DNA from: a virus | Taxonomy: Duplodnaviria > Caudoviricetes | Direction: 5' to 3' (one strand) | Length of the DNA stretch: 64,000 bases | Virus record (IMG/VR): IMGVR_UViG_3300042691_031247 | Program-made: the position numbers and the translations under genes | Notes under the pieces: generated by a model | The model's input: the letters and a program-made list of their open reading frames with translations, nothing else | What the model was told of the DNA's origin: nothing | Databases searched by the model: none | In this document: positions 1 to 64,000 of the stretch, piece by piece | How positions within the stretch are numbered: position 1 is the first letter of the stretch | Layout: every line of letters starts with the position of its first letter

Positions 1-75
1 GCGTGAAACGACCCCGGCCTGTACAGGCTCTCCCGGATTGACATGTTTAAGGTTATGCAGCCAGTTACCGGACAT
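1..75 (-). CDS. N-terminal fragment of a probable tail/baseplate protein (runs off the window)
   Basis: ATG at 75 preceded by GGAGG; translates MSGNWLHNLKHVNPGEPVQAGVVSR with no stop before position 1; follows the baseplate genes. Confidence 0.6.
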   Translation of the reverse strand, partial: MSGNWLHNLKHVNPGEPVQAGVVSR

Positions 76-99
76 CCTTGTCCTCCGGCAGTTAGTTGA

Positions 100-732
100 T
101 TACAGGAATGCGACATCCCACGTGATGCCGATCTGAGATGACGCTTCCTTGGTCACCTGATGCTCGCTATCAAATACTGTGCGCGCAAATACAACGTCCT
201 TAGACCGGTCGTTAATCGCCGGCGCAGCCACGAGGGCGGCGGCATATACGCGGCTGTTCGTCACGTTGCTGAAACGCCGCTCCTCGCCGCCATAGACCAC
301 TCGCGCTTCTGCGGTCTGCGCAAAAAATGTTAATTGATTGCCCGACTGATTGACGGGCAGATTTGCTTCATACCCCGACGACACGCTTAGCGCCGGTTCA
401 ATAGTGAGCGGCACCCGAATGAAATTACGCGACGACGAATCGGCGAGCGAGTTGTAGTACGTGATGTCTACGTTGCGACTAAACGTCGGCGTGGAAATTT
501 GAATCCCCGGGTCGACATTCTCGTATTCGATGTACATGGCTGAGATGTGGTAATCCAGCCGGTCGGGCTGGCGGCGGTACCCGAGTTGTTTCGCGGCGAT
601 AAAACCCCAGCCGTACTGGATCTGGTTGGACTGCGAAAACAGCGGCAACTTCAAACCAGTCTTCTCGTCGACGCGCCACACCGACACGTGTCCGCGTACG
701 CCAAAAGCTGGGGTAATGTTATCGGCAGCCAT
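100..732 (-). CDS. hypothetical structural protein (baseplate/tail-associated)
   Basis: 210-aa ORF tightly packed after baseplate genes; beta-rich composition; no family recognised. Confidence 0.6.
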   Translation of the reverse strand: MAADNITPAFGVRGHVSVWRVDEKTGLKLPLFSQSNQIQYGWGFIAAKQLGYRRQPDRLDYHISAMYIEYENVDPGIQISTPTFSRNVDITYYNSLADSSSRNFIRVPLTIEPALSVSSGYEANLPVNQSGNQLTFFAQTAEARVVYGGEERRFSNVTNSRVYAAALVAAPAINDRSKDVVFARTVFDSEHQVTKEASSQIGITWDVAFL

Positions 733-741
733 GTGTTGTCC

Positions 742-2469
742 TTATTGGCATGTTCCAGATACAAGTCGCGCCGTCGCGCCCAGATCACTGACTAATGATA
801 CCGGCACGGTGTCGGTTTGGGGGTCCATACCGGTGAAACGCTGCACGGTCTCCGCCGTCAAGTGTTCGGGGTTTATGCTATCTTTATCGGCCGTCAGCTC
901 AAAAATCGCAATCATGGCCGTGTGTGGCGGCAATAATTGACGTAGATGCCTAATATTGTACAGTCCCAGCTGATTTAACCCTAGCGCGTTCACATAAATT
1001 CGTACTACAAACACGTTGTTTCGTAGCACGTTTTCCACGAGAAAACGCAGCGGATTAATAGTCTTCGGCAACTGCGACGCGGTCGGTTCCGTGCCGGCGT
1101 TTACGCGCTTGTCTAGCAGGTGCGCAAGCGTGCCGATTTTTAACTTTGGCGCGCAATCGGGCTGCGATTTGCGTAGCTCCGCTGCCTGCACGCCCCGGGC
1201 ATGTACCTCGTCAAAAAACTGCTCAATGTCCGCCGGGTACCCGCCGAGCCGAAATTTTACATACGTGTAACCACTTGGATGTGTCGTGTTTACTTCGAGC
1301 GGAACGAGTTTGTTTTCAAACACGATGTCGCCATAAAAGCACGACGCCAAAAATCCGCTATCGACAGCAATGGCGGCGATTGTTTTTCTAACCGGTTGAC
1401 ACTGCTCGTCGTTTGGATCTACAAGCAGCTCTTCTTCGCTTTCGGTTGTGAGCGCGTCCCACGCGTTGCTCGACAAGATGTTATTCGGCGGAGGGCAGCA
1501 CAATACGCTTTGCTCTGGCGCCCGCGCATAAGAGTTACCGACAAAAAACTCGTGCACGTCGACGCCGTACACAAGAGGCGTGCCGGCCGTTACGCGCTGT
1601 TCGACCGCTACGCGCGGTACCGCGGTCTCTGGAAAGCGATAGACCGCTTTGTCGGTAACTATTAATAATCCTCGTGCGTCGTTGTCTACGCGCTCGACAA
1701 CCTCTTCTGGTTCGACGCTAATTGGGACGCCGCAGATAGCTGCAATAGCGGCGTCAAGAATTGCCGCCGTCGCGCCGCCTTCTACCAGACCAGAGATGAC
1801 AGCGTTGGTGAGATCCTTGTAGCCCTGACTTGTTCGGAGCTTTATACCGACGGCGTATGCAAATTGGTTGAAAATGTTGTTGTAGTCAAACTTACCGCAG
1901 AACGCCCACAACGTAAGTTCTTCGTCGTCCGCCGTGTCTGCAGCCGGTCGTTTCGTGAACACCGGGTTTTCAAACGGGTCTTTGGCAAAAATCAAAGCGC
2001 CGCGCTCGACGTCGATAAGAAAGTCGAGGTTTTTGCTGAGGACGCCTGTCGGAAACGTGATGCGATTAAACAGTTGCGCGGCGTCTACAAGCCCGGCCGG
2101 CAGCGGGAAAGAAAAGAACGGGGCGTTTACATTCGCGGCGTCAAACTGTAAGCCGCCATCAAACACAGCGGACGGGTCGCGATCAAACCGCGCGATTGTT
2201 GTCCGCGCGGAGTTGCGCTCGGATTTTTTCAAAACAACAGGGGTAAGCTTCTCCGTGTGAAATAACGGAATATCAAATCGGCTTAGCGCTTCGATGGTCT
2301 CGATCAGGTTTTGATACGTCTGGTTTACGACGTGTGCTGTCGCGTCGGCATACGAATGCACTTGATCAACGCCGGTGTAGAGGCGTGACCAGAAGCTACC
2401 AAGCGCCGCAATTAAATTGCGACTGCGGTCAAAGTCTGATCCGGGATATACAAACTCAGGCTTTTTCAT
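742..2469 (-). CDS. putative baseplate wedge protein
   Basis: 575-aa ORF directly downstream of the baseplate J-like gene; call rests on synteny. Confidence 0.55.
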   Translation of the reverse strand: MKKPEFVYPGSDFDRSRNLIAALGSFWSRLYTGVDQVHSYADATAHVVNQTYQNLIETIEALSRFDIPLFHTEKLTPVVLKKSERNSARTTIARFDRDPSAVFDGGLQFDAANVNAPFFSFPLPAGLVDAAQLFNRITFPTGVLSKNLDFLIDVERGALIFAKDPFENPVFTKRPAADTADDEELTLWAFCGKFDYNNIFNQFAYAVGIKLRTSQGYKDLTNAVISGLVEGGATAAILDAAIAAICGVPISVEPEEVVERVDNDARGLLIVTDKAVYRFPETAVPRVAVEQRVTAGTPLVYGVDVHEFFVGNSYARAPEQSVLCCPPPNNILSSNAWDALTTESEEELLVDPNDEQCQPVRKTIAAIAVDSGFLASCFYGDIVFENKLVPLEVNTTHPSGYTYVKFRLGGYPADIEQFFDEVHARGVQAAELRKSQPDCAPKLKIGTLAHLLDKRVNAGTEPTASQLPKTINPLRFLVENVLRNNVFVVRIYVNALGLNQLGLYNIRHLRQLLPPHTAMIAIFELTADKDSINPEHLTAETVQRFTGMDPQTDTVPVSLVSDLGATARLVSGTCQ

Positions 2470-2471
2470 AA

Positions 2472-4187
2472 TCAGCGCGTCCAGCCGGCGGAGACTACGG
2501 ATACCGATACATCTTGCGGGCTTGTTAAGAACGCGGTGGTGCGTCCGGTGACGAGCCGCGCAACGTCGTCGGGGATTTGCAGAATCGTGTTATCACGCAC
2601 AAAAGCCGTGCTGCCGTCTGGCCGGCGAATACGGCCAAACATATCAATACCCCCGAGCGCTTGCTGCGCTGTGAGGTACTGGTGCGCTGCCGTACCGATA
2701 AGCGACGCGTGCAGCTGGCCAGAGAAACCAACACCGGCGACAGCCTTACTTACGGCCGCCTTGATCGCTTCAATATCTGGCGTCGGGTCAGCCGCGTTCT
2801 TACGAATTTCAAACGCAATTTTTGTAAAGCACGGGATCGGAGCTTTGACCAGTACGTCTGCGGCGCGGGAGCGCGTTTCGCGGGACGCCATGTAATCTTG
2901 AAGCTCCGCGATCAGCGGGAGCCCGGCCGTAGTGATTGAGTACAGCCGTTTTGTTTGTCCCGGCGTCAGCGTCGGGTTTGGCTGGATGTCCGTGTTTACA
3001 AACCGGATCGTGGCTGTCTGGTAGCGTGTATATGCGCTTTCAGTTAGATACAGGATGTCAGGAATGAAGTCGAAATCAGAGAAGTCAACATTCCGCTCGT
3101 CGCTTAGCACAGAGTAATTGACTGGTAATGCCGCCGCGGGATTTACGATGCCGACAACTTCATAAAAACCGGGCGCAAGGTCACGACCGATTGATACCTG
3201 CCAGATGGTTCCTGTCGGTGTGCCGCCCACCAAGTCGCGCTCGTCGCACGGACCGGTCGCGTTTTGCTGGGGCGAATACGGCCCGATATACGTCGCTTCT
3301 AACAGGTGCTCGCGTTCTTGCGCATACGCGTTGGTGTGCGCATAGATATCCACTTTGCCGCCACCGGAGATCGGAAAGAGGGAGTGCTGATCGCGCTGCT
3401 GCTCCGCGTCTCCGCAGCCGAGCACAGACAGGTGCAGCGTATTAGCAAAAACGGGTTGCGTTTTAATGGCCGCCATGTAGCTCTGCCGGCTGCCGATCGT
3501 TTTTGCGGCTAAACCGGTAGACAGGCGCGTAAGGTATTCGGCGTTGGTCGCCGGGTCGCGCCCGTCGATAAAGTCGGCACTGGCATAAAGATCTACAACG
3601 TTGCTGATCGAGCCGCGGCTGTTTAGCCGTGTGCGGCGGCGGATGTTACCGGCATCACCCACGACGCTAGCAATGACAGTAATTGTCGCGGCGTACGTGC
3701 CGTCACCGACAGCCACCATTTTGCGCTGATCTGGTTCCGTGGCCGGCAGCAGCGGGTCTGTTGGGAACACCACAAAGTTTTGTGTCGGACTAAAAGTAAT
3801 GTCGCCGTCCTCGATACCAAAAATCGCCGCGGTTGTGATCTCCGTGCGAATGTCAGAGTTGAAGACAACTGTGACATAACCCACCGCGGGGGAACCGTTG
3901 TCGCGCGCTACATTGAAATTAGACAGTACCTGATCGACGATATCGGTGTCGGCGAGATCTGGATTCTGTGTGATGCTCAGCAAGCTCTGACTCTGCAGCA
4001 CGCGATCAACGTTTTCTTGAATTGCCGCGTTTAACAGTCCGTCAAAGTACAGTACGAGATCGTGGAACACACCACGCGACAGCTCGACCTCGGGATGACG
4101 TTCGGCCATCAGCTGCGATAACGTCGCAACCATCGCCTGTACTTTTTCAGGGTTAAGCTGTTTGAGGCTGGAAATGGCAATCGGCAT
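2472..4187 (-). CDS. baseplate J/gp6-like wedge protein
   Basis: 571 aa; segment ADFIDGRDPATNAEYLTRLSTGLAAKTIGSRQSY resembles the baseplate-J motif; follows a gp25-like gene. Confidence 0.7.
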   Translation of the reverse strand: MPIAISSLKQLNPEKVQAMVATLSQLMAERHPEVELSRGVFHDLVLYFDGLLNAAIQENVDRVLQSQSLLSITQNPDLADTDIVDQVLSNFNVARDNGSPAVGYVTVVFNSDIRTEITTAAIFGIEDGDITFSPTQNFVVFPTDPLLPATEPDQRKMVAVGDGTYAATITVIASVVGDAGNIRRRTRLNSRGSISNVVDLYASADFIDGRDPATNAEYLTRLSTGLAAKTIGSRQSYMAAIKTQPVFANTLHLSVLGCGDAEQQRDQHSLFPISGGGKVDIYAHTNAYAQEREHLLEATYIGPYSPQQNATGPCDERDLVGGTPTGTIWQVSIGRDLAPGFYEVVGIVNPAAALPVNYSVLSDERNVDFSDFDFIPDILYLTESAYTRYQTATIRFVNTDIQPNPTLTPGQTKRLYSITTAGLPLIAELQDYMASRETRSRAADVLVKAPIPCFTKIAFEIRKNAADPTPDIEAIKAAVSKAVAGVGFSGQLHASLIGTAAHQYLTAQQALGGIDMFGRIRRPDGSTAFVRDNTILQIPDDVARLVTGRTTAFLTSPQDVSVSVVSAGWTR

Positions 4188-4194
4188 GCTACAC

Positions 4195-4671
4195 CTACGG
4201 TAAAGTTGCGATGGGGACTAGTATTTCGCGGGAATCACCGGCGCGGCTAGTGATAGCGATGCTGAGATTCATGTAACCCGGCAGCAAGCCGACAGATATA
4301 AGTTCCGCGTCATCAAGCCGTTCGTCGTCTGGCATTCCTTCGTATTCTTCGTTTTGCAAAGTAACGCGAATACGCATGTTCGAGGCGTGAAATGTTTGCG
4401 TCACGTTTAGCTGCGTTTTAATGCTGCCCTGTCGGACAAACGTCATGAAATCGCAGCCGCGTTCTGGCAAGCCGGGCATTGACCCCTTTTCAGTCAAAAA
4501 CTCTAACAGCCACCGTTGGGCGAGCTTTTGCGGCCCGGCGCATATTTTTCCCGGGTTGTCTTCGGAGTATAGAACGAGATCGAGCCGGCTGTTGCGTGCG
4601 TCACCGCTTCGCTGCAGCGCGAGAAAGTCGTACTTTCGATTTGCAAAATCGGCGATGCTCATAACGCTCAC
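4195..4671 (-). CDS. gp25/W-like baseplate protein (sheath initiator)
   Basis: 158 aa; QKLAQRWLLEFLTEKGSMPGLPERGCDF resembles the GPW/gp25 core; canonical position upstream of baseplate J. Confidence 0.7.
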   Translation of the reverse strand: MSVMSIADFANRKYDFLALQRSGDARNSRLDLVLYSEDNPGKICAGPQKLAQRWLLEFLTEKGSMPGLPERGCDFMTFVRQGSIKTQLNVTQTFHASNMRIRVTLQNEEYEGMPDDERLDDAELISVGLLPGYMNLSIAITSRAGDSREILVPIATLP

Positions 4672-5135
4672 TTACCGGCATTGATGTGCGATTGCACGCC
4701 GTCTTTCAAAAATGAAAACACGCTTTTCTTCGGAAGCCCGTGGCCGTCGAGGCGCCCGTGCATAAAGCAGGCGCAGCGAATCATACTGGCGTGCCGCAGC
4801 CGCCAGCCCCGTTCTTCAGTCGCCATAAAGTCAGCCTGCCATTTCATAGCTACAAGATCGCCAGTGGTGCCGCCTTGGCTGCCCGGCCCGGCCAGTACGC
4901 TCATTGAGTACGTCTGATTAATGCCGTCCCGGTTCCAGCTCGGCTCGTGGAGGTTTGGTACGTCGAGCAGTTCTTTTTGCTTCATTTCGTCGGGGGTGTG
5001 CCACGGCCGCCAGTTGTTTTGCTGACGAAACGTTTCTGACATCTTTTTTGCGCGCTCTTCCAACTGGTTAATGCGCGCTTCAAACTTGCCGTCGACCTGC
5101 CCTTTAGTTGTGCCAATTCCTTGCGGTTTATCCAT
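4668..5135 (-). CDS. hypothetical protein
   Basis: 155-aa ORF with a 4-bp overlap to the next gene; lies between the sigma factor and gp25-like genes. Confidence 0.7.
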   Translation of the reverse strand: MDKPQGIGTTKGQVDGKFEARINQLEERAKKMSETFRQQNNWRPWHTPDEMKQKELLDVPNLHEPSWNRDGINQTYSMSVLAGPGSQGGTTGDLVAMKWQADFMATEERGWRLRHASMIRCACFMHGRLDGHGLPKKSVFSFLKDGVQSHINAGK

Positions 5136-5142
5136 GTGTCAC

Positions 5143-5985
5143 CTAAAAAGTGCTTTGTGTGTATTGCTTGTCTAACATCGCTTGAATTTTTGCTGCGCGT
5201 TGGCTTACGGCGCCGGGCGTAATGTTTAATCGGCGAGCAATCTCTTGCGTGCTCGTTTTGCGCCGGCCGTTGCGCCCCAGCGTCATGTCAGCAACAAGCT
5301 TGTCGATCGGACTCAGATCTTCGTAGACAAACTTAAACCACGCGTCCGCCGCTCGCGTGCTGTTCGGAATTGTGCTCGCGACGTCGCCGCCGTAGCTTTC
5401 TTCGTCCATAACTTCGCGTGTTGTCATGCCTTCAGATACAGGCTGATTGAACGCACGAATCTTTTGAATACGGCGCGTAGACAACCCGGTGGCGTCCGCG
5501 ACTTCATCGTCGGTCGGCTCGCGGCCAAGCTGGTCACGCAGTTCGTTTTCGCTCTCGTTGAGTCGCGTGTAATCTAACCCTACTTGTTCCGGGATAGCGA
5601 TAATGTTTTGATTCTGGGCCGATACCCGCCGGAGACTCTGCAGCTGCGACAGAAGATGTGTGCGCACATTCCCGCGGTTGGGGTCGTACGTGTCGAGCGC
5701 TTTTAACGCCATAAGCTTGGCTCGCGACCGGATTGTCGGGCTGGCGGCTTGCCCGGCGTAACTCATCACCGCGGTGTCGATTACAGGCTGAAGTGTCTGC
5801 AGCAGCGCCGAGCTGGTCTCGGGGGTTTTGTGGGCGGCCCACTGCGGGTACAGACTGTCAAACTCCGGGCTGACGCCGGCTGGTTTTTTAGCTGAAAACG
5901 GTGGCGGGGTGTCGCCCAGTATGGACGGCATGCCTTGCTGCTTTTTGTTATTTATATCGGTCATTTCAGCGTATATCCCGACCAT
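5143..5985 (-). CDS. sigma70-family RNA polymerase sigma factor (regions 2-3-4)
   Basis: Region 2-like LQTLQPVIDTAVMSY...KALDTYDPNRGNVRTHL; region 3 LRDQLGREPTDDEVADATGLSTRRI; region 4 HTH STQEIARRLNITPGAVSQR. The start may be a downstream ATG. Confidence 0.8.
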   Translation of the reverse strand: MVGIYAEMTDINNKKQQGMPSILGDTPPPFSAKKPAGVSPEFDSLYPQWAAHKTPETSSALLQTLQPVIDTAVMSYAGQAASPTIRSRAKLMALKALDTYDPNRGNVRTHLLSQLQSLRRVSAQNQNIIAIPEQVGLDYTRLNESENELRDQLGREPTDDEVADATGLSTRRIQKIRAFNQPVSEGMTTREVMDEESYGGDVASTIPNSTRAADAWFKFVYEDLSPIDKLVADMTLGRNGRRKTSTQEIARRLNITPGAVSQRAAKIQAMLDKQYTQSTF

Positions 5986-7583
5986 TTTTGGCCTTTGTAC
6001 AGCGGCGCAGTTTCTTGCGTAATTTTATTGGTTCTGAGATCTTCTAACTCGGTGCGAATGTACGACAAATCAAGCGACGTGCCGGCGAGGGCGCGTTCGG
6101 CGTTAATCGCGTAAGACACCTTCGTGACTGCCGCAATTAAATGCCCGCCGCCCTTACCAACGTCGCCGTCAGGGAGTTTAATTTTAACGATACTGCCCGG
6201 CGCAATATCAAAACGCAGTTTACCAGACAGTTCGCCGTATCTTTGGCTTAAAAACTCGGTGTGGTAAAAGTGTTTTGCAAAACGTGTGCATACCTCGTTG
6301 TACATGGCATCGGCGAGTTCGGCTGGCTTTTTCCAGCCGGCCGGTAACGACGATTCACCTGTCTGTGGCGCAAGGCAGTCGCCCGGCCGTTTGCCGCCCT
6401 CGCCGGTCGTCGGCCCGCACATGATCGGCCACGGCGACGTGTTCGCCAACCACGATGGTAAGTCTTTAAATAGCTTTAAACCTTGCTGCGGTTTTTGCGC
6501 CGTAGCAGCGTCGGGCCACTGACCGGACGGCGTCGAAAACTTATCGCTGCTCTGCATGTCACCGCCGAGATGCAGCATAGGATCCATTTGCGCCGGCCAG
6601 AACACCGTCACGTTCTCGATCAGCTGGTGCATGGTCGAGTTAAAGTTGGCGTAGCTATAGTCGTCCGCGTGGATAGTGAGTTTGTCGCTACCGCTAAATT
6701 TAAGCCCGCCAAAAAAAGGAATGACGTACGCTTTGTCGATACACGGCGACACGGCAAAGAAAAACTGCGACGCATAATCACCGACGAGCGTGCTCCAAAA
6801 TGTTGTATACGCAAACGATTCAACCGCGTCTTTGGTGAGCGCCTGCCGGACAGACATCTCGGCATTCAAACCGACGCCACTAATATCTAAACTCAATTTT
6901 GCCGGACCACTAAAACTAGGCGCTTCGTCGGGCATGCGCGCGAGGGCTTTGAGCGCGGCGTCATTTGGATCGTTTGACGACGTCTTCCACCCGGCCATGG
7001 TTTTAAAAATTGGTTTAATAACGTCGCCCCACAAATTCTGACTGATATTTGACTCAGTGATAATTTTTTCGTTGGCGTCGATAATCGGGACAGGTGACCA
7101 AACGTTTCCGTCGCTCGTTTGCAGCGCTTCGAAAGCTGCGTTCTGCGCCATCAAAAACGGCGCGTTTGGCGCCCACTTGCCATTAAGCGCAGACGAGTTA
7201 TTCAGGTCGTCGAGCCAGTGCACGACGTTGATGACGTAATTGGCGCTATTGTGCGAACGCTGATACCCGACGCTGACCAAAAAACCTTCAAATATCTTTA
7301 TCTCGCCGCTTTCCATTTTGTCTGTCTTACCGGCTGACGGTGTAATGGTTAAAAACACTTCAACCGGCGCGCGGGGCTGCAGCGCCACTTTTGCCATATG
7401 AATAGTCGCCGGTGCTCCGCCGCGGGCGTTTTGACCAACGGCGACAGTGATACTCGCGGTCGGTATTGTGTTCAGCGGAAACGACGCCGAAATCGCAACA
7501 ATCTCATTACTAAAATCAAACCCAGCTATCTTTGCGCGGAGTTTAAATTTTGTGTGTACGTAATTCGGGTTCAGCTCGGTCAT
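5961..7583 (-). CDS. putative baseplate hub protein (gp27/GpD-like)
   Basis: 540 aa; C-terminal GELSGKLRFDIAPGSIVKIK...VTKVSYAI is typical of hub proteins; lies between tape measure and gp25-like genes. Confidence 0.5.
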   Translation of the reverse strand: MTELNPNYVHTKFKLRAKIAGFDFSNEIVAISASFPLNTIPTASITVAVGQNARGGAPATIHMAKVALQPRAPVEVFLTITPSAGKTDKMESGEIKIFEGFLVSVGYQRSHNSANYVINVVHWLDDLNNSSALNGKWAPNAPFLMAQNAAFEALQTSDGNVWSPVPIIDANEKIITESNISQNLWGDVIKPIFKTMAGWKTSSNDPNDAALKALARMPDEAPSFSGPAKLSLDISGVGLNAEMSVRQALTKDAVESFAYTTFWSTLVGDYASQFFFAVSPCIDKAYVIPFFGGLKFSGSDKLTIHADDYSYANFNSTMHQLIENVTVFWPAQMDPMLHLGGDMQSSDKFSTPSGQWPDAATAQKPQQGLKLFKDLPSWLANTSPWPIMCGPTTGEGGKRPGDCLAPQTGESSLPAGWKKPAELADAMYNEVCTRFAKHFYHTEFLSQRYGELSGKLRFDIAPGSIVKIKLPDGDVGKGGGHLIAAVTKVSYAINAERALAGTSLDLSYIRTELEDLRTNKITQETAPLYKGQKWSGYTLK

Positions 7584-8467
7584 CGATGTAATCTCACTTG
7601 TTCTGTGCGGTAGATAAGCGCCATGACGAGTCCGGCCAGTCTATAGGCTGGTAACGGGTGGTCAAACCACACATTTTTAAACGTTGCGTACGGTTCTTCA
7701 GGCGCAACGCCAAATAGATCAAGAAACAGCGGCTCACCGAGAATTTCAAGCGTCGGCAGCAATGACGTGATTGCGGGCACTGGATTAGCGAGCAAGTTGA
7801 TGTACCAACGCCCTTCGTACGTTGACGGGTCGGTGCTGAGTGCGCTGAGCTTTACGCGTACCTCAGTTTCAGGCAGTACGAGCGTCGGGAGCCCGTCTGC
7901 AACGGTCTGGCGTGTTTCTTGACGCTGGTCGTTAAGCGTCTCGGCACTGACTGTAAGAAACTCAGACTTTAACTCTTGCAGCATCAGTCCTTCGCCGGAT
8001 TCCAGCGTCAACACGGAACCTTCTTGTTCGCTAAGCACTGGGGTGTCGAGCGGGTCAACAAACGTGAGCGTGTATTGCCGATGCGCCCGCCCGGAGCCGT
8101 TGGCCGCGATAAACTCGCCCCCAACCGCGACGGCGCGCGACGGCCCGCGAATTTGTTTAATCCAGATACCTGTCGGAAACTGAAAAGACGTCGCCGACGC
8201 TTCGGGCCAGTATGTCACCCGGGGGTCGAGCTTGTATATGTATTCCGATAGTTCAGTTTGGTGTACGTAGCTCAGTAGTTCGCGGGCGCGCAGATTTAAA
8301 AACCGTTGGTCCGGCAGCGAGCCAAATAACACGCGGCGCAACGTCTTCAAAGTCTGCGGCAACACAAGCGGCCGGTATTCTACAGGAATGTACTCGTATC
8401 CGGCCAGCTGCTTGTCGGCGCTCTGGGCGAAGATATTCAACAAAAGTGTGCGGGCGTGATTAATCAT
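7580..8467 (-). CDS. hypothetical tail/baseplate protein
   Basis: 295-aa ORF coupled to its neighbours in the tail operon. Confidence 0.6.
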   Translation of the reverse strand: MINHARTLLLNIFAQSADKQLAGYEYIPVEYRPLVLPQTLKTLRRVLFGSLPDQRFLNLRARELLSYVHQTELSEYIYKLDPRVTYWPEASATSFQFPTGIWIKQIRGPSRAVAVGGEFIAANGSGRAHRQYTLTFVDPLDTPVLSEQEGSVLTLESGEGLMLQELKSEFLTVSAETLNDQRQETRQTVADGLPTLVLPETEVRVKLSALSTDPSTYEGRWYINLLANPVPAITSLLPTLEILGEPLFLDLFGVAPEEPYATFKNVWFDHPLPAYRLAGLVMALIYRTEQVRLHR

Positions 8468-8472
8468 GACGT

Positions 8473-8925
8473 CTACTTCTTTGGCAACACGTTAAACCGA
8501 AGAGACCACTGCGCAATTGCTGTTTGCGGGTCTTGCACCTCGACGCGCATACCGGTGAGGAACGCCCAGAAATTTGCGTTTGCGCACTCCCCGATATGGA
8601 CCGAAAGATTGCCTTTTTCTTTAATGCGGTTTTGCGTATAGAAATCAAACAGGTTGCAGATCTTAGCTGACGAAGCGTTACCACATGTCTGCGAGAACCC
8701 GAAGCCCGACACCGTCAGCTCGCCGATTCGGTCACCGAACGCGTACACGTAAATAAAATCGTTTACGGTATGTAGAAACTGGTAATTGCCGTTTAGCTCT
8801 AGCGCGAAGCCAGATATCGGCATGGTGAACTCGCCGCCGCTGATATCAACTTTAAATACGGCATCGCCAGAGCAGCCGGGAATTTTAGCGACGGCGCCAA
8901 CGCAGGGACTAAAGACAGCAGCCAT
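8473..8925 (-). CDS. tail tube-like protein 2 (tube initiator)
   Basis: 150 aa immediately after the tape measure; NYQFLHTVNDFIYVYAFGDRIGELTVSG resembles tube-fold initiator proteins. Confidence 0.55.
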   Translation of the reverse strand: MAAVFSPCVGAVAKIPGCSGDAVFKVDISGGEFTMPISGFALELNGNYQFLHTVNDFIYVYAFGDRIGELTVSGFGFSQTCGNASSAKICNLFDFYTQNRIKEKGNLSVHIGECANANFWAFLTGMRVEVQDPQTAIAQWSLRFNVLPKK

Positions 8926-8932
8926 ATATCAC

Positions 8933-11900
8933 CTATCTGTGGTAAGAACCGGTTCCGCCCGCCATGTCGACTGGCGTACCGTCTGGCGTCTGTTCCATGT
9001 GGCGCCCGCTGGCCTGCATTACGGCCTCTGACAGGCCCTTTAATACAAGTGTGCCGGTAAGCTGCATGTCTCTCCCGCGCTCGTTGTCTTGAACGCCGCG
9101 CTGGGCACGCAACGCTTGCTCGGCGTTTTGCTGCGCAACACTCGTCGCCTCGCGACCAGATGACACAAACGCTGCTTGTGTCTGCCGGATCGCTGTTACA
9201 CCGGTAGACGCGCCGCTAGCCCACGGCGGCTCGCCGCCAGCGCTTGGAGCGTCGCCGCCTATGCTCGCCATCGGATCAATTTGTTGCTGCGCCGGATCAA
9301 GCGTTTTGATTTCGTCGCGCCGCTGGCGCAAGAAATCGTATTGCTTTTTGTCGTCACTAGACAGTTGCAGTTCGCTTGTAAACCAACCGGACTTTCCGCG
9401 CGATGCAATCTCTTCCATCTGCTTGGTAACAGTTCCAAGCGGATCGCCTGATTCGAGTTCTTTGCGTCGCTGACTCAGCGCGTCATATTTTTTGCGGTCT
9501 TCTTTTCCTAGCTGCAGTTCGCTAGTAAACCAGCCAGACTTACCGCGAGACGCAATCTCTTCCATCTGCTTGGTAACAGTTCCAAGCGGATCGCCGGATG
9601 TAATCTCGTCTTTGCGGCGCTGCAACGACGTGTATTTTTCTTTGTCTTCGTCGGATAGCTGTATTTCGCTGGTGAACCACCCCGGTTTGCCGCGCGACGC
9701 AATATCCTCCATCTGCTGCGTAACAAGCTGCAGCTGCTCTTGCTGCGACGGTTGACCCTGCGCACCGCCGCCGCCAGATAGCAAATCCATCATCTGCTGC
9801 AGCCCGCTCGAATGCAGGGCTGCAGCTTGTTTAGGATCAAGATTTTGTGAAGTAAGTCCGCCGGCCGCGGGCGCTGGCGCGCCAGACTTTACGCGTTCCA
9901 TTACTTTGGTCGCTTGATGTTCGGCCAACGTTTTGTGCAGGCGCGAGACGTTCGCGCGCTCTTCTTTCGACAAGAACATGCTGGTGCGCGCGCCGTCCAG
10001 CCCGTCTAAGCCCTTTTGCTGATCTTCTGGCGAGAACTTATCAAATAGCTTGCGCGCTTCGCCGCCGGGGAGCGACAGCAGCTGCTTTCGCTTATCCGTG
10101 TCGTACATCGCCGACGTAAAGTTATCCGCGGTTGGATCTTTACTAATTTCGTCGACAACTTTTTGCTGCGCGTCTGTTAGTTTAGCGTCATCTGCGGCAG
10201 ACGGTGTTGCCAGCTCTTTCTTTCTTTTCTGGAGTTCTTCCCACCGCTGCTGGTCCTCGTCGTTGCTGAATCGCATGTCAGTAGCCATCCAGCCGCGGTC
10301 TGTACCGCGTTTGCGCAGCGCCTCAATTTGAGCGTCGACGCTAGCGGGGTCGTCCATGTTGGTCTGCTTGGAACGAAACGTTTCCAACCCCTGCTCTTTG
10401 GCCGTTTCACGTGCTTTTGCGTAAACGTTGTTAAGCTGCTGCACGCCACGGTCGCCAGAGCCAAATACTGCTTCCAAGTGTTTTTTGGCTTTCTCTTCGG
10501 CGCGGGCTGGGACCGAACCCTCGCTTTCAAAGTGCTTGATCATTTCTTCCTTCAAGCGCTTTGACATAAACTGCGCGCGATCTTCCGGTGTGTCGTCAAC
10601 TTGGTTACCCATTTCGTTGATTGCAACGCCGGCGGCGACATCGGCCGTTTTGCGCATAAGATCTTTACGTCGGGCGTCGAACTGTTCGGCAGTTACGTTT
10701 TCCGGTTTAAGCGCAGCATACGCACGCTTATCGTAATTTTGTTCGAGCTGGTCGAACGTCTGCTTGCTAACGTCACGCGTAACCTCGTTGGTCTTGGCTA
10801 ACGGTCGTTCTTGCGCCTCTGTGACTGTTTGCGCCGTTTGATTTAATCCGGCCGCAGCTAGCCCGCCGAACTCTTGCGACGCGCGTAATGCTTTTGACAT
10901 AGCGCGGGCTTCTTCTTGTTTTGCGTCACTGAGTTTGCCGCCGAAGAAACCGCCCTGCATTTTCTTTTCAAATGCCGTTGTATCTTTATCCAGCGCAGCT
11001 TGAGCGAAAGCATCGATTTGCTTCTGGTCAGCTTTCGGACCCAACACAGACTCGGCCATAGCGCGCGCGCCAGCCGTGACGTCTTCTTTTTTGCCGGTGT
11101 TATACGCTTTGATGACCGCTGTAGACCGCCGGCGTTGCGCTTCGTTTTGTTCTTTTTGCGCAGGCGTATCACCCGCAGCCGTGTTACCGACCGCCATTTG
11201 AGCGCGGGCGTAGAGCGTCTGCTGCTGCTCGGCAGTCAATTCTTCGTCCGGCTTGAACCCTGCCATTGTCTTTAGTTTTTTCGCTTCCGGGCCAGTCGGA
11301 TTTTTTTGCGCCTCTTCGTGCAGCTTTTGAATCTGCTCGGGTGTGATAGTAGCAGACGTATACATCTTGGCGGCTGCTACTAAACCTTCCTGCATGTCGG
11401 GCGCATACTTCTGCAGCATCTCGTCTTCCGACATGACGTTTAAGACGTGCTTTAATGATTCCGCGCGCGTACGCGTATTGTCCGACGAAATGTTATTTAA
11501 TTCGTCGCCGACCCGTTGCGAGAACGTAGACTCGGTTCCCAGCGCGGCCTTATTGAAACGCTCGGCGCGACGCTCGTCGACCTTTTGCTTCGCATCAGCG
11601 TTCGCGAGTGCGCCGCGATCGCGGATTTGCTTCTGCCCCTCAATATTAACGCCCGTGCGCTCTTGCAGGATCGCGCTGGATTCCGTGTAGAGTGCGCGCA
11701 TGTTTTCTTTGCGCGTTTCCGGGTCGGCGCCGTAAAGGGCGTTGAAGTATTTTTCAGCCCGGGCGTCGGCTGCGCGTTTGCCGAGATTACCACCGTCTTT
11801 ACTCTGGAAGTAATTCGACAGCTCTTCTTTGCCGCGCTTTTCGAGCGTCGCGTCAACCTCTTCGCTGCTCATGTCTTTCGTCTCGTTCATCACGACATCG

Positions 11901-13819
11901 AGCATGCGATTAGCGAGGTTAGGCGCAATCGTCTTTTTCTGTTCGGCAAACTCCTCGTCTGACATACCAGCCGGCTTAATCTTGTTGAAGTCTTCGCTGG
12001 CCATGGTGCCTTGCATAACCGCAGATTGGCGCTGCGCCAGCCGGCGCTGGTGCATGTAGGTTTGACCCTTGTAGGCATAGCCCTCCTGCACGAACGGCTG
12101 TAACCCCTGCCGATCCATCTGGTACGCGCGGAAGAGGCGGTCCGACGCGCCGGATTCTTTTGCGAGTTGGTACATAGAGCCTACGCCGCCCTCGCCAACC
12201 ATTTGCGCAAGATTAAATTTTTGTCCCTTATACTCGAACTCTTCTTGATTGTTTCGGTATGCCTGTACGGCGGCTTCCATTTTGGTGCCGCGGTACTTGT
12301 CCGGGTTTTCTGTCACGAGCCTATTCAGCACAGCAATACTCTGCCCGCCGGCGCTCGCATCACCGCGGCGAGAGAAGTTAGCCATCACTTCATCGGCTTC
12401 TGCTTTTTGGAGCTTACCCGGGAGCATCTTGTTATACGCCCCGGAGTCGTGCATTGCTTGGCTACGCAGCATGTTTGTGTGCGCGCGCTCCAAACCGCTT
12501 TCGCGCGAGAGGCCCATCTGCACGCCCATCTCCTGCTCGTCACGCACGATCTTGTTTAATTCGGTCAGGCTGGTGTTAGAGTCTCGGGCCGCCATGCGCA
12601 CTTGCCGCACCAGCTTTTCGAGTTTGCCCGGGGCTAGCGACGACGCGCCACCAGTTAAATGCTCAAGGCTTTTAATAAGCGCTTGAACCGGCGCGTTCTC
12701 TTGGCCATTGTCGCCAAAGATCTCGCGAATCGCGGCGATACTGCCCGTGTAGTCTTTAAGCGCTTTCGTGGTTCGCTGGGCGTCAACGGCGTTCGCGGCG
12801 GTGCTAAAACCGTCCATCTGCTCAATTTCAGAGACCGACTTGGCGCGCGGATCTTTGGCGGTGTGCCTGTCGATTTCTTGGAACGTCGAGCTGATGCGCT
12901 TCTTGTAGTCGCCCATCTTGTCGGCGAGCATGATCTTTTGTTCTTCTTCGGTGGCGTTCGCATAGTCGAAATTGCGCGACATTAAATCGTCATGCCCAAA
13001 CTGCTCGGCAAGTCGGGTGATTGTCTTGTCGTCGCGCTTCGACGCGCTCATGGCTTTAACGCGCTCTGCCGGCGTGAGCGCGCCCAGCGCTTGCGGCAGC
13101 TGCCCCTTCTGGAACAGGTGCTCCATCATTTCGCCGCTCGCTACGGCACCAAACCCGCGCATCTCGTTGAGGTTGGCGTCGGGGCCGTACATGTTTTGAT
13201 ATACATTCTGCGAAAACTGCCGCGTCGAGTTTTCGGACATCCGGCTGTCGCCTGTCGCGGCGTCGGCCCGGTAAAAGCCGATCCTGTTCGCGGCTGCGGC
13301 AGTAGCTGACGGGTCGCCGCGACGGCCGAACATAAGTCCTTCGTATGTTTCGGCGCCGATCTGGCTGGCGGCAAATTGTTTAAAAATTGGATTGTTTAAT
13401 ACGCGCGCCCCTGTGTTAGCCTGCTCGCGATCAAGCTGTGTGATTGGTTTGCCGCCGTTTGCGATCTGCTGCGCGGCTAGTATTTTTTTGGCGACCTCTT
13501 CGTTGCCGGCCATGTGCGCGGCGTTAATAACCTGCGCGCCACCGCGCTGATACTGCGCAGCCGTGTGTTGGTCCATCACGTTCTGGCCGGGCATCTGGTG
13601 CATTAAAAACGCATCTGGGCCGAAGGCGCCCTGCACCAGCTGCGGGCCGTACATGTTGGCCAGATAGCCAAACGCGTCGTCTACGTTTCTAGGATTCGTA
13701 AACGGCGAATAGGTCGGCGGGGCGTAGCGCAGAGCGTCTATAGACTGCGCCGCCGCCATGTCGTACTCGGACGGCGCGTTGCCAAAAAAGCCCGGATGAA
13801 TGTACTGCGAAGCCTGCAT
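8933..13819 (-). CDS. tape measure protein
   Basis: 1628 aa; Ala/Gln/Glu/Lys-rich helical composition; lies downstream of the chaperone pair and upstream of the tube initiator and hub. Confidence 0.7.
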   Translation of the reverse strand: MQASQYIHPGFFGNAPSEYDMAAAQSIDALRYAPPTYSPFTNPRNVDDAFGYLANMYGPQLVQGAFGPDAFLMHQMPGQNVMDQHTAAQYQRGGAQVINAAHMAGNEEVAKKILAAQQIANGGKPITQLDREQANTGARVLNNPIFKQFAASQIGAETYEGLMFGRRGDPSATAAAANRIGFYRADAATGDSRMSENSTRQFSQNVYQNMYGPDANLNEMRGFGAVASGEMMEHLFQKGQLPQALGALTPAERVKAMSASKRDDKTITRLAEQFGHDDLMSRNFDYANATEEEQKIMLADKMGDYKKRISSTFQEIDRHTAKDPRAKSVSEIEQMDGFSTAANAVDAQRTTKALKDYTGSIAAIREIFGDNGQENAPVQALIKSLEHLTGGASSLAPGKLEKLVRQVRMAARDSNTSLTELNKIVRDEQEMGVQMGLSRESGLERAHTNMLRSQAMHDSGAYNKMLPGKLQKAEADEVMANFSRRGDASAGGQSIAVLNRLVTENPDKYRGTKMEAAVQAYRNNQEEFEYKGQKFNLAQMVGEGGVGSMYQLAKESGASDRLFRAYQMDRQGLQPFVQEGYAYKGQTYMHQRRLAQRQSAVMQGTMASEDFNKIKPAGMSDEEFAEQKKTIAPNLANRMLDVVMNETKDMSSEEVDATLEKRGKEELSNYFQSKDGGNLGKRAADARAEKYFNALYGADPETRKENMRALYTESSAILQERTGVNIEGQKQIRDRGALANADAKQKVDERRAERFNKAALGTESTFSQRVGDELNNISSDNTRTRAESLKHVLNVMSEDEMLQKYAPDMQEGLVAAAKMYTSATITPEQIQKLHEEAQKNPTGPEAKKLKTMAGFKPDEELTAEQQQTLYARAQMAVGNTAAGDTPAQKEQNEAQRRRSTAVIKAYNTGKKEDVTAGARAMAESVLGPKADQKQIDAFAQAALDKDTTAFEKKMQGGFFGGKLSDAKQEEARAMSKALRASQEFGGLAAAGLNQTAQTVTEAQERPLAKTNEVTRDVSKQTFDQLEQNYDKRAYAALKPENVTAEQFDARRKDLMRKTADVAAGVAINEMGNQVDDTPEDRAQFMSKRLKEEMIKHFESEGSVPARAEEKAKKHLEAVFGSGDRGVQQLNNVYAKARETAKEQGLETFRSKQTNMDDPASVDAQIEALRKRGTDRGWMATDMRFSNDEDQQRWEELQKRKKELATPSAADDAKLTDAQQKVVDEISKDPTADNFTSAMYDTDKRKQLLSLPGGEARKLFDKFSPEDQQKGLDGLDGARTSMFLSKEERANVSRLHKTLAEHQATKVMERVKSGAPAPAAGGLTSQNLDPKQAAALHSSGLQQMMDLLSGGGGAQGQPSQQEQLQLVTQQMEDIASRGKPGWFTSEIQLSDEDKEKYTSLQRRKDEITSGDPLGTVTKQMEEIASRGKSGWFTSELQLGKEDRKKYDALSQRRKELESGDPLGTVTKQMEEIASRGKSGWFTSELQLSSDDKKQYDFLRQRRDEIKTLDPAQQQIDPMASIGGDAPSAGGEPPWASGASTGVTAIRQTQAAFVSSGREATSVAQQNAEQALRAQRGVQDNERGRDMQLTGTLVLKGLSEAVMQASGRHMEQTPDGTPVDMAGGTGSYHR
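9310..9720 (-). repeat. three tandem 147-bp (49-aa) coding repeats in the tape measure C-terminus
   Basis: Anchor GCAAT(C/A) at 9405, 9552 and 9699 (period 147); unit QMEEIASRGKSGWFTSELQL...RRKELESGDPLGTVTK. Confidence 0.9.
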
Positions 13820-13834
13820 GTGCCGCCGCCGTGT

Positions 13835-14236
13835 TTATTTTTCGTTGTTTAGCGTTTTATATCGCTCCAACATGTCGCTCAGGTCTTTGCTTAACATTGT
13901 ATCTTTTTTGGGCTCTTCGCCGCGCGGCTCTGACGGTTTTACGTCTTCCGGGGTGATCCACGGAAAAACAGTTTTTTGGATATCGCTTAGCAGTGCGTTT
14001 GAGCGCTTTTTGATATCAGCAAAACTCTCTTCTGTCAGATTGCCGTGAGCCAACAGCGCCAACCAGTGCCGCTGCGCCGTAACTAGTAATTCGTAATCTT
14101 CTCGGCGCTCTACCTCGTTTAGTAACAACCGGTGCTTAATTCTCCACTGACGATTTCTGGGATCGGCGCCGGCGTAGTTTATTGCGCCGGACACGGCAGC
14201 CCGCACCATTAGGGCTGCTACCCGATCCCGTTCCAA
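13835..14236 (-). CDS. tail assembly chaperone, second ORF (probable frameshift extension)
   Basis: 133-codon ORF beginning with TTG in the -1 frame inside the end of the upstream chaperone; no Shine-Dalgarno sequence; directly precedes the tape measure. Confidence 0.55.
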   Translation of the reverse strand: MERDRVAALMVRAAVSGAINYAGADPRNRQWRIKHRLLLNEVERREDYELLVTAQRHWLALLAHGNLTEESFADIKKRSNALLSDIQKTVFPWITPEDVKPSEPRGEEPKKDTMLSKDLSDMLERYKTLNNEK

Positions 14237-15261
14237 AAACTTGGTTCGAGCGCCATGGCCTCTAGCGCCTCCACCAGCCGCTGAAACCTCCGTAAGTGCG
14301 TACTGATCAGGCGGCGAGTAACTTCGTGCGCCAGCGCCTTTGTGTTAATGAACTGGCGCGCTGTTGGAAGAGCCGTCTGGTTCGGCTGATCCTCCGGCGG
14401 TGTAAACTTCACGTCGGCGAGGACGGGGTTTAACATCGTCGGCTTGCCGCTACTGTCGATGATGGCTTCAAGCGAGCACACCAACCGATATTCCGCAAGC
14501 CGCAGAAACCACTCCGCCTCCGAGAAAATCTCCCCGGCGTTCTGGTCAAGAAGCAGCTGCCGCTGAATTAAAAAGTTCTCGTCGGCAAGCAGGCTGCGGA
14601 GCCGCACAACCATACGGCCGCCGGCCAGCTCGTAGTCGCGCGTGAAGCGGTTGCCACCAAGCAGCGTGGCCAAAAAATCTTCTTTATCTGCGTCAGATAC
14701 ATCAACGTCAAATTTCTGCTGCATGTTCCACCCGCACCGCGGGCAGAACGGCAGAATCGCCATCGGGCCTTCAACGTCGCCTGCTGGCGGTGGCAGCACT
14801 TCGTCAGCGGGCGCGGTCGGCGACTCGGCGGGCTTGTCGGCGTCGGCCGTTTGCACAATAACAACGTCGGGCTGGGTCGCTGGCGGCGTCTGCGGCACAA
14901 ACTCAGCCGCGTCTGCGCGATCGTCTACGATTTGCGTCTCCATCATCTTCTTGTACGCCTCGGCCACGCTAGGCGCCATGTCTGCCGTCGCTTCTTTAAG
15001 CTTTTCGGCTGCTTCTTTCTTTTTACCTGCGTCCTTCGCGACCTTGAGGCTGTTCTTTACTTTTTCAACGTCCTCTTCCGTCATCAGCTCGGCGTCGATA
15101 AGTACGTCGATGCGCTTAGACGGCGGCAGCTTATCGCGAATTTGCAGCAGCAGCTCGCCAAGATCGGCCGGGATCGGGTCGTTTACTTTCCAACCAAACT
15201 GCTCCAGCGTGGCTTTGGTAAAGTCCGACACGTAGGGGTTTTCAACTAGCTCCATGACCAA
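14218..15261 (-). CDS. putative tail assembly chaperone
   Basis: 347 aa; Pro/acidic linker and an FCPRCGW zinc knuckle; position upstream of the tape measure. Confidence 0.5.
   Translation of the reverse strand: MVMELVENPYVSDFTKATLEQFGWKVNDPIPADLGELLLQIRDKLPPSKRIDVLIDAELMTEEDVEKVKNSLKVAKDAGKKKEAAEKLKEATADMAPSVAEAYKKMMETQIVDDRADAAEFVPQTPPATQPDVVIVQTADADKPAESPTAPADEVLPPPAGDVEGPMAILPFCPRCGWNMQQKFDVDVSDADKEDFLATLLGGNRFTRDYELAGGRMVVRLRSLLADENFLIQRQLLLDQNAGEIFSEAEWFLRLAEYRLVCSLEAIIDSSGKPTMLNPVLADVKFTPPEDQPNQTALPTARQFINTKALAHEVTRRLISTHLRRFQRLVEALEAMALEPSFWNGIG
14231..14243 (-). other. candidate -1 programmed frameshift site (CCA AGT TTT TGG)
   Basis: T-run at the overlap of the two pre-tape-measure ORFs; a -1 slip on TTT enters the downstream ORF exactly at TTG GAA. 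Confidence 0.4.
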
Positions 15262-15266
15262 CTCCT

Positions 15267-18152
15267 TTAGGTACGCGGAATGACGGGGTAGTTACCGTTG
15301 ATAATCTTTGGCGTATTGGGTTTAAACTCTGGCTCTTTGTATTCGCCGGCCAAACCGGGGGCCGGGTTGCGTTTCTTGTCGATATAGCCGCCCTCGTTTT
15401 GCACGATCTTGAAATCTTGCTCGACGTACGCGGGTTCGGAGTTGAGCCATTTATCGCCGGGGAACGGGAACGTCTTTCCGCACGCGGCAGCCGTGACTGG
15501 CCGCTCTGTCCACTTGTCGGGGCTCTTGCCGCCGATACGGGCCATCTGCTGCCAACGGTCCTCGTAAAGCATGAAGTCGGGAATCTTGTAGTCCTCGTCA
15601 CGTCGGAACGAAAACTCCATAATCGTCATCACGCGGTCGTTGCCGGCGCGTTTTTCCTCGTACCACATCTGTTGAATTTTTTGCGTATCAATCAGGTCGC
15701 CGACTTTTGGAATTTCAACGTCGATGAGTTCTTTAAACAGCTCCACTGCCGCCCGTACTTGCGCCTGACAATCACCGTCACACGGACCTACGAAAATAGC
15801 GCCGCGAGCCGCCATCTCGGTAAGAATATGGCCCTTTGATACGAGCACGCTTCCGTCGCACAGAACGTTGCCGTCAACAAAAAGATCCTTGTCTGTGCCG
15901 ACCGGGCCGCAAAGCAATGTTAACGACTGTTTAAATAGGTTGGCCTTGTTTGTGCCGCCGACCTTTTGACCGCCAAAGAAGTGATAAACTGAACCCGATT
16001 CTTTGAGGTAGTTATACAGGTTCTCAGACTTGGTAATGATATCTTTGCTGCCCTGTGCGGCGTCGAGCATGATGTCGCCCGGCTTTATGTTGCCGCCGCC
16101 TGTGCGCATGTAAATCTGATGCGCCAGCCCCACCACGTTCGAGTAAGGGGCGCGCGCAACGACACCGGCAAACTTAATCTGGTCGCCGCACTGCTCGAAG
16201 TCGTACTCGATGGTCTTTCCGCGCGACTCCAACAGAATGCCGCCTTCACGGTCAGACGTCTCGTTACCGGCAAACACCAAGACGTTGCGCTCGGCTTTAA
16301 TGCGGACGTTCTTTTCGGTGGCGGAGATATCGACTGTCTTGTTGCCGCGCAGAATGACGTCGTTACCACCCCACGCTTGAACGTCGCGGCCGCCTTTGAG
16401 CCACACGTCACCCGGCGCCGAGATAATCACGCACCCAGCCACCATTCGGATCTCGCCGCCGTATCCGTCACCAATGACTACGCCGCCATCCTCCAGCAAC
16501 GAGATATACGATTCTTGCTCATAGAACTTTTGCTGGTTGTAGCGGTGGTCGATTTTCCACTCTTTTGGCGTCGGCTCTTTGAGATACATCGAGCCCTTGA
16601 GCTGGCTGAACTCAGGAATCTTTTGGTTAACGTCAGCGTAGCCTTCGGTTTTTAGATCCTGTTCTTCCCACGTCTTGTAGTCTTTCTCGTGCCAGTAGAA
16701 CGGGTGCAGGCCGGCGTAGTTAAACAGATAACCGTGGAGATCGAGGACAGCCGTGGCGCGCTGCATGTTTGGCCACTTGGAGTCTGTCGTCTTGATGTCG
16801 CCTGTAATCTTGTGATCGGGGCCGCTACCGTACTTGCTGGCGGCCTTGTAGTTCCGCTCGGTGTCGTCGCCCTTGCCGGACTCAGGGCGCTTTAGGCGCT
16901 GCGGGAAGGGCAGCAGAATGCGTTTAGATAACACAATGCCCTTGGACGACGTGATAAACCGCCGACCGTCCATGGCCACGTTATCTTCTTGCAGGCCATA
17001 TACGGGCTTTTCTTCGTGATCGGGGCTTTTGCTCCCGCCACCACAGTCCGGGGGGAAACTGTGTTTGCTGACGAGCGGCGATTCGAACGGCGGGCCCGGC
17101 TGGCCTTCTGGGTCGGGCTTGTACGTCCATTTCTGCTGGCCCGGTGGCGGCGCGTGGACAATCGTCCTCGTTCCCTGCCCGAGATAGCCGTAGAACTTCT
17201 GTGTGCGGTGGTACGGCTGCGCAAAGTCGTCTTTGTTTTCCCAGTGCGAGTAATACGGCACGCCCTTGGGGCACTGATAGTCTTTCGGCTGGAAGTCTTT
17301 AACAATATCCTGCCCGGGCTGCAGTAACCCCATCGCTTCCCACGGGTACGGCGCATAACCGTTGGTGTCGTTGCACTCGGCCTGATCCATGTAGGCGTCG
17401 CGCTCGCTGCCGGCCGTCCAGACCTGCATGTTGTAACCGGCCACGCGGAGCATCTGGTCGTGATAGAAGCCGTATACGCCGCAGAACTCGTTTACGGACG
17501 CGCGGAACATGAAGTCATCGACCGTGACGCCAATGCCGGTTGTCGAGATCGCGCCCCACTCGCTGGCTAGCGTGGCGTCCCATGGCCGCCAACCGCTCCA
17601 GTCGACCATCTGGCCGTTGAGCTTTTCTTTGATGTACTTCTTGTGGCAGTCGTCTACGCGCTTGCGGCTAGCCTGCGAAATGTAGTCGTGATAGGCCCGC
17701 GTACCGATATCTAAAACACCCGGGGCGGCGCCAAGAATGAAACCCTGCCCGAGCCGGTCGTGCACCATGACGATGACAGGCGTACCGGGGGCGTACGTAT
17801 TGATAGCAGAAGCGCCAAAGCACACCTGACTCGTATGACTCAGGGCCGACGCGATAATTGGCGCACGCGACTTCTCGACAAACACTTTATAGCAATTTGC
17901 GATAGCCGTGCCGTCGGCGATCGTGCCCATACAGATCCGCCCAGTATCCTGAAACCCGGCTTTAAAGCCGTGTAACTTACTGTTGGGATCTGCTACTGCT
18001 TGTGTTTGTGCCCCCCACGCCGCGGTTGCTGTACGACTTGAAAACTGCGTATTACTTTGAACTCGTCGCGCAGTTTGAGTTGTGTCGTATGTGTGTTGCT
18101 GTCCGGTGGCTGGAGAAATACTAACTGGTTTGGGGAGCGGTTGCTCGCTCAT
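15267..18152 (-). CDS. VgrG/gp5-like baseplate spike protein
   Basis: 961 aa; N-terminal OB-fold-like segment (YAPGTPVIVMVHDRLGQGFILGA) and beta-helix-like repeats (VIISAPGDVWLKGGRDVQAWGGNDVILRGNKTVDISATEKNVRIKAERNV). Confidence 0.6.
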   Translation of the reverse strand: MSEQPLPKPVSISPATGQQHTYDTTQTARRVQSNTQFSSRTATAAWGAQTQAVADPNSKLHGFKAGFQDTGRICMGTIADGTAIANCYKVFVEKSRAPIIASALSHTSQVCFGASAINTYAPGTPVIVMVHDRLGQGFILGAAPGVLDIGTRAYHDYISQASRKRVDDCHKKYIKEKLNGQMVDWSGWRPWDATLASEWGAISTTGIGVTVDDFMFRASVNEFCGVYGFYHDQMLRVAGYNMQVWTAGSERDAYMDQAECNDTNGYAPYPWEAMGLLQPGQDIVKDFQPKDYQCPKGVPYYSHWENKDDFAQPYHRTQKFYGYLGQGTRTIVHAPPPGQQKWTYKPDPEGQPGPPFESPLVSKHSFPPDCGGGSKSPDHEEKPVYGLQEDNVAMDGRRFITSSKGIVLSKRILLPFPQRLKRPESGKGDDTERNYKAASKYGSGPDHKITGDIKTTDSKWPNMQRATAVLDLHGYLFNYAGLHPFYWHEKDYKTWEEQDLKTEGYADVNQKIPEFSQLKGSMYLKEPTPKEWKIDHRYNQQKFYEQESYISLLEDGGVVIGDGYGGEIRMVAGCVIISAPGDVWLKGGRDVQAWGGNDVILRGNKTVDISATEKNVRIKAERNVLVFAGNETSDREGGILLESRGKTIEYDFEQCGDQIKFAGVVARAPYSNVVGLAHQIYMRTGGGNIKPGDIMLDAAQGSKDIITKSENLYNYLKESGSVYHFFGGQKVGGTNKANLFKQSLTLLCGPVGTDKDLFVDGNVLCDGSVLVSKGHILTEMAARGAIFVGPCDGDCQAQVRAAVELFKELIDVEIPKVGDLIDTQKIQQMWYEEKRAGNDRVMTIMEFSFRRDEDYKIPDFMLYEDRWQQMARIGGKSPDKWTERPVTAAACGKTFPFPGDKWLNSEPAYVEQDFKIVQNEGGYIDKKRNPAPGLAGEYKEPEFKPNTPKIINGNYPVIPRT

Positions 18153-18204
18153 TTTTAATCACCAAGTTGGCGTGTTACGGGCGCGAACGCCCCGGGCGGC
18201 TGCC

Positions 18205-18248
18205 CAATACAATAAACGGCGGCTGCGAAAACCGCAACCGCCGTTTAT
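18205..18248 (-). terminator. intrinsic terminator after the tail tube gene
   Basis: Minus-strand hairpin ATAAACGGCGG-T-TGCG-GTTTT-CGCA-G-CCGCCGTTTAT followed by TGTATT. Confidence 0.7.
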
Positions 18249-18276
18249 GTTTGTTCCATCACATCAACGTGCCGTA

Positions 18277-18708
18277 TCAAGACACGTCAATATCACTGCA
18301 AATAAAGCTCAGATTCTCGTTGATTACGACGTCTTGCGCCGTGACGCTGGCGCCGATCGACGTCAGTGTCGCGTCTTTTACGTCGTAATTTACAGAGCCA
18401 CCGCCCTTGCACGCGATGCCTTGCAGCATCATGTTCTTGGGTTGGCACATGTTGCCGTAGGTTTGAATCAACGTCTGGAAATCTCCGTTACCGGCCATCA
18501 CGCGCGTAAGCTGGCACTGCCCCTGCCGACGGTTACCAACGTAATACACGTTGTTGCTGCCGATCTCGTACAGGAAGTTTACGGTACGGTTCACCGTAAA
18601 CTGGAACTGCTGCACGAGTACGGCCTTAGATCCGAGCGTTAAAACAACATCTTCTGCGCGCACGGCGCCAGTATGTGTTTGCGCTGCACTCTGCCACGGT
18701 ACTGCCAT
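18277..18708 (-). CDS. tail tube protein
   Basis: 143 aa immediately after the sheath; VQQFQFTVNRTVNFLYEIGSNNVYYV is typical of myovirus/CIS tube proteins. Confidence 0.75.
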   Translation of the reverse strand: MAVPWQSAAQTHTGAVRAEDVVLTLGSKAVLVQQFQFTVNRTVNFLYEIGSNNVYYVGNRRQGQCQLTRVMAGNGDFQTLIQTYGNMCQPKNMMLQGIACKGGGSVNYDVKDATLTSIGASVTAQDVVINENLSFICSDIDVS

Positions 18709-18750
18709 AATTCACCTGCTGTTGTTGGGTTGGTACTTACAATTACGCGA

Positions 18751-21700
18751 TTAGACAACTAAGTGCAGCTCAATGTTGTTGAGCGGCGCCGGGACAGTCA
18801 GATCAAGCACAATCTCGATACGATCCTTAAGCAGCGGATGAATCTGCAGCTTACGAATCGCGCCGTCGATGAGTTGCGAACCCAGCTCCTCGGTATTACC
18901 GTTGCCCTTGAGGAAATCGATAATCGCCGTGACCTCGTAACGTAACCGACGTACCATGCCCGGCTGCGCGTTCGTGCGGCCGATGAACGGCTTCAGACGG
19001 CGGTAGAACAGGTACGACATGCTGTCGACGTTACGACGAATCATCTCTTCGCGGCGGTTCAGATCGAGGTTGTCGGTCGTCAAGGCGTGACGCGTGTGCG
19101 GCGTGCCGTCCTTGTCTTCCGTCACGATCCAGACGCCGGCCTCAGCCATGCGGTTAAGCTGGGTTTCGTTGAGGTACTTGTAGGAGCGCGAGAAGTCGTC
19201 GAACCCGGCGACCTCGACGTTCGTCAGCGGCTGGTGGGGCACCACACCGGAGACGAGACCGGCCAGAGCGGCCGCGAGGTAGTAACCGGGCTGAATCGTG
19301 CCGGCTTCGCCGACCTGATCCGGCCACACGGCGCACACGCGACGGTTCGAAAGCGAACCGCCTTGTTGTGCAACGTCTTCAACGATCTCGTTGCGGTTGC
19401 GGTTATGCCAGACCTCGACACGCTGCGGAACTGTAACAGCGGCGTCAGCGCCGGAGTACAGCAGCAGGGTCGATTCCGAGATAACCTGATCAACCACGTA
19501 CTCTTCGTACTGCTCCTCGCCGAACCCGTCGACCGAGTAGTTGTAGCGCACGATATCGCCGGGACGTACGTCATTCGTGATGAAGTAGCCGTTGCCCGAC
19601 GTGACCGTCAGCTTCGTGTACTGCGTGTTGGTGGCGTTCGGGTCGTCGGAGAGCGTGGCAAGAACCGGATCGTCGACCGTCTCGCCAAGCACACCTTCGA
19701 TGTTAACGCCTTCACCAACAACCTTCACGACCGGAACCGCCTTGAGGGCGAAGAAGCCAGCCTTCCAGTTGTTTGCGTACTCGTTCGACTCGCCGCCAAT
19801 GTGCGCAGCCCACAGGTTTTGAATCCTGCGGTCGAACGTCATCGGAACGAGGTTATACATGTCGTCGCGACCCTTGATGCGCTCAAGCACCTGCACCCAC
19901 TTGTCCATGTCGACACCGAGCGAACGACCCTCTTGGTCGTACTTCTCGGGGTCGGCCACGGCGGTGTACTTCACTACGGTGCCGTTGCTGTTAGAGAGCG
20001 CCTTGTAAACGCCCCACTTCAGCGGGTTATCAGGATCGAGCTGGCCCTTGATTTGATCAAGGTCAGCCACGTCGCTGATCGAGTTGACCTGATCGGCCAG
20101 CTCAGACAGCCACTCGCGGTACTCGACGTACACCTTGCCGGAGATAACCGGCAGGGGCTGCTCGGCGCCAGCGCTTGTCCACTCGGGGTGGTAAGCGACG
20201 ATGCCTTCCTGTACGCAGATCTGGGTGTCTTCGTACCAGAAGTTGGTCATCGGGGCGAATCCGATCCGATTCTTCGAGATCTGGATGTTGTCCTTGATGA
20301 ACAGCTTAAGGTCCATGTCTTCGCCGCTGATCAGCTGGCAAGTTGCCGTAGCTGTCACCGCGCCGGGGCCGGACGGCGGCGCCGAAAGCGTGACAGTCGG
20401 GGCGCTGGTGTAGCCGGCGCCACGATCCGTCACAACAACGCCGACAACCATGTCGTCGTTTTCGCCTTGGATGCTGCCGAGCACGGCATAACCGACGGCA
20501 GTACGAGCCTGCACAAGGTTGCCTGTCGGAGCCGAGAACGTCACAGTCGGGGCGGCGCCGTAACCCGAGCCAGCATTCGTGATGCTGACCGGACCCACCT
20601 TGTCGACCGGCGCGCCGTCCTGCGTGAGCAGTACGGTCGGGAGGTCGTCGCGGAGGATAAGCTGGCGGACCGGGCCGGCCTTGCTGGAGTTAACAGTGAT
20701 GTACCACTTGTCACCCTTGCGGAGACCAGCAACAGCGAAGTTGTCCTCTTGGTCGGTGGCGCCAAGGAAACGAACCTTTACGCCATTCGTGCCGATCGCT
20801 ACGGAGATGGCGTTGCCGCCAGCGCCGTCGCCGACAACTTCGGTCGGGCCGGAGAAGTCGAGGCCCTTGACCGTGCGGACAGTGATCTCAGGAAGCTGAG
20901 CCCACGTGCCGCCCTTGGTGCACTCGATGACGTAGGTGTCGTTCTTGGTGCCAGCGTACTTGCCAAGGATGTCAACCGCACCCTGCACGCCGTTTACCGA
21001 CTCTTCAGTCTGGTACACGCCGTCAGCGTCCGAAACAGCCTTGACCTTTTCGTACGTCTGCTTGACGTCGAACTTCCACTTCTGACCGACAACAAAGTTA
21101 TCAAGACCAGTTGTCGTGAAGCGCACCGAGAGGCCGCGCGTGCCGATGAACGTCACGCCGTCGTTGTCGTCAAAGTCGTTCGGCTGAATTTCAGCCTGAT
21201 CGTCTGTGCCGGTTCCCGACACAACGCGCAGACGCGCGGCGTTGCAGCCGGCAATCGTGCTCTTGATGACTTCGACGTAATACTCTTCTTCAACTGCACC
21301 GGAGACAAGACCGTCGTAATCATTGGCGCCTTCGTCTTGGGCGCCAAGAACGGTCACTGCAACTGCGTTATCAACACCCTCGATCTGCGTAACAGTTACG
21401 TCAACGCCGTTGGCGCTTTCGGCTGTGTAGCTGTCTTGGTTGTTAACGTCAGCAGTGGCGGGCAGAATGCGCGACGGAACAAGGTCGCTGGCAAAGCCGG
21501 TTACATATGTCTCAAGCACAGTCTCGATGCAGTCGTTGTCGGCGCTCACAGTGCGGAGCTGAACAACGTCGCCGAGCTGAACGTCACGATCGAAGAACAC
21601 GCTCGAACGCGGGTACGCAGCGCCGTTCGACTTGAACGACAGTGTGCTGGACTGCACCCAGTTGGTCTTGCCGGGAACGGCTGTAATCGTCGTGTCGCTC

Positions 21701-21987
21701 TCGCCCATGTTGTGCTGGTAGTAGCGCAGCATGGCGTCGTCAACATAAAGCTTGACGTAAGGAAGATCGACAACAGAGCCGGGCAGACGTTGCGGCCACG
21801 TGTAGCACGTATCGTTAAGACGATCGTACTGACCGAGAAGGCTGAACCGCTTCTCGTCCGTGTTGCTATAGCGGTGAAGAATGCCGTGCGGACCAGCGAT
21901 GTGGGCGCGCAGCGGTTCCGTGATCTCCGTGGGGACGATACGGAACTCTTGGAAAACGAGTACTTGTGGTTTTACGTAGCTCGACAT
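18751..21987 (-). CDS. contractile tail sheath protein
   Basis: 1078 aa; N-terminal YVKPQVLVFQEF; C-terminal sheath domain (YLAAALAG...EEMIRRNVDSMSY...IEIVLDLTVPAPLNNIELHL); followed by the tube gene. Confidence 0.85.
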   Translation of the reverse strand: MSSYVKPQVLVFQEFRIVPTEITEPLRAHIAGPHGILHRYSNTDEKRFSLLGQYDRLNDTCYTWPQRLPGSVVDLPYVKLYVDDAMLRYYQHNMGESDTTITAVPGKTNWVQSSTLSFKSNGAAYPRSSVFFDRDVQLGDVVQLRTVSADNDCIETVLETYVTGFASDLVPSRILPATADVNNQDSYTAESANGVDVTVTQIEGVDNAVAVTVLGAQDEGANDYDGLVSGAVEEEYYVEVIKSTIAGCNAARLRVVSGTGTDDQAEIQPNDFDDNDGVTFIGTRGLSVRFTTTGLDNFVVGQKWKFDVKQTYEKVKAVSDADGVYQTEESVNGVQGAVDILGKYAGTKNDTYVIECTKGGTWAQLPEITVRTVKGLDFSGPTEVVGDGAGGNAISVAIGTNGVKVRFLGATDQEDNFAVAGLRKGDKWYITVNSSKAGPVRQLILRDDLPTVLLTQDGAPVDKVGPVSITNAGSGYGAAPTVTFSAPTGNLVQARTAVGYAVLGSIQGENDDMVVGVVVTDRGAGYTSAPTVTLSAPPSGPGAVTATATCQLISGEDMDLKLFIKDNIQISKNRIGFAPMTNFWYEDTQICVQEGIVAYHPEWTSAGAEQPLPVISGKVYVEYREWLSELADQVNSISDVADLDQIKGQLDPDNPLKWGVYKALSNSNGTVVKYTAVADPEKYDQEGRSLGVDMDKWVQVLERIKGRDDMYNLVPMTFDRRIQNLWAAHIGGESNEYANNWKAGFFALKAVPVVKVVGEGVNIEGVLGETVDDPVLATLSDDPNATNTQYTKLTVTSGNGYFITNDVRPGDIVRYNYSVDGFGEEQYEEYVVDQVISESTLLLYSGADAAVTVPQRVEVWHNRNRNEIVEDVAQQGGSLSNRRVCAVWPDQVGEAGTIQPGYYLAAALAGLVSGVVPHQPLTNVEVAGFDDFSRSYKYLNETQLNRMAEAGVWIVTEDKDGTPHTRHALTTDNLDLNRREEMIRRNVDSMSYLFYRRLKPFIGRTNAQPGMVRRLRYEVTAIIDFLKGNGNTEELGSQLIDGAIRKLQIHPLLKDRIEIVLDLTVPAPLNNIELHLVV

Positions 21988-22043
21988 ACGTCTCGGCCTC
22001 CGTGCCTAAAATTTACGTGTGTGCGGTAGGGCGTTCAGGTCGT

Positions 22044-22068
22044 AGTATACACAACTACGCGTTTGCAA
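22044..22068 (-). promoter_or_regulatory. candidate promoter of the sheath operon (TTGCAA-N13-TATACT)
   Basis: Intergenic; the -10-like TATACT lies in a short inverted repeat CGTAGT/ACTACG; spacer is unusually short. Confidence 0.35.
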
Positions 22069-22090
22069 AAAAAACACCCCGTGAAAATTC

Positions 22091-22801
22091 TTAACAAGAC
22101 AATAGATCCGATGCCTTGAAGACAATCCGCTTTAGGCGCGGCGCATACGGCTGGAGCAACCAAGCTTCCTCGGCAACGTATGCAACAGTCACAGGGACGG
22201 CATATCCCTGAGCGACCTCTTGAACTTCTCCTATGCCGCCAACCTCGGCGACGTAAAAACGAAACAAATCCATTTGATCTCGGATTAGGGGCGAGAAGTT
22301 GATTAAAAACTTCAGCACCTCGGTCGCGAGAAATTCGGTTTCTGCGCCGGCGGAACTAAGGCAGTATATCGTATGACTACCTTCCCACAGTCCGGCGTAA
22401 CTTACTTCTCCAGTATAATCACTGGAGCTTGCAATGTCACCAATAGTTTGTTTTTGCCAGCGCCAGCCATTTCGCTTAATAAGTATAGCCGGCCGTTTAT
22501 CTGCCGTATTGGGCGACCAGCGGGTAATACTTTCTATCAAAATGCCGCCTTTGTTATCGCCTGCGTCGGACGGGCGCCACGCGCCAAGCGTTTCAACGTG
22601 CCGGCGAATACGCGGTTCCTCTATATTTTCAGGGTCAGCAAAGTGGCCCATTAACAACTGCCGTAAAAAACCGGTCATTACGTGAGGGCGCGTGCCGTAA
22701 GAGCACAGCGCGCTCACCTTATCGACGCGGTTTTCTGGCGCACTGCCGGCCGGGAACTGCGCTTCAATTTCCGGCGGATTCGGATCGTCGCAGGTACTCA
22801 C
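22091..22801 (-). CDS. putative tail completion/terminator protein
   Basis: 236 aa between the neck genes and the sheath; call rests on synteny. Confidence 0.5.
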   Translation of the reverse strand: MSTCDDPNPPEIEAQFPAGSAPENRVDKVSALCSYGTRPHVMTGFLRQLLMGHFADPENIEEPRIRRHVETLGAWRPSDAGDNKGGILIESITRWSPNTADKRPAILIKRNGWRWQKQTIGDIASSSDYTGEVSYAGLWEGSHTIYCLSSAGAETEFLATEVLKFLINFSPLIRDQMDLFRFYVAEVGGIGEVQEVAQGYAVPVTVAYVAEEAWLLQPYAPRLKRIVFKASDLLSC

Positions 22802-22916
22802 TGAATTGTTCCTTTAACTTTTGATCGTGCGCCGCGGTTGGCGCCAGCAGGCTTATTTTTTTGGGTAGGATGCGAATTTTGTCGAGGCGCGGTTCAGACG
22901 GGTTTTTGTTTGACAT
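22764..22916 (-). CDS. small hypothetical protein (50 aa, not in ORF track)
   Basis: TGATG-coupled to the upstream gene; MSNKNPSEPRLDKIRILPKKISLLAPTAAHDQKLKEQFSEYLRRSESAGN; overlaps the next gene's start. Confidence 0.35.
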   Translation of the reverse strand: MSNKNPSEPRLDKIRILPKKISLLAPTAAHDQKLKEQFSEYLRRSESAGN

Positions 22917-24232
22917 CAGATATCCCAAAAATCTTCTGGGGTGCTTTGCGGCGCCGGGTCATTTTCGCACAGTTTAAATTCGTCGGCTGTCGTTAATGTT
23001 TTGCCGTCCTCAGTCGTGAGCGGAAAAACGTCGCCGTCTTCTTCTGTGGCCGTAAGCGGCAGTGTTGGCACCCACGTGCATAATTGCGGCGCGCCAATAT
23101 TGACTACGTTAACAAAGTCGACGTCGGGGCCGTATTCGCCAAGCTTTTCGTATACGATAGCATAATCGCCCGGGTCAAGCGCGATTGATTGCGCCCAGCG
23201 CCCGTTGGCGGTTGTCGAAGTTACACCCAACGCTAAGTTTTTTGGTGTTTCAAACCCGCTGACGTCAAATACGTCTTTAGCGTAGATATAAATAGCCGCG
23301 CCGTGAATCGGGCAGCCGGTTTCGGTTTTGTAAACAAATCGATCGTTACCGCCGTAATTCTGGTCGACCGGTACATCGCCGCAGCCCTCGACCGGTAGCG
23401 TGGGCCCAACCCGCTCCGCCGGCTCGCCGCCGATCTCGATGGCGTAGGCGGTATTGCTGAACGGCAGTAAGCCCATCTTGATTTGATAGATAATTGGGAC
23501 GTTGCGGATGGCAGCCTCGATTTTGATGGTTTCTACTAACCACCGTTCGTCGCTGGAGCCGTTGACCCAGATGTCGCTTTTGTTAATCGCGGGAAAGCCG
23601 ATGACCCGCGCTGTGATATACGGATTGTGGCGCGTCATACCCTTAAACTGCGCGTCGACGTCTTCCTGAATAGTCTGGGTCGATAAGTCCCAACATTGCA
23701 AAGACAGCGGCGGGTGATAACCAACCTCGAAGCCGGTGCCGTTGCAAACCGGGCAGTCCGAGTCCAGTACTTCTTGCGTCAGCTGATCGCGGCACCTACG
23801 GCAGGGCTTCCCGAACCGAAACGGCTTTAACAGGTAGCCCGGCACGGCGACATATTTAAACCGCAGCTGCTCTTTACGGATAATCTCGCGCGCAATTAGC
23901 CAATCTTTCTCGGGTAAGTCGCCGTAGCAGTTGGCCGCCTGCGAAACGTAAACACTGGTCGGCGTGGTCAGTACGACGCGGTAATGGTCGAGCAGGTCGT
24001 AACCGGCTTTGCGCCATGCCGGGTCATACGCGTTATAGCCGTTTAATACCGGCTGGCCGATATTTACCCAGTCGGTTGCGTCGCGTAAGCCGGTCTTACC
24101 CAGCTGCAATTGAAAAACGTACGGCCCGGGCTCGTTAAACGTCTGCTCTAGCTGCCACCAAACACGGGTAGTTCCGCGGACCATGTGATCTACGGAAACC
24201 CGGCGGAACGGAAAGATGCGCGACTGTGGCAT
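22916..24232 (-). CDS. putative neck/head-closure protein with zinc finger
   Basis: 438 aa; CRRC...CPVCNGTG zinc motif; follows the adaptor-like gene. Confidence 0.5.
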   Translation of the reverse strand: MPQSRIFPFRRVSVDHMVRGTTRVWWQLEQTFNEPGPYVFQLQLGKTGLRDATDWVNIGQPVLNGYNAYDPAWRKAGYDLLDHYRVVLTTPTSVYVSQAANCYGDLPEKDWLIAREIIRKEQLRFKYVAVPGYLLKPFRFGKPCRRCRDQLTQEVLDSDCPVCNGTGFEVGYHPPLSLQCWDLSTQTIQEDVDAQFKGMTRHNPYITARVIGFPAINKSDIWVNGSSDERWLVETIKIEAAIRNVPIIYQIKMGLLPFSNTAYAIEIGGEPAERVGPTLPVEGCGDVPVDQNYGGNDRFVYKTETGCPIHGAAIYIYAKDVFDVSGFETPKNLALGVTSTTANGRWAQSIALDPGDYAIVYEKLGEYGPDVDFVNVVNIGAPQLCTWVPTLPLTATEEDGDVFPLTTEDGKTLTTADEFKLCENDPAPQSTPEDFWDI

Positions 24233-24284
24233 TGAGCTTTTGAGCGGTTAAGCCTAAAAAACTTGTGTAATTCCCAACATATTA

Positions 24285-25277
24285 TCAATAACGAATCCGA
24301 ATCGCGTCGGTGTAGGCCGAGTACTTATATGTCGAAGAAACCTCGCCGTAGCCGCCCTCTAAGTTGATGCTGGCTTTCGTCGCGCGCACCCATTCGCGAT
24401 ACGCCTGCCACCGAGCCTGACCCGCACGCTCATAGCTAGCTTCTTTATTCTGGTCGTTTACCGCCAGTCCCGCAGCCGAGTAGTCAAACTGATTGCGCCG
24501 GAACTGCTCCGCCACCATCATGAACAGGTTGGCGCAGATACCTTCCAGCCAGTGATATCTAAATGGAAACGACTGTGTGTTGTATACGGCGTCGATCGGC
24601 GGAGGCACTTCATTCCAGTACATAACTGGGCGCGCAATAGCTAGGGCAATCTCCGCGTCGTCAAACATTAAGCTATCGAGCAGAAAGCTTTCGCCCGGGG
24701 CCGAGTCGCGCAGGTGTAAGCGGATCTCAGCGATACTCGGAGGCCCGCCCGGCTGATTTACGCTCGAAAACGTGCTGCGGGCGATTACCACCGAGAACGT
24801 GTTCGAGAAGATCACGCAGGGTTGATTGCTGGTCTGCGCCGGGATGCTCACTAGCGCCATCTCGCCGTAGTACACGCCGGGAACACTGGTGGCGTTACTG
24901 GAAAGCGCGACAGACACCTTGCCGGTTTCTGGCTCGACAATTGTGGCCTGAACCTCGACCGGCTCGTTCTGGTTGCCTAGCGACAGCTGCTCTTTTAACC
25001 GCAGCACGACTTTAAAATCTTGCGCATTGGTGCAGGCGGTCAGGCTCACTGGGCGGCCTTCGCGGTCGTGCATCGTCCACTCAATCGTGGCGCAGTGACC
25101 CTGCGTGAGCGTAATGGCGCGCATGCGTGTTAACAGCGGCTGGCCGTTAACACCGGAAATCGGCGCGCTGATGACGTTCTGCCCGATACACGAAACCGGC
25201 GTAATGGCTTGGCCGTTTGTGTTGCCGTTGCAGCACGGAACAATGGGATGCTCAGCGGGTGTGGCGATAACGACCAT
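24285..25277 (-). CDS. putative head-tail adaptor protein
   Basis: 330 aa; Ig/BppU-like N-terminal half and helical adaptor-like C-terminal half (IAEIRLHLRDSAP...FDDAEIALAI); downstream of the capsid genes. Confidence 0.5.
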   Translation of the reverse strand: MVVIATPAEHPIVPCCNGNTNGQAITPVSCIGQNVISAPISGVNGQPLLTRMRAITLTQGHCATIEWTMHDREGRPVSLTACTNAQDFKVVLRLKEQLSLGNQNEPVEVQATIVEPETGKVSVALSSNATSVPGVYYGEMALVSIPAQTSNQPCVIFSNTFSVVIARSTFSSVNQPGGPPSIAEIRLHLRDSAPGESFLLDSLMFDDAEIALAIARPVMYWNEVPPPIDAVYNTQSFPFRYHWLEGICANLFMMVAEQFRRNQFDYSAAGLAVNDQNKEASYERAGQARWQAYREWVRATKASINLEGGYGEVSSTYKYSAYTDAIRIRY

Positions 25278-25306
25278 GCGAACCTCCGTGTTACACCGTA
25301 AGTATA

Positions 25307-25345
25307 CAAATAAAAACGGCTGGCCGCTTACGCAGCCAGCCGTTT
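25307..25345 (-). terminator. intrinsic terminator ending the capsid transcription unit
   Basis: AAACGGCTGGC-T-GC-GTAA-GC-G-GCCAGCCGTTT (GNRA loop) followed by TTATTTGT on the minus strand. Confidence 0.8.
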
Positions 25346-25369
25346 AGAAGAGATTGACTAGATCGACGC

Positions 25370-25696
25370 TCAGTTGCTGTCCCAACCTTCGGGGGTTGTG
25401 GTGCCCAGCGTGTCTTCGTCGAGGTTAACCTGATCGACGCTTCCGTCGTCCGCGTCGGTGAGGTAAACGGCCGGCGACTTGGTGATCTGCAGCGCGCCGT
25501 TCTCCAGCGCCTTTTCAAGCGCCTTGAACTGCCGCTGACCGCCGCGACCGCCCTTACCCACGGTCGAGACTAGATCGCCCGGGACCGTGTAGGTCTCGTT
25601 GTTGGCGAGCCGCTTGCCGTGCGCACCGAGGAAGCCGAACACGCGGGCAGCGCCCGACGTGTTCTTAACTGTCGTGTATAAACCGGGAACTGCCAT
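25370..25696 (-). CDS. small putative virion (head) protein
   Basis: 108 aa with a GGAG SD; lies in the capsid operon before the terminator. Confidence 0.65.
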   Translation of the reverse strand: MAVPGLYTTVKNTSGAARVFGFLGAHGKRLANNETYTVPGDLVSTVGKGGRGGQRQFKALEKALENGALQITKSPAVYLTDADDGSVDQVNLDEDTLGTTTPEGWDSN

Positions 25697-25715
25697 TGTT
25701 ATTTACTCCATTTCT

Positions 25716-26105
25716 TCAGGATGCGCTTTGCAGAGCCGCGGCGGCGGCAGCCTGCAGCGTCAGAACAGCCTGCGCAATCGCAGGTTGCTCCGCCGCTACG
25801 CTCGCCACGTCGCCGTAAGCAGCCGCCTTTTCACCAGTGCCGCCAAGGCCCGCGGCGGCAAGCATCTCGTCCAGCTGCTGGTTGGCAGCCGAGAGCGAGG
25901 AAGCTTGCGCAGCCGCGACCTTTTCTTGCTCCGCCGTGTAGAGCACATGAAGCTTGGAGGCAGCAGCCCACATCTCTGCGGCTTCGCCTTCCGTACGCGG
26001 CTGGATGCCGTGCGCGGCAAGCTTCTCGAAGAAATACGGTGCGGCAAGTTCCGACACGATTGTGGCGTATGCTTGCTCAGCCGCTTCTTTAACATTATCA
26101 GACAT
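25716..26105 (-). CDS. hypothetical Ala-rich head-associated protein
   Basis: 129 aa; AAGGAG SD; several K-x-A-A motifs. Confidence 0.7.
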   Translation of the reverse strand: MSDNVKEAAEQAYATIVSELAAPYFFEKLAAHGIQPRTEGEAAEMWAAASKLHVLYTAEQEKVAAAQASSLSAANQQLDEMLAAAGLGGTGEKAAAYGDVASVAAEQPAIAQAVLTLQAAAAAALQSAS

Positions 26106-26139
26106 AACGTGCTCCTTTGGGTTTAATTCCTACACGGCA

Positions 26140-27066
26140 TCACTTGAAGTCAACGCGAGCCAGACCGTTGGTGTGGCCGAACGAGCCACCCGAAGTCTGG
26201 TAAGCGAAGTACTCAAGCATGTAAGCCTCACGACGGATGTACATCGTGGTGGGCTCCAGCTCGTAGTTCTTGCCGATGAACTTCGGCGAGGCGAACATGA
26301 ACATGGCGTCATCGGGGACAAGATCGCGCTTGATCGTAACGATCCAGCGGCAGTTGAGGAAGTTAGTCTCCGCCCAACCGTTCTTGATGATGTCCTGCGA
26401 GAAGTCGCCACCCATCTCGTCACGGCCGAACTTGAGGAGTTCCTTGATCGTGATGTTATTCACGAGGCAGGTTTCAACCTCAAAGTGCGACGGCGTCCGG
26501 GGCATGACCTTCAGCGCGTCGACAAGGGTCTCACGCGTGATGCCGCCCGAGATCTCTTCGTACTGCACAGCGCCGCTGGCGACGTTGGCAACACCCGGAG
26601 TCGGGAGCACGGCGTTGAAGGCGGCAATAAACTTGCCGTCCTCTTCAGCCAGCATGTCCTTGATCATGTTGTCGCTGAGGACCTGACGGATGTCGATCAC
26701 GTACGTACGCAGCTCGTCGACGTCCTTCACAGCGCGGGGCGACACGATCCGGTCAAACATGACGCGGTAGCGCGGGCCACGGATGTAGAAGTTAATCGGG
26801 AGCGTCGCAAACGGGAGCGACACAGCCGCCGGGGAATCGGGCTCCTTGTCCACCACCTTGACGGGCTTGTCAGTGTCAACCTGACGGTCAAGCTCGTCGT
26901 TGGTGATGGTCAGCGGCGGCATAATCCGCCGGTAGAACCCGTCTTCACGCATCTTGGTGCGCGTGAAGTCGTTAACCGCGTCGATGGCCTGCTTCTGCAT
27001 GCCGGGGGTATCGAGCTGCTCAAAAAGCGTTTCGTTGAGCAGTTGGATCTCTTGCTGAGTGGGCAT
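26140..27066 (-). CDS. major capsid protein (probable HK97 fold)
   Basis: Start reassigned to MPTQQ (GGAGG SD); 308 aa; pattern FYRRIMPP...VSPRAVKDVDEL...IKDMLAEEDGKF fits HK97-type MCPs; position after protease, scaffold and decoration genes; strong codon bias. Confidence 0.75.
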   Translation of the reverse strand: MPTQQEIQLLNETLFEQLDTPGMQKQAIDAVNDFTRTKMREDGFYRRIMPPLTITNDELDRQVDTDKPVKVVDKEPDSPAAVSLPFATLPINFYIRGPRYRVMFDRIVSPRAVKDVDELRTYVIDIRQVLSDNMIKDMLAEEDGKFIAAFNAVLPTPGVANVASGAVQYEEISGGITRETLVDALKVMPRTPSHFEVETCLVNNITIKELLKFGRDEMGGDFSQDIIKNGWAETNFLNCRWIVTIKRDLVPDDAMFMFASPKFIGKNYELEPTTMYIRREAYMLEYFAYQTSGGSFGHTNGLARVDFK

Positions 27067-27105
27067 TTTGGGAACCTCCATGTTCCTTAATTAGTTAGGG
27101 ATAGG

Positions 27106-27684
27106 TCAGTCGATTGTGGCCGCAGTACCCGCCGGGAGGTACACGCACCAGAAGGAAAGCGTGTCCACACCGTTGTGGTTCTTCGACGCACCACTCGAAA
27201 CAACACCGCAAACCGGGTTTACGTACTGCACGGCGTTGGCCTTCGTCAGCACACCCTCAACGGCAGCGCCGCCAGTGGTGGGAGCAGTCAGAAGGTCACC
27301 CGGAGCATACGTCACCGCGCTACCGCCGGACGTCTTCACGTACTCGGTGGTGGCGATTTCATAACCACCGGTCGCAACAAGACCCGACAGCTTGCCCGAG
27401 GGCGACACTGCTTGGTGCATGAAGTTACCGGCCGCTGTGGTACCCGGATTGCTGACGTCAGCATCCGTCGAACCGTTCAGCAAGAAAATCGCGACGCCCG
27501 TAGCGCTGACACCCGGAACGAACACGTCCTTGCCGCCCTCTTTCGAGAGATGCACGACGCGACCGCGCGGGACGTCATAAGCGACCGTGCTCAGCAGCTT
27601 GGCCGAGTAGTCGAGGGACGCCATATCGAACCAGCCCTTTTTGACGTCAAGGCCGTGTTCAAACATAAGATCAGGAGCAGGCAT
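27106..27684 (-). CDS. putative capsid decoration/cement protein
   Basis: 192 aa, Gly/Thr-rich beta protein immediately upstream of the MCP. Confidence 0.55.
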   Translation of the reverse strand: MPAPDLMFEHGLDVKKGWFDMASLDYSAKLLSTVAYDVPRGRVVHLSKEGGKDVFVPGVSATGVAIFLLNGSTDADVSNPGTTAAGNFMHQAVSPSGKLSGLVATGGYEIATTEYVKTSGGSAVTYAPGDLLTAPTTGGAAVEGVLTKANAVQYVNPVCGVVSSGASKNHNGVDTLSFWCVYLPAGTAATID

Positions 27685-27739
27685 TGTTAGACCTCCGTGT
27701 CTTTCTCAATTGGAAACGTGTTCCGTAAAGGGGACGAAC

Positions 27740-28165
27740 TCAGGTAGTGGGCGGGTTAAGACCAAGGCCCGTAAACAGCTTTACGTCGGAAGCCTTGAGG
27801 CGACCATCGCGGGCACCCACATACCCGCTCGTCAGGCTGGCCGTCGGGTCGTAGCTGGCGGACTTTGTGGCCACCGGCGTACCAAGACGAGCCAGTTCAG
27901 CCGCGTTTTTGTGCGCGGCTAATTTGATAACAAGTTCCATCGCGCGCACCGGATCTTGAAGGGCGGCGGCAAGCGCTTCCTTCTGGTGGGCCTCGATCCG
28001 CTCGTTCTCCACGCACGCCTTGACGGCTTCGGGGATCAGGTGAGCCAGCTTTTCGCTGGTTTCAACCTGCGCCTTTTCGGCGGCGGCGGCTTTGGTCATC
28101 GCAGCATCGGAGTAACCGATGTAGTCGATGATCTTCTGTACGAGCGCGTTATTTTCGGTAGACAT
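27740..28165 (-). CDS. hypothetical head assembly protein
   Basis: 141 aa, helical; GGAGG SD; K-x-A motifs. Confidence 0.65.
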   Translation of the reverse strand: MSTENNALVQKIIDYIGYSDAAMTKAAAAEKAQVETSEKLAHLIPEAVKACVENERIEAHQKEALAAALQDPVRAMELVIKLAAHKNAAELARLGTPVATKSASYDPTASLTSGYVGARDGRLKASDVKLFTGLGLNPPTT

Positions 28166-28181
28166 TAAAACCTCCGTGTGA

Positions 28182-29525
28182 TCAACGATTCACGAGTTCG
28201 AGAACGTGCTGCTTCATCATGTCCCGCAGCTGGCGCGAACGCTTTGTGCGAGCTTCTTTGACTTGAAACCGACCAGCACGCTTAAAGTTTACAACAGCGC
28301 GACCGATGGCGTCTAAATCTTTAGCAGCAGCCATCTTCGGTTCTTCCATCGGCGGCATACCCGCGTCAGGCGCAGCGCCAGCTTCGGGCGGCATACCGCC
28401 TTCTGCGCCAGCACCACCGGCCCCGGACAGAGCTTGCAGCAACGCTTCCGGCGGAATGCCGAGTTCTTCAAGCGCCATAGCCAGCTCTTGAACAGCCTCG
28501 TCTTCCGACGGCTCGCCGCCGGCAGCTTCAGGAGCCGGGCCACCCTCAGCGCCCATCATGGCTTCAAGACCAGCGGGTGCGCCGCCAGCAGCAGCGTCAT
28601 CAGCCGGGGCGTCGCTCATACCAGAAGCAGCGTCTTCCGGCGCGGAGTGATCCTCGCCTTCAGCCGCCTCTTCGGTCGGATCGGCGGCCGCGGCCTTGGA
28701 GTTTACAAAACCGATAAACAGGTCGGCCATTTCGTCGGCTTCGCGGATCGTGTTAGCGCACACTTCGCGAACGGAAGCTTCGGCAGCAGCCTTGTCCATA
28801 CCGAGATGCGCGGCAAGCTCGTAACCCGCTTTGAACGCGGCAGCTTTGTCGCTGCGAAGCGCGGCAAGATCAGAACCTTCAATCTTGCCATCGTTGTCGG
28901 TGTCGAGTTTGTGCTGGTCGCCTTTTAGCTCGCCGGTCGACTCGCTTTTTTCTTCGGACTTCTCTTCAGTCTTTTTCTTTAAAAAAGCCGGCATCTCGGC
29001 CGCCTTCTCGTTGGTCAGCTTACTGGCGCCAAAGTTGATAAGGTTGGCAAGAATGTCGTTACCAAGTGTGCCGGCACGATCGCGAGCTTCCTTGAACGTA
29101 ACCGAGCTGTACTTCTCGCCGTCGTTAGCCTTGACCGGCGACGAAGTGCCCGGGTCATCCTTATCGCCCTTGAAATCTTTCTCGTTGGACGGATCTTCGC
29201 CAGTGGCCTTGGCCGAGACGCCGATGTTCGTTTGAACTTCGTCTTGGCGACCTTCTTGCGACATCTCCGGTGTGTTGTCTACAGCAAGAGCACCCTGCTG
29301 CTTCTTGACGTCAGCTTCGTACTCGCTGGCGCGCGCACCAGTGCTGGCGTTTTGCACGCCGTTGTCAGCGCTGGTCGTCGGATGCGATGAGGCACCCTGA
29401 TAGCCACCCGGATCAGCGGGCACGGGACCGGCCGACTTTTCAGCCGCAGTCTTAACCGGGCTCTGCGCAATCTCAGCGGCGAGAGCGTTAAGTTGATCGA
29501 ACAGTGAACGTTGCATCCGTGCCAT
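28182..29525 (-). CDS. putative prohead scaffolding/core protein
   Basis: 447 aa; acidic, Ala/Gly/Pro-rich low complexity; directly after the prohead protease. Confidence 0.55.
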   Translation of the reverse strand: MARMQRSLFDQLNALAAEIAQSPVKTAAEKSAGPVPADPGGYQGASSHPTTSADNGVQNASTGARASEYEADVKKQQGALAVDNTPEMSQEGRQDEVQTNIGVSAKATGEDPSNEKDFKGDKDDPGTSSPVKANDGEKYSSVTFKEARDRAGTLGNDILANLINFGASKLTNEKAAEMPAFLKKKTEEKSEEKSESTGELKGDQHKLDTDNDGKIEGSDLAALRSDKAAAFKAGYELAAHLGMDKAAAEASVREVCANTIREADEMADLFIGFVNSKAAAADPTEEAAEGEDHSAPEDAASGMSDAPADDAAAGGAPAGLEAMMGAEGGPAPEAAGGEPSEDEAVQELAMALEELGIPPEALLQALSGAGGAGAEGGMPPEAGAAPDAGMPPMEEPKMAAAKDLDAIGRAVVNFKRAGRFQVKEARTKRSRQLRDMMKQHVLELVNR

Positions 29526-29568
29526 GACTTTCTCCTTTGGGGTCTAACCGTTACCGATTAGCTTCCGT

Positions 29569-31026
29569 TCATGTGACATAATTTTGCATTACACAGTGGT
29601 TTGCTGTCAACCAATTGTTTCCATATTTCTCGCAGATGGCGGCGTAAGCAGCGATCTTATACAACGCGTAATGTTGCGCAAGAGCTGTTTCTGCTTTTCC
29701 ACTCGCTTGCTTGTCGGACGGAAACTCAACTGCCCGGGCGTTACGAAGCGCGGCTAAGTAAGCACGCTTCTCAACACTGACGGGTAATACGCTATGTGTG
29801 TGTGCTACCTTTTCAGCCCACACGCGCACGTTTTGCGGCGCCGCGTCAGCTGGAAAGTATACGTTATTCTCAAGCAACGTGACGACATCTGCGTCGTTCG
29901 CTAACTTTGAAAACACGTTAGGCAGCGCATACGCAACTGCACTAACAAGTGTGGCGTTAGCTGACTTAACTGTCAACGCTAAAAAATCTCGCAGCGGCAA
30001 GATTACTCCAGCGTCGGCTAGTCCGCGTAACACCTCAGACATTTTAACAGAAGGAGCGTTATTTGCATCAATAGCCGGTTGTACTTCGCCGGCGCTGGCA
30101 AGTGCTGTCTGCGCCCAGTTACCACCCGCGCCTGCATCCTTCTCCGCCTGCGCAAGCTGTGTTAACGCCTCTAGCTGCAGCTGAACACGGGCGGCAGGTG
30201 TGCGCCCTAAGTCGAACCCAAGCGGCGCGGTAATACCCAGCTGTTCGGCTAGTTCGGCGCCGGAAACACAGCTATTTGACGCGGCTTTCTGCAGCTGGCC
30301 GGATACGTAAGCAATGCGGTCTGCCGGGCGAAACACGTGGCTGATATCAAAAAACGTCGGGTTGGGGTTGTCGGCGTGGAGTACGTGGCCGTCTTCCAGT
30401 ACCCGCCCCATATTGTGCTTTAACCCGCCCGCCTTGCAGTGGCCGCCGTTTTCTACAGAGTCGCAGTACTCGGCGCGGGTCTTGGCCGTGTTACCGCAGG
30501 ACGAGCACTTGTCGAACGGGATCTTACATGCCATCGACACGGCGATCTCTTTGTCGTTGGCCAGCTTTTCCAGCTCTTTGTCTGCAATCAGGCCGCCGTT
30601 CCGGTCAGCCGCCTCTTTCGAGCCGTTTAGCGCCACGACCAGCTCGATACGTTTCATGGGCTCGTGGTAGGCGCTGGCCTTTACGATGCCGAAACTTTTA
30701 GCGGGGTTCTTGTTGGCGTGGTCGCGATAGAAGCGGGCAAACTTCTCGAACGTCTGATGGTAGTTCCGACAGCAGTCGCGAGTAAAGCCGTCGCCGTTAC
30801 GGTTCGGGCCGTAATCTTCTGTGGCGCCGATCGCGATCATGTGAACCGGCACTTCGTCTTTGGCAAACTTGATATTTTCAAGCTTGTGTGCAAACTCGGC
30901 ACCGGCGCGCTTTACAAGTTCCTGCTTGTCTACGCCGATGATCCCGCGGCTAGATACTTTGATAAGCGCAGCGACTGGCTCACTAAAGTCTTGAGCGTGC
31001 GGCTGGATGACCTTAATCATGCTCAT
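29569..31026 (-). CDS. prohead maturation serine protease
   Basis: PNRNGDGF, YRDHAN (His), AVSMACK (Ser), a Cys-rich insert (CSSC...YC...HC) and FFDISHVFRPADRIA, consistent with HK97/herpes-type prohead proteases. Confidence 0.75.
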   Translation of the reverse strand: MSMIKVIQPHAQDFSEPVAALIKVSSRGIIGVDKQELVKRAGAEFAHKLENIKFAKDEVPVHMIAIGATEDYGPNRNGDGFTRDCCRNYHQTFEKFARFYRDHANKNPAKSFGIVKASAYHEPMKRIELVVALNGSKEAADRNGGLIADKELEKLANDKEIAVSMACKIPFDKCSSCGNTAKTRAEYCDSVENGGHCKAGGLKHNMGRVLEDGHVLHADNPNPTFFDISHVFRPADRIAYVSGQLQKAASNSCVSGAELAEQLGITAPLGFDLGRTPAARVQLQLEALTQLAQAEKDAGAGGNWAQTALASAGEVQPAIDANNAPSVKMSEVLRGLADAGVILPLRDFLALTVKSANATLVSAVAYALPNVFSKLANDADVVTLLENNVYFPADAAPQNVRVWAEKVAHTHSVLPVSVEKRAYLAALRNARAVEFPSDKQASGKAETALAQHYALYKIAAYAAICEKYGNNWLTANHCVMQNYVT

Positions 31027-31028
31027 GT

Positions 31029-32012
31029 TTACTCTCCCGCGGACGAGCCGCCCAAGCTGTTAAGAAGCGCCGGGACGCTAAGTGCGCCAAGGACCGGAAG
31101 ACCAATACCAGCCATCCGTCCGCCAAAACGCGGTAACCGACGCAGCGCCTGTTGCAGCTGCGCGCCAGTCAAACGGCGGCCAGCCTTACCAACACCAGAC
31201 GCCGGCTCTGACGCAACTGCGGCAAGGACGTTAGCTGTGTCGTCAGCGCCGTGGCCAAATAAGCCGCCTAAGAAGTTACCGCGCGCGGCGTTCGTCGCGC
31301 CGCGTACACGCGGGCCGACCGATGACGGCGTCGTCATACCAGCAGATTCAAGCGGCAGGCTAACGTCACGCGGCACGTAATCCGCGCCGCGGAGTCGGCG
31401 GATGCTGTTGAGCATTTGCTGTGTGAACGACGGGTCGTGTGTGGCGTCGGGAAGGCCGCGTACATGCTTTGTGAGGTTTTCTGTAACACGTGACGGACCG
31501 GTATTTGCGCGCAGCTGTTCGATAGTGGGGCGAAGTTGCTTGGCGACGTCGTCACCGGACGCAAGAAACCGATCCATCTTGCCGTACGCGTCAATGGAGT
31601 TTGCTATTTGCCGCCCGCCGTAGCCGCCGACGCCAGCGCCCGCCAGATTAAGCAACGCGCCGCCAGAAGAGCCATCTTGGCCTTTTGCGGCAGCGATGGC
31701 GGGCGGCGGGTCAGTCTTGGTCAGCAGCATGTTCTTAGCCGCTGTCGCGCCAAGGCCGCCGATGCCGCCCATCAGCGCATAGTCGAGCATGGCGCGCCGT
31801 TTCTTTTTCCCCTGCAGCGCGCCGATTAAACCACCGGCGCCGGCACCGAGGGCGGCGTTCTGCAGATACGGGTTGCTCAGGATCTGAGACAGGTCAGCTT
31901 GCTTGCCGAGTGCCGCAGTTACTGTGGCTACTTTTTCAATTGCCGGATCGGGCGTGCGTGTAGCAATCGCCGACAAACCGCGGGCAAGCTCTTGTACGTC
32001 TGTTGTTTTCAT
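31029..32012 (-). CDS. glycine-zipper membrane-type protein, putative internal virion/ejection protein
   Basis: 327 aa with several GxxxG hydrophobic segments flanked by basic residues. Confidence 0.55.
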   Translation of the reverse strand: MKTTDVQELARGLSAIATRTPDPAIEKVATVTAALGKQADLSQILSNPYLQNAALGAGAGGLIGALQGKKKRRAMLDYALMGGIGGLGATAAKNMLLTKTDPPPAIAAAKGQDGSSGGALLNLAGAGVGGYGGRQIANSIDAYGKMDRFLASGDDVAKQLRPTIEQLRANTGPSRVTENLTKHVRGLPDATHDPSFTQQMLNSIRRLRGADYVPRDVSLPLESAGMTTPSSVGPRVRGATNAARGNFLGGLFGHGADDTANVLAAVASEPASGVGKAGRRLTGAQLQQALRRLPRFGGRMAGIGLPVLGALSVPALLNSLGGSSAGE

Positions 32013-32014
32013 AA

Positions 32015-33388
32015 TTACAGTAACTCGCGGGCCTTCTGCTGCGCTTCGAGATTACTCTTCAAACTCTCAGCGCGGATCTTCTCCATTTCAATCAGCTGTT
32101 TGATATCAAAATCAGCGAGCTGACCGGCCTCTAGCCGTTTGCGCAAAAGAGCCTGCATAGCTGCACCTGAACCAGTAAAGTTAGGAGCAATTTCGGCAAT
32201 TTGGTTGTACGCGGAAGCTACCTCGTGCGGGTCATAACCGGAGATAACCGGATCGTTCAGGATAAGGTCGTTTAGTACGCCGCGCGATTTGATTTGCTGC
32301 AGTTTGTTTTCGTGCTCGGCGTCGGACATCTGCGCAAACGCTTTTTGCTTTTGTTTGGTCGGGTCGGTCGATTTCCCGGCGTTGGCGTCCATTTCCGCTG
32401 CAAAACCAGACGGGCTCATGATCTTACCGAGATAACCCATCGTTCCGCTGTATGATGTCAGCGGGGGTGTTGTATCTGGTTTTTTTTTAACGGCTGCCAC
32501 CTTAAGGGCGAGCGGGGCCGTTCTCGGATCGTGCAGAATTGAGCCCGTAACGGGGGTCGGCGTCACTTTCTGCGCCACGGCGGGCTGCGTTAACGCCGCG
32601 AGCTTGCTCGCTGCATTGTTGTGCAACTCCACCGCTTTGATCACGTTCTCGACCAGCGTTACCACCGGAAGCGCGCCGAAAAAGTTTTCGCTGCTAGCGG
32701 CCTGCTTTGTGAAGTGCGGGTAAACAGCCGCAACCTTGTTTAGCGTCGAAACACCGAGGTCGCCGAGCCGCAGACCAACTTCGCGCAGCGCGTCCGGGAA
32801 CGCCATGTTGCCGGGTACACGAAAATACTGCGCCAACTCTTCCATAGCTGACGCCGCTTTGTGATGCGTCAGTGTGGCTAGCCGGCGGACTTCGTCGGCG
32901 TGGCGGGCGGCGGCCTGTTTTTCGCTATAGGCGCGTCGCGCGGCGGAGTGCTCGTCACGCGGCGGCGGTACATATGTGGGCGCCGGGAGCACGCTCTTGG
33001 CGGCGGCTGCTTTATTCAAGCTCGCGTTGCGCCGATTAATGAAACCTGTCGGCGCAACAGCGTACTCTGTCGAGATGATGCTGTTGTTTGTTAACTCAGC
33101 CGATGTTTTAACGTGCTTGGGATATAGCGCGTCCATAACCACGTTTACGTCGGCAAGCTGGAAGTCTGCCGCTTTCTCTAACGTGTTTGCGCCAAGTTCG
33201 CGTTGCTTGTTGGTGCGTCCAGTGTTGTACGCATGCACCATAAGATTAATATGCCCGGACGGGATGCCCGCATCACTCGCGCTTTTAATAATCGCGTTGT
33301 TCGGGGTGGCGCCTTCGTTGACCAACGTGGCCGCACGCTCAATTGCGCTCAGCAATTTTTGCTCAGCTTCTTTACTTAATGCCCGCAT
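32015..33388 (-). CDS. hypothetical head-region protein
   Basis: 457 aa, helical, at least seven K-x-A-[AS]-like motifs. Confidence 0.7.
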   Translation of the reverse strand: MRALSKEAEQKLLSAIERAATLVNEGATPNNAIIKSASDAGIPSGHINLMVHAYNTGRTNKQRELGANTLEKAADFQLADVNVVMDALYPKHVKTSAELTNNSIISTEYAVAPTGFINRRNASLNKAAAAKSVLPAPTYVPPPRDEHSAARRAYSEKQAAARHADEVRRLATLTHHKAASAMEELAQYFRVPGNMAFPDALREVGLRLGDLGVSTLNKVAAVYPHFTKQAASSENFFGALPVVTLVENVIKAVELHNNAASKLAALTQPAVAQKVTPTPVTGSILHDPRTAPLALKVAAVKKKPDTTPPLTSYSGTMGYLGKIMSPSGFAAEMDANAGKSTDPTKQKQKAFAQMSDAEHENKLQQIKSRGVLNDLILNDPVISGYDPHEVASAYNQIAEIAPNFTGSGAAMQALLRKRLEAGQLADFDIKQLIEMEKIRAESLKSNLEAQQKARELL

Positions 33389-34319
33389 CGGTTTTCTCCG
33401 GGTAGTGCAGTTCTTGGATCAGACCTTGATTCTGTAAAGAACCGCCAGCCGCAATAATCATCATTTCATCGTTGCGTAATTCTGCAGCGCCGTCATCAAA
33501 GGGTAACATTTTTATAGCTGCGGAATCCAGTTTAGTCCCCACTTTGAACGGCAGCGTGGCCAGCATCGCGCCAATATTCTCGACGATTGTGGCCTGCGAT
33601 TTCGTGGCGTTGTCGCTGTTTTTCTCGATCTCTACATATTTTACAAAAGAATCGATCAGCGGTAACTGGGTATGGCTATTTACCGGCACCGTGAGGCTGG
33701 CAATCGCGGCCTTGTACTTCATCGAGTGAATAGCGAAGTCTTGGAAAAACGCCGAAACACCCCCCGCGCCATCCGGTTTGGGAATCTCTAGACAACGATT
33801 AATTGCGGCGTCCAGTACGTATTGCCCGCCGCGAAAACCAAGTAGTTTCCACAGAAGGTCGTAGTGGCGCTCTTGGAGCCCGCGGGTCACAGCGTCAGCC
33901 ATCACAACGTTTACGATATAGTCGGTGTTGGGCAGCTTATTCCGAACGTCAAAAAAGGTATTGGCATACGCCTCAATTGTTTCGACTTCGGTGCCCAGTT
34001 TGTCGGCGATTTCTTGATCTGACTCGCCAGCCAGAATGCGCGCTTCAATAGCCCAGCGCGTCGGTTGCTTATCGGCGGCCCAGAGCGAGTGGGCCCAGAA
34101 CATCGCGCCGTCCCGCAGCATGGCGCCGTACGTGGCTGTTGGGTCGTTGTTAGCTTGCTCGAAGTGCCGCTTGAGCCGCAGTGCCCGCCTGATCCACACA
34201 AAGCCTTCTGGGCCGTCTAACGCGCGGGACGCATTTCGACCGCCGCTGTCGATTTGGACAGCCCGCAGCCAACGCCAGTTTGGCGGGCGCAACGGGTTGG
34301 TGCGGAACGCATTTAACAT
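33372..34319 (-). CDS. hypothetical protein
   Basis: 315-aa ORF overlapping both neighbours. Confidence 0.7.
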   Translation of the reverse strand: MLNAFRTNPLRPPNWRWLRAVQIDSGGRNASRALDGPEGFVWIRRALRLKRHFEQANNDPTATYGAMLRDGAMFWAHSLWAADKQPTRWAIEARILAGESDQEIADKLGTEVETIEAYANTFFDVRNKLPNTDYIVNVVMADAVTRGLQERHYDLLWKLLGFRGGQYVLDAAINRCLEIPKPDGAGGVSAFFQDFAIHSMKYKAAIASLTVPVNSHTQLPLIDSFVKYVEIEKNSDNATKSQATIVENIGAMLATLPFKVGTKLDSAAIKMLPFDDGAAELRNDEMMIIAAGGSLQNQGLIQELHYPEKTDAGIK

Positions 34320-34702
34320 TAGCGCAACGTCGGCGTATCGACGGTAACAGAAAAGACCAGCGTCTTGTTGGCCGACGGCGTGATCTTGAGATAAAGATAT
34401 CTTTGCGGGTTTGACGGCGAACCGTCGCGATTAAGATACGACACGTTTAAGTCGTTTTTAAACGCGGTTGTCTGATCAAACGCCAGCACTTTAAACGTGT
34501 CTGCAGGCAGCGTGTTATTTGGCGCTTTGTCCTGTTTGCTTGAGTACAGGGTCGCCGTAAAGTTACCAGTCGCGCCGCCAGCGGCTTCAGCAAGGCTGTA
34601 GCCCTTTAAAACGCCGCGGTGCGGCATGGGAACGGCGACCGTAGTCGCTTCGCCGCTGTTGGCTGTAAACGTGACGCTACCGGACCATACTGTGCTGGGC
34701 AT
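34319..34702 (-). CDS. hypothetical beta-rich protein
   Basis: 127-aa ORF, TAATG-coupled to the next gene. Confidence 0.65.
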   Translation of the reverse strand: MPSTVWSGSVTFTANSGEATTVAVPMPHRGVLKGYSLAEAAGGATGNFTATLYSSKQDKAPNNTLPADTFKVLAFDQTTAFKNDLNVSYLNRDGSPSNPQRYLYLKITPSANKTLVFSVTVDTPTLR

Positions 34703-34711
34703 ATTTCACCT

Positions 34712-37093
34712 TTACGCGTTAGCGATGGCGCCAAGATCAATATCCTGCGCGGCTTCTTCGGGATACGGCTCGATGGTCTTTTGCTTGAGGAACAGAATGA
34801 CGTCGCCAAGCATTTCAAATGCGTTGCGCAGCGAGTCTTCCAGTTCCGGCATGTCGGCTTTACCGTAACGTTCGGCAAACCGGTCACCGTGCCAGTAGAA
34901 CATGAACAGGATGCGGCCCAACTTGTCGAGGCCCTTGGTTAGTTCGCCCATGTACCGGTCGACGAGCGAGTCGTCGCGCACGGCGCGCAGCATGGCGCCC
35001 ACCATCGCGGTGTCGAACACTTCGCGCTGGCCGCTTTGCGCGGCGTCGATCACGGAGCGCACGTCCCGCTGGTCGAGGAGCGTGTTCGGGTTGTAAACGC
35101 TGCGGTCGGTTTGACTGGCACTCATACCCGGTACTTGCACCGCGGTATCAATGCCGAGCTGCGTTGGGATACTTGTACCCATGATACTCTCACCGCCCAT
35201 CACGGGGCCCGGATCGGTCGGAGCGGAGGGTGCGCCGTTGATCATCATCGGGCCGCCGTACGGATCAGCATACTTAACGCGGCACTCAAACTTGCGCTTG
35301 GCGGCCGCTTGTTTCAGGATCTCGCGAGCAGCTTGCTCGCGCAGACCGTGGTGCTCCACCAGCGTAACGAGCGCCTTGATGGGGCTCAGGTTAGCCTCTT
35401 TGTTAATCGTTACCGACGAGCCGTTGTGATAAACAGTCAGAGCAGCGGTCTTTTGCATGAGCGCCAACTGGGCGTCAACAAGGTTGCCGGGCATCAGGGC
35501 CGGCGGATCACTCTCACCACAACCACATGCGCCCTGATCTTCCGCGATCTCGTCATCATCTTCGCCTTTGCTCACCTTGAGCAGCTTGAAACCTTCCGGC
35601 ACAAAGATGTCGCCCATGCTCGCGCGCAGGCTGGCACCTTTCTTACCGTTGAGGTGAATACGGACACCGTCGCGCCACTTGTCGTAGTTCAGCGGGTCGG
35701 TATAGCAGCTGCCGCAAATGCTGCCCTTGGGCGGATACTTCGAGTGATCCTCAAGGTGCACTTCATAAACAGTGCTGCCGTTGCTGTCGCCGTATTCTTT
35801 GATCACGCGGAACGGCGCTGTTGTGTCGCCGCGCTTGCTGAGCGCAATGTAGCGGGCGTCTTTACTCGGGACGCTGTTGGCTTCCGGCAGGCCGTTAAAC
35901 CACGTATCAAACTCTTCGCCCTCGATCCGGGCCAGCGCAAAGACTTGGTCGGCGCGTGTATTGAGCCAGTTGCGCGCACCGTCAACGCGCACGACCGTGA
36001 TGAAGTTTTCACGCTTAGCGGCGCCTTGCGGATGTACAGCCACGTAGCAGCGCTCAATGTTGCCCGGCTTGACCAAAATTTCATACAAACCGCTTTCGGT
36101 CGGATTGAACAGCTTCTTTTCGACCTGAATGTGATACGGGATCGAGACGTTGTCGCGGTCACGCTCGTCTTGAATCAGCACGCCGTCGCGCAGCAGCTTT
36201 TCTTGATCGTCTTCGCTGTAACCAACGGGCGCCTTGGTCTGCACCGTGACGTCGTATGTGATAATTGTCAGGCCCTTAGCGGCGGCCGGCTCTTTGGGAG
36301 CCTCAGACAGCACACTGGCAATCTTTGTGTTTGCGGCAACTTCGCGCGCAGAGGCTTCAGCAATAGCCTGCTTGACGATATCTAAACCGTGAAACTCGTC
36401 GACGGCGGCGGCTAGTTGCGGCGCGTGTTTGCACGTGTTAATAAGCGTGCCAATCACTTCGCGCCCGGCCTGCTTCAAAAACGTCTGCAGGTCTAGCGCT
36501 TCGCCCATCTCCTTAAACGCCTGCGCTGTGTTTAACGTAGCGCTCTTGGCGAGAGCCGGCATCGCAGCCGTCATCATCTCTTTGAGTGTGGGCTGCGCAG
36601 AGCCAAACTTAGCCGGGCTGCGCGAAAGCTGCGTAAAGTCGGGCTGACGTTGGCCCATGCCCGACAGGTTGCGCTGTACGCCGCTACCCAGAATGTTGGG
36701 CTTGCGGTTGATCAGGTAGTTAATCCAGTTTTCCTTAAGCGGTACGAACATGTCCTGATTTTTGATATACAGGAGTTCGTGGCCTTTGAGGTCGCCGTTG
36801 AGGAAGAACACCGGCGCATACAGCCAGTTAGAGCCGACCTTGAACGCAAAAACACCAACCGCCTTGGTGTTTTCCCGGTTGCGGTCGAGCAGCTGGAAAC
36901 CAATTTCGTGGTCGAGTAGCTTGGGCGCTGAATCGCGCAGGTAGGCGTGAGCCAGATTGCTGAACGACTGCTCGAAGGAGGTGTCGTCGCCTTTACCGCC
37001 TAAATCGGCGTACTTGGTCTGGGTGCGGTCATACGACTGCATCACCTTCAGCCAATGCTTAACAGACGACTCTTTCGCTTTTTTGTTATACAC
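34712..37093 (-). CDS. large hypothetical head-region protein
   Basis: Start reassigned to GTG at 37093 (CATGGAGG SD); ~793 aa; multiple K-x-A motifs; no family recognised. Confidence 0.7.
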   Translation of the reverse strand: MYNKKAKESSVKHWLKVMQSYDRTQTKYADLGGKGDDTSFEQSFSNLAHAYLRDSAPKLLDHEIGFQLLDRNRENTKAVGVFAFKVGSNWLYAPVFFLNGDLKGHELLYIKNQDMFVPLKENWINYLINRKPNILGSGVQRNLSGMGQRQPDFTQLSRSPAKFGSAQPTLKEMMTAAMPALAKSATLNTAQAFKEMGEALDLQTFLKQAGREVIGTLINTCKHAPQLAAAVDEFHGLDIVKQAIAEASAREVAANTKIASVLSEAPKEPAAAKGLTIITYDVTVQTKAPVGYSEDDQEKLLRDGVLIQDERDRDNVSIPYHIQVEKKLFNPTESGLYEILVKPGNIERCYVAVHPQGAAKRENFITVVRVDGARNWLNTRADQVFALARIEGEEFDTWFNGLPEANSVPSKDARYIALSKRGDTTAPFRVIKEYGDSNGSTVYEVHLEDHSKYPPKGSICGSCYTDPLNYDKWRDGVRIHLNGKKGASLRASMGDIFVPEGFKLLKVSKGEDDDEIAEDQGACGCGESDPPALMPGNLVDAQLALMQKTAALTVYHNGSSVTINKEANLSPIKALVTLVEHHGLREQAAREILKQAAAKRKFECRVKYADPYGGPMMINGAPSAPTDPGPVMGGESIMGTSIPTQLGIDTAVQVPGMSASQTDRSVYNPNTLLDQRDVRSVIDAAQSGQREVFDTAMVGAMLRAVRDDSLVDRYMGELTKGLDKLGRILFMFYWHGDRFAERYGKADMPELEDSLRNAFEMLGDVILFLKQKTIEPYPEEAAQDIDLGAIANA

Positions 37094-37174
37094 GGCCAGC
37101 CTCCATGCTGCGCTCAAAATTAGACACAGTATTAATTTACTGCGTCGAAGTCTCTATATCCTACAAAAACAGGC

Positions 37175-39055
37175 TCACGGCTTCCACCCGCTTGTTGTGC
37201 CTGTTACGCCGAACTGCTCGCCTTGGGCTAGAGCGGGCACATAACTGCTGCCCGCGGTATCGCTACTTAGGCCGCGTTGCACGCTATTCATAAGCCCTTT
37301 TTCTTGATACGAGCCCAGCATGCGGGTCATCCAGTCGGGGTCATTTGAGATATTCGCCATACCTCGCACCATTTCGGGCTGGAACGGCGGTGGTTCTTTG
37401 TGGGCTTGAATTGTCTTCACGCCGTATTTATTCAAATTGGTCAGCACGTTTTTACCGATCTTTGTGCCAATTGAATAGTGCAATACCGGTTTTTCAAGGT
37501 AATGCCCGGTTAATGTGTTAGGCGCGGCTGATACGCTACCTTCACGCGGCGTCCAATTACGTTCAATTGCTGAGTAGGGCACTACATCGTCTGGCGCATA
37601 ATCGCCGTACTCGTCATTCAAACGCACGTGATTAACAAGACCGCGCGCAAGTAGCTCGATGTTCCGTCGGTGGGCTGTAATGCCGCTATTGCCCATGACC
37701 TGCCGCATCGCCTGCACAAAGTAACGGCGGCCTTCTCCTACCCCTTTGTGCCGGACAATTTCAGCTGGATTTGGCATACCGTCGGATATGACGTCGCCGG
37801 CTTCAAGCTCGTCGCCTTTTTTAACAGCAAGCTTTCGCTCGGTCGGAACGTAGTGATCCTGCCCGTTAATCTGCACGTAATAACCGCCCTGCGGCGCTGG
37901 CCGAACTTCTTGTACTCGCCCGTCAAGCTGCGAATGCGCTGCGCCGTCTGGATATTTTTTCGGGACCTGTACCAGCGCGTTAAGCGCTTTAAAGCCAGAA
38001 ATCGCGCCCGCGCCACCAACGCCGCCCGAGTGCTTCGAGCTGATCTGGCTTTGCGTAACCGGCTCGGACAGCGCCTGTGCGGCGGTAATGCCTACGTAAT
38101 CGCCGATGGGCGGTAGGCGCCCCTTCTCCCGGTAACCAACGTCTTTGGCGTAAACGCCGCCATCGCCCGGGCCGCCGACAATCGGACTGCGGACTAAGAT
38201 ATCTTTAGCGCCGCTTTCTTTCAGGTCTCGCAAGATCTTGGGCGTCAGAATTGTATTGCGTTTATACGGCCCGACAGCGCGAGCGAGTAACGCACCTTCG
38301 TTGTCTGGATCGTCTACGTCGGTGGGGTAGCCGCGCTCTTCCGCGGTCATGCGCCGCTCTTCATCGTCGTTATCATCGTCATCTGCCGTAACGAGCAGTC
38401 GGTGCGTCATCTGCGCAAGCTGTTTACCGTAGAACCCCGCGTCGGCGGTGGCCGTCTTCAGATCGATAACGCCCTTGCGGGTACCGAACGCGCCGGCAAA
38501 GTATTCAACCGGGCGCAAACCTTGGCTGTAGCCGCGCAACACCGGAATTGGAATCGGGTCGCCGCGGTGGTCGAGATACTGCATGTCAGCGCCAAGAATC
38601 GAGTTTAACTGAAACTTGTTACCGACGCCGGCGCCAGCAATTTGATGCACCAGCGGATTATCTTGACCTTCCGCTTCTTTGTACACTTTTTCGAGAAGTT
38701 CTTGCTGCGCTGCTTGCGCAAGTTCGAGGAGCTTGATGTTGCGCTGTTTTTCGTCAAGCCGGCGATCGGCAAAGATGTCGCGCATCTGATTTTGCACACG
38801 CAGTTGCACGTGACGTGCCGCAAGCGTCGGGCGAATGTCTTTAAGCCCGAACGATAAGCCGTTTGTCGTATACCCGGCGTCGCGGCCGATGTCGTGAAGC
38901 CGCTTCATGACTTCGCGGTATTTTTCTGGATGCGTTTTGGCTAGCTCAGTCGCGACACCGGACATTGTCTTTTTCGTCAACACACGATCGTAGTCGCGCA
39001 TCTCGGGCGGCAACGCTTCGTTAATCAGGAGTTGGCCGAGCGTTGTCTTCAGCAT
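37175..39055 (-). CDS. rpoC: RNA polymerase beta' subunit, C-terminal half (bridge helix, trigger loop)
   Basis: KTTLGQLLINEALP; GYSQGLRPVEYFAGAFGTRKGVIDLKTATADAGFYGKQL (bridge helix); GITAAQALSEPVTQSQISSKHSGGV (trigger loop); these align by eye with bacterial RpoC. Confidence 0.9.
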   Translation of the reverse strand: MLKTTLGQLLINEALPPEMRDYDRVLTKKTMSGVATELAKTHPEKYREVMKRLHDIGRDAGYTTNGLSFGLKDIRPTLAARHVQLRVQNQMRDIFADRRLDEKQRNIKLLELAQAAQQELLEKVYKEAEGQDNPLVHQIAGAGVGNKFQLNSILGADMQYLDHRGDPIPIPVLRGYSQGLRPVEYFAGAFGTRKGVIDLKTATADAGFYGKQLAQMTHRLLVTADDDDNDDEERRMTAEERGYPTDVDDPDNEGALLARAVGPYKRNTILTPKILRDLKESGAKDILVRSPIVGGPGDGGVYAKDVGYREKGRLPPIGDYVGITAAQALSEPVTQSQISSKHSGGVGGAGAISGFKALNALVQVPKKYPDGAAHSQLDGRVQEVRPAPQGGYYVQINGQDHYVPTERKLAVKKGDELEAGDVISDGMPNPAEIVRHKGVGEGRRYFVQAMRQVMGNSGITAHRRNIELLARGLVNHVRLNDEYGDYAPDDVVPYSAIERNWTPREGSVSAAPNTLTGHYLEKPVLHYSIGTKIGKNVLTNLNKYGVKTIQAHKEPPPFQPEMVRGMANISNDPDWMTRMLGSYQEKGLMNSVQRGLSSDTAGSSYVPALAQGEQFGVTGTTSGWKP

Positions 39056-39056
39056 G

Positions 39057-39305
39057 TCACGGCGTCCAGACGATGTTTTGCAACGATTTCGGCTTGAAGT
39101 CGGTTACAACAACTGTTTTATTGATACCCAGCGCGCGTAACATTGGATGAAAATCTTTTTCACCCACGGTTGAATAAACAACCGCCTCGTCGACTTGAAT
39201 GGCGACGAATAGCGGGTTACCTAGATCGTCCTCGACAACGACGCTGTGCGATTTCTGCTCAGCGGGTTGAAGATTGTGCTGCGTTTTAACCAGCATTGTC
39301 CGCAA
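39057..39305 (-). CDS. hypothetical protein between the RNAP genes
   Basis: 82-aa ORF coupled to both neighbours. Confidence 0.6.
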   Translation of the reverse strand: MRTMLVKTQHNLQPAEQKSHSVVVEDDLGNPLFVAIQVDEAVVYSTVGEKDFHPMLRALGINKTVVVTDFKPKSLQNIVWTP

Positions 39306-40014
39306 TACTCCGAATCATGGCGGCGATAGCATTTGCTTTGATCTGCATTGCCGTGGGCGCATTCGGATTCGAGTAGCTGGGGCCGAACGGCCGGCCGATT
39401 GACGACGCAGACTTTTCAGCGCGGTCCCACCACGCCGCCTTAGACGGATCACCCTCTGGCGGTGCGGCGTTCGGCGGCATCGGGCCGCCCGGGGGCATCG
39501 GACCACCCGGCGGTTGCATACCGGCCTGCGCGTTGGGATCTTGCGCGGGAGGCGCCATCGGGCCGCCGGGCAGCGCGGTTTCAGCCGGCGGGGCGCCGGT
39601 TGTTCCGGGCGGGAGCACAAGTGACTCTGGCGGAACTTGCACACCCATCGCGTTCATAATGGCCGTGAGCTGCTGCTGCATGTTGTACAAGCGATAGTCG
39701 AGCATCTGCATCATCTGCTCGGGCTTTAGTTTTTGCTGCGTGCCTGCAGGGGCTGCGCCCGGAGCGGCGGGTGCGGCGGGCGCTGCGGGAGGAGCAGCGG
39801 GCGGCGCCATACCCATAGCCGCAGGATCCACTGGCGGTGCAGCTGCTGCAGCAACAGCAGACGGATCGGCCGGCGGTACAGCCCCCATGGCGGCTGGGTC
39901 AACCGGCGGAGCACCACCAGCAGCAGCGGGATCCACCGCCGCTCCGGGCACTAATGCGGATTTTTCAAAGCGCGCCTTCGCCAGCGCAATGAGTTCGGGG
40001 TTTACCGTGAACAT
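39286..40014 (-). CDS. Pro/Ala-rich low-complexity protein between the RNAP genes
   Basis: 242 aa; CATGGAGG SD; PPVDPAA repeats around a short helical core (QMMQMLDYRLYNMQQQLTAIM). Confidence 0.7.
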   Translation of the reverse strand: MFTVNPELIALAKARFEKSALVPGAAVDPAAAGGAPPVDPAAMGAVPPADPSAVAAAAAPPVDPAAMGMAPPAAPPAAPAAPAAPGAAPAGTQQKLKPEQMMQMLDYRLYNMQQQLTAIMNAMGVQVPPESLVLPPGTTGAPPAETALPGGPMAPPAQDPNAQAGMQPPGGPMPPGGPMPPNAAPPEGDPSKAAWWDRAEKSASSIGRPFGPSYSNPNAPTAMQIKANAIAAMIRSIADNAG

Positions 40015-40034
40015 ACAGCCTCCATGTTTAACGA

Positions 40035-43000
40035 TTACGTATTATCTTCCACAATATGAACCGGGGTGTCCACCTCTATTTCGCCGCGCCGGTACGCCTG
40101 CATGGCATCCTGCTTGCTGCGAAACACGCGTGGTTTAGCTTTTTTACTGATTCGACTGGACGCTAAGTATAACCCAGTCTGGTAGTCTTTGTTTGGGACG
40201 TAGTGCGCCTTGAACGTCGAAGCTGCAAACAGGTTCTTACTCGGCAGCATCTTTTCCACGGCTTCTTTAGCGGCGTCTTCGGTACTTGGGACGTGATACT
40301 GCATCGCGTCGCCGTCGAAGTCAGCGCCGAACCCCTTCGTGATTACGGGGTTTACTTCCATGACTTTGTTCTTAGTTAACTTGGGGTAAAACGCCATCAT
40401 GCCGTAACGGTGAAGCACGGGCGCGCGGTTAATAACAATAGGCCGCGACGACATCTGCCGATCTAGCTCGGCGCCAGCTTCTTTCGTCTTGTCTTCCACG
40501 GCCTGCATCGCCTGCATGCGCGGAAGACCCCTGCGAACAAGACCGCGCACAACGAACGGCTTGTAAATATCCCACGCTTTCTCTTCCGGCAACGCAACCT
40601 CGTCCATGTCGAGATCGGGATTCGGTGTAATGACCGCGCGCCCCACGAGGTCGACCGTGGAGCTAAGAAGCTTACGCTGCACGGTGCCGTACTTTGGCGA
40701 GTTACCGAACACGTGCCGCAGAAAACCTTTCACATTGCGCTCAACGTTTTTCGGCTGCTGCGGCTCACCCAGTCCAGTGACAGCCTTCATCGAGTCATAC
40801 ACGCTCAGGCGTTCGTCGCCGTAATCGGCCAGCGCGCCAGACGCCTCTTTCAGTGTGTCGTTCGCATCAAGCAGTTCTTTGTACAGATAGTTTGCGTCAG
40901 CGACGAGCGGCAGCTTCTTACTGCCCATCGTGCTCACGGGGCGGAAGAGTGGCGGCAAGACGGGGACTTTACTAATCATCCAGTCTTTGGGGTGCACGCC
41001 GGTTGTTTCCGCGCTCTTTAAGAACCCCAACCGGCGCACGGCAGCGTCGCGAAGCGTCTTGCGCCCGGATTTAATATCTAAACGCGCCTGCTCGATAGCC
41101 TTTGGTAGGTTAATTCGTTCAAGCGCGGCCTTGATCGCCGTGGGCCCTGTTTTGTCGCCCAGCTGTTCGCGACCAGCCAGCACGCCGCGGAACTGCTTTT
41201 CCGTCATCCCCAGTACGCGTCGAATCGGGTCTTCCATGACCGGATTCGGCAGCGGCTCGTGCAGCGTGATCTTGCTCCACCTGTTACCGCCGTGGCCGCC
41301 CGTCAAAGCCTCATCAAATAAACCGCCGGCAATAGGCTTGAGGCGCCCCTTCCAGTCAACGGTCTCAGAGCTTTTCAATTCACGCGGACCGGCCAGCTCG
41401 TCGATGTCTTTGTCGGTCATGGCCATGAGGTTCGACCGCGTGCCTTTGCGCACAACGTTAATACCAGACGCCCTAAGCTGCCCGACGAACTTCTCGTATA
41501 CGTGTGGCACCTTGGGTAGCGGCGGAGTGTAGCCGGCCATGAACTGCGACCAGTATTCGGGATTTGCTTGGCCGCGCACCATCTTGGCGTCGCGAATAAC
41601 CTTACCGGCGCCGTGCGAAAGCAGCGCGCCAAGATCCAGCATGCCGACGCGCTTGGCGCCTTCGCTGCCGCCCTTCGCCGGAGTGCCTTCGGCTGTATAT
41701 GCACCCATCGACCGGCCCTGCGCTTTTGATTCGCTGGTATGGTGCAGCTTCATGAAAAACCGGCTGCCGGTCAGCACACCGCCGATTTTCCGCCCGGTTT
41801 CTGCGTCGATGACGTCTTCGGTATCGGACAGCCCGTGCTTTGCCAGTTCTTTCTGCGCAAACTCAATGAGGTCGTTTTTGTTATCAAAGTCCTTGAGCTT
41901 GTACGGCGAGCCGGTCTTTGCTGCGACCTTGCCTAGTGCGGCTTCAATCACCTGCGCCGGGTTAATACGGCTGATCAGACCCAGCGGCGAGACGAGCACT
42001 TCAAAAGGATTGCCGTCGCGGTCTTTGGGCATCTGGTCGTCAGGTACGATCTCTGCGACGACGCCCTTGTCGCCAAAGCGCCCGGTGAGCTTGTCGCCAA
42101 CGTCCATGGGCGCTTGGTTTTTAACGACAACGCTCACACCCTTCTTGGTGTGCATAACGTCGGTCACGATACCCGGCGCATGATGCTCCCACGTGATTGT
42201 GTCGTTTGTAAAGTTACCAGCACGCCCACGATGCACTTTGCCGTACACCGTGTCTTTCTTTTTGGCCACGAGCACGAGCGGGTCACCAAACTTGACCTCA
42301 GTACCTTTTTTAATCGCGCCGTCGTCGTCAAAGTTGTCAAGATACTTTTTGTCGTACTCAGTCGGGAACAAACTCACGAACGCCTTCTTGCCAACGTGAG
42401 TGTTGTCGTCCCACTCGGCTTCGTGCTGATACATGTGCTCAGACGTTAGCCGCTTGGATGCGGATTCAGAGATAACTACCGCATCTTCGTAGTTCTTGCC
42501 GCGGAACGGCAGATAGGCTGTACGCAGATTCAAGCCGAGCGCTGCGCTGCCGTTTTGATCTGTAAAGTTCGACCGGGCGAGCAGTTGTCCGGGCTCTACC
42601 GTGTCGCCGGGCTTCACAATCGGCGTCTGGTGTAAGAACGTCTTACGGTTGTACGGCATTTCGTTATACAAATCGATCGTCTTCTTATTACCATCTTTGT
42701 CGCGCAGTACGATGCCGTCAGGTGTGACATCGACGACTTGCGCGCGTTCGGTAGCCCGGGTGGCGCCAAGCTTTTCGCCCATCTCGTCTTCGTGCGACAT
42801 GCTCTCGTCATCGGCCTTGGCGGATTGCAGCAACGGCGCCTCGGCGTTTACTAGCGGGAGCGCTTGCGTAAACATACGGCTACCCATGATCACGCGGTGG
42901 CCTTTGATCATGGACTTAATCGGCACCATGTTGGATAACGTCGAAAACGTTGAATCCATGTTCGGCAGGCTGAACTGCGCCTCTTTACGCGGAACATACT

Positions 43001-44438
43001 TGAGCTTGCCGTTGACGAGCGCTGCCACCACGGGAAGTCCGTTATCTTCTTCGCCGGGAAACACGAGCGGCGTATCGGCCAGCTCTTGCGGCGTCTTGTA
43101 CACCTTATCGCCGGTTTTCATATCAACAACCGGCGTATACACCTTGCCGTCGGAGCCCTTCATAGCGCCGCGGGCAAAGCGCATGTCAACACCCACCTTG
43201 CCGGATTCTGGCGTGCGAAGATAGTCGATAAACCCAAGGTGGCTGGGCTGCACAGAACGTGACTCGGCAGGCACGGCGTCCAGCGAGCCAATGCCGCCTT
43301 CGCCCATACGGGTCACACGCGTCTGGTGGTCAAAGATCTCCGCAGGATTAATTTCTTCTAAACTCGACCCCAGACCGCTGCCAATAAGCGCAGCTGAGAT
43401 TGCCTTGTCGAATACGCCCGACGGAATGTGATCAATTGACTTCTTCGCCGTAGCTTTCCAGAGCAGCTTGTTAAGCGATTGGCGGTCTTTGGTAAAACGC
43501 TCGGCAATGAGGTCCTCCGGGCCGACGACGGACTGATACACCATGTTGTCTCGGTCGTCGCTCTCGGCCTCGCGGCGATTCACTGCGATTAATTTCTTAG
43601 TGATCGCCAGAATCGTCTCCGGCGTCATGTTCTTGTATTCAGAACCCAGTGTGCGCCGGGTGACTTCCGGGTCGAGTTCGGTCTTGGCAAACTCGGCCGC
43701 GATCGCCTGCGCTTTGGCAATAGCGTCTGCGCCGGCAACTGGTTTGTTTACAAGGCGGGCGTAGATCTTGTCCATCGTGCCAGCATCGCCCTTCTCCATG
43801 TTGACGGCGGTGATCTCATTGCCCCACGCTTTGCGGATGTCCTGATCTGACACGCCCATGGACTTGAGCAGCGGCATGAGCGGGATCTGCGCCTGACCAA
43901 TGCTGATTTTGAACACGCCGGTTTTGGGGTCGAGGAAGTACCGGTGCGAACGGCCCTTACCCGGTAGCGTGTTTACGTGCGCCTCAATCTCGCCGTTGTC
44001 TTTCTCGCGGGTAAACACGCCGGGGCGCAACCGCATCTGGTGCGCAAGGGTGTACTCGACGCCGCCGTTAACGAACGTGCCCGAGTCGGTGAGATACGGC
44101 ACGTGGGCGATCGTGGCGCGGCGCTGGCCGACAGGCTGCCCGGTTTTGTTATCTGTAAGCGTCCACGTACCTTGCAGCCGGCGGGCAAGTGTCCCTCTGG
44201 AAAGGACAGCTTTCTTCTGATCTGACCTTGTGAAGCGCTCAGGTCCCGAATACCCGACGTCTTGCAGCTGCAACGTATACAGGTCATTCTGCAGCGGCTT
44301 GAGCCCCTGCGCGCTCGTAAGCGCCTGATTAAAAATGTTATCCCGCATCACGCCAACGTCGCCGAACGTGCGCATCGTGGGCGCGACCGGCGCGGGTGTC
44401 ATCGGCGATTTTAAGTCGGGCAGTTCAGGGGTCGGCAT
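40035..44438 (-). CDS. rpoBC: RNA polymerase beta subunit fused to the N-terminal (catalytic) half of beta'
   Basis: Beta motifs VPYLTDSGTFV, TPESGKVG, GKNYEDAVVIS, GDKLTGRFGDKGVV, FMKLHH; then beta' motifs DWMISKVPVLPPLFRP, VDLVGRAVI, NRAPVLHR and catalytic GADFDGDAM. Confidence 0.93.
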   Translation of the reverse strand: MPTPELPDLKSPMTPAPVAPTMRTFGDVGVMRDNIFNQALTSAQGLKPLQNDLYTLQLQDVGYSGPERFTRSDQKKAVLSRGTLARRLQGTWTLTDNKTGQPVGQRRATIAHVPYLTDSGTFVNGGVEYTLAHQMRLRPGVFTREKDNGEIEAHVNTLPGKGRSHRYFLDPKTGVFKISIGQAQIPLMPLLKSMGVSDQDIRKAWGNEITAVNMEKGDAGTMDKIYARLVNKPVAGADAIAKAQAIAAEFAKTELDPEVTRRTLGSEYKNMTPETILAITKKLIAVNRREAESDDRDNMVYQSVVGPEDLIAERFTKDRQSLNKLLWKATAKKSIDHIPSGVFDKAISAALIGSGLGSSLEEINPAEIFDHQTRVTRMGEGGIGSLDAVPAESRSVQPSHLGFIDYLRTPESGKVGVDMRFARGAMKGSDGKVYTPVVDMKTGDKVYKTPQELADTPLVFPGEEDNGLPVVAALVNGKLKYVPRKEAQFSLPNMDSTFSTLSNMVPIKSMIKGHRVIMGSRMFTQALPLVNAEAPLLQSAKADDESMSHEDEMGEKLGATRATERAQVVDVTPDGIVLRDKDGNKKTIDLYNEMPYNRKTFLHQTPIVKPGDTVEPGQLLARSNFTDQNGSAALGLNLRTAYLPFRGKNYEDAVVISESASKRLTSEHMYQHEAEWDDNTHVGKKAFVSLFPTEYDKKYLDNFDDDGAIKKGTEVKFGDPLVLVAKKKDTVYGKVHRGRAGNFTNDTITWEHHAPGIVTDVMHTKKGVSVVVKNQAPMDVGDKLTGRFGDKGVVAEIVPDDQMPKDRDGNPFEVLVSPLGLISRINPAQVIEAALGKVAAKTGSPYKLKDFDNKNDLIEFAQKELAKHGLSDTEDVIDAETGRKIGGVLTGSRFFMKLHHTSESKAQGRSMGAYTAEGTPAKGGSEGAKRVGMLDLGALLSHGAGKVIRDAKMVRGQANPEYWSQFMAGYTPPLPKVPHVYEKFVGQLRASGINVVRKGTRSNLMAMTDKDIDELAGPRELKSSETVDWKGRLKPIAGGLFDEALTGGHGGNRWSKITLHEPLPNPVMEDPIRRVLGMTEKQFRGVLAGREQLGDKTGPTAIKAALERINLPKAIEQARLDIKSGRKTLRDAAVRRLGFLKSAETTGVHPKDWMISKVPVLPPLFRPVSTMGSKKLPLVADANYLYKELLDANDTLKEASGALADYGDERLSVYDSMKAVTGLGEPQQPKNVERNVKGFLRHVFGNSPKYGTVQRKLLSSTVDLVGRAVITPNPDLDMDEVALPEEKAWDIYKPFVVRGLVRRGLPRMQAMQAVEDKTKEAGAELDRQMSSRPIVINRAPVLHRYGMMAFYPKLTKNKVMEVNPVITKGFGADFDGDAMQYHVPSTEDAAKEAVEKMLPSKNLFAASTFKAHYVPNKDYQTGLYLASSRISKKAKPRVFRSKQDAMQAYRRGEIEVDTPVHIVEDNT

Positions 44439-44441
44439 GAA

Positions 44442-45296
44442 TCACCCCGCCTGCGATTGCTCAACTTGCTGCTTCAGCGCGATGATCTCGTCGGGATCGA
44501 CGTACGTCGGCAAAATGCCGGAGATGCGCGCTTTCGACTTCGCGGCTTCTTCAACCGCTTTGGCGCGGGAACGCTCGCGCGCACGATCGTACATTAACTT
44601 GGCAGCCAGACCGCCGAGTCCCAAACCACCAGCAACGTATGTGCCGCCGAGCGCCGCCGGCACCCGTTTCGCTGTGTCGTACGCGCTGGTGAGCCAGTCG
44701 AGCAGCGCCTTCTTCTCCGCAGCTGCTTTTTCGCTCGCGGTGTCGTATGCGCTGTCGAGCGCTTTGGCCGGGCCGCCGGTCAGCGCGTCGTAGTACTCTT
44801 TTTCAGCAGCCGCGATTTGCTCCTGCTGATCGCGCTTCTTTTTGCGCTTGTGCAGCGTCTCGATCAGTTTGTAACCGCCGAGTCCGCCCAAAGCCGCGGC
44901 GCCAAACGTCGCGCCCGTACCAAATGACGAACGAATCACGTTCGGGTCGTACGAGTTCTGGCTTTTGCTTGTGGCGGGCGTGAACGGCCGTAAAAAACTG
45001 AGCACTGAATCTGGCAGCATTTTGCCAACGCCTTCAGTGACGTTGTCGTATATGCCAGCGGCTTTTGTCTCGGTAATCTTGGGCGTTTCTTCTTCGTCTT
45101 CTTCGTACTTCGGCTTGTTTAGCGCCTGAGAAAGCCCGCGGGCCAGATAATACAAACTAGCAGCAGTAGCACCAGCGCCAAGCCCGCCAACACCAGTACG
45201 GATAATACGATTGCCCCAGAAACGCTGGTAATCTTGGGCGGTAGGTTGGCCAACAGGGGCTGCGGGTGGGATGGCATTGTTTGCTAGTTTTTCCAT
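44442..45296 (-). CDS. glycine-zipper protein, putative internal virion protein
   Basis: 284 aa; three Gly-rich hydrophobic helices, each followed by a charged helix. Confidence 0.6.
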   Translation of the reverse strand: MEKLANNAIPPAAPVGQPTAQDYQRFWGNRIIRTGVGGLGAGATAASLYYLARGLSQALNKPKYEEDEEETPKITETKAAGIYDNVTEGVGKMLPDSVLSFLRPFTPATSKSQNSYDPNVIRSSFGTGATFGAAALGGLGGYKLIETLHKRKKKRDQQEQIAAAEKEYYDALTGGPAKALDSAYDTASEKAAAEKKALLDWLTSAYDTAKRVPAALGGTYVAGGLGLGGLAAKLMYDRARERSRAKAVEEAAKSKARISGILPTYVDPDEIIALKQQVEQSQAG

Positions 45297-45308
45297 TGGT
45301 CGCGCTCA

Positions 45309-45656
45309 CTAGTGTTTGGGCGGAATCATGCCATAAACCTGTGCCCATTCAAGCCAGACACGAAAATGTTTATGTTCATCGTCCCAGTTGTCGGTTCGTT
45401 TTAATAGCCGATACCAGCCGTTGACTATCTTATCATTTATATCGTCAAATTCTGATTTTTGCGCCGTATCCCACAGCTCAAACATATGCGATTTAAAGTC
45501 GTACTGGATATCAATGTTTTCCAGTTCGTCTTGCTTTAAATCTGCCCGCTGCCCGCCATTCAGCACAGGAAACCCGTCGAGAGTTCCCGGCCAATTTAGC
45601 TGAGCGTTGTTGTGCTGCGGACCGCCGATTTCGCCGTGATATTTGCGCAGGCTCAC
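45309..45656 (-). CDS. hypothetical protein
   Basis: 115-aa ORF in the operon. Confidence 0.65.
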   Translation of the reverse strand: MSLRKYHGEIGGPQHNNAQLNWPGTLDGFPVLNGGQRADLKQDELENIDIQYDFKSHMFELWDTAQKSEFDDINDKIVNGWYRLLKRTDNWDDEHKHFRVWLEWAQVYGMIPPKH

Positions 45657-45659
45657 AAA

Positions 45660-46019
45660 TTACCTTTCTGGCCGGTAGAGGCGTAACTTCCTGTTTGTCT
45701 TGGCCCGTGCCGCATATGCCTTGTAGGCCGCGGCGAGTTCGCGCGCTTTCAGGTCTTCTTCGTCAACATCGGGCTCCGTCATCTTGCCCGCGACGTGCCC
45801 GGCTAGTCCGCCACCAACTGTGGCCAACATGAGCGGCGTATACGCAATGTTTCCAAGCGCCTGAAACGAGTCAGACATTGTCGGCAGCTGAATAGCCGCA
45901 CTTTTTACAAACGCCTCGGCGGCTTTGATGCGCGTCTCAAGCGCGGCGCCTGTTAACTGCTCTTCTGCGCAGCGGCGAAGAAACCCGAGTTTAAAAGCTT
46001 CTTTTTCGTTGACATCCAT
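45660..46019 (-). CDS. small glycine-zipper protein
   Basis: Start reassigned to MDVNEKEAFKLGF (GGAG SD); VKSAA motif; one hydrophobic Gly-rich segment. Confidence 0.65.
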   Translation of the reverse strand: MDVNEKEAFKLGFLRRCAEEQLTGAALETRIKAAEAFVKSAAIQLPTMSDSFQALGNIAYTPLMLATVGGGLAGHVAGKMTEPDVDEEDLKARELAAAYKAYAARAKTNRKLRLYRPER

Positions 46020-46020
46020 G

Positions 46021-46515
46021 TCAAAACTCTCCGGGCAAAATAAGTTTTTTGGTTGGCGCCCCGACGGCAAAGTCGGGTGTTACGTGCTTGCCGGTATCCT
46101 TACCAAGCGGTAACGCGCCCGGCAGCGCTGATGTAAAATTAGCGCCGCTGGCCAAAGATATCTTACTCTTTCTGCCCGGTCGGTGTCGCATAAACCACGC
46201 ATCAACGGCCGGGTCGTTCCGGTCGCCCTGTTCTTTTGCTTCGTGCGCGACAGCCACCATATTCTCGATTGCCTGCTGCAGTTCGGCGCGGTCGGCGGAT
46301 AACCACGCGGCTTTTCCGGGGTTTTCGGCCGCCATGTGCCGCAGCCGCTTCGCTTCGTCGCTGATCGCCTGCGCCCGCTGTAAAAACTCTTTACGGGTCA
46401 GTACAAAAAACTCGCCGGTCTGTTCGTCGTGAAGGCAGACGAAGCCATTTTTGGCGTAAAACTTTAACCCGCGATATGAATAGCATTTACCTGTTGAACC
46501 AGCAGCAGCAGACAT
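46021..46515 (-). CDS. hypothetical protein
   Basis: 164-aa ORF in the operon. Confidence 0.65.
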   Translation of the reverse strand: MSAAAGSTGKCYSYRGLKFYAKNGFVCLHDEQTGEFFVLTRKEFLQRAQAISDEAKRLRHMAAENPGKAAWLSADRAELQQAIENMVAVAHEAKEQGDRNDPAVDAWFMRHRPGRKSKISLASGANFTSALPGALPLGKDTGKHVTPDFAVGAPTKKLILPGEF

Positions 46516-46523
46516 TCAACACC

Positions 46524-46883
46524 TTACTTACGGGGGAGCGGGCAACCGTTTTCGTCGCAGTCGTTGGGCTTTACGGGCGGCAGCGGATTGGCCTGTAAAC
46601 GCATCGACGGCTTGGGGCCGGTATTTTTCATTTCGCCAGCCGGGGCGCCGGTTTTAGGTTCGCAGTCCGGGCAGTCAGTCCATGGGTGATTACTGTCGCC
46701 CGTGGGGATCTTGCCGGTACGATTACACCGCGCGCAATCTTTGGTGTCAATAAGAGGTTTTACTACCGGCGTATCAGGAAGCAGAGCAGCGTAAGCAACC
46801 TCTGCAGCGACCACCCCGACAAAGTCTTTTTTGGGCGGTTCGACATGGGTCACCGGGGCTAGTGCTAAAAGCCATTCGAACAT
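46524..46883 (-). CDS. small zinc-finger protein with hydrophobic N-terminus
   Basis: DCARCNRTG...DCPDC (DnaJ-type zinc repeat-like). Confidence 0.6.
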   Translation of the reverse strand: MFEWLLALAPVTHVEPPKKDFVGVVAAEVAYAALLPDTPVVKPLIDTKDCARCNRTGKIPTGDSNHPWTDCPDCEPKTGAPAGEMKNTGPKPSMRLQANPLPPVKPNDCDENGCPLPRK

Positions 46884-46908
46884 GATGTCACCTATTAAAG
46901 TTTACCAA

Positions 46909-47934
46909 TTAGATCCGGCCGAGCGCGCCATAGCTGCGCAGCTTCTTCGGCGGCCAACCGTTAACACCGGAGATCGCCACCATGTATCGATTTTTGATAT
47001 CGGACCATTTAGCCCAAAAAGCGCCAACTGGAATGTCTACAACCGTACCAAAAATACGGCGACTTCCGGCATTCCACGCGCCCCAGCTATTTTGAATTAA
47101 CACAAGCGGTTCACCATAAAGTTTTTTAATCTCGTCGCGATCGTCTACGCCAAGATAGGCGAGAGCGTGCGCCCAAGAGCCTCTACGTTTACTTACGCCG
47201 TTTAAATCGCGCTCGGATGAAAAGCCCTCACTCCCGCAGCTACTTACGCAATACCCATTGGCAAGTAAATCGCGGAGCGCTTCAAACTCTTCGATTTCAG
47301 TAATCGTCTGGACAAGATGTAACTTACCGACCTCGCGCCACGAATCGGGCGGCGTGCGAGAGCCGTAGATGCCGGCGTTACGCGCCGAGTACTGCGTGAA
47401 GTCAACCTCGATCTCGTCGTACTTCTTGCGCAGCCACAGGCCGCTATCGTTCAGCATGACTTGCGCAGCAGACGCGCAGCTCCAGCCGTCCCCGCCGTGC
47501 CGACGCCAATTGTAAATCGCTTCGGTCGACAACACGCCGTTGAGCCGCGCCGTGTCGCTAACTTCCGGCGCGCCTTCTAGCCGCCCGCTGTTTACGTCCG
47601 GGAGGCCGCTGGTGATTTCGCAGCACATTGTGCCGAGCGCGGCGTTTCGGCTCGACCAACTGACGCAGTCACCGCGACCTTGTGCTCCACCCGGCAAGCA
47701 GTCCGGGTAGAGCTTCAAGATCTCTAGCACAGGAAGACTTAACTTTCCCTTGCCTGTTTCTTCCAGTGCGTAGGCCGAGCAGGCCATAGCGCCATCGGGA
47801 ATACCGCCCGCAGCTTTAATCTGATCGCGGAGCGCTTCAGCGGCTTCGGGGTCGCCGTAGGCGCCCACAAAGCCCTTTTCATACGCTGCCACGACGTCAT
47901 AAACGTCGGTAAAAAAATGTTCGGTATCGGCCAT
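46909..47934 (-). CDS. papain-like (C1 family) cysteine protease
   Basis: Start reassigned to MADTEH; QGRGDCVSW (oxyanion Gln and catalytic Cys), WAHALAYLG (His), IQNSWG (Asn). Confidence 0.85.
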   Translation of the reverse strand: MADTEHFFTDVYDVVAAYEKGFVGAYGDPEAAEALRDQIKAAGGIPDGAMACSAYALEETGKGKLSLPVLEILKLYPDCLPGGAQGRGDCVSWSSRNAALGTMCCEITSGLPDVNSGRLEGAPEVSDTARLNGVLSTEAIYNWRRHGGDGWSCASAAQVMLNDSGLWLRKKYDEIEVDFTQYSARNAGIYGSRTPPDSWREVGKLHLVQTITEIEEFEALRDLLANGYCVSSCGSEGFSSERDLNGVSKRRGSWAHALAYLGVDDRDEIKKLYGEPLVLIQNSWGAWNAGSRRIFGTVVDIPVGAFWAKWSDIKNRYMVAISGVNGWPPKKLRSYGALGRI

Positions 47935-47953
47935 GGCATCTCTCCTGCGGTTA

Positions 47954-48409
47954 TCAAGCAGTCGGCTCTTCGCCCTTGGTCTCGCTGACAAGAGTGACGC
48001 CGAACGAACCCGGCTGCGCAGGCGGCAGGGTGTCTTCAGCCACAAACTCCAACACGGCCGGTTCCGACCGGTTACCGGCGTCGTCTACGTCGACGAGCGT
48101 CAGCAGTACCGACGAACCCTGCGGCACGGTCACTTCACCAAGATCGGTGGTGTCGGCCGGGAACGTCTTAAACTCGTCGACCGGCACAACGCCGTCGACG
48201 GCCACGACCAGCTGGCGCTCGACAACGTCGGCGTCAACGACCGGGCCTACAGAAACACGATACGTTAAAAGATCAGCCATAGTGAGCTTGCTCCTAATTT
48301 GTAAAACACTAAACCCCTCTGGCGATGACGGGGCAGCTAAAAACTGCGCCATCACCACCAACAACCACACCACCAAACACAACAAAACGGCGGCGGTTAT
48401 AGCGCCCAT
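47954..48409 (-). CDS. membrane-anchored Ig/FN3-like small protein
   Basis: N-terminal hydrophobic helix (AVLLCLVVWLLVV); LTLVDVDDAGNRSEPA resembles an FN3 C-terminal strand; alternative start at 48280. Confidence 0.5.
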   Translation of the reverse strand: MGAITAAVLLCLVVWLLVVMAQFLAAPSSPEGFSVLQIRSKLTMADLLTYRVSVGPVVDADVVERQLVVAVDGVVPVDEFKTFPADTTDLGEVTVPQGSSVLLTLVDVDDAGNRSEPAVLEFVAEDTLPPAQPGSFGVTLVSETKGEEPTA

Positions 48410-48410
48410 G

Positions 48411-48863
48411 TTACTTAGCGGCCGCGACTGAATTCGCAATGATGTCGCACGCCTCCGTAAGTTTTTTCAGCGTCTCAGGTGTGCCGGGCAGTACGTCATC
48501 GGTACCGGCGGTGGTCTTAAACACCCGCTCAATCGCTGCGTCGAGCCCCGGATACTTGTTCACCTGCTCAATGGCGAGATCCAACGTGTTCCCGTGCACT
48601 TCTTCCCACTTCTCGGTCGTGGTGATACGCGCAGGGGCCGTCGGACGCTGCAGCACCTTCTTGAGCGATGTGTATACGTCGTAGACACGCGCCCGGTCAG
48701 CAATGTCGCTGCCGGTCATAAGCTTGACAATCTCGGCGTCTGTCGGCACTGACTCCACGACCGGCCGTGTCACTTCGGGCTGCACGCTAGGAAAGCGCGG
48801 GCCGTTCGGAAACACGATCGATGTAATGAGCAGCAGACCGGCAACTAACACCAGCTTTTTCAT
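48411..48863 (-). CDS. secreted/membrane-anchored hypothetical protein
   Basis: MKKLVLVAGLLLITSIVF signal-like N-terminus. Confidence 0.65.
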   Translation of the reverse strand: MKKLVLVAGLLLITSIVFPNGPRFPSVQPEVTRPVVESVPTDAEIVKLMTGSDIADRARVYDVYTSLKKVLQRPTAPARITTTEKWEEVHGNTLDLAIEQVNKYPGLDAAIERVFKTTAGTDDVLPGTPETLKKLTEACDIIANSVAAAK

Positions 48864-49144
48864 ACAGCACCCTTTGACGGCTGTTCATACTCCACAATCA
48901 CACGCAACAGAGCGGTGCACGCATCTACGCCTTCTTTGCAGCCTTCCCCGGCGAGCTTATCGCGCAGCTTGGTCACGGCAATAATGTCGTCCACCAGCGG
49001 CACGGCGATCGACTCGTGTACGGTCTGCGTCGTAGCCGTCACGAGCGGGCGCGCAAGCTTCAGACGCGCCAGAATTTCTTTGCGATACGCGATAACAACG
49101 AGCACCGCGAAGGCGGCGGCGCTGAATAACTGAAACGGTGTCAT
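48860..49144 (-). CDS. small membrane protein
   Basis: 94 aa; N-terminal TM segment; GGAGG SD. Confidence 0.65.
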   Translation of the reverse strand: MTPFQLFSAAAFAVLVVIAYRKEILARLKLARPLVTATTQTVHESIAVPLVDDIIAVTKLRDKLAGEGCKEGVDACTALLRVIVEYEQPSKGAV

Positions 49145-49179
49145 AAACCCTCCAATGTGAATTGCGCTGAACTATTTTA

Positions 49180-50007
49180 TCAGGTTTGCGGCACAAGTAC
49201 ATACGGACGACCGTTAATTACAAGTGTGCCGTTTATCTGCAGCCCGGCATCTTTCGTAATAGGATATGCCGTAGTGCGCTTGCCATATAACTTAATTATT
49301 TCGGCAATGTCGCCGTTTTGCGGCTTGGTGACGTTCGGGTCGTAATACGGGGCCATGAGGTTGCCGTTGGCGAGGTGCGGAAGACCGAGCGCATGACCCA
49401 GCTCGTGGCAAATCACGGCCACAGCCATGTTGAAGCTCCAGTCTTCCGCTTCATCAAACATCTGATCGAGCTGGATATTCTCAGCGACACCGCACGGCAG
49501 TTCGCTCCACGCGAGAGTGCCGCCTTTGTTATCTAAACCGTTTTTCTTGCCGACACCCGAGCGCGCATAAATGTTGGCTTTCTTGTGCGTGTCGACTCGC
49601 GTCGGATCAATCGCGCACACTTCGGCCCACTGCGAGAAGGCGATGTCGTACGCTTCGGCAACCTGTGAGTTCGATAGGCCGGGCAACCGGATCTCGTGGT
49701 AGTACGAGATGTTCGGCATCGGCCACTTGCACGGGTCGCCGCCGGGAGCCGTGATATTAAAATCAGGCAGCCCGCAGCGGCGGCGATTAATCCGGTGTGC
49801 GGTCGTGGGGCCAACGGTGCCAGTCGGATTCAGGCCGTTGAACTCTTGAAACGCCCGGACTGCCTTCTGCAGTTCGGCACCCTTGATCTTCTTGACCTGC
49901 GCCAGTGTTTTATCGCCGAAATACCCCAGCGCGTGAAGGCGCCGAAGAATTTCACTGACGGGGAGAACGTGCGGTTCAGGCGGGTGGTGGGCTGGCTTCC
50001 GTGCCAT
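49180..50007 (-). CDS. matrixin (M10) zinc metalloprotease with PG-binding-like prodomain
   Basis: AVRAFQEFNGLNPTG (PGBD-like), RRCGLPD (cysteine switch), HELGHALGLPH (zinc motif), LMAPYY (Met-turn). Confidence 0.88.
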   Translation of the reverse strand: MARKPAHHPPEPHVLPVSEILRRLHALGYFGDKTLAQVKKIKGAELQKAVRAFQEFNGLNPTGTVGPTTAHRINRRRCGLPDFNITAPGGDPCKWPMPNISYYHEIRLPGLSNSQVAEAYDIAFSQWAEVCAIDPTRVDTHKKANIYARSGVGKKNGLDNKGGTLAWSELPCGVAENIQLDQMFDEAEDWSFNMAVAVICHELGHALGLPHLANGNLMAPYYDPNVTKPQNGDIAEIIKLYGKRTTAYPITKDAGLQINGTLVINGRPYVLVPQT

Positions 50008-50027
50008 AAATGCGCATCCTTGTAGGT

Positions 50028-50432
50028 TTATTGCGCGGCAGCCAACTCCATAAGACCGGCGGCTGCGGCGTCATCGATTGTATCACTCAGTGTATAGACG
50101 GCGCCAACCACTGGATTATCTCGCGTATATTCAACACCTGTCTTCGCGCAGTGCTCCCGCCACACGTTATTTAAACGCCGGCGGAGCCGCATCAGTTTAC
50201 GCGGCGGAAGCGTGCGCAGTTCTCGCATGCTCTGCTGGATCGCGTCTTCCGCGTTCTTTTCTTTGCAGTGAATAATCACCTGCACAATGATCGAGATGAT
50301 CATGATGATGGTGATCGGATCAAACTGATACGAGTTGTTACCCTGAGCGACAAGCTCATCCGTGAGCCTGTCTCTCAGGGCTGCCAGCGCAGGCGACTCG
50401 TTCACACGGCGCTGCAGTTCTTCTGTGGTCAT
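50028..50432 (-). CDS. hypothetical protein with hydrophobic segment
   Basis: 134 aa; PITIIMIISIIVQVII; TGATG-coupled to the holin. Confidence 0.65.
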   Translation of the reverse strand: MTTEELQRRVNESPALAALRDRLTDELVAQGNNSYQFDPITIIMIISIIVQVIIHCKEKNAEDAIQQSMRELRTLPPRKLMRLRRRLNNVWREHCAKTGVEYTRDNPVVGAVYTLSDTIDDAAAAGLMELAAAQ

Positions 50433-50803
50433 CAGTTTGCCGTCCGTTCAGCACGCATCTTCTCGACCGCGACCGCTTCCATATAGCGATACCGCGCGTC
50501 GATCATCTGCGCCCGAATCTCGGTCCTGCCGGCAATGTACTTCCAGATCAGCGCGCTATTGAGCACCACAATCTGCGACGCGCCGATGATGGCAGTAACT
50601 GCCTTCGTCAGCGTCTCGGCCTGCGACTGATCCACCCAGCCGATGAGCACGGCGACAGCGACCAGATTCGTCAGCGCGCCAACCGCCATGGTCCAAAATT
50701 CGGGTGTCAGCCAGTTGCCGGAATCGACGTTAGCGTCGTCAGCCGCGGCGTTTAAAACACGAAGCTCTTCGCGAACAGTTTCAACACTTTTTTTGGTAGC
50801 CAT
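50432..50803 (-). CDS. putative holin
   Basis: Start reassigned to MATKK (AGGAG SD); two TM helices (FWTMAVGALTNLVAVAVLIGW; AIIGASQIVVLNSALIW) and a charged C-terminus. Confidence 0.55.
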   Translation of the reverse strand: MATKKSVETVREELRVLNAAADDANVDSGNWLTPEFWTMAVGALTNLVAVAVLIGWVDQSQAETLTKAVTAIIGASQIVVLNSALIWKYIAGRTEIRAQMIDARYRYMEAVAVEKMRAERTAN

Positions 50804-50832
50804 AACTTCTCCTAGAAAAAAGACGTGTGTGT

Positions 50833-50860
50833 ATTGTACTAACCTCGAAATAGCGCGCAA
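50833..50860 (-). promoter_or_regulatory. sigma70-like promoter of the holin/protease cassette
   Basis: TTGCGC-N16-TACAAT in the intergenic gap. Confidence 0.55.
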
Positions 50861-50866
50861 GACACA

Positions 50867-51877
50867 TTATCGCCCGAATAGGCTGGGCACAACTGCGTGC
50901 ATCATTCCGCCCCACAGCCCCATGTCTTGTAACTTAGCCTGCCCGGCCGGAGTTAATCCAGCCATCGCCGAGAGGGCTTTTCCGGCGATCGTAGCGGTGG
51001 CCAGACCGACACCGGCAGAGGCAATACCGTTAATAACGTCCACGGGCCGAATGATCGGCGACCGCATGTTCGTGCTGATGCCGCTCATGAGTCCCGTAGT
51101 CGCCGCGGCAAACTGCGGCGGTGTGTGGTTTTGAAACCCGCGGTACATGCCCATGTTTACGTCTTGCCACGCCGCGCTGTTGAACTGCGGCACGGATACC
51201 GTCGGCGCAAATAACGGATTATTGGCGAACGACTTTTTTGTCATCTTTTCTTGATACGGATACACAACGGGCGTTTTGTTATTTGTAAGCAGCCCGCGCA
51301 GCATGCTCGTGCGCAGGGCTTTCGCGTTGGCGTAGGAGTTCAACCCGGCCACACCGACGCCGCTCAACGCACCCATGAGACCAAGTGTGCGCCGTAGTTT
51401 GCCGCGCTCTAGATAACGCTCTGGAAAAAACTGCTCGGCAAGGGTGCCGGCGCCATAGCCAAGCCCGCCGGCCAGCAAGCCTGTCATCAATCCGTTCGAC
51501 AGCGGCGTGGGTCCGCCCAGCATTGCGTTCCCTGTGTTCCAGACTGTCGGCAGTCCGGGCACCAACGAACCGACCTTGACTAAGATCTCCTCGTTCCAGT
51601 CTGGCTGAATCTGGTTATATGACACGCTTGCCAAACACCGGTCGCCGTCATAGATCTCGTGCTCGTAGATGTCGTACGCCTGCTTGTCGAGCTGTTGCGC
51701 CGAATACAGCGTGATGGCGTTAAGTTCCGGCGACCATGTAGCGGCAGTAATCGCGAGAATGCCGGCTTTAAGTGCCGCCTGCTCGTGTGCCACCTTTACC
51801 TGCACCGCGAGCGGCAGGAGCGCCGCAACGCGCTCCGGGACCGCCTGCCACTCATAGATAGTCGCTGTGGATTTCAT
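50867..51877 (-). CDS. glycine-zipper protein, putative internal virion protein
   Basis: 336 aa; four Gly/Ala-rich hydrophobic segments. Confidence 0.6.
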   Translation of the reverse strand: MKSTATIYEWQAVPERVAALLPLAVQVKVAHEQAALKAGILAITAATWSPELNAITLYSAQQLDKQAYDIYEHEIYDGDRCLASVSYNQIQPDWNEEILVKVGSLVPGLPTVWNTGNAMLGGPTPLSNGLMTGLLAGGLGYGAGTLAEQFFPERYLERGKLRRTLGLMGALSGVGVAGLNSYANAKALRTSMLRGLLTNNKTPVVYPYQEKMTKKSFANNPLFAPTVSVPQFNSAAWQDVNMGMYRGFQNHTPPQFAAATTGLMSGISTNMRSPIIRPVDVINGIASAGVGLATATIAGKALSAMAGLTPAGQAKLQDMGLWGGMMHAVVPSLFGR

Positions 51878-51880
51878 GAA

Positions 51881-52153
51881 TTACCGGTTGAGCGTCAGAA
51901 TAAATTTTACAAACACCAGCCCCCACGCGAGCACGCCGCTGATAGCAAAAAAAACAATCACGGCGCTCAGGCTGACGAGTTTGCCGAGCTTTTGAATCTG
52001 AATGTCTTTCAACAAGCGCCACGCCTTGAGGTAATCGATCGCGCCCGGTTGGTGCGGCGGTTCCGGCGTGGGTTCCGGGGTCGGCTCTGGCGTCGCGGGC
52101 TTCTTCTTGCGCCCCAGTAGCTCATTCAGCCTGTCGAGCAGCGGATTAGCCAT
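51881..52153 (-). CDS. small membrane protein
   Basis: Start at MANPLL; PEPT repeats; C-terminal TM helix. Confidence 0.55.
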   Translation of the reverse strand: MANPLLDRLNELLGRKKKPATPEPTPEPTPEPPHQPGAIDYLKAWRLLKDIQIQKLGKLVSLSAVIVFFAISGVLAWGLVFVKFILTLNR

Positions 52154-53732
52154 GTTTTTTGCCCCAGTTCTGGATGGTGTCAAAGACATCATTGCCGTAC
52201 AGCTGCGTAGCCTTGTCGAACATATTCATCTGTGGCAGTGTTCCGGTCGCGGCTGCTTGCGCCATTTGATATCTATACTGCGGATCAAGCATCGAGCGGT
52301 ACAGATGTGACTTCTGCCGCGCGGCCAAGATGAAGTCACCGCGTTGCTTTGCTTTTAACAGATGGTCAGTGACGTTAGCGAACACCGGTTTGTTGTGGTC
52401 GTACACGATCGGCGTGCGAAAGTTCAGCAGGTTACGAAACTGCTGCGCGTACACACTGTTCTCGGCCGCTTTGATCTGCGAACCGACAACGGCTGCCGGC
52501 GCATGAAACCGAAACTTCGTCGGCGTGTGCGTGACGCCCTTGTACTTCGGCTTCGGATCGTCGACGTGCCAGTCTTGCGGTGATTGCGCGATTAATCGCC
52601 GCAGGATCTCGTGCTTGCGGTCGTATTCGCGGCGATCTGAGTGCGTTTTCGCCGCACGTAGCTCGTCGAGAATGTTGGGCTTCTTGGGTGCGGGCTCTTT
52701 TTCGGCGTCTTTTTCGATTACTTTGACTTTTTCGTAATAGGCGGGGTCTTCGGACAGATGATCTTTGGCAATTTCTTTGGCGACTTGATCATTGTTCGTG
52801 TGTTCGTGCTCATGCTGCGCTCCTTCGGCTAATGCTTTCTGAGAAATTTCCCGATCGGGAACATTGTCGGCTTTTCCACCCTGTAATAGGTCGTTCTTTC
52901 CCGAGCGGGAAAGATTTTCTTCCCGATCGGGTGTGTTGTCCCGTGCAGGCATATCGCTGGCGGCTGTTTTATGCGTTGCGGCGCAATAGCCGCTTTTTTT
53001 ACACACGCACGTCGGCGGGCAAGTGCGGGCGCCGGAGCAGTTACAGTCGTAAGTCGTGTCGTCAGCCGGTGCGCTGGCGGCTTTGAGTTCTCCCCGACTG
53101 ATGGGGTTACTGAACCTATGCTCTTCCGTCGTTTCGGCAGGGGTTTCGTAACCCTTTGACTTACCGTTGTCGAGCAGGACGCCTTTACGTCTGGCAGCGA
53201 CCGTAATGTGAAACGGGTGGTCGTCATTGGGGAGCGCCGACAGCCCGTAGCTTTTGCGCAGCGCCGAAAGTCCCGGGCTGCTGACCTGAATAGCCCAGAC
53301 CTTGCTTACGCCGTCGACATTCTTGACGTCTATCTCTTTCAGGCCGCCCAGCGTGTAGCCGAACATGTGCCCGCGCTCGTTGATCTTGTCAGCGCCGATA
53401 GATGCTACTTCAGCCGCGGTAAGGACCGATATATGCGCATTTACAAGATCGCCCTTAACGTTTGGAACGTTAAACACACCAGCCGTCGGTAATTCAGCAC
53501 CGGGCTCGGTTAGGGCGTCAAACACGCCCCGAACCAGCGCGTTCGGTACAGATAACAAAAGCCAGCCCGATTTGGCGAGATACAGCCGGCCGGCGAGCGG
53601 ATAACTTGTGGCCGCTTGCTTGTTGCCGCCGCGATAAAGCCAGCCGAGAGCGTTACCAGCGGCGTAGGCGGGGTGCTCGCGGAAGTACTGCTGGTCCCAA
53701 GCGAGCGGGTCGAGTGCTGAGAGGCTGTCCAT
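52146..53732 (-). CDS. multidomain protein with 2H phosphoesterase-like domain
   Basis: Two H-x-[S/T]-h motifs (AHISVL, FHITVA) about 75 aa apart; then a Cys-rich CNC...C...CVC...YC segment, HEHEHT...EIAKDHLSEDPAYY, and further small domains. Confidence 0.65.
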   Translation of the reverse strand: MDSLSALDPLAWDQQYFREHPAYAAGNALGWLYRGGNKQAATSYPLAGRLYLAKSGWLLLSVPNALVRGVFDALTEPGAELPTAGVFNVPNVKGDLVNAHISVLTAAEVASIGADKINERGHMFGYTLGGLKEIDVKNVDGVSKVWAIQVSSPGLSALRKSYGLSALPNDDHPFHITVAARRKGVLLDNGKSKGYETPAETTEEHRFSNPISRGELKAASAPADDTTYDCNCSGARTCPPTCVCKKSGYCAATHKTAASDMPARDNTPDREENLSRSGKNDLLQGGKADNVPDREISQKALAEGAQHEHEHTNNDQVAKEIAKDHLSEDPAYYEKVKVIEKDAEKEPAPKKPNILDELRAAKTHSDRREYDRKHEILRRLIAQSPQDWHVDDPKPKYKGVTHTPTKFRFHAPAAVVGSQIKAAENSVYAQQFRNLLNFRTPIVYDHNKPVFANVTDHLLKAKQRGDFILAARQKSHLYRSMLDPQYRYQMAQAAATGTLPQMNMFDKATQLYGNDVFDTIQNWGKKHG

Positions 53733-53746
53733 AGCGCGCTTTCAAA

Positions 53747-53818
53747 CTGCCTGAGTAGGACTCGAACCTACAACCCCAGCATTAACAGTGCCGTGCACTA
53801 CCATTGTGCTATCAGGCA
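53747..53818 (-). tRNA. trnN: tRNA-Asn(GTT)
   Basis: Cloverleaf: acceptor TGCCTGA/TCAGGCA, D-stem GCAC/GTGC, anticodon arm CGGCA-CTGTTAA-TGCTG, T-arm GTAGG-TTCGAGT-CCTAC; discriminator G; no encoded CCA. Confidence 0.95.
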
Positions 53819-53825
53819 AGATATG

Positions 53826-53975
53826 TCACGGGGTCGCGCTAATACTTGGCGTGGTCATACCTCCGACCGCGTGATGTGAAACAGCCGCATAGGCCGACAC
53901 GAGCAGCAAGAGGCAAAAAACGGCGGAAGCGCCCCACGCGGCTACGCTCAATTGTTTACGGACGGTCATTGTCAT
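53826..53975 (-). CDS. small single-TM protein downstream of a holin
   Basis: 49 aa from MTMTV; hydrophobic AVFCLLLLVSAYAAV; overlaps the holin-like gene end. Confidence 0.45.
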   Translation of the reverse strand: MTMTVRKQLSVAAWGASAVFCLLLLVSAYAAVSHHAVGGMTTPSISATP

Positions 53976-54312
53976 GCTCGTGCTCCAGTTCGCGATCACG
54001 TTCGTGCACAATAGTTACTTTGATGCCCGCTCCCGCCAACAACGAGATGGCGAGATCGGTTAAAGTTGACCCGCCCATGCCTGCCAGCACGCAAATGCCG
54101 ATCAGGCCGTAGACGTTTTCGGCTTTCCGATAGTTTTGATACCAAATCAGCGCAATGGCGAGGCCGAGAAACCCGGCGTTCAGCATGGCGCTGACCACCG
54201 CTAGTTTAGACAGTTTCTTGGCAAACCGCAAAAGCGTTGCCAGCCCGGCAAACGCAGCCGCGCCAAATGCGCTTAAAAGCACCGACAACGAATGTAATGT
54301 TTCGTCGCCCAT
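53956..54312 (-). CDS. putative holin (3-TM, LydA/HP1-like)
   Basis: 118 aa; three hydrophobic helices with small-residue motifs (AAAFAGLATLL; NAGFLGLAIALIW; GICVLAGMGGSTL). Confidence 0.6.
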   Translation of the reverse strand: MGDETLHSLSVLLSAFGAAAFAGLATLLRFAKKLSKLAVVSAMLNAGFLGLAIALIWYQNYRKAENVYGLIGICVLAGMGGSTLTDLAISLLAGAGIKVTIVHERDRELEHEHDNDRP

Positions 54313-54347
54313 GATTTGTAACCGCCTGTCATTACTCGTGTTATAAA

Positions 54348-54569
54348 TGTGTCAAAAGCCCCTGCGATCCCCTGTCCGCAGGACCTACCACGGCCGAAGC
54401 CGCGGTTCTGCAGCAACTTTCAAGGACATAATTTCGTCCCGTGTGGCATTTGCTGCTCCTCCGCCCGTGAGCCCGACAAAATCTGACCACGGAACCTGTA
54501 ACCCCCGCGGCATCCCTGCCTTGGAAGATACGCCTAACCAGCCGACCACCACGGCTAACTTTTGACACA
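54348..54569 (-). ncRNA. candidate structured non-coding RNA (~220 nt), family unassigned
   Basis: 11-bp terminal helix TGTGTCAAAAG/CTTTTGACACA enclosing nested helices, a C(UUCG)G hairpin and a GGGA-loop hairpin; G-U pairs form only on the minus strand; an upstream promoter fits the 5' end. Confidence 0.65.
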
Positions 54570-54574
54570 CCCTC

Positions 54575-54600
54575 AGTTTAACATGTTCTATCCGGCGCAA
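54575..54600 (-). promoter_or_regulatory. candidate promoter for the ncRNA
   Basis: TTGCGC...TG-T-TAAACT (extended -10) about 6 nt upstream of the terminal helix; a TTGACA also occurs at 54632-54637. Confidence 0.5.
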
Positions 54601-54648
54601 GATAATGCCAGATAAAACCGCAGCGACAAATTGTCAAAGAGCGCGCTG

Positions 54649-55101
54649 CTAAATGTACCGTGCCGGAGAATTGCTGCACAGGCCAGCTGGCTCAAACTGT
54701 TCAATCCAGCCGGGCGAAGTTTCGGGGAGAAAAGCGATCGAACGCGCTGCCAGCTCCCGCGGCGCCGGCGTCCAAATAAATTGCGCACTCGTCAGTGTTG
54801 GGGTGTCGCTGTCGAAAAACGCGTGGGCGCCGATGTTGCACAAGGCGTCGAGCGTTTCGCCGTCAAAGCAACGCGACCAGACCCGCTGCTTGGAGAAAAA
54901 CCCGGGCGGCGCAATGTTAAAGCCGCCGTCAAAGGGCAGCAGAAAACTACCCTGATAAAACACGACGTTGACGCACACGTGCCAGCCTGCGCTCAGCGTC
55001 GCCTGCAAATACGCCAGCCGGTTTTCTTTCTCCGGTTGCGCGCCGTTAATGTTGCCGAGATTGGCAATTAAAATACCGTCAAACCGCGTGTTGCGCGCCA
55101 T
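54649..55101 (-). CDS. degenerate PLC/GDPD-like phosphodiesterase-fold protein
   Basis: ILIANLGNINGAQPEKENRLAYLQATLSAGWHVCVNV matches the IAHRGN...ENxxxxIxxALxxGFDVEIDV pattern, but the catalytic residues are substituted. Confidence 0.55.
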   Translation of the reverse strand: MARNTRFDGILIANLGNINGAQPEKENRLAYLQATLSAGWHVCVNVVFYQGSFLLPFDGGFNIAPPGFFSKQRVWSRCFDGETLDALCNIGAHAFFDSDTPTLTSAQFIWTPAPRELAARSIAFLPETSPGWIEQFEPAGLCSNSPARYI

Positions 55102-55188
55102 ACCGACTTCCTTGACTTGTTAACGACGGCCACGTGTGTGTATGTGGCGTATCCTACTCGCGACCACAGAGTGTGTCCACGAGTTATG

Positions 55189-56223
55189 TCAAAGAATCTT
55201 GGCGGCGATCAGGCATCCGCGGGCAACAGCGTGCAGCGGATCTTTTGCGTGGCGAACTTCTTTCACCGGCAACGGAAAGCCATTCTCTTCAAGCTTCTTT
55301 GTGAACATTTCCACAAAGCCTTTGGCCCGCGTCGTACCGCCGGCTACAGATATCAAAATCGGTTCTTTGAATTTGGGCAGCGCCTTGTGGTCGCGCAGTG
55401 CGGCAGCGAGCTGCTTGGTCGTGTAATCAATCAGGCGCTCGTAGTACACGCTCACAGCAGCAAGAATCGCGTTGTCGCCGCCGCCCTCGCCGATAACAAA
55501 CGTGCCATGTTCTTTTTCAGCCTGAACGACCGAGTCGGGCTCGTTCGTCGCAACAGCCGTCATACGGTCGATCCAGTCGCCAGACTTTGTCGTCGAGAAC
55601 AGCACCGTAGGCTCGCCGTTGAGCATCACGCACACGTTCACCATGCCGGCGCCCCACGACAGGCCAATACCCGTATAGTCGTCGTGCTCTAACTCCGAGT
55701 AGCACAGTGCCTCGGCCTCGTTGATGGCGCGGGCGGCGTAGCCCTGTTCGGCCAGCACGGTGCGTACTACGTCTTCGTGGTACGCAACGTCAAAATCATC
55801 GTCTTCTTGGTCGACGGGCTGCGCCGGCACGCAGAAGATCAGCTTCTCGTGGGGCGTGTTAGCTGTGCCGACCACTTCTTTGAGAATGAACGCCAGCACG
55901 CGCTTGGCCTCTTTTTCCTTGGGGCTGACAACGCCGCGGTACATTGGGCGCTTGGCAGAATCATTGCGCTCGACGGCTTTCTCGATGGCGTCTTGGCCGA
56001 GAATGATAAAACTCCCGTCGGCGTCCTTGACGAACACTTTGCCCTGCAGGCCCTTTTCGATCATCTTTGTGGCCACGGGCGTCGTCGGCTTGATGACATA
56101 GAACGCGTCGCGAAAGTCTTTGTACTGCACGTTGCCGACCGTGTGCGGCTCGGTGGTGGAGTTGGCGGCGGCGTCTTGGGCCAGCACGATAAACGATGTT
56201 CCAACGTCGAGTCCCTTGGCCAT
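55189..56223 (-). CDS. actin-like ATPase (MreB/FtsA/ParM superfamily)
   Basis: Phosphate-1 GLDVGTS, connect INEAEAL, phosphate-2 GLSWGAGMVNV, adenosine VAGGT, and AVARGCL. Confidence 0.85.
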   Translation of the reverse strand: MAKGLDVGTSFIVLAQDAAANSTTEPHTVGNVQYKDFRDAFYVIKPTTPVATKMIEKGLQGKVFVKDADGSFIILGQDAIEKAVERNDSAKRPMYRGVVSPKEKEAKRVLAFILKEVVGTANTPHEKLIFCVPAQPVDQEDDDFDVAYHEDVVRTVLAEQGYAARAINEAEALCYSELEHDDYTGIGLSWGAGMVNVCVMLNGEPTVLFSTTKSGDWIDRMTAVATNEPDSVVQAEKEHGTFVIGEGGGDNAILAAVSVYYERLIDYTTKQLAAALRDHKALPKFKEPILISVAGGTTRAKGFVEMFTKKLEENGFPLPVKEVRHAKDPLHAVARGCLIAAKIL

Positions 56224-56225
56224 GA

Positions 56226-56342
56226 TTATTTGCCTTTCTTCTTGAGTTTCTTTTCCAACTGCTTGATGTACTTTGTTTGCTTATACAGCTTCTCGCACTG
56301 CTTTTTAACCTTTTTTTTCGTCCACTTGTCCCAAAAGCTCAT
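56226..56342 (-). CDS. 38-aa Lys-rich peptide (not in ORF track)
   Basis: MSFWDKWTKKKVKKQCEKLYKQTKYIKQLEKKLKKKGK; TGATG-coupled to the upstream gene and 2 nt from the actin start. Confidence 0.6.
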   Translation of the reverse strand: MSFWDKWTKKKVKKQCEKLYKQTKYIKQLEKKLKKKGK

Positions 56343-56704
56343 CACTTCCCCTTTAGCTGCGCGAGCTTGGACACGGACGAATTAATATCATCCTGTGTCT
56401 GCGTGGTTTTGCCAAGTTCGAGTTGTTGCGTTTTTTGCAACGTCTCGGTGTTAATTGCGCCCACGTATTTACCTGTGTCGATTTCAATCTTGCCTTTGCC
56501 GGGCGCGCTCTCTTTCATGGCTGCGCGCAGAGTATTTGTCGCGGGAAGTACGGATGTTGTCGGCGCGTATGTCGGCACAATACCGGCCATGCGCGCCACT
56601 AGCCAGTCCAGCCGGCCGATTGCGTAACCCAGCGCCACGCTTCCGGCGACAATTAACGCTACAACAGAGTACGGCAGAATTAGCATGTTTCCGGCTTGCG
56701 CCAT
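56342..56704 (-). CDS. membrane-anchored protein in the actin-like operon
   Basis: N-terminal TM (LILPYSVVALIVAGSVALGYAIG) and a polar cytoplasmic tail. Confidence 0.65.
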   Translation of the reverse strand: MAQAGNMLILPYSVVALIVAGSVALGYAIGRLDWLVARMAGIVPTYAPTTSVLPATNTLRAAMKESAPGKGKIEIDTGKYVGAINTETLQKTQQLELGKTTQTQDDINSSVSKLAQLKGK

Positions 56705-57384
56705 CCCCGGTGTGATTTGATGCGCCCGGCGTTCACGCTGCGCATATGGCAGGCGCTAAGTCCGTTGTGGCGACAGAAGTCTTTAAGATTGTGAATGATA
56801 ACTACGTCGCCGTCAGGATTGAGAAAGTTGTACGTCTTGGCATACTTCTCGCGAATGACGTTGCGGCCTCGTTCCCGCAGCTCTTGCATACGCTGTTCGG
56901 GTATCGCGTGCACGCCGGTTTTCATCTCCGCTGATTTCGTGCCGCCGATGCTGGCCCATTTTTGCCGTGTCTCTGCGTCCATGCCAGCAAACCCCGAGCC
57001 GTTGTCGTGCGAGCGCTGGTTGGCCAGTTTGCGCTGCGCGGGCGTGAGCAGGAACCGCCCGGCTGCGTTGCGATTTAAACAGACCTCTGGGCCCAAATGC
57101 TCGGTGTCGGCGTGCGCGGTTTTAATCAGAACTGTCTCTGCCTTGGATAGCTCCGTCGCGGCTTTCTTCGATTCGCGACGATAGTCCGCGCGCAAAATAA
57201 CTTTAATAGCGTCGGCCTGAAAGTCAGCATGCGTCGGGTCGTTGTACGTTGCAAACGTAACCGGCGAACCGAAGTACTGTTGGTCTTCTTCGGGGGCGCG
57301 GTCGGTAATGCGCGAGCCGTAGTAGAACTTATACCCCAGCGACGGGTACAGGATCACGTACAGGTAGTACCAGCGTTTGCGCAT
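56680..57384 (-). mobile_element. free-standing GIY-YIG-like homing endonuclease
   Basis: YYLYVI...KFYYGSR...YFGS N-terminal nuclease pattern (Seg-like); C-terminal NUMOD/HTH-like NPDG...NLKDFCRHNGL...SHRGW. Confidence 0.7.
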
Positions 57385-57385
57385 A

Positions 57386-57431
57386 CACTGAATCCATTCA
57401 GTGCTGGTTTTCAGCCAAATCCGTTTGGCTG
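57386..57431 (-). promoter_or_regulatory. tandem hairpins covering the endonuclease translation start region
   Basis: CAGCCAAA-CGGA-TTTGGCTG and CACTGAA-TGGA-TTCAGTG; the second ends 1 nt before the ATG. Confidence 0.6.
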
Positions 57432-57458
57432 CCGATAACTTACGTTACCGGGTTGCGG

Positions 57459-57671
57459 CTATTGTAACAATTTACGGATGAGAATCGGAACCGTTGTGTA
57501 TGTAATGACAGCCGCAAATAACCACAAAATAGAAAACACCACGCGGCGAATGCGCATGTTGGTGTGCCAGTAGCGCGCCCGGATTTCGTCCGGGTCGTGC
57601 AGCTGTAAACACCGCGCGTCATGCTCAATGCGCGCTTCAGGCGTCATCGGCGGGGCGGGTTCCCACGGCAT
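57459..57671 (-). CDS. small hypothetical membrane protein
   Basis: 70 aa with a C-terminal hydrophobic helix. Confidence 0.5.
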   Translation of the reverse strand: MPWEPAPPMTPEARIEHDARCLQLHDPDEIRARYWHTNMRIRRVVFSILWLFAAVITYTTVPILIRKLLQ

Positions 57672-57876
57672 GCTCTAACTCCTCGATACGGGCTTTTAAC
57701 AGCGCAACCTGCCGTTTGTGCTCGCTGTAACTCGTCGAGGCTTGGGTCGTCGTGGAGATAATCAAGGTGTTGAGCCGGTCGAGTTCATCCGCCGCTTCGT
57801 CGAGCACTTTTCGATTCACCAGCCCCGACATGGTGCGGAGCGCAAAACTCAATGGATGACGCATTTCTTCGCTCAT
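57637..57876 (-). CDS. hypothetical coiled-coil protein
   Basis: 79 aa; ATGA overlap with the dCMP deaminase stop. Confidence 0.55.
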   Translation of the reverse strand: MSEEMRHPLSFALRTMSGLVNRKVLDEAADELDRLNTLIISTTTQASTSYSEHKRQVALLKARIEELEHAVGTRPADDA

Positions 57877-58358
57877 ACTTCAATTTGCTTTCCGTCACGT
57901 AACACAAGAACGCCCAGTTTTTCTTCCAGCCGGCGATACACAACGCCCGCCTCGCGAAACATTTCGTCGCCGCGGTCGCAGCTCTCCTGCCACGAGCCGT
58001 GCGCCGGTGGATGCGCGAGCCCCACCACTTCGGTAATCCCGGCGCAGATGATGGCCCGCGCACAGTCGGCACAGGCAAACCACGGGCAGTACAGCGTGGC
58101 GCGCTTGGTCGGCAGCCCCTGTCGTGCCGCCGTATAAATAGCATTGCGCTCGGCGTGCTCGACATACATGTACTTCGTGGGTCGATCAAGTCGACCGGGC
58201 GCAATCACGACACCGCGTGGCAGTTGGTTCGCCGCCGAGACGACGATGCCTTGCTCTGTGACTAGCACGGCGCCGTTTTGTGTGTGCGGGTCGTCTGACT
58301 GTGTCTGCGCGACACGGGCGGCAATGCGTAAATAAAACGAATCAAGTTCTGGGTGCAT
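57873..58358 (-). CDS. dCMP deaminase family protein
   Basis: SDDPHTQNGAVLV, HAERNAI (zinc/Glu motif), PWFACADCARAIICAGI. Confidence 0.9.
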   Translation of the reverse strand: MHPELDSFYLRIAARVAQTQSDDPHTQNGAVLVTEQGIVVSAANQLPRGVVIAPGRLDRPTKYMYVEHAERNAIYTAARQGLPTKRATLYCPWFACADCARAIICAGITEVVGLAHPPAHGSWQESCDRGDEMFREAGVVYRRLEEKLGVLVLRDGKQIEV

Positions 58359-58618
58359 AGCTCAAAAACGCGGGCTGGATACTGGCAGCAGGACCGCTCG
58401 TGTCCCGCTTGTGCTCGTGTGACGTTGGGGCGAAGGAGGCGCTTGGAAACGTTTGAAACCCAGCAACCAGTATCCGGCACCACGGCTAACCAAGTGTGGT
58501 GCAAACGTCGGGAGGACAACCGACGTTTTGCGGCGTCACGTCCGGGCTGGCGCAGAACGGACGGGAGTGATCCGTTCGCAGCGCAGTCCGGCCACCATGC
58601 CGCAACTCTCCCGCATGT

Positions 58619-59161
58619 TCAACTCCGTGAATCAAGGGTGTTTAACTTCCGTGCCTGCCGCTTATCGACGTCAGCCAAAATGCGCTGAATATGCCGCGCA
58701 TCTTCGAAGCTATCCTGCAGCTGGTCTTCGTAGAACACTTCGAGATACGCCGCGGCAACTTTATCATCCAGCGATTTAAGCTGTTCAAGCCGCTTGGCAT
58801 ACGTTGTGACCACTTGGCGCTCCAACGTGTGCGCCTCGATTAAGATATCTTCGACGCGCGTATAGGCCGTGAACGGATGCCCGCCGGCGCAGGGTTGGAC
58901 GAAGTCAAAGCCGTACAGGCAGTCCAGAAACTGCTGCACGTGATTCAATTCACCCTTGGCTGCGTCGGTGAGGAATTCTTTGTACTCTTCGGCATGGAGG
59001 CCCGTGACAGCGCTCGCGTGATACAGATAGAACTGCAGGTGCGTCCATTCGTTCTGCAGGTCTTCGTTGATTAGCGTCACGAACTCAGCCAGCGTGTATT
59101 TCCCCGGTTCGCCTTCAGGGCCGGGTTCGCCGGGATGACTGGTCACTCCCTCGTCGGACAT
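58619..59161 (-). CDS. ferritin-like (bacterioferritin/Dps-type) protein
   Basis: Four-helix pattern NEDLQNEW...FYLYHA...ELNH...LERQVVTTY...EDARH. Confidence 0.75.
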   Translation of the reverse strand: MSDEGVTSHPGEPGPEGEPGKYTLAEFVTLINEDLQNEWTHLQFYLYHASAVTGLHAEEYKEFLTDAAKGELNHVQQFLDCLYGFDFVQPCAGGHPFTAYTRVEDILIEAHTLERQVVTTYAKRLEQLKSLDDKVAAAYLEVFYEDQLQDSFEDARHIQRILADVDKRQARKLNTLDSRS

Positions 59162-59688
59162 AGCAACTGCTCCTTCAGGTAAGCCGCAAGGCGTTGGGCC
59201 TGCGGTGTTTCTTCACGAATGATTTGTTCAAAGCAGACCGCGCCGTACTGCCGAAAGATCTGCACATTATTAACGAACCAGCCCATATGGTAACCAGCGC
59301 GCATAAAGTTGACCAGCTTCGTTGTCGCCTCTTCGTCATACACGTAGTTCTGGCAGCCGAACTTATGCACCCAGTATTCTTTGGGCTGGCAGTTAATGTG
59401 TCCGTGTCCGCCCTGTCCCGGAAGTGCTGCGCTGAAGATAATCGTCGGCGCAGTCTGCACTAACTTCTGCACAAACAGATCCGCGAGTTCCGGGTTAATA
59501 TGCTCGGCAACTTCGAGGCACAGGCAGATGTCGTAGGCGCCGGTGCACATCTCAAACTGCGGGTCAAACACGCTGAACTTGTCGTGCGGGCAGCGCGGAT
59601 CTGGGTCAATACCGTCGACGATAAAGCCAGCCGCGCGGAGGGCGTCGACATAGATTCCGGGGCCACAGCCGACATCAAGAATTTTCAT
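59143..59688 (-). CDS. class I SAM-dependent methyltransferase
   Basis: ILDVGCGPG motif I; YDICLCLEVAEHI; PGQGGHGHINCQPKEYW (glycan/small-molecule type). Confidence 0.85.
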   Translation of the reverse strand: MKILDVGCGPGIYVDALRAAGFIVDGIDPDPRCPHDKFSVFDPQFEMCTGAYDICLCLEVAEHINPELADLFVQKLVQTAPTIIFSAALPGQGGHGHINCQPKEYWVHKFGCQNYVYDEEATTKLVNFMRAGYHMGWFVNNVQIFRQYGAVCFEQIIREETPQAQRLAAYLKEQLLCPTRE

Positions 59689-60289
59689 TTACGTGCGTCT
59701 CCGCGAGCATGTGTAACCCGGCCAGATCAACGGGCGGCCGAAGCACCTTGGACACCGGCACGTTCCAGCAGTCCCACTTGTACTTCCAGCCGTTGTGGCT
59801 CGTGGGGTCAACCTCGCCTTTGCGGCCGAACGTGGCGATATCGAAAAAAGCCTTTTTAGGCATGAATCCCAGCAACCACGCGCGCTCGCAGTCTTTGTGG
59901 ATCCGCGCAAAACAATACCAGTCACAGAGCTGCCGGACATTCGCGTCGCAGACCGTGCAGTTGTAGAAGTCGCGCGGAACTTCGTCGTAGTTCTGCAGCT
60001 TAGTTTTGACGTCAATGCGCCCCAAGATCGCATCGCGCAGATCCCAGTGGTATATGTCGTCTCCAATCGACCGATCCCACTGTTGCGCGTAGAAGTCATG
60101 CACAACTTCTTCACCCAAGAGCCCCGTAAACACGCCATAGCCAGCGCGAATCGAGTCGTTTAGATGCGCGCGGCCGTACTTTTTTAGCAACCGCGCTTCC
60201 ATCTCGTCCACCCGCGCTAGTGCCCGCGCTAGCTGCTCGGATGTAATAAACACTTCAATAACATGCTGCGTGAATACAGCAGAAGTCAT
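59675..60289 (-). CDS. putative PD-(D/E)xK-fold nuclease
   Basis: Start reassigned to MTSAV (AAAGGA SD); GLLGEEVV...WDLRD...IDVKTK pattern. Confidence 0.5.
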   Translation of the reverse strand: MTSAVFTQHVIEVFITSEQLARALARVDEMEARLLKKYGRAHLNDSIRAGYGVFTGLLGEEVVHDFYAQQWDRSIGDDIYHWDLRDAILGRIDVKTKLQNYDEVPRDFYNCTVCDANVRQLCDWYCFARIHKDCERAWLLGFMPKKAFFDIATFGRKGEVDPTSHNGWKYKWDCWNVPVSKVLRPPVDLAGLHMLAETHVNENS

Positions 60290-60317
60290 ACGCGTCCTTT
60301 CACTTCGGGGTGGGCGA

Positions 60318-60346
60318 AGTGTAGCGCGTATATTCACAGCGTGCAA
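60318..60346 (-). promoter_or_regulatory. sigma70-like promoter
   Basis: TTGCAC-N17-TACACT upstream of the nuclease/methyltransferase/ferritin genes. Confidence 0.6.
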
Positions 60347-60350
60347 TACG

Positions 60351-61058
60351 TTACAGCTTTTTTAGAATCGCGCCGACGAGCGGATGACGCACGACGTCAC
60401 TGTGGGCAAACTGCACAGTATCAATGCCCGAGATTCCTTTAAGCTTCGCCACGACTTCGTTCATGGGTGGCGGCGAGATCGGTAAATCAGTCTGCTGCGG
60501 GTCGCCCGTCACGATGATCTTCGAGTTCTGCCCGAAGCGGGATAAAAATAACTTAAACTGCGTGTACGTCGCGTTCTGCGCCTCGTCGAATACGCAGATC
60601 GAGTCATTGAACGTCCGGCCGCGTAGATAACATAACGGCGCCAACACCACGGCCCGATTGACAAACTCCCGCTTGGGGCCGAACTTCCCTAAGAGCGTGT
60701 CCATGGTGTCGTACAGCGGCTGCATGTACGGATTGACCTTTTCGCCAAACGAGCCCGGGAGATAGCCGAGCTTTTCCCCGGCGTCGACGATCGGCCGGGT
60801 GAGCACGATCGAACCGGCACGCTTGGCCAGTATTTCATTGATCGCAAAGGCCATGGCCAGAAACGTCTTGCCCGAACCAGCAGAGCCGAGCAAGAACGTG
60901 ATGTCGTTATCGTGCAGCGTCTTCCACGCGCGCCGCTGAGTTTCCGTGCGCCATTCGATATCGCACGGCGTCAGTAATGCTTTGGCTTTTTCCTGCTGGT
61001 CATTGCGTTTCTTCTCTTTCTTCTCGGCGCGGCGCGAGGGCCGTGATTTGGGCGCCAT
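60351..61058 (-). CDS. phoH: PhoH-like ATPase
   Basis: GSAGSGKTFLA Walker A, LTRPIV, LGYLPGSFGEKVNPY, LRGRTF, DEAQN, GDPQQTDL. Confidence 0.95.
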   Translation of the reverse strand: MAPKSRPSRRAEKKEKKRNDQQEKAKALLTPCDIEWRTETQRRAWKTLHDNDITFLLGSAGSGKTFLAMAFAINEILAKRAGSIVLTRPIVDAGEKLGYLPGSFGEKVNPYMQPLYDTMDTLLGKFGPKREFVNRAVVLAPLCYLRGRTFNDSICVFDEAQNATYTQFKLFLSRFGQNSKIIVTGDPQQTDLPISPPPMNEVVAKLKGISGIDTVQFAHSDVVRHPLVGAILKKL

Positions 61059-61091
61059 AAAGAGAGCCCTCCGTGGTGTAAAACGAGTGTG

Positions 61092-63050
61092 TTAAAACGC
61101 GCTGCGGCTCCTGCGGTGTTGCGTGGGCTGGCCAGCGCCTTGTGCCGCCTGCGGCGCAAACGGCGAACGGAACTGCATCTGCATCTGCACGGGCGACTGC
61201 AGCTTCGGCTGGCCGGCACCGTAGTACGCAGCTGCGCCTACGGCCGGAAGCGCTAACGCCGAATGTCGTCCGGCAAGTTGACCCGCCTGACCGACAGCGC
61301 TTGTTGCCGCACCAGCAGCCGCGCCGGCTGTGCCCATCATATTGCCAACAGCGTTCAACGTCGGCCGGTTTGGCGCGGCGTTAATAAGGCGAGTGCTTTG
61401 CTGCGCCACAGTGTCACCCACAGCCGTAGCCGCTCGACCGGCGCCGCCTACCAGCCCACGCGCACCAGCAGCCAATCCGCGCGCGCCAGCAGCAAGCCCG
61501 CGCGCAGCGAGGCCGCCAAACGCCTGTAACGCGTTTGCGTTTTTGCTGGCGCACGCTGAGCCGGCAGCCGCAGCTAGCATTGGTAGTTTTTTCTTTACAA
61601 CCGGTTTTGGCGCCGACTTTGGCAGCGGTTGCTGAGCCTGAAACGGAACAGCAGCTGACTTTGCCGCCGACTGTTGACTGTTTGTGGCGTCCGTCGGAAC
61701 CGGACTTGTAGCCTCGCGCTGCTTGTCGTCGATTGGCTTGCTGTTGCCGCGCGAACTCGGTGGGCAGCTCATTTCAGTCTTGCCGCGGGGCGCACTGGAG
61801 ACAGCTTTCTTTTCTTTCTTGTCTGTCTTCTTCTTGCTACCGACCGGGCGGCACGAATCATTGCTGTACGGCTTTTTGCCCGGCACTGGCTCGTAGCCGG
61901 TCCAGCATCGGCCGGCTACCTTCATGCCAAACTCCAGTGCCGAGCCCTGCTTCACACCGGTCAGGCTAGCGTTCTGCAACTGCGGCATGAGCTGTTCAAT
62001 GATATTTTTATTGTGGGTCAAGAAGTCGTACATTTGTCGCCCCTGATCGCTAGACATATTAGGATCTCGGCCCATCAACATCGTGGTGCCGAACTCCGGG
62101 CTGAGCTGCCCGAGCGCATTAATTTGATCCATAGGGTTGCCGCCCTTGCCGCCGCCCATCATGCCGTAAAGAGCATTCGCGCCTTGGCCAACCATGCGGC
62201 GTGGGCCGTCGCCGAACATGCCGGCGCCAGCTGCGCCCAGACCAGCCGCGCCCAAGCCCAGCGCGCCCATCGCTCCGCCCATACCGTAGTTGCCGCGCCC
62301 ACCCATGAACGCGCCAGCTAACGCCAGCGGCACACCGGCGCCAATGGCATAGCGCGCTTCGGTCGGCATGCTGTTCCACATGCCCATCAGGCCGTCATTA
62401 TTCGGCTGCTTCGCGTTCGCGGGATTTAACGGATGGTTGGGGTCTTGTGCGGCGGCCTCAAACAAATTTGGCACCGCGTTATTTTCGCCGGCTCCGCCGC
62501 CGCCGACCATGCCTGTGGCGCGCCCAGCGCCGTACATCGCGCCGGCGCCTGTAGCCACGTTCAGCGGGTTAAGCTTGTCGCCGACCGGGCTCGTGCCGAA
62601 CACTTGCCCAGCCGCAGTCTGGACGGGGCGCACCACGCGGTCGCCGAGCTTGGCGCCGGTTGCCGCAGCAGCTTGGCCCGGCCCGTTCATCGCGTACCGC
62701 GCCGCGTCATCGGCATAGTTCAGACCATGGCGGACCGCGTCTTGCGAGACTTGGCCGACGCTGCCGACAAATTTTGCGCCCTGCGTCGCCTTGTTCGCGA
62801 TTGCTTGCCCGGCGCCGCTGATCCGATTCCCGACCGCGTCGTCCACTTTGTTAAAGCCTTTTGATACCGCCGAGCCAGTATTGGCGACCGTATCTTTGAC
62901 CGCTTTACGTGCAGCGACGGGAATCTGCCGCCGCACACCGGCCATGGCGCCCCGGACACTCTTTACCGCGCCGTCGGCCAGTCCGCGAAAATCCACCGCG
63001 GCTTCTTTGTCTGCGCCGCCAAGTTGTGTACCAAATTCATACGGAGTCAT
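61092..63050 (-). CDS. Gly/Ala-rich multidomain protein, putative internal virion polyprotein
   Basis: 652 aa; leader MTPYEFG...DKEAA; glycine zippers; CWTGYEPVPGKKPYSNDSC motif; RGLAAGA tandem repeats. Confidence 0.65.
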   Translation of the reverse strand: MTPYEFGTQLGGADKEAAVDFRGLADGAVKSVRGAMAGVRRQIPVAARKAVKDTVANTGSAVSKGFNKVDDAVGNRISGAGQAIANKATQGAKFVGSVGQVSQDAVRHGLNYADDAARYAMNGPGQAAAATGAKLGDRVVRPVQTAAGQVFGTSPVGDKLNPLNVATGAGAMYGAGRATGMVGGGGAGENNAVPNLFEAAAQDPNHPLNPANAKQPNNDGLMGMWNSMPTEARYAIGAGVPLALAGAFMGGRGNYGMGGAMGALGLGAAGLGAAGAGMFGDGPRRMVGQGANALYGMMGGGKGGNPMDQINALGQLSPEFGTTMLMGRDPNMSSDQGRQMYDFLTHNKNIIEQLMPQLQNASLTGVKQGSALEFGMKVAGRCWTGYEPVPGKKPYSNDSCRPVGSKKKTDKKEKKAVSSAPRGKTEMSCPPSSRGNSKPIDDKQREATSPVPTDATNSQQSAAKSAAVPFQAQQPLPKSAPKPVVKKKLPMLAAAAGSACASKNANALQAFGGLAARGLAAGARGLAAGARGLVGGAGRAATAVGDTVAQQSTRLINAAPNRPTLNAVGNMMGTAGAAAGAATSAVGQAGQLAGRHSALALPAVGAAAYYGAGQPKLQSPVQMQMQFRSPFAPQAAQGAGQPTQHRRSRSAF

Positions 63051-63195
63051 GGGGTCGTTCCTGTTTTGTTATTTCTGGTTGCGGCGCGTAATCGCACCGG
63101 CCGCCTTCGCAGCAGGTTTCTAAAATAATGTGACAAAAAGGGCAGACTAACTTGCCGCGGATCTCAATCGGCGGGCTTTCGCACTGCGGGCACAT
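63037..63195 (-). CDS. 52-aa Cys-rich zinc-ribbon protein (not in ORF track)
   Basis: MCPQCESPPIEIRGKLVCPFCHIILETCCEGGRCDY...; TAATG-coupled to the upstream gene. Confidence 0.65.
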   Translation of the reverse strand: MCPQCESPPIEIRGKLVCPFCHIILETCCEGGRCDYAPQPEITKQERPHDSV

Positions 63196-63776
63196 TACCA
63201 CTCCAGCTCCACCGGGCGCTGCGTCTTGTAATTAAAGTCAACGTCAATCGGCGAGCGGAACTTCACGCCGGGAAGCGGAAGCTTCGGCGCCACAGAAGCC
63301 GTACCACCAAGGAGCCCAGCCGCAACCAGCGACGGCACGCCATACGATGTGTCCGCCAGCTGCGATAAGCCGCGGCCACCAGCCTGCAGCGCCTTGCCGG
63401 CAAAATCTGTGACGTGGCCGACACCACGAGTTGCCCGACCAGCAGCCCGGCCGCCAAAGCCCAGCGCCGACATGACGTCGCCGTACATGCCGGTGTTACC
63501 CGCGCCGTGATCGATCACCGTCTTGCCGCCCTTCATGGCTTCGCGGCCGACGCCTTTGGCTAACCCAGCTGCGCCACTCGTGGCCTGCCCGAGCCCTTCG
63601 ATCCCGCCGCCAAAGCCGCGCACCAGATGCTTGGCACCCTGATTGATCGTCTTGGCGCCTGTGGCAACCCCGCGGCCAGCTTGCGCCAGCCGAGCGAAAA
63701 TCGAACCCATGTTAATGCTCGGGGCTGCAGATTTTTCTTGCTGCCCAACGCTGTAGCCAAACTCAAACGGCGTCAT
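63195..63776 (-). CDS. Gly-rich protein, paralogous in its leader to the 652-aa protein
   Basis: Start reassigned to MTPFEFGYSVGQQEKSAA; amphipathic Gly repeats; C-terminal hydrophobic segment. Confidence 0.65.
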   Translation of the reverse strand: MTPFEFGYSVGQQEKSAAPSINMGSIFARLAQAGRGVATGAKTINQGAKHLVRGFGGGIEGLGQATSGAAGLAKGVGREAMKGGKTVIDHGAGNTGMYGDVMSALGFGGRAAGRATRGVGHVTDFAGKALQAGGRGLSQLADTSYGVPSLVAAGLLGGTASVAPKLPLPGVKFRSPIDVDFNYKTQRPVELEW

Positions 63777-63807
63777 GTGTCGGTCCTTTGTTATGAGAAC
63801 GAGTGTC

Positions 63808-63999
63808 TTACCACTTGAAAGGTCGCGGTGGTCGTGGCATAGTCGGCGCCGGAACAGGGGGCGCATTAAGCTGCTGCGCACTAATTTGCGCCGTGCTGTT
63901 TTCCAGCGGTTGCGAGCCCATCGTCATGCGCACGGTGTTAATCGGATTGCGAATCATGGCGTTCATGGTCGACTTCACCGGATTCATCGGCAGCGACAT
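63808..63999 (-). CDS. hypothetical protein (possibly 5'-truncated by the window edge)
   Basis: 63 codons at the window end; Met/Pro-rich. Confidence 0.4.
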   Translation of the reverse strand: MSLPMNPVKSTMNAMIRNPINTVRMTMGSQPLENSTAQISAQQLNAPPVPAPTMPRPPRPFKW

Positions 64000-64000
64000 C

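Follow-up and report, generated by a model that had tools for sequence, protein, structure and literature searches.

A Lys-x-Ala motif conserved in phage head-assembly proteins most likely marks the cut sites of a gp21-fold prohead protease

Introduction

What does a short Lys-x-Ala motif mean when it recurs through the head-assembly genes of a phage? Prohead proteases decide which parts of the head proteins persist into the virion. T4 gp21 (MEROPS S77) cleaves at (L/I)-x-E sites and phiKZ gp175 after (S/A/G)-x-E, whereas the release and maturation sites of herpesvirus assemblin (pUL26 type) have the form hydrophobic-x-A|S/T. To our knowledge, prohead protease specificity is mapped for very few phages, with T4, phiKZ and SPN3US all cutting after Glu. 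Here we ask how far the motif extends in a 64,000-nucleotide stretch of phage DNA (the window), which proteins carry it, and whether it is the recognition site of a protease encoded at 29569-31026. The protease, the capsid protein and the candidate substrates described below are encoded on the minus strand.

Results

The excess of K-x-A sites is confined to six head-module proteins

An earlier note on this DNA had described K-x-A-[A/S] as pervasive from 25716 to 63776, and every peptide that it listed was found in the sequence. Using per-protein shuffles as the composition control that the note had called for, we counted 43 K-x-A-[AS] matches in that span against 16.2 expected (z 6.9), as compared with 7 against 6.3 in the upstream proteins. 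The motif was, however, not pervasive. The excess lay wholly in six neighbouring proteins of the head module (25716-37117), which together carry 35 K-x-A-[A/S/G/T] sites where shuffling predicts 8.3, while the region from 37 to 64 kb was mostly flat and the 284-, 242-, 119-, 652- and 193-aa proteins that had been named as carriers had site counts at expectation. When the 251 ORFs of the 198-kb phage genome were ranked for motif excess, these six proteins occupied the six highest places, and the ORFs outside them showed no K-x-A-[A/S/G/T] excess (78 sites, 81.7 expected). The enrichment is thus real, but far narrower in extent than had been claimed.

Within this block, K.A ranked first among 1,600 gapped dipeptide patterns and K.AA first among a.bc patterns. 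All 35 sites are encoded by distinct 12-mers with codon usage at background, placing the signal at the protein level. In the shuffled span, KxxA[AS] (z 0.0), RxA[AS] (z -0.7) and KA[AS] (z 1.6) showed no enrichment, with ExA[AS] (z 2.2) and the reversed pattern [AS]AxK (z 2.5) weakly enriched. These controls bear on whether the motif could have arisen as a structural by-product in helical, scaffold-type proteins rich in Ala and Lys, such as a helix C-terminal feature with no specific partner. The enriched proteins are indeed rich in Ala (16-30% for five, 10% for an 801-aa protein), and the one substrate modelled, a 457-aa protein (pLDDT 68), is largely helical, with six of its eight sites near helix ends, at most 4 residues from coil, and two in mid-helix. 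Composition is nonetheless controlled by the shuffles, the shifted patterns lack a comparable excess, and other Ala-rich proteins of the same genome, i.e., the 652-aa (18% Ala), 242-aa (24%) and 284-aa (16%) proteins, have no excess of the motif. Given that the motif also occurs in a non-helical capsid leader and a disordered protease linker, we regard a by-product as improbable.

Lys and Ala are conserved whereas the residue between them drifts

Among orthologues, the Lys residues of the sites were conserved at 0.91 as against 0.77 for other Lys (p 0.003), and the Ala residues at 0.88 as against 0.69 for other Ala (p 7e-5). Identity at the x position was 0.62, and the flanks fell below the protein mean. 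Conservation at aligned positions, which had been proposed as a check, is therefore borne out, with K and A nearly invariant. In 32 distant relatives (40-49% protease identity, GC 42-69%), K.A topped the 1,600 patterns in every case (p 1e-6 to 1e-14). It was likewise first of 1,600 in gp218-225 of the cultured Salmonella phage Arash (44 observed, 19.7 expected), and K-x-A was similarly enriched in the L035 locus (30% protease identity). The motif replicated in every relative tested within this clade of roughly 200-kb phages; the phage itself had no nucleotide match to GenBank phages. A logo pooled from 1,761 sites reads [F/L/M]-[E/V/I]-K-x-A-[S/A]-[D/A] and is asymmetric across P5-P2', with Pro depleted to x0.1-0.3 at P2, P1' and P2'.

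The sites are also placed non-randomly. The first site falls at residues 20-42 in six of 13 block proteins and in the capsid protein, versus four of 179 elsewhere (Fisher p 5e-6), and of 274 ORFs in the distant relatives, 153 have their first K.A at residues 20-39. In seven head proteins, one of them the capsid protein, the first site lies 25-40 residues from the N-terminus and ends a predicted leader. The suggestion that the motif marks propeptides fits these putative leaders.

The neighbouring protease has the fold of T4 gp21

The gene at 29569-31026 encodes a 485-aa predicted prohead protease with a gp21 fold. Its AlphaFold2 model (pLDDT 90.6) comprises a catalytic domain (residues 1-234) joined by a disordered linker to a helical C-terminal domain, the sole segment below 50 being residues 236-250. 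VIA-align placed the model closest to T4 gp21 (5jbl; Z 11.4, rmsd 3.6, 152/165 residues aligned), followed by the VZV (Z 5.7) and HCMV (Z 4.3) proteases, and the best three Foldseek matches were all to 5jbl (probability 1.0, TM on target 0.54-0.59). His103, Ser164 and four Cys residues are invariant in 104 homologues. We take the spacing of H103 and S164 to resemble that of known members of the gp21/HK97/assemblin-fold proteases, and Ser164-His103 is the presumed catalytic pair; because no sequence-level bridge to T4 gp21 was found and the link is by fold only, these residues are not superposable on known catalytic residues. The protein had no sequence match in Pfam (including Peptidase_S77), NCBIfam or the PDB, and its only profile match was phrog_2774 (function unknown; E 4e-10, residues 75-246). 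As judged from sequence, this predicted gp21-type protease sits outside Peptidase_S77 and the other curated families of prohead protease sequences.

Three predicted self-processing sites were found in the protease, i.e., K39-R-A|G (30901-30912), K247-A-A|S (30277-30288) and K439-Q-A|S (29701-29712), with K and A both kept in 88%, 71% and 79%, respectively, of homologues that are 40-45% identical; for site 247, a further 19 homologues carry the motif in the neighbouring alignment column. In the model, K247-A-A|S lies in the only disordered linker, immediately past the catalytic domain, and K439 in a loop some 45 residues before the C-terminus. K457, on the other hand, is in mid-helix, and K137 is at a helix start within the folded catalytic domain. 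The check on whether sites fall in linkers thus gave a mixed answer: the linker and loop of the protease and six of eight sites near coil in the 457-aa protein agree with it, but K457, K137 and the two mid-helix sites of the 457-aa protein indicate that not every match is cleavable.

On the minus strand, the protease gene is followed by a scaffold-like gene (28182-29525) and, two small genes on, by the capsid gene (26140-27081), an order identical to that of Arash gp222-gp226. Could another enzyme cut the sites, be it a phage M10 matrixin, another phage peptidase or a host enzyme? A matrixin-family metalloprotease is in fact encoded in the window (49180-50007). Its peptidoglycan-binding domain and its place in a lysis-like operon, outside the head module, speak against it, however, as does the clustering of the motif around the gp21-fold protease, and within that protease at its domain boundaries, in every relative. 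With T4 and phiKZ/SPN3US as precedents for head proteins being processed by the prohead protease, we consider a different enzyme very improbable.

Predicted sites in the capsid protein and other head proteins

The major capsid protein (313 aa; 26140-27081) was assigned by its 28% identity to Arash gp226, which is annotated as such, and by a weak NCBIfam match to an HK97-fold capsid. The peptide MQKQA, described previously as its N-terminus, is present but corresponds to residues 28-32 of a longer conserved ORF, where it closes a predicted 32-residue N-terminal leader at K30-Q-A32|I33 (26983-26994). The leader and its K-Q-A are invariant in close relatives; the aligned residues are GVKQA|A in L035 (24% identity) and, in Arash, LVKEA|G.

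Several sites occur in each of the following proteins. The acidic, Ala/Gly/Pro-rich, scaffold-like protein of 447 aa (28182-29525), encoded between the protease and capsid genes, has seven (K25, K30, K227, K245, K277, K397 and K415), of which five are strict against 1.36 expected. Of 34 orthologues, 33-34 retain sites 25, 227, 245 and 397; identity at x is 0.32-0.38 for the first three and 0.85 at 397. A weak, local resemblance links residues 220-267 to the C-terminal tail of the protease. The 457-aa helical head protein (32015-33388) has the highest enrichment in the genome, with eight sites between residues 35 and 296 (1.1 expected) and none in the C-terminal 160 or so residues; its orthologues average 6.3 sites (1.1 expected), and K126 is kept in all 33 at a flank identity of 0.49. 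Four sites each were found in a small 141-aa head protein (27740-28165; K25, K81, K86 and K101; 0.5 expected), whose K25-A-A is kept in 30/33 orthologues, and in an Ala-rich 129-aa one (25716-26105; K6, K28, K62 and K93; 0.6 expected), whose K62 is kept in 30/30 at an x identity of 0.23.

The 801-aa head-module protein (34712-37117), which may start at residue 9, has six K.A[ASGT] sites (K191, K215, K265, K493, K556 and K602; 1.5 expected), with K265 kept in 29/33 orthologues. It is the counterpart of the Arash virion protein gp218 (1,149 spectra in virions), with weak similarity at both ends. A portal identity was rejected for this protein; the protein homologous to the annotated Arash portal is encoded beyond the window and has zero K-x-A sites. 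A Gly-rich 327-aa protein (31029-32012) contains the single N-terminal site K27-V-A|T (31923-31934), and its status as a substrate rests on the leader-window position because there is no second site. Arash counterparts of the head-module proteins have been detected in virions by MS (PMC10585845).

Could the motif be bound rather than cut? As a short linear motif it might act in docking or capsid targeting during prohead assembly, with the capsid shell, the protease or the scaffold/core proteins mutually as partners and with cleavage, if any, elsewhere. Its conservation, N-terminal position and restriction to the head module would suit targeting or assembly too, and several sites lie in predicted helices, which suits binding above proteolysis. 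Yet the fixed K and A, free x, small P1' and lack of Pro from P2 to P2' follow the P3-x-P1 grammar of characterised proteases of the same fold (PMC10052503; PMC4498786), the protease itself carries the motif where its domains meet, in a disordered linker, and scaffold-like proteins carry many copies, as expected of proteins that are degraded. A purely bound motif therefore seems unlikely to us, albeit less so than the two alternatives above.

The distal region and the prediction of virion cargo

Distally in the span, a 528-aa protein with a 2H phosphoesterase domain (52146-53732; Pfam 2H-SAK and DUF5661) is the sole candidate substrate, and a tentative one. It was among the carriers first named, and its three sites (0.8 expected) include plausible, conserved single sites at K38-Q-A|A (53610-53621; kept in 8/9 orthologues) and K217-A-A|S (53073-53084; 9/9, flank identity 0.36). 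An N-terminal match in a sigma-like protein was rejected as it is not conserved.

Contrary to the earlier note, the motif is no general predictor of packaged cargo. Some 80 chance matches occur elsewhere in the genome, and no excess of sites was seen in the RNA polymerase subunits, which correspond to the most abundant proteins of the Arash virion (PMC10585845). Nor do the sites appear to mark polyprotein junctions, since the multi-site proteins look like chopped scaffold/core rather than strings of enzyme modules.

Discussion

Taken together, the K-x-A motif is strongly over-represented and conserved in head-assembly proteins, where it most likely marks protease cut sites. We think it probable that the phage's own prohead protease (29569-31026) recognises K-x-A|small and cleaves there; we infer the cutting itself, the scissile bond after Ala, placed there by analogy, and this protease as the agent. 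The Lys-x-Ala specificity proposed in the earlier note is in keeping with the restriction to the head module, the conserved K and A around a free x, the sites at domain boundaries and the gp21 fold. An extended substrate would occupy the cleft, placing Lys at P3, Ala at P1 and one of Ser, Ala, Gly and Thr at P1'; P2 would accept any residue but Gly, Asp or Pro, and hydrophobic P5, Glu/Val/Ile P4 and Asp P2' would be preferred. Cutting would happen inside the assembled prohead, where the protease would release its catalytic domain from the C-terminal helical domain at K247-A-A|S and trim its own two ends at K39 and K439. The capsid protein and several further head proteins would lose leaders of about 25-40 residues. 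Multiple cuts in the 447-aa scaffold-like protein, in the 457-aa protein and in both small proteins would let these leave or rearrange ahead of DNA packaging.

The protease resembles T4 gp21 in its fold, in the location of its gene beside scaffold and capsid genes in a head module, in predicted self-processing, and in a three-residue P3-x-P1 site shared by many head proteins, including the capsid leader and a multi-site scaffold/core. It differs in having no detectable sequence similarity to gp21, a predicted P1 Ala rather than Glu and P3 Lys rather than Leu/Ile, a cluster of four invariant Cys residues in the catalytic domain, and an attached helical domain of about 235 residues at the C-terminus. 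With phiKZ and SPN3US the phage shares a large genome, a multisubunit RNA polymerase that is packaged (in the relative Arash) and, by prediction, one protease acting on many head proteins through a short motif, mostly in N-terminal propeptides; several motif copies within propeptides are a further likeness (PMC10052503). SPN3US gp245 cuts after A-x-E (PMC10052503), however, whereas the motif here ends in Ala, the RNA polymerase subunits here have no site excess, and this phage belongs to another, Arash-like lineage. The pseudorabies assemblin sites, given as YLQA-T and VQA-S (PMC4498786), are closer in having P1 Ala with a small P1', as predicted here. Assemblin also shares the fold and the layout of protease domain, linker release site, helical C-terminal part and second site some 45 residues from the C-terminus, but the predicted P3 is Lys, not Val/Leu/Ile, and the scaffold here comes mainly from a gene of its own, with just a weak local resemblance to the protease tail.

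By sequence, the catalytic domain is homologous to Bacillus phage G gp19 (E 8e-12) and Gordonia phage Stormageddon gp13 (E 2e-6), an example of the actinophage 'capsid maturation protease'. Phage G gp19 has K-V-A|S immediately past its catalytic domain, and K.A is in excess in both gp19 (8 against 2.4 expected) and gp21 of that phage (7 against 2.8). Stormageddon, a distant member of the family, has no K.A excess, K.A ranking 72nd among patterns, and we therefore do not extend the specificity to the whole protease family. For neither phage is there an experimentally mapped cleavage site (PMC12484599), and our literature search found no paper reporting Lys-x-Ala specificity for any phage or mapping a cleavage site for this family.

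On balance, we favour the view that a very large, unannotated branch of the gp21 fold uses Lys(P3)-x-Ala(P1)|small cleavage, nearer to assemblin than to T4 in its P1 Ala and layout. The branch numbers 2,613 representative clusters, of which most come from phages of about 150-235 kb that are uncultured. Arash is cultured and its virion LC-MS/MS data exist, reported as coverage values (PMC10585845), making the idea directly testable. If it is true, propeptides and scaffold fragments could be read off the sequences of thousands of uncultured phages, giving the correct mature ends of capsid and scaffold proteins for modelling and cryo-EM across a widespread clade of roughly 200-kb phages and explaining the function of several ORFans per genome. 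It would also make a change of the S1 pocket from Glu to Ala traceable within a single fold, and link the phage and herpesvirus branches of that fold by a common P1 Ala.

Genome context and relatives

The window spans positions 27206-91205 of one contig of 198,101 bp, and nearly all of its genes lie on the minus strand. Its gene content, i.e., a baseplate J-like protein, a split/fused RNA polymerase and an HK97-type capsid gene, is that of a large tailed phage. A nucleotide search with the head region yielded no match among GenBank phages. By protein searches, relatives were found in Arash, a cultured "orphan" Salmonella phage, and in three Vibrio phages (28% identity for the capsid protein, 38% for the protease), and numerous relatives are present in IMG/VR, on contigs of 150-235 kb.

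Several other genes of the window were characterized in passing. RNA polymerase is encoded by a pair of genes (40035-44438 and 37175-39055, minus strand) right beside the head module: a 1,467-aa fusion of the beta subunit with the beta' N-terminal part, followed by a separate beta' C-terminal part of 626 aa. A full-length Pfam Volactin match (E 1.7e-62) was obtained for a 344-aa protein (55189-56223, minus strand) that is 91% conserved among relatives, which places an actin-like protein gene in this phage. A 275-aa protein (49180-50007, minus strand) carries a peptidoglycan-binding domain and an M10 matrixin metalloprotease domain, and probably functions in lysis or on the cell wall rather than as a head protease.

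A Lys-x-Ala motif is enriched in six neighbouring head proteins

An earlier note on this DNA had described the motif K-x-A-[A/S] as recurring across 25716-63776. We counted it in 66 non-overlapping minus-strand ORFs, shuffling each protein separately. Within that span, 43 motifs were observed against 16.2 expected (z 6.9), an excess that thus survives control for composition, while the upstream tail and baseplate proteins contained 7 against 6.3 expected. Control patterns were flat or weak (KxxA[AS], z 0.0; RxA[AS], z -0.7; KA[AS], z 1.6; ExA[AS], z 2.2), as was the reversed pattern (z 2.5). Amongst all 1,600 gapped dipeptides, Lys-any-Ala (K.A) stood out clearly within the enriched set of proteins (56 vs. 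24.9 expected, p 5e-8), and K.AA was the top pattern of the a.bc type (22 vs. 4.1); nothing comparable to the K.A excess was found when the remaining proteins were scanned for the same 1,600 patterns.

Three artefacts that might produce such an excess were ruled out. Amino acid composition is discounted by the per-protein shuffles, the shifted and reversed controls, and Ala-rich control proteins. A DNA repeat or codon effect is incompatible with the finding that all 35 sites in the head block occupy distinct 12-mers with background codon usage, from which it follows that the signal is at the protein level. Finally, paralogy does not inflate the counts, as the block proteins share one weak local match and are not paralogues.

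When all 251 ORFs of the genome were ranked by enrichment, the top six were exactly the neighbouring 129-, 141-, 447- (scaffold-like), 485- (protease), 457- and 801-aa proteins at 25716-37117. These contained 35 K.A[ASGT] sites against 8.3 expected, whereas all other ORFs summed to 78 against 81.7. Across nine orthologous loci, site counts in the distal half of the originally proposed span were at expectation, with the exception of a 528-aa 2H-phosphoesterase protein, the only distal protein to keep convincing single sites (K217-A-A in 9/9 orthologues, with 36% flank identity; K38 in 8/9). The K-x-A excess is therefore confirmed, but in a narrower region than first stated; these genome-wide counts and distal loci rule out a motif pervasive over 37-64 kb.

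The 801-aa member of the block (34712-37117, minus strand) had no match in the protein atlas, PHROGs, Pfam or NCBIfam. Its identification as a portal was not supported, the homologue of Arash's annotated portal being located outside the window. Its protein atlas entry starts at residue 9, and the true start of the ORF may give the 793-aa product assumed in the earlier note.

The motif is conserved and recurs in distant relatives

For each protein, 30-34 orthologues were compared (protease identity 66-97%), and at many sites K and A were retained in 100% of them, with x free to vary; in the 129-aa protein, for example, the site at K62 reads KAAA, KTAA, KVAA or KSAA. The fourth residue remains small. 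Motif residues were more conserved than other residues of the same kind in the same proteins, both for Lys (0.91 vs. 0.77, p 0.003) and for Ala (0.88 vs. 0.69, p 7e-5), whereas the x position (0.62) and likewise the flanks fell below the protein mean of 0.74.

The same K-x-A excess was seen in the ORFs around the protease of L035, an IMG/VR relative with 30% protease identity, 24% capsid identity and a GC content of 64%. In the capsid proteins, GVKQA↓A of L035 aligns with MQKQA↓I of the window (the arrow marks the predicted scissile bond). In Arash gp218-gp225, K.A was again the top pattern (44 vs. 19.7 expected), and LVKEA↓G occupies the corresponding position of the Arash capsid protein; these proteins have been detected by virion mass spectrometry (PMC10585845).

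We also sampled 32 further relatives, with a protease identity of 40-49% and a GC content of 42-69%; from each, all plus-strand ORFs of at least 70 aa lying no more than about 6 kb from the protease were included. In all 32, K.A was the top-ranked of the 1,600 patterns (p 1e-6 to 1e-14). The pooled logo over 1,761 sites was asymmetric, with a core of K at P3, any residue but G, D or P at P2, and A at P1. Enrichment was seen for F/L/M at P5 (x2-3), E (x4) or V/I at P4, S/A at P1' (x2-3) and D at P2' (x3), and proline was depleted to x0.1-0.3 from P2 to P2'. At these loci K...D was often the second most enriched pattern, which is due to the P2' preference for Asp (K-x-A-[S/A]-D).

The candidate protease has a gp21-like fold and conserved sites of its own

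The candidate prohead protease, the 485-aa product of 29569-31026 (minus strand), had no match in Pfam, NCBIfam or PDB sequence searches; its sole match was phrog_2774 (function unknown), over residues 75-246. The family is very large: of its 2,613 representative clusters, 761 fall below E 1e-30. The AlphaFold2 model (pLDDT 90.6) is disordered only at residues 236-250. For the catalytic domain (residues 1-234), the top three Foldseek matches were all T4 gp21 capsid assembly protease, with probability 1.0. VIA-align likewise gave T4 gp21 (Z 11.4, 152/165 residues aligned), followed by the varicella-zoster (Z 5.7) and cytomegalovirus (Z 4.3) proteases. No sequence bridge to T4 gp21 was found by PDB profile search.

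Among 104 aligned homologues, which share about 40-45% identity with the protease, His103 and Ser164, the presumed catalytic pair, were invariant, as were four Cys. The latter (C174, C177, C188 and C197) lie inside the catalytic domain, and their pattern suggests a zinc-binding insert. About a fifth of the listed homologues contain inteins with LAGLIDADG homing endonucleases, which account for their length of 600-1,300 aa. The insertion points, close to residue 72 or 170, adjoin the invariant motifs N75/N77/D79 and S164, and one homologue (P0054) seemingly has two inteins; the window's own protease gene has none.

Of the K-x-A sites in the protease itself, three are retained through the deep alignment, the first of them (K39-R-A↓G/S) in 88% of homologues. 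K247-A-A↓S is kept in 71%, with the motif in the adjoining alignment column in 19 more, and is predicted to fall just past the catalytic domain, in the disordered linker between domains. K439-x-A↓S/A, in which x is free, is kept in 79% and maps to a predicted loop that precedes the C-terminus by about 45 residues. This layout resembles that of herpesvirus pUL26, i.e., a protease, a release site, a helical part and a second site near the C-terminus. In addition, residues 220-267 of the scaffold-like protein (28182-29525) are weakly similar to protease residues 424-479 (37% over 56 residues, E 0.03), and both stretches hold K-x-A sites, recalling the C-termini shared by herpesvirus protease and scaffold.

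Sites may mark N-terminal leaders, and some matches are probably uncut

In 6 of 13 head-block proteins (the 129-, 141-, 447-, 485-, 327- and 457-aa proteins), a K-x-A-small site starts at residues 20-42, and the capsid protein (26140-27081) adds a leader site, K30-Q-A↓I. Elsewhere in the genome such an N-terminal site was present in 4 of 179 proteins (Fisher p 5e-6). Of 274 ORFs from the distant relatives, 153 had their first K.A at residues 20-39. Leaders with terminal sites have the appearance of the removable propeptides of T4 and SPN3US (PMC10052503).

The expectation that sites would fall in linkers was borne out in part. The P1 Ala was within four residues of coil at 10 of 14 modelled sites, but two of the eight sites in the 457-aa protein (pLDDT 68, i.e., a model of moderate quality) and K457 of the protease are mid-helix. 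K137 of the protease is located where a helix begins within the folded catalytic domain. Given these modelled positions, some K-x-A matches are probably not cut.

The motif alone does not predict virion cargo

The earlier note had proposed that virion cargo could be predicted from the motif. This was not supported, with about 80 chance matches outside the head block. The RNA polymerase subunits were rejected as processed cargo, having no excess of sites, although in Arash the corresponding proteins, gp206 and gp216, rank among the most abundant by virion mass spectrometry (PMC10585845). A sigma-like protein (5143-5985) was rejected as tagged cargo, its K34-P-A↓G not being conserved in nine relatives. 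The motif is informative only in combination with conservation and position.

A probable cleavage code of the prohead protease

We consider a cleavage code of the prohead protease to be the best explanation of the K-x-A motif, and a fairly probable one. The gp21-fold protease would cut after Ala, recognising this residue at P1 together with Lys at P3, and would thereby process itself, trim the leaders of head proteins, and fragment the scaffold-like and core proteins. The P3-x-P1 register proposed here is taken from members of the gp21/assemblin fold that have been characterised. T4 cleavage sites are (L/I)-x-E. SPN3US cleavage is at A-x-E (PMC10052503), and herpesvirus sites are hydrophobic-x-A↓S/T, those of pseudorabies virus pUL26 being given as YLQA-T and VQA-S (PMC4498786). 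A literature search found no published K-x-A specificity.

Evidence from the wider family is mixed. Phage G gp19, a homologue of the protease, was named head maturation protease in a multi-omics paper that maps no cleavage site for it (PMC12484599); its K.A count is eight where 2.4 would be expected, and its catalytic domain is immediately followed by K-V-A↓S. No K.A excess was seen in Gordonia phage Stormageddon. By these counts, a K-x-A specificity across the wider family is suggestive in phage G and absent in Stormageddon. The cleavage code proposed here is directly testable in a cultured phage, Arash.

Follow-up and report, generated by a model that had tools for sequence, protein, structure and literature searches.

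Organization of the RNA polymerase genes

The window analysed here is a stretch of 64,000 nt of IMGVR_UViG_3300042691_031247, a freshwater phage genome of ~198 kb. On its minus strand, a bacterial-type RNA polymerase (RNAP) is split over two proteins, one fusing beta with the N-terminal portion of beta' and the other supplying the rest of beta'. The first gene (40035-44438, 1467 aa) encodes the whole of beta, which passes directly into beta' and ends ~90 residues beyond the catalytic motif, and the second (37175-39055, 626 aa) encodes the remainder of beta'. They are separated by two small ORFs on the same strand, as the original prediction had described, encoding proteins of 242 aa (39286-40014) and 82 aa (39057-39305; 79-82 aa, the likely start being the ATG of MLVKTQ...).

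Pfam analyses of the 1467-residue protein identified the beta domains Rpb2_2, Rpb2_3 and Rpb2_6, followed by Rpb1_1 and Rpb1_2 of the N-terminal part of beta'. The beta double-psi barrel (Rpb2_6, E 2e-50) and its flanking conserved regions (Rpb2_2 and Rpb2_3) are thus present. In alignments with solved structures, residues 46-1018 correspond to residues 40-1076 of cyanobacterial beta, and residues 1020-1047 and 1070-1463 to residues 27-53 and 142-540 of Bacillus subtilis beta', respectively. Beta therefore occupies residues ~1-1000, and the beta' portion spans its own residue ~15 to Escherichia coli position ~550. The alignment of relatives and the PDB alignment place the junction at residues ~996-1010 (41409-41453, minus strand), where the C-terminus of beta (...SGINV) runs without a linker into the N-terminal segment of beta'. 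Domain profiles and structure mapping thus agree on the fusion, the split and the linker-free junction site that had been proposed from the DNA alone. As also anticipated, the protein is readily alignable to bacterial subunits, with phmmer E values against solved chains of 2e-68 for beta and 1e-47 for beta'.

The catalytic Mg-binding motif, GADFDGD, is found at residues 1371-1377 (40308-40328, minus strand), with DFDGD at 1373-1377 and the aspartate triad present, as seen from the translation and the alignment of relatives. The otherwise invariant Asn that precedes DFDGD is a Gly in this enzyme. Among 112 close relatives, the motif is GADFDGD in 90 sequences, NADFDGD in 18 and AADFDGD in two; in the two residual cases, the regular expression picked up a different site.

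In bacteria, the zinc-binding domain of beta' contributes to contacts with promoter DNA and with the nascent transcript. Alignment, PDB mapping and the Cys count show that this N-terminal domain (CxC...CxxC, ~32 aa) is deleted from the fusion protein, with a short Gly-rich loop in its place (41280-41300, minus strand); it is gone throughout the clade of fused enzymes described below. The second zinc site, in the C-terminal part of beta', is lost as well, and the 2093 residues of the two proteins do not include a single Cys.

The separate C-terminal part of beta' (hereafter beta'-C) carries the Rpb1_5 domain (E 7e-24), and its residues 1-495 match residues 663-1184 of Mycobacterium tuberculosis beta' in solved structures. 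The bridge helix, the trigger loop and region H are visible in its translation. It begins at the equivalent of position ~569 of E. coli/Salmonella beta'. An alignment of the ends, using the continuous chains of Salmonella and of the phage contig L043 (see below) as references, placed the break between the equivalents of Salmonella/E. coli residues 550 and 569, at the same residue in the window phage, its relative L038, Salmonella phage Arash and Vibrio phage D69.

The genes between the beta' halves vary: two ORFs in the window, three in L038, two unrelated ORFs in D69 and nine genes in Arash. The 242-aa protein is Pro/Ala-rich with a conserved central helix and is kept in L038 as well as in every close relative; Pfam and PHROG searches with it returned no match. 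For the 79-82-aa protein, an AlphaFold2 model (pLDDT 86) has five strands and a helix, for which no structural match was found, and the protein is unrelated to the small ORFs at the same place in D69 and Arash.

Conservation of the fused and split architecture

The same single fusion ORF and layout occur in ~35 IMG/VR contigs. In total, 2339 proteins match the fusion at E<=1e-10, of which the best 120 carry PF00562 and PF00623 together. At a threshold of 50% identity, the proteins with this layout fall into more than 150 clusters; all 150 cluster representatives among those listed match a junction-spanning query, and most matches reach the C-terminus of the protein. The stretch itself was recovered in 15 studies (20 runs). 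In three independent freshwater runs, the contigs align to the window without gaps or indels, and one contig from an independent run spans the junction with 0 differences. This confirms that the architecture is real. A frameshift or misassembly at the junction or the split, or a decaying pseudogene, can practically be dismissed given the hundreds of independent assemblies showing the layout, the absence of indels across three runs and the integrity of every catalytic motif.

The layout is common to hundreds of uncultivated phages and to Salmonella phage Arash. In the latter, gp206 (1525 aa) and gp216 (606 aa) form the same pair of fusion and separate beta'-C, with an identical split residue and a sigma factor, gp10. 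Vibrio phages D69, D148 and D181 also have the pair (e.g., VPHD69_0261 and VPHD69_0264), split at the identical residue. The fused and split architecture is thus already deposited for cultured phages. The Arash paper labels the proteins simply beta and beta' and makes no remark on the fusion (PMC10585845). This partition of the subunits is absent from the paper on mReC phages and from the jumbo-phage reviews, and our search found no paper describing it. Like the window phage, the Arash/D69 group lacks the N-terminal zinc domain, co-encodes a sigma factor, has a gp218-like gene near beta'-C and a collinear downstream structural module, and belongs to the same monophyletic clade in the beta' tree. 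It differs by an identity of ~32% to the window enzyme, by the retention in Arash and D69 of the four Cys residues of the second zinc site, where the window phage has none, and by the motif AADYDGD in place of GADFDGD. Arash further differs from the window phage by its adjacent portal gene and its nine genes between the halves.

Two uncultivated phages, L043 (IMGVR_UViG_3300017919_000002, 2599 aa) and L051 (a 204-kb contig, 2869 aa), encode full beta::beta' fusions. They share with the window enzyme the direct join of beta-C to beta'-N, the absence of the N-terminal zinc domain and the clade, but their beta' is unsplit and the chain continuous across the break point. The unbroken chain of this sister lineage raises the question of whether the two beta' halves might be rejoined via a split intein, an intron or another mobile insertion to give a mature full-length beta::beta'. 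Relatives do have inteins in their RNAP genes, including a LAGLIDADG intein directly after DFDGD in L043 and one in the beta'-C of L010, and the material between the halves is variable across the window phage, L038, D69 and Arash. However, beta' homology reaches ~4 residues from the C-terminus of the fusion and begins at residue 1-3 of beta'-C. Because homology extends to both protein ends, there is no room for split-intein halves. In Arash, moreover, 6.6 kb separate the halves, including genes on the opposite strand, and gp206 and gp216 were each assigned their own mass spectrometry (MS) peptides as distinct annotated proteins. We thus consider rejoining very improbable and treat the enzyme as two separate chains.

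Comparison with other multisubunit RNA polymerases

The original prediction held that the architecture matches none of the known types. This stands for the described types, as detailed here, but not for the deposited sequences, since Arash and D69/D148/D181 have it and it is very common in metagenomes. Helicobacter and Wolbachia rpoBC show an analogous direct join of beta to beta'. Cellular rpoBC fusions nevertheless keep alpha, omega and the zinc sites. In cyanobacteria and plastids, beta' is similarly cut after the catalytic barrel, between conserved regions D and E, to yield gamma and beta', but beta stays a separate protein, and these enzymes retain alpha, omega and the zinc sites. The cyanobacterial cut also lies ~65 residues more C-terminal: residue 1461 of the window fusion (P0001) corresponds to residue 557 of the 626-residue gamma, and the fusion ends at approximately gamma 563.

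The phiKZ/AR9 enzymes are likewise multisubunit, devoid of alpha and omega and split in beta' after the catalytic barrel, and one of them is packaged (PMC7598289). They differ in that these phages have two enzyme sets, with beta split into two to three pieces and without any fusion, and lack a sigma70 homologue, whereas the window phage has a single copy of each barrel and an unsplit beta. In PHROG searches, the window RNAP matches the phiKZ/AR9 families with E values of 1e-28 to 1e-4 and the bacterial-like family at 1e-60. Membership in the crAss-like single-chain enzymes is implausible because the window enzyme matches bacterial profiles strongly; the crAss-like group, highly divergent two-barrel enzymes with no detectable match to COG0085/0086, was set apart by description.

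The mReC phages, Cobetia phage Carin-5, Vibrio phage Va2 and Rhizobium phage RHph_Y65 share several features with the window phage: they are tailed, with genomes of ~130-210 kb and subunits that are alignable to bacterial beta and beta' and branch outside the cellular lineages. Carin-5 has an adjacent sigma gene. Nevertheless, Carin-5, Va2 and RHph_Y65 have unfused subunits and keep the zinc domain with its four Cys, and the mReC contigs have separate genes for beta (~1144-1211 aa) and beta' (~1392-1512 aa) (Weinheimer & Aylward 2020, PMC7481178). The filters of the mReC survey, two hits of at least 800 aa and NADxDGD, would miss the window enzyme (PMC7481178), which is fused, has GADFDGD and has a beta'-C of 626 aa.

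Phylogeny and origin

In the beta' tree, the fused enzymes form a monophyletic clade of eight fused and split and two fully fused sequences (SH-aLRT 99). All 36 sampled bacteria fall on the other side of this clade (support 99), whose stem amounts to 1.1 changes per site, and no bacterial phylum among them is nearest to it. Arash and Salmonella do not group close together, and the AU test did not reject a monophyletic group of split forms (p = 0.42). Even the top matches among bacteria reach only 28-31% identity and are scattered over Planctomycetota, CPR, Actinomycetota and Bacillota.

These data do not favour the independent capture of a bacterial RNAP that had been proposed for this locus. 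Recent acquisition of rpoB-rpoC from a bacterial host, with later rearrangement, would fit the strong alignments obtained with the bacterial subunits and the order of the fusion, which is that of the bacterial genes. Nevertheless, a recent capture is unlikely because the fused clade lies outside all 36 bacteria on a long stem; the low identity of matches spread over several phyla and the distance between Salmonella and Arash also argue against it, making it very improbable overall. Rather, the fusion, the zinc-domain deletion and the split shared across the clade point to one old origin.

Missing subunits and the sigma factor

The original prediction had found no alpha or omega gene in the window. 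Profile searches for alpha (PF01000) and omega (PF01192), which were positive in 14 of 14 control genomes, identified neither in the whole 198-kb record. A highly divergent analogue, which may be encoded among the many unassigned ORFs, would be compatible with this result. The genome-wide search similarly yielded no second RNAP: there is a single copy of each barrel, hence one RNAP set, and no T7-like RNAP was detected in the genome.

The only sigma70-family gene detected in the genome (5143-5985, minus strand, 280 aa) codes for regions 2, 3 and 4 and is homologous to Arash gp10 (tblastn E 5e-16). Our search for promoters linked no promoter class to the window enzyme. The single bipartite motif identified is located beyond the window, and host RNAP might recognize it.

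Gene neighbourhood and possible virion packaging

The RNAP region is collinear with Arash gp206-gp216-gp218-gp222-gp226(MCP)-gp233-gp236. Immediately downstream of beta'-C lies a gene for an 801-aa protein (34712-37117, minus strand), a homologue of Arash gp218 and D69_0266 whose linkage to beta'-C is kept across the clade; it has no match in Pfam, PHROG or Atlas, and its AlphaFold2 model is poor. The major capsid protein (MCP) homologue (26140-27081, minus strand) is co-oriented with the RNAP genes, 10 kb downstream, and is 28% identical to Arash gp226 over 309 aa (tblastn E 2e-27). Homology to Arash virion proteins and the MCP thus suggests a structural context. The earlier placement of the RNAP between internal-protein and prohead genes was overstated, as PHROGs and Pfam recognize none of the neighbouring genes and the portal homologue is ~71 kb away.

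In Arash virions, MS identified gp206 with 128 unique peptides and 3516 spectra, the top of all proteins, gp216 with 40 unique peptides and 1210 spectra, and the sigma factor gp10 with 24 unique peptides and 467 spectra; gp218 is also a virion protein by MS (PMC10585845). Together with the collinearity of the structural modules, these data lend indirect support, by analogy, to the proposal that the window RNAP is packaged in the virion.

Alternatively, the fused and split RNAP might be functional but absent from the virion, being made after infection for middle and late transcription only, with the host RNAP reading the early genes and the Arash detection reflecting contamination. The 116 'virion' proteins of the Arash preparation include ribonucleotide reductases, ligases and a primase, and the authors allow for carry-over of abundant infected-cell proteins (PMC10585845). 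In addition, the window phage has one RNAP set only, whereas phiKZ/AR9 have separate virion and non-virion enzymes (PMC7598289), and its portal homologue is distant. On the other hand, the gp206 spectra exceed those of every other Arash protein, with gp216 and sigma also high, and in both phages the RNAP and sigma genes lie within co-oriented blocks of structural genes. The total lack of Cys and zinc sites would also be unusual for a purely cytoplasmic RNAP. We regard a solely intracellular role as unlikely, although it deserves serious weight, and retain packaging as the preferred reading.

Proposed enzyme and its significance

We propose, with a probability of roughly 0.7, that the locus encodes a two-polypeptide multisubunit RNAP core with its own sigma factor, most likely made late, packaged and injected to transcribe early genes. 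Beta is tethered, at its natural contact between beta-C and beta'-N, to a beta' that stops just past the catalytic double-psi barrel, and the second chain supplies the remaining beta', with the bridge helix, the trigger loop and the C-terminal clamp. The first chain therefore holds both catalytic barrels, whereas the second holds the mobile elements. The covalent tether may stand in for the alpha2 assembly platform, and the phage's own sigma70-family protein (5143-5985) would recognize promoters. With the genes for the fusion, beta'-C and sigma in co-oriented blocks of putative virion-protein genes, and by analogy with Arash, the holoenzyme would most likely be a late product that is incorporated into the particle and enters the cell alongside the DNA. 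Since the genome has this RNAP alone, newly made enzyme probably serves later gene classes too. Besides the carry-over in the Arash preparation and the failure to link a promoter class to the enzyme, the identity of only ~32% to Arash, the missing beta' zinc domain and the merely predicted binding of sigma to the core weigh against this proposal.

Extending this to the whole clade is more tentative, at somewhat less than even odds: its members may be minimal sigma70-dependent holoenzymes of three polypeptides (beta::beta'-N, beta'-C and sigma), dispensing with alpha and omega thanks to the barrel tether, not requiring zinc or cysteine, carried in the capsid and injected. If so, this would be the first virion RNAP that depends on sigma, as well as a naturally 'alpha-less' enzyme of bacterial type, for which Arash would be a culturable model. 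Multisubunit RNAPs are thought to require an alpha-like platform; the phiKZ/AR9 enzymes are already exceptions, but they are very divergent and work without sigma. The window enzyme still shares ~30% identity with the bacterial beta and beta' subunits, yet it dispenses with alpha, with omega and with the two zinc sites and retains a recognizable sigma70 partner. Abundant in freshwater metagenomes, the clade was overlooked by the sole systematic survey of bacterial-like phage RNAPs and has a cultured member that grows on a laboratory strain of Salmonella. It would thus offer a tractable system to address the true roles of the alpha platform and of the zinc domains, the possible route by which a sigma holoenzyme is packaged and injected, and the remodelling of an ancient enzyme by gene fusion and fission.

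Architecture of the phage RNA polymerase

In this phage, two chains make up the complete catalytic core of the RNA polymerase (RNAP), which comes with one sigma factor and is devoid of alpha, omega and zinc sites. The larger chain (P0001, 1467 residues; 40035-44438, minus strand) harbours Rpb2 domains 2, 3 and 6 followed by Rpb1 domains 1 and 2 according to Pfam profiles, and the smaller one (P0002, 626 residues; 37175-39055, minus strand) harbours Rpb1 domain 5. Between their genes lie ORFs for proteins of 242 residues (39286-40014, minus strand) and 82 residues (39057-39305, minus strand), neither of which has a Pfam match. Alignments with solved structures showed that the beta part of the fusion is full length, residues 46-1018 corresponding to cyanobacterial beta 40-1076. 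Residues 1020-1047 and 1070-1463 match B. subtilis beta' 27-53 and 142-540, respectively, and the 626-residue protein matches M. tuberculosis beta' 663-1184, starting at its own residue 1. Domain profiles and structure alignments agree with the original prediction that all of beta runs without a linker into beta', the remainder of which is separate, and they place the junction at the same location, residues ~996-1010 (nt ~41409-41453). We consider this fused-and-split architecture nearly certain (probability of about 0.97).

The split was mapped to single residues by aligning the chain ends of the window proteins with those of the related locus L038, Salmonella phage Arash, Vibrio phage D69, the related locus L043 (IMGVR_UViG_3300017919_000002), Salmonella and cyanobacterial gamma. 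The fusion proteins of the window, L038, Arash and D69 all terminate in PV(H/R/K)I, equivalent to ARVKV of Salmonella beta' (residue 550), and beta'-C, the C-terminal part of beta', begins with a TT(L/V)G motif aligned with Salmonella LKDTTVGR (residue 569). The bacterial hairpin of 18 residues between these two points is missing in the split forms, and the L043 chain is unbroken across the split point. The cyanobacterial gamma/beta' break differs from that of the phages, as it lies ~65 residues nearer to the C-terminus (residue 1461 of P0001 corresponds to residue 557 of 626 in gamma). We rejected the possibility that a split intein joins the beta' halves, because beta' homology reaches the very ends of both proteins.

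Conservation of the layout

An explanation of this layout by a frameshift or a misassembly at the junction or the split fails, because the layout recurs in many assemblies and independent contigs are devoid of indels. A scan of IMG/VR yielded 39 loci, ~35 of which, at 52-98% identity, keep one gene order: the fusion (1456-1494 residues), two small ORFs, beta'-C (624-662 residues) and an ORF of ~800 residues. Contigs of three independent runs compared with nt 38800-41800 show substitutions only and zero indels, and one independent contig covers 39907-41800 with zero differences; the raw reads of run X22 gave no coverage of the stretch. Near-identical DNA was found in 20 runs from 15 studies, nearly all freshwater, lake or river.

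A large protein collection contains 2339 homologues at E<=1e-10, and in the 120 homologues listed, on contigs of up to 212 kb, PF00562 and PF00623 are found in one protein. After clustering at 50%, the best 150 representatives are all fused proteins, with 46-63% identity over the junction region. Most matches to them stop at the representatives' own C-terminus, which indicates that the beta' break is shared too. The representatives range from 1442 to 3350 residues, which suggests frequent insertions in the fusion proteins. Long antisense ORFs in the RNAP gene (40606-44220, plus strand) also match relatives in tblastn searches; these matches reflect the strongly conserved sense strand, not genes.

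Zinc sites, catalytic motif and insertions

The N-terminal zinc-binding domain of beta' is deleted across the whole fused clade, whereas the unfused beta' of Cobetia phage Carin-5, Vibrio phage Va2 and Rhizobium phage RHph_Y65 keeps it. The second zinc site still has its four Cys residues in Arash, D69 and L043, whereas the window RNAP has no Cys among its 2093 residues.

The catalytic motif of the window RNAP, GADFDGD (residues 1371-1377; 40308-40328, minus strand), has Gly where NADFDGD, otherwise universal, has Asn. Among 112 close relatives, this position is occupied by Gly in 90, Asn in 18 and Ala in 2, and the motif of Arash and D69 differs, being AADYDGD, with Ala at the Asn position. 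In bacterial RNAPs, this Asn touches the substrate ribose, and sugar discrimination may therefore be relaxed in the Gly variant.

L043 (7887-15686) and another relative, L051 (2860-11469), code for an unsplit beta::beta' chain. The former harbours a LAGLIDADG intein; its presence at the split site of the window was considered and rejected, since the alignment puts it directly after DFDGD, ~85 residues upstream. Other insertions are a LAGLIDADG/Hint intein within beta'-C of L010 (13329-16388) and an unexplained ~350-residue insert in beta of L025/L037 (7980-13424).

Origin of the fused enzymes

The best bacterial matches to beta'-N, the beta' part of the fusion, have 28-31% identity only and come from Planctomycetota, Saccharibacteria and other CPR, Actinomycetota and Bacillota. 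Because a search with P0001 residues 1-1020 did not recover beta of Va2 and RHph_Y65, we built a tree from beta' only (49 rows, 1126 columns; IQ-TREE, LG+C20 PMSF, quick search, no outgroup), the bacterial rows of which are the top tblastn matches together with Salmonella and Staphylococcus. All 36 bacterial rows lie to the same side of one branch (SH-aLRT 99). A clade (SH-aLRT 99) with a stem of 1.1 changes per site unites the eight fused-split and two full-fusion rows, and Carin-5, Va2 and RHph_Y65 form very long separate branches. With the bacteria thus apart from the fused clade, the independent capture of a bacterial RNAP initially proposed is not supported as a recent capture from a host.

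The fused clade comprises three subclades in an unsettled branching order, Arash with D69, L043 with L051, and the window group with L038. The AU test does not reject monophyletic split forms (p = 0.42), which, combined with the identical break point, favours a single fusion and a single split, or else a renewed fusion in the lineage of L043.

A number of public records are probably mis-binned or mislabelled (L051, L088, L052-L054/L057/L062/L092/L102). They include L051 (DAOQAF010000001.1), a phage-like contig of 204 kb that carries a fused RNAP and sits inside a 'Bacteroidales' MAG, a 'Nitrosopumilus' contig with Pirellulaceae-type rpoBC, and several 'Pseudomonadales/Gammaproteobacteria' MAG contigs that fall together with lineages of CPR in the beta' tree. 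Many 'phage' records (matches H5-H16 in the phage collection) are bacterial contigs with host rpoB-rpoC, e.g. from Salmonella, Acinetobacter ('phage MD-2021a') and the Staphylococcus, Listeria and Enterococcus 'phage' clones.

Genetic environment

PHROGs searches on 20 flanking ORFs and Pfam searches on 10 gave nearly no matches besides three ORFs, which code for a 275-residue protein with a weak endolysin-like domain at its N-terminus (49180-50007, minus strand) and a 528-residue protein with a 2H phosphoesterase domain and DUF5661 (52146-53732, minus strand), both upstream of the RNAP block, and for the sigma factor. We assessed collinearity with the Arash genome by tblastn. The fusion and beta'-C genes correspond to gp206 and gp216, 34712-37117 and 29569-31026 to virion proteins gp218 and gp222, 26140-27081 to the major capsid protein gp226 (E 2e-27), 24285-25277 and 18751-21987 to structural proteins gp233 and gp236, and 5143-5985 to sigma gp10. 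The portal homologue is ~71 kb distant, and that of helicase gp217 is outside the window. This collinearity places the RNAP genes at the head of a predicted co-oriented structural block. For their proposed internal-protein and prohead neighbours, neither PHROGs nor Pfam gave a match in support of these labels.

The 801-residue ORF (34712-37117, minus strand) always comes next after beta'-C in close relatives and L038. Its product is weakly similar to D69_0266 and gp218, has zero matches in the Atlas, and its AF2 model (pLDDT 49) is too poor for structure searches. The 242- and 82-residue ORFs are also kept throughout close relatives and in L038, with no kinship to the small ORFs at the corresponding place in D69 or Arash. 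AF2 gave a good, confident model of the 82-residue protein, for which Foldseek on PDB and a wide VIA-align search (best Z 2.8) returned no meaningful match.

The source record (198,101 bp, rated 97% complete in IMG/VR) contains each catalytic barrel once, and no second RNAP was found in it. No alpha or omega gene was found either, which extends to the whole record what had been noted for the window. A search for T7-like RNAPs was also negative, but its control gave no match anywhere, and this absence is weakly supported. The only sigma70-family gene of the record (5143-5985) codes for a protein in which region 3 exceeds the Pfam cut-off and regions 2 and 4 are weak; the gene lies between homologues of Arash gp13 and gp14 (tblastn).

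Searching intergenic regions for exact k-mers did not yield a strong promoter word. The bipartite motif CT[AT]AAT[AT]-N13-19-[CT]ATAT[CT]T has eight copies outside the window, with 0.03 expected in shuffles, at genome positions 147378, 112968, 105921, 105146, 104770, 100755, 99835 and 11865 (window position = genome position - 27205). All eight are on the coding strand, six are intergenic, and several follow a T-run plus AGCTAT. As its geometry resembles that of sigma70-type promoters, this motif represents a candidate class of phage promoters.

Probable virion packaging and relation to described RNAPs

Arash gp206 and gp216 were annotated as beta and beta', with the fusion unmentioned (PMC10585845). 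In virion mass spectrometry, gp206 ranked first in detection (with 100% coverage, 128 unique peptides and 3516 spectra), and gp216 (40 peptides, 1210 spectra) and sigma gp10 (24 peptides, 467 spectra) were also identified (PMC10585845). From these data, the numbers of spectra per residue are alike (~2) for gp206, gp216, gp10, gp217 and gp218, a hint that Arash packages a transcription complex; the authors of that study warn that carry-over of abundant intracellular proteins is possible (PMC10585845). By analogy, packaging of the window RNAP in the virion is rather probable.

The survey of mReC phages describes beta and beta' as separate proteins, each about as long as in bacteria, and its filters required two hits of at least 800 residues and the motif NADxDGD (PMC7481178), by which the window enzyme would be excluded. 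Reviews of jumbo-phage RNAPs are limited to the phiKZ/AR9 type, with its multiple splits and its lack of sigma (PMC7598289, PMC7824862, PMC13282480). Within the literature searched, we found no description of the present partition of beta and beta'. Overall, the initial observation stands, and its interpretation is borne out in part only.

Beta::beta' fusions, both engineered and in Helicobacter, are functional. In the phage enzyme, a covalent tether at the natural contact between the beta C-terminus and the beta' N-terminus would replace the alpha2 platform, and the phage sigma would provide promoter specificity. The holoenzyme would probably be produced late, enclosed in the particle and injected to transcribe early genes, with freshly made enzyme serving later genes. 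The window RNAP is one member of a large, already sequenced but apparently undescribed variant of phage multisubunit RNAPs.

Follow-up and report, generated by a model that had tools for sequence, protein, structure and literature searches.

A bacterial-type RNA polymerase of an uncultured freshwater phage, encoded as a beta::beta' fusion and a separate beta' chain, without canonical zinc ligands or cysteines

The only RNA polymerase of an uncultured freshwater phage with a 198-kb, 97%-complete genome is, judging from its genes, a bacterial-type beta/beta' enzyme made as two chains: a beta::beta'N fusion (1467 amino acids) and a separate beta'C (626 amino acids), 2093 residues in total. Both genes lie within a single-strand block of late/structural genes in the window, the whole stretch of 64,000 nucleotides of IMG/VR record IMGVR_UViG_3300042691_031247 that was analyzed (Table 1). 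The genome has no beta homologue other than the fusion gene, and searches for alpha and omega, whose controls were detected in 14/14 genomes, found neither in the phage. Between the two polymerase genes are two small conserved ORFs (242 and 79 amino acids); the interval 37990-41340, taken for one RpoC in the first-pass annotation, actually spans the C-terminal third of the fusion, both small ORFs, and the N-terminal 355 residues of beta'C.

The Pro/Ala-rich 242-aa ORF had no match in Pfam or PHROG, and nearly all relatives of at least 70% identity, as well as some at 50-60%, have a homologue in that location. The stop codon of the 79-aa ORF is 1 nt ahead of the beta'C start codon, and the ORF, conserved as a protein, keeps its place just upstream of beta'C even when the fusion gene is 3-6 kb off; its AF2 model (pLDDT 86.7; five strands and one helix) had no Foldseek match in the PDB. 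Downstream of beta'C is an 801-aa ORF, constant in position in nearly all relatives and weakly similar to a gene of Vibrio phage D69 located two genes past the D69 beta'C, for which Pfam, PHROG, and Atlas searches gave no lead.

Table 1. Polymerase genes, motifs, and associated features in the 64,000-nt window
Feature	Position	Strand	Remarks
Sigma-70-family factor	5143..5985	minus	280 aa, 0 Cys; in baseplate operon
Conserved 801-aa ORF	34712..37117	minus	immediately downstream of beta'C
beta'C gene	37175..39055	minus	626 aa, 0 Cys
Trigger loop SEPVTQSQISSKHSGG	38021..38068	minus	QSQISSKH vs E. coli QLTMRTFH
Former second zinc site	38135..38392	minus	MAFFT alignment
AGAGVGNK segment	38615..38638	minus	V at E. 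coli beta' R731
Conserved 79-aa ORF	39057..39296	minus	overlaps end of 242-aa ORF
Pro/Ala-rich conserved ORF	39286..40014	minus	242 aa, 0 Cys; between the two polymerase genes
beta::beta'N fusion gene	40035..44438	minus	1467 aa, 0 Cys
Catalytic motif GADFDGD	40308..40328	minus	fusion residues 1371-1377; E. coli NADFDGD
Scar of deleted N-terminal zinc-binding domain	41262..41327	minus	fusion residues 1038-1059; MAFFT alignment
beta/beta' junction	41403..41471	minus	MAFFT alignments
Beta active-site motif GDKLTGRFGDKG	42063..42098	minus	GRFGDKG vs E. coli GRHGNKG; alignment

The fusion protein matches Pfam RNA_pol_Rpb2_6 (172 bits) and RNA_pol_Rpb1_2 (88 bits) and, by phmmer against the PDB, bacterial beta (E 2e-68) and beta' (E 1e-47). 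MAFFT alignments with E. coli RpoB and RpoC (NC_000913.3), which were also used for the motifs, place the end of beta near residue 1000, where the C-terminus ASGINV is followed without a break by the beta' start MAMTDKDI (matching E. coli ALASPDMI); beta' then extends from about residue 1003 to about position 551 of E. coli beta'. The separate chain (RNA_pol_Rpb1_5, 85 bits; phmmer against the PDB, E 5e-35) contains the bridge helix, the remnant of the second zinc site, an insertion-free trigger loop, and the C-terminal module, and its AF2 model (pLDDT 85.2) matches T. thermophilus beta' by Foldseek with a TM of 0.73 over about 660 columns. The fused ORF is also present in 60 relatives. Natural beta-beta' fusions, in which a short linker joins the beta C-terminus to the beta' N-terminus, occur in Helicobacter and Wolbachia, and cyanobacteria and plastids divide beta' between two genes past the catalytic motif; to our knowledge, neither zinc site is missing from those cellular enzymes, which use alpha2 and omega, and no cellular enzyme is known to combine the fusion with the split. 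The closest cultured relatives (about 30-32% identity) have the same architecture: Salmonella phage Arash (gp206 and gp216, sigma gp10; OQ632216.1) and Vibrio phages D69, D148, and D181 possess a beta::beta'N of 1525-1527 aa and a beta'C of 606-609 aa, but with other genes between the chains, and the small ORFs there are not recognisably homologous to the 79-aa ORF, which is tightly linked to beta'C in the phage's own clade.

Both zinc sites of beta' have been lost, as the first-pass annotation had observed. At the first site, E. coli beta' residues 67-99 (with C70, C72, C85, and C88) correspond to a clean gap in the fusion, flanked as GGLFDEALTGG-HGGNRWSKITL, with the loop TGGHGGNRW standing in for the missing domain; gap and loop are kept in 60/60 relatives, and Arash and D69 share the clean deletion with a GG-x-GG-type loop. 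At the second site, the 626-aa chain has D227, G294, Y302, and D305 at the positions of C814, C888, C895, and C898, in the segments VTADDDD (nt 38372-38392) and VRSPIVGGPGDGGVYAKDVG (nt 38135-38194). Among 150 sampled representatives of 50%-identity clusters, all 150 have a second site without Cys, as do the most distant members (41-42% identity), and Y302 is present in 128/139 and D305 in 139/139. Arash and D69, in contrast, retain all four Cys of the second site, which are the only Cys of their beta'C, their enzymes being otherwise almost Cys-free. No realignment can restore the ligands in the phage enzyme, because neither chain contains a single cysteine; at the 1.36% Cys content of the phage proteome, about 28 would be expected in 2093 residues, and the probability of zero is about 3e-13. 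The exteins of the relatives are Cys-free as well, with Cys only within inteins. Cys loss is not a general virion trait, since not every structural protein of the same phage is poor in Cys: a sheath-like 1078-aa protein and a 961-aa protein have 7 and 15. The loss of the canonical ligands suggests that the polymerase is zinc-free, a state for which the literature yielded no paper describing this polymerase family. The losses are a fixed feature of a very large phage family (1377 homologues among 90% clusters at E ≤ 1e-5; 1087 among 50% clusters at E < 1e-30) and are not decay: dN/dS over both genes is 0.02-0.11, with synonymous sites near saturation.

The active-site substitutions read at first pass were all recovered by alignment, including the change in beta, which is outside the interval first annotated but in the same gene. 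GADFDGD has an intact Asp triad (D460, D462, and D464 kept in 60/60 relatives) with G for N458, a position occupied in relatives by G (47), N (12), or A (1). The beta motif retains K1065 and K1073 while H1070 is replaced by F and N1072 by D; in relatives the two lysines (K783 and K791) are present in 60/60, position 1070 is F or Y in 59/60, and position 1072 is D in 57/60. The trigger loop retains Q929 and H936 but has I for M932, S for R933, and K for F935, and the representatives have Q in 138/139, H in 128/139, K at 935 in 133/140, and S or G at 933. Position 731 is R in deeper branches and V, R, K, H, T, S, or G within the clade of 70-100% identity. All 60 relatives have R425, D814, and beta K1065, K1073, R678, R1106, and H1237; at E813, 49 of them have E and 11 have D. 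Bridge-helix T790 is retained. Direct substrate contacts include beta R678, K1073, and R1106 and beta' H936 and M932 (PMC13198411); the direct NTP-binding residues are all retained, with a hydrophobic residue at M932, as are all residues in direct contact with NTP or Mg, R425 included. With its two-metal Asp triad and Mg-II acidic pair, its bridge helix, the beta lysines and arginines that grip the NTP and the 3' end of the RNA, and Gln and His in the trigger loop, the polymerase appears to be catalytically competent.

Domain order and fold are those of the E. coli core (PDB 4YLP) and the T. thermophilus complexes, and within the PDB the chains resemble bacterial beta and beta' most closely in both sequence and fold. 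Shared with the bacterial core are the Asp triad, beta K1065/K1073/R678/R1106/H1237, E813/D814, R425, Q929, H936, the bridge helix, the clamp helices, and, probably, a sigma-70-type partner. Unlike the bacterial core, the phage enzyme lacks the zinc-binding domain, the Cys4 second site, any cysteine, lineage-specific insertions such as SI3, and phage-encoded alpha and omega. Its beta is linked covalently to beta', the latter being divided near E. coli residue 551/569, and it carries N458G, R731V, and R933S. Because the zinc-binding domain lies at the upstream DNA and the exit of the RNA, and host factors dock on it, the altered initiation or termination proposed at first pass is plausible. In Arash and the Vibrio phages, N458 is also replaced (by A) and the trigger loop likewise has K at 935 and no R933, whereas the beta motif is GLHGNKG.

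The phage also encodes a sigma-70-family factor (Sigma70_r3, 39.9 bits against a cut-off of 25.3, with a weak region 4 hit; PHROG 351, E 4e-12; 28% identical to Arash gp10), which is likely the specificity subunit of the phage polymerase, and whose location in a structural operon is as in Arash and the Vibrio phages. A non-host-like bipartite motif, GCTAAAT-N16-GG(C/T)ATAT(C/T)TA, is found 10-60 nt upstream of about nine ORFs, preceding small ORFs of an early-looking region, where its user may be the phage or the host enzyme; sigma-70-like promoters and terminators are not enriched near the polymerase genes. In purified Arash particles, gp206 and gp216 rank first and fifth by spectral count and the sigma gp10 was also detected, with the authors' warning that abundant enzymes may co-purify; 116 proteins were detected, including ribonucleotide reductase (PMC10585845). 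By extrapolation from Arash at about 32% identity, packaging of the phage polymerase in the virion is probable.

The polymerases of jumbo phages such as phiKZ and AR9 are likewise phage-encoded, two-barrel enzymes with beta' split after the catalytic barrel; they function without alpha and omega (PMC7598289), exist also in a virion-packaged form, and in the AR9 non-virion enzyme lack the N-terminal zinc-binding domain (PMC7618050), which phiKZ retains and the present enzyme does not. They are far more diverged from bacterial RNA polymerase (none is among the top PDB sequence hits), have a split beta and two paralogous sets where this phage has one set with beta whole and fused, and use specificity subunits that are not sigma-70 (gp68, gp226). 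The polymerases of mReC (multisubunit-RNAP-encoding Caudovirales), uncultured tailed phages known from metagenomes, have bacterial-like beta/beta' and are sister to Bacteria (Weinheimer and Aylward 2020, PMC7481178), but that study required the motif NADxDGD, which this phage does not have, and mentions neither zinc nor split nor fusion for mReC phages; the mReC marker families sought in the phage genome, Gp23-type capsid PF07068 and terminase PF03237, were not found.

Loss of both zinc sites and of residues described as universally conserved (N458, R933) could be read as the mark of a degenerating, catalytically dead relic with a structural or regulatory role; such decay, which the first-pass annotation had also contemplated, is highly improbable given the low dN/dS over both genes, the full catalytic set invariant in 60/60 relatives, the same architecture in more than 1000 homologous clusters, and the confident fold model. 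It is also rather improbable that the active site (N458, R731, trigger loop, beta H1070/N1072) has been retuned for relaxed rNTP/dNTP discrimination, lower fidelity, or use of modified DNA. N458 is reported to be universally conserved and to contact the ribose (PMC7862312), R731 contacts the leaving pyrophosphate (PMC13198411), nearly the whole family has lost R933 and gained Lys at 935, and the clade is fixed for beta H1070F/Y and N1072D; but N458S costs E. coli RNA polymerase less than 5-fold in selectivity, and R425, the major determinant of sugar selection (PMC7862312), is invariant, as is Q929 in all but one of 139 relatives, with the direct NTP contacts all kept. The freedom of positions 458 and 731 to vary among close relatives fits a relaxed constraint better than it does a newly selected specificity, and the altered substrate or template specificity suggested at first pass is hardly borne out.

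A functional polymerase might instead remain unpackaged and take over middle or late transcription after infection, as a non-virion polymerase does, its zinc- and Cys-free state having another cause, such as independence of host zinc, resistance to oxidative or thiol-directed defences, or streamlining. Consistent with this account, which we consider unlikely though a serious contender, are the late-looking structural block containing the genes, from which new enzyme would appear late, the chance that the Arash mass spectrometry recorded co-purifying abundant proteins, and the lack of enrichment of sigma-70-like promoters or terminators near the genes. Against it, a sole polymerase made late and left out of the particle could not serve early genes, the non-host-like motif precedes small ORFs of the early-looking region, both polymerase chains and the sigma of Arash rank with the most abundant proteins of its particles (PMC10585845), and the sigma gene is embedded in a baseplate operon.

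The explanation that we consider moderately probable is that this is the phage's own and only polymerase, competent, partnered by sigma, shed of zinc and thiols, packaged, and able to start transcription independently of the host. It would work most likely with the phage's own sigma-70-type factor, and could borrow host alpha and omega. The metal and thiol dependence of its ancestors would have been dropped stepwise, first by loss of the N-terminal zinc-binding domain, a step common to the Arash and Vibrio phages. The second-site Cys4 cluster would have disappeared afterwards, in a single event at the root of a very large freshwater/environmental clade, where a conserved Tyr/Asp/Gly arrangement may have taken its place and all remaining cysteines would have been lost too. 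Produced late and packed with sigma into the particle, such an enzyme may endure outside cells without oxidisable thiols or a supply of zinc, and its delivery with the DNA would allow phage transcription to begin independently of the host polymerase.

The window belongs to a 198,101-bp IMG/VR virus record, 97% complete, in which the minus strand carries nearly all genes and the whole genome encodes one RNA polymerase beta homologue. The interval 37990-41340, which the first-pass annotation had read as RpoC, is not a single rpoC gene but takes in portions of two polymerase genes, with two small genes in between (see table), the first polymerase gene encoding a fusion of beta with the N-terminal part of beta' (beta::beta'N) and the second the C-terminal part (beta'C).

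Polymerase locus and sigma gene of the window (residue limits in E. coli numbering)
Feature	Position	Strand	Product
beta::beta'N fusion gene	40035-44438	-	1467 aa; complete beta, short linker, beta' to about residue 551
Pro/Ala-rich ORF	39286-40014	-	242 aa
Small ORF	39057-39296	-	79 aa
beta'C gene	37175-39055	-	626 aa; rest of beta', beginning at about residue 569
Downstream ORF	34712-37117	-	801 aa
Sigma-70-family gene	5143-5985		

By Pfam, the fusion holds Rpb2 domains 2, 3 and 6 together with Rpb1 domains 1 and 2, including the catalytic barrels of beta (RNA_pol_Rpb2_6, 172 bits, cut-off 23.4) and of beta' (RNA_pol_Rpb1_2, 88 bits), and beta'C holds Rpb1 domain 5 (RNA_pol_Rpb1_5, 85 bits). 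In sequence comparison with the PDB, the two chains match bacterial beta (E 2e-68) and beta' (E 1e-47 and 5e-35) best, rather than the enzymes of phiKZ or AR9. The AlphaFold2 model of beta'C (pLDDT 85.2) superposes on Thermus thermophilus beta' with a TM score of 0.73 over about 660 columns and has helices at 182-217 and 321-343, for the bridge helix and trigger loop. The order of a 284-aa ORF, the fusion, the 242-aa ORF, the 79-aa ORF, beta'C and the 801-aa ORF is kept throughout the clade of 70-100% identity. The phage enzyme shares with bacterial-type multisubunit RNA polymerases both catalytic barrels, the bridge helix and the trigger loop, but has neither the N-terminal zinc-binding domain (Cys4), nor the second zinc site, nor an alpha dimer and omega. 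Judged from sequence, it is a genuine and working variant of the bacterial-type enzyme that lacks the zinc sites and all cysteine, within a family of phage polymerases like that of Salmonella phage Arash (OQ632216.1).

When E. coli rpoB and rpoC (NC_000913.3) were aligned with the window proteins and their closest cultured homologues, every sequence statement of the first-pass annotation held. The first zinc site is deleted as a clean 33-residue gap corresponding to E. coli beta' 67-99 (C70, C72, C85 and C88), with GGLFDEALTGG and HGGNRWSKITL on either side. The second site is without cysteine, C814, C888, C895 and C898 being replaced by D227, G294, Y302 and D305. The motif changes NADFDGD to GADFDGD and QLTMRTFH to QSQISSKH in beta', and GRHGNKG to GRFGDKG in beta, are likewise real, the last of these lying at 42063-42098, beyond the interval first reported. 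Restoration of the ligands elsewhere by a better alignment fails outright because neither chain contains any cysteine (0 of 2093 residues, against 1.36% in the phage proteome; chance about 3e-13).

Both losses are fixed in the clade of the window phage. The first-site gap, with its replacement loop, is present in all 60 homologues of the fusion as well as in Arash and Vibrio phage D69. The second site is never cysteine in the best 150 beta'C representatives of 50%-identity clusters (46-57% identity), where the replacement residues D305 (139/139) and Y302 (128/139) hardly vary, G or S stands at 294, and drift is confined to the position of C814; the pattern is unchanged in the most distant members compared (41-42% identity, from phages of 135-144 kb). 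Arash and D69, in contrast, retain all four second-site cysteines, which are the only cysteines of their beta'C. Since the site is without cysteine in all representatives and in the members at 41-42% identity while Arash and D69 keep it, the second site appears to have been lost once, deep in the clade, with a conserved non-metal arrangement taking its place; the first zinc site appears to have been lost earlier. Markov and colleagues reportedly tied the second zinc site, in 1999, to assembly of E. coli beta'. The exteins of the relatives are also free of cysteine, which occurs only inside inteins. Inteins (LAGLIDADG and Hint domains) are found in the polymerase genes of many relatives, among them L013, L016, L023, L050, L051, L064 and L071 (1019-2205 aa long, in fusion or beta'C ORFs) and P0052, P0055 and P0097. 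Elsewhere in the phage genome there are other very large cysteine-free proteins (1628 aa at 8933-13819 on the minus strand of the window; 710 aa at 94414-96546 and 846 aa at 118059-120599 of G000, outside it); the sigma factor, the 284-aa ORF and several neighbours are also cysteine-free. Structural proteins, the sheath-like one among them, contain 7-15 cysteines.

A substitute metal site made of His and Asp in the loop now standing in place of the zinc-binding domain is rejected: H1050, though common, is not invariant, H1061 is variable, and no set of three or four ligands is conserved. Decay of the enzyme towards a pseudogene, which the first-pass annotation had named as a possible undoing of its own proposal, is rejected on conservation and on dN/dS values of 0.02-0.11 for both genes in comparisons with six relatives, in which synonymous differences reach 58-75%. 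A new substrate or template specificity, which had been suggested from the altered motifs, is unlikely, because R425, the major sugar discriminator according to Mäkinen et al., is invariant, and N458S costs less than 5-fold in selectivity (PMC7862312); the zinc-site losses and motif changes on which the suggestion was built stand, and the first-pass interpretation is supported in part.

The active-site changes are peripheral. In all 60 relatives of the fusion, beta' D460, D462, D464 and R425 and beta K1065, K1073, R678, R1106, H1237 and D814 are kept (E. coli numbering, as below), while at beta position 813 the residue is Glu (E813) in 49 of them and Asp in the other 11; in the fusion chain K1065 and K1073 are K783 and K791, and the Asp triad of DxDGD is D1373, D1375 and D1377. 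The beta'C chain keeps Q929, H936, the bridge-helix T790 and a hydrophobic residue at M932 (chain residues Q335, I338 and H342 in the trigger loop). The direct, universally conserved substrate contacts named in a cryo-EM study, beta R678, K1073 and R1106, beta' H936 and the stacking M932 (PMC13198411), are all included among the kept residues. The positions that do vary are N458, which is G in 47, N in 12 and A in one of the 60 relatives, scattered over identity classes; R731, which contacts the leaving pyrophosphate (PMC13198411) and is V in the window phage, any of V, R, K, H, T, S and G among members of the 70-100% clade, and R on the deeper branches; and R933, replaced by S or G, with Lys fixed at 935. 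Modest kinetic or fidelity differences are possible.

The family is large: beta'C has 1377 homologues at E <= 1e-5 among 90% clusters, many of them on contigs of about 200 kb, and 1087 at E < 1e-30 among 50% clusters. Many of the 50%-identity clusters carry a C-terminal extension of beta'C of 400-1100 aa (P0207, 1774 aa; P0137, 1684 aa; P0124; and others), of which one type has NUDIX and SNF2 helicase domains, echoing the helicase gene that adjoins Arash gp216, another has DUF4269/DUF5661, and others have no family; the extension does not correspond to the 801-aa ORF (no BLAST match). DNA nearly identical to window 37175-44438 occurs in runs of 15 studies, two of them possibly the source sample and the other 13 (2021-2025) nearly all labelled as freshwater, lake or river; none of these public runs is listed as RNA. 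NCBI lists a 93%-identical beta'C (P0025) as part of a Betaproteobacteria MAG.

The conserved 79-aa gene fills what appeared to be a 230-nt gap before beta'C; its first 11 nt overlap the 3' end of the 242-aa ORF, it stops 1 nt before the beta'C ATG, and it remains directly upstream of beta'C in distant relatives whose polymerase genes are kilobases apart. Its product is modelled confidently as five strands and one helix, a beta-rich fold that is not omega-like, with no PDB match at E <= 0.001 in Foldseek; complex prediction with beta'C, both supplied as alignments, gave no support (score 0.00), a result that leaves the likelihood of binding unchanged. One possible role of the 79-aa protein is that of a new small subunit or of an assembly factor. 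The 242-aa ORF, also cysteine-free, is conserved between the polymerase genes, with conserved termini and a variable low-complexity middle, and the 801-aa ORF is always just downstream of beta'C and weakly similar to VPHD69_0266, which occupies the equivalent position in Vibrio phage D69. For the 242-aa, 79-aa and 801-aa ORFs, neither Pfam nor PHROG yielded a match above threshold, and searching the ESM Atlas with the 801-aa protein brought up no usable match.

The closest cultured relatives, at about 32% identity, are Arash and the Vibrio phages D69, D148 and D181, which share the fusion/split layout with the window phage; the zinc-binding domain is deleted at the same position in the window phage and in the Arash-type enzymes. 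A sigma-70-family factor is encoded among tail or baseplate genes in both cases (gp10, within gp4-gp17, in Arash). In a particle preparation of Arash, the polymerase chain gp206 is the most abundant protein, the other chain, gp216, is the fifth and the sigma gp10 is present, although the authors warn that abundant enzymes may co-purify (PMC10585845); presence of such chains in particles is reported for Arash only (PMC10585845), the window phage being uncultured. The phiKZ/AR9 type differs: it has a virion and a non-virion set, paralogous to one another, in which both beta and beta' are divided among several chains, whereas the window phage has one beta homologue, whole and fused. Lack of alpha and omega has a precedent in jumbo-phage enzymes (PMC7598289). 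The N-terminal zinc-binding domain has been described as common to all multisubunit RNA polymerases, with one precedent for its loss, the AR9 non-virion polymerase, phiKZ retaining the domain (PMC7618050). Membership of the mReC lineage (PMC7481178) is not supported: the motif is GADFDGD rather than NADxDGD, and the genome has no match to the terminase family PF03237 and none to the Gp23-type capsid family PF07068, the latter a weak negative because the PF07068 control matched nowhere. The mReC study screened for NADxDGD, with no mention of zinc (PMC7481178), and the window phage was excluded by that requirement. No published description was found of a polymerase that has lost the second site, of one entirely without cysteine, or of a fusion-plus-split layout with a sigma-70 partner.

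No homologue of alpha or omega (PF01000, PF01193, PF01192) is present in the 198-kb genome, the controls matching in 14 of 14 genomes; the phage polymerase may use host alpha or omega. The one sigma-70-family gene, in the baseplate operon, encodes a cysteine-free protein (Sigma70_r3, 39.9 bits) that is 28% identical to Arash gp10. Candidate promoters with the bipartite motif GCTAAAT-N16-GG(C/T)ATAT(C/T)TA-N-TGA, the upstream element of which is unlike TTGACA, occur at about nine genomic positions, each 10-60 nt ahead of an ORF, often directly after a terminator-like GC hairpin and T7 run, and mostly in an early-looking region of small genes. The sites, all on the minus strand and outside the window, are at about 99849, 100769, 102533, 104784, 105160, 105935, 112982, 147392 and 11879 of G000:C1. 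The motif may represent the promoter class of the phage sigma. Outside this genome, the motif was found in none of 90 loci, and when viral contigs were searched with a strict form of the pattern there were 24 single matches, two in close relatives and the rest uninformative. Host-type signals are not enriched near the polymerase genes, at 30-50 kb (two sigma-70 promoters against 7.6 expected; 23 intrinsic terminators against 29.3 expected).

The phage holoenzyme is best read as the two core chains plus the phage sigma. The polymerase would be produced late in infection, enter the particle and, once delivered, begin transcription, and the shedding of zinc and thiols would confer robustness outside cells. 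That beta::beta'N, beta'C and sigma form a complete, self-sufficient machine without alpha, omega, zinc or cysteine, packed in the virion and injected for host-independent transcription, is put forward tentatively and is rather unlikely as a whole. If it is true, a bacterial-type enzyme can do without either zinc site and without the alpha/omega platform for assembly, which have long been regarded as needed almost universally by multisubunit RNA polymerases. Both sites and every cysteine have been given up, stably and over hundreds of diverged lineages widespread in fresh water, by a polymerase that is still clearly bacterial in type. The natural Tyr/Asp/Gly replacement of the second site offers a test of what zinc sites are for, with the Arash-type relatives that keep the site as a built-in comparison. 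As a candidate minimal polymerase, the enzyme would have two chains, no metal cluster and no sensitivity to redox state, which suits structural work and biotechnology. The cysteine-free proteins may be a set of delivered proteins, and total absence of cysteine might be a sequence signature of proteins that phages package and deliver; screens that require NADxDGD overlook this group of polymerases.
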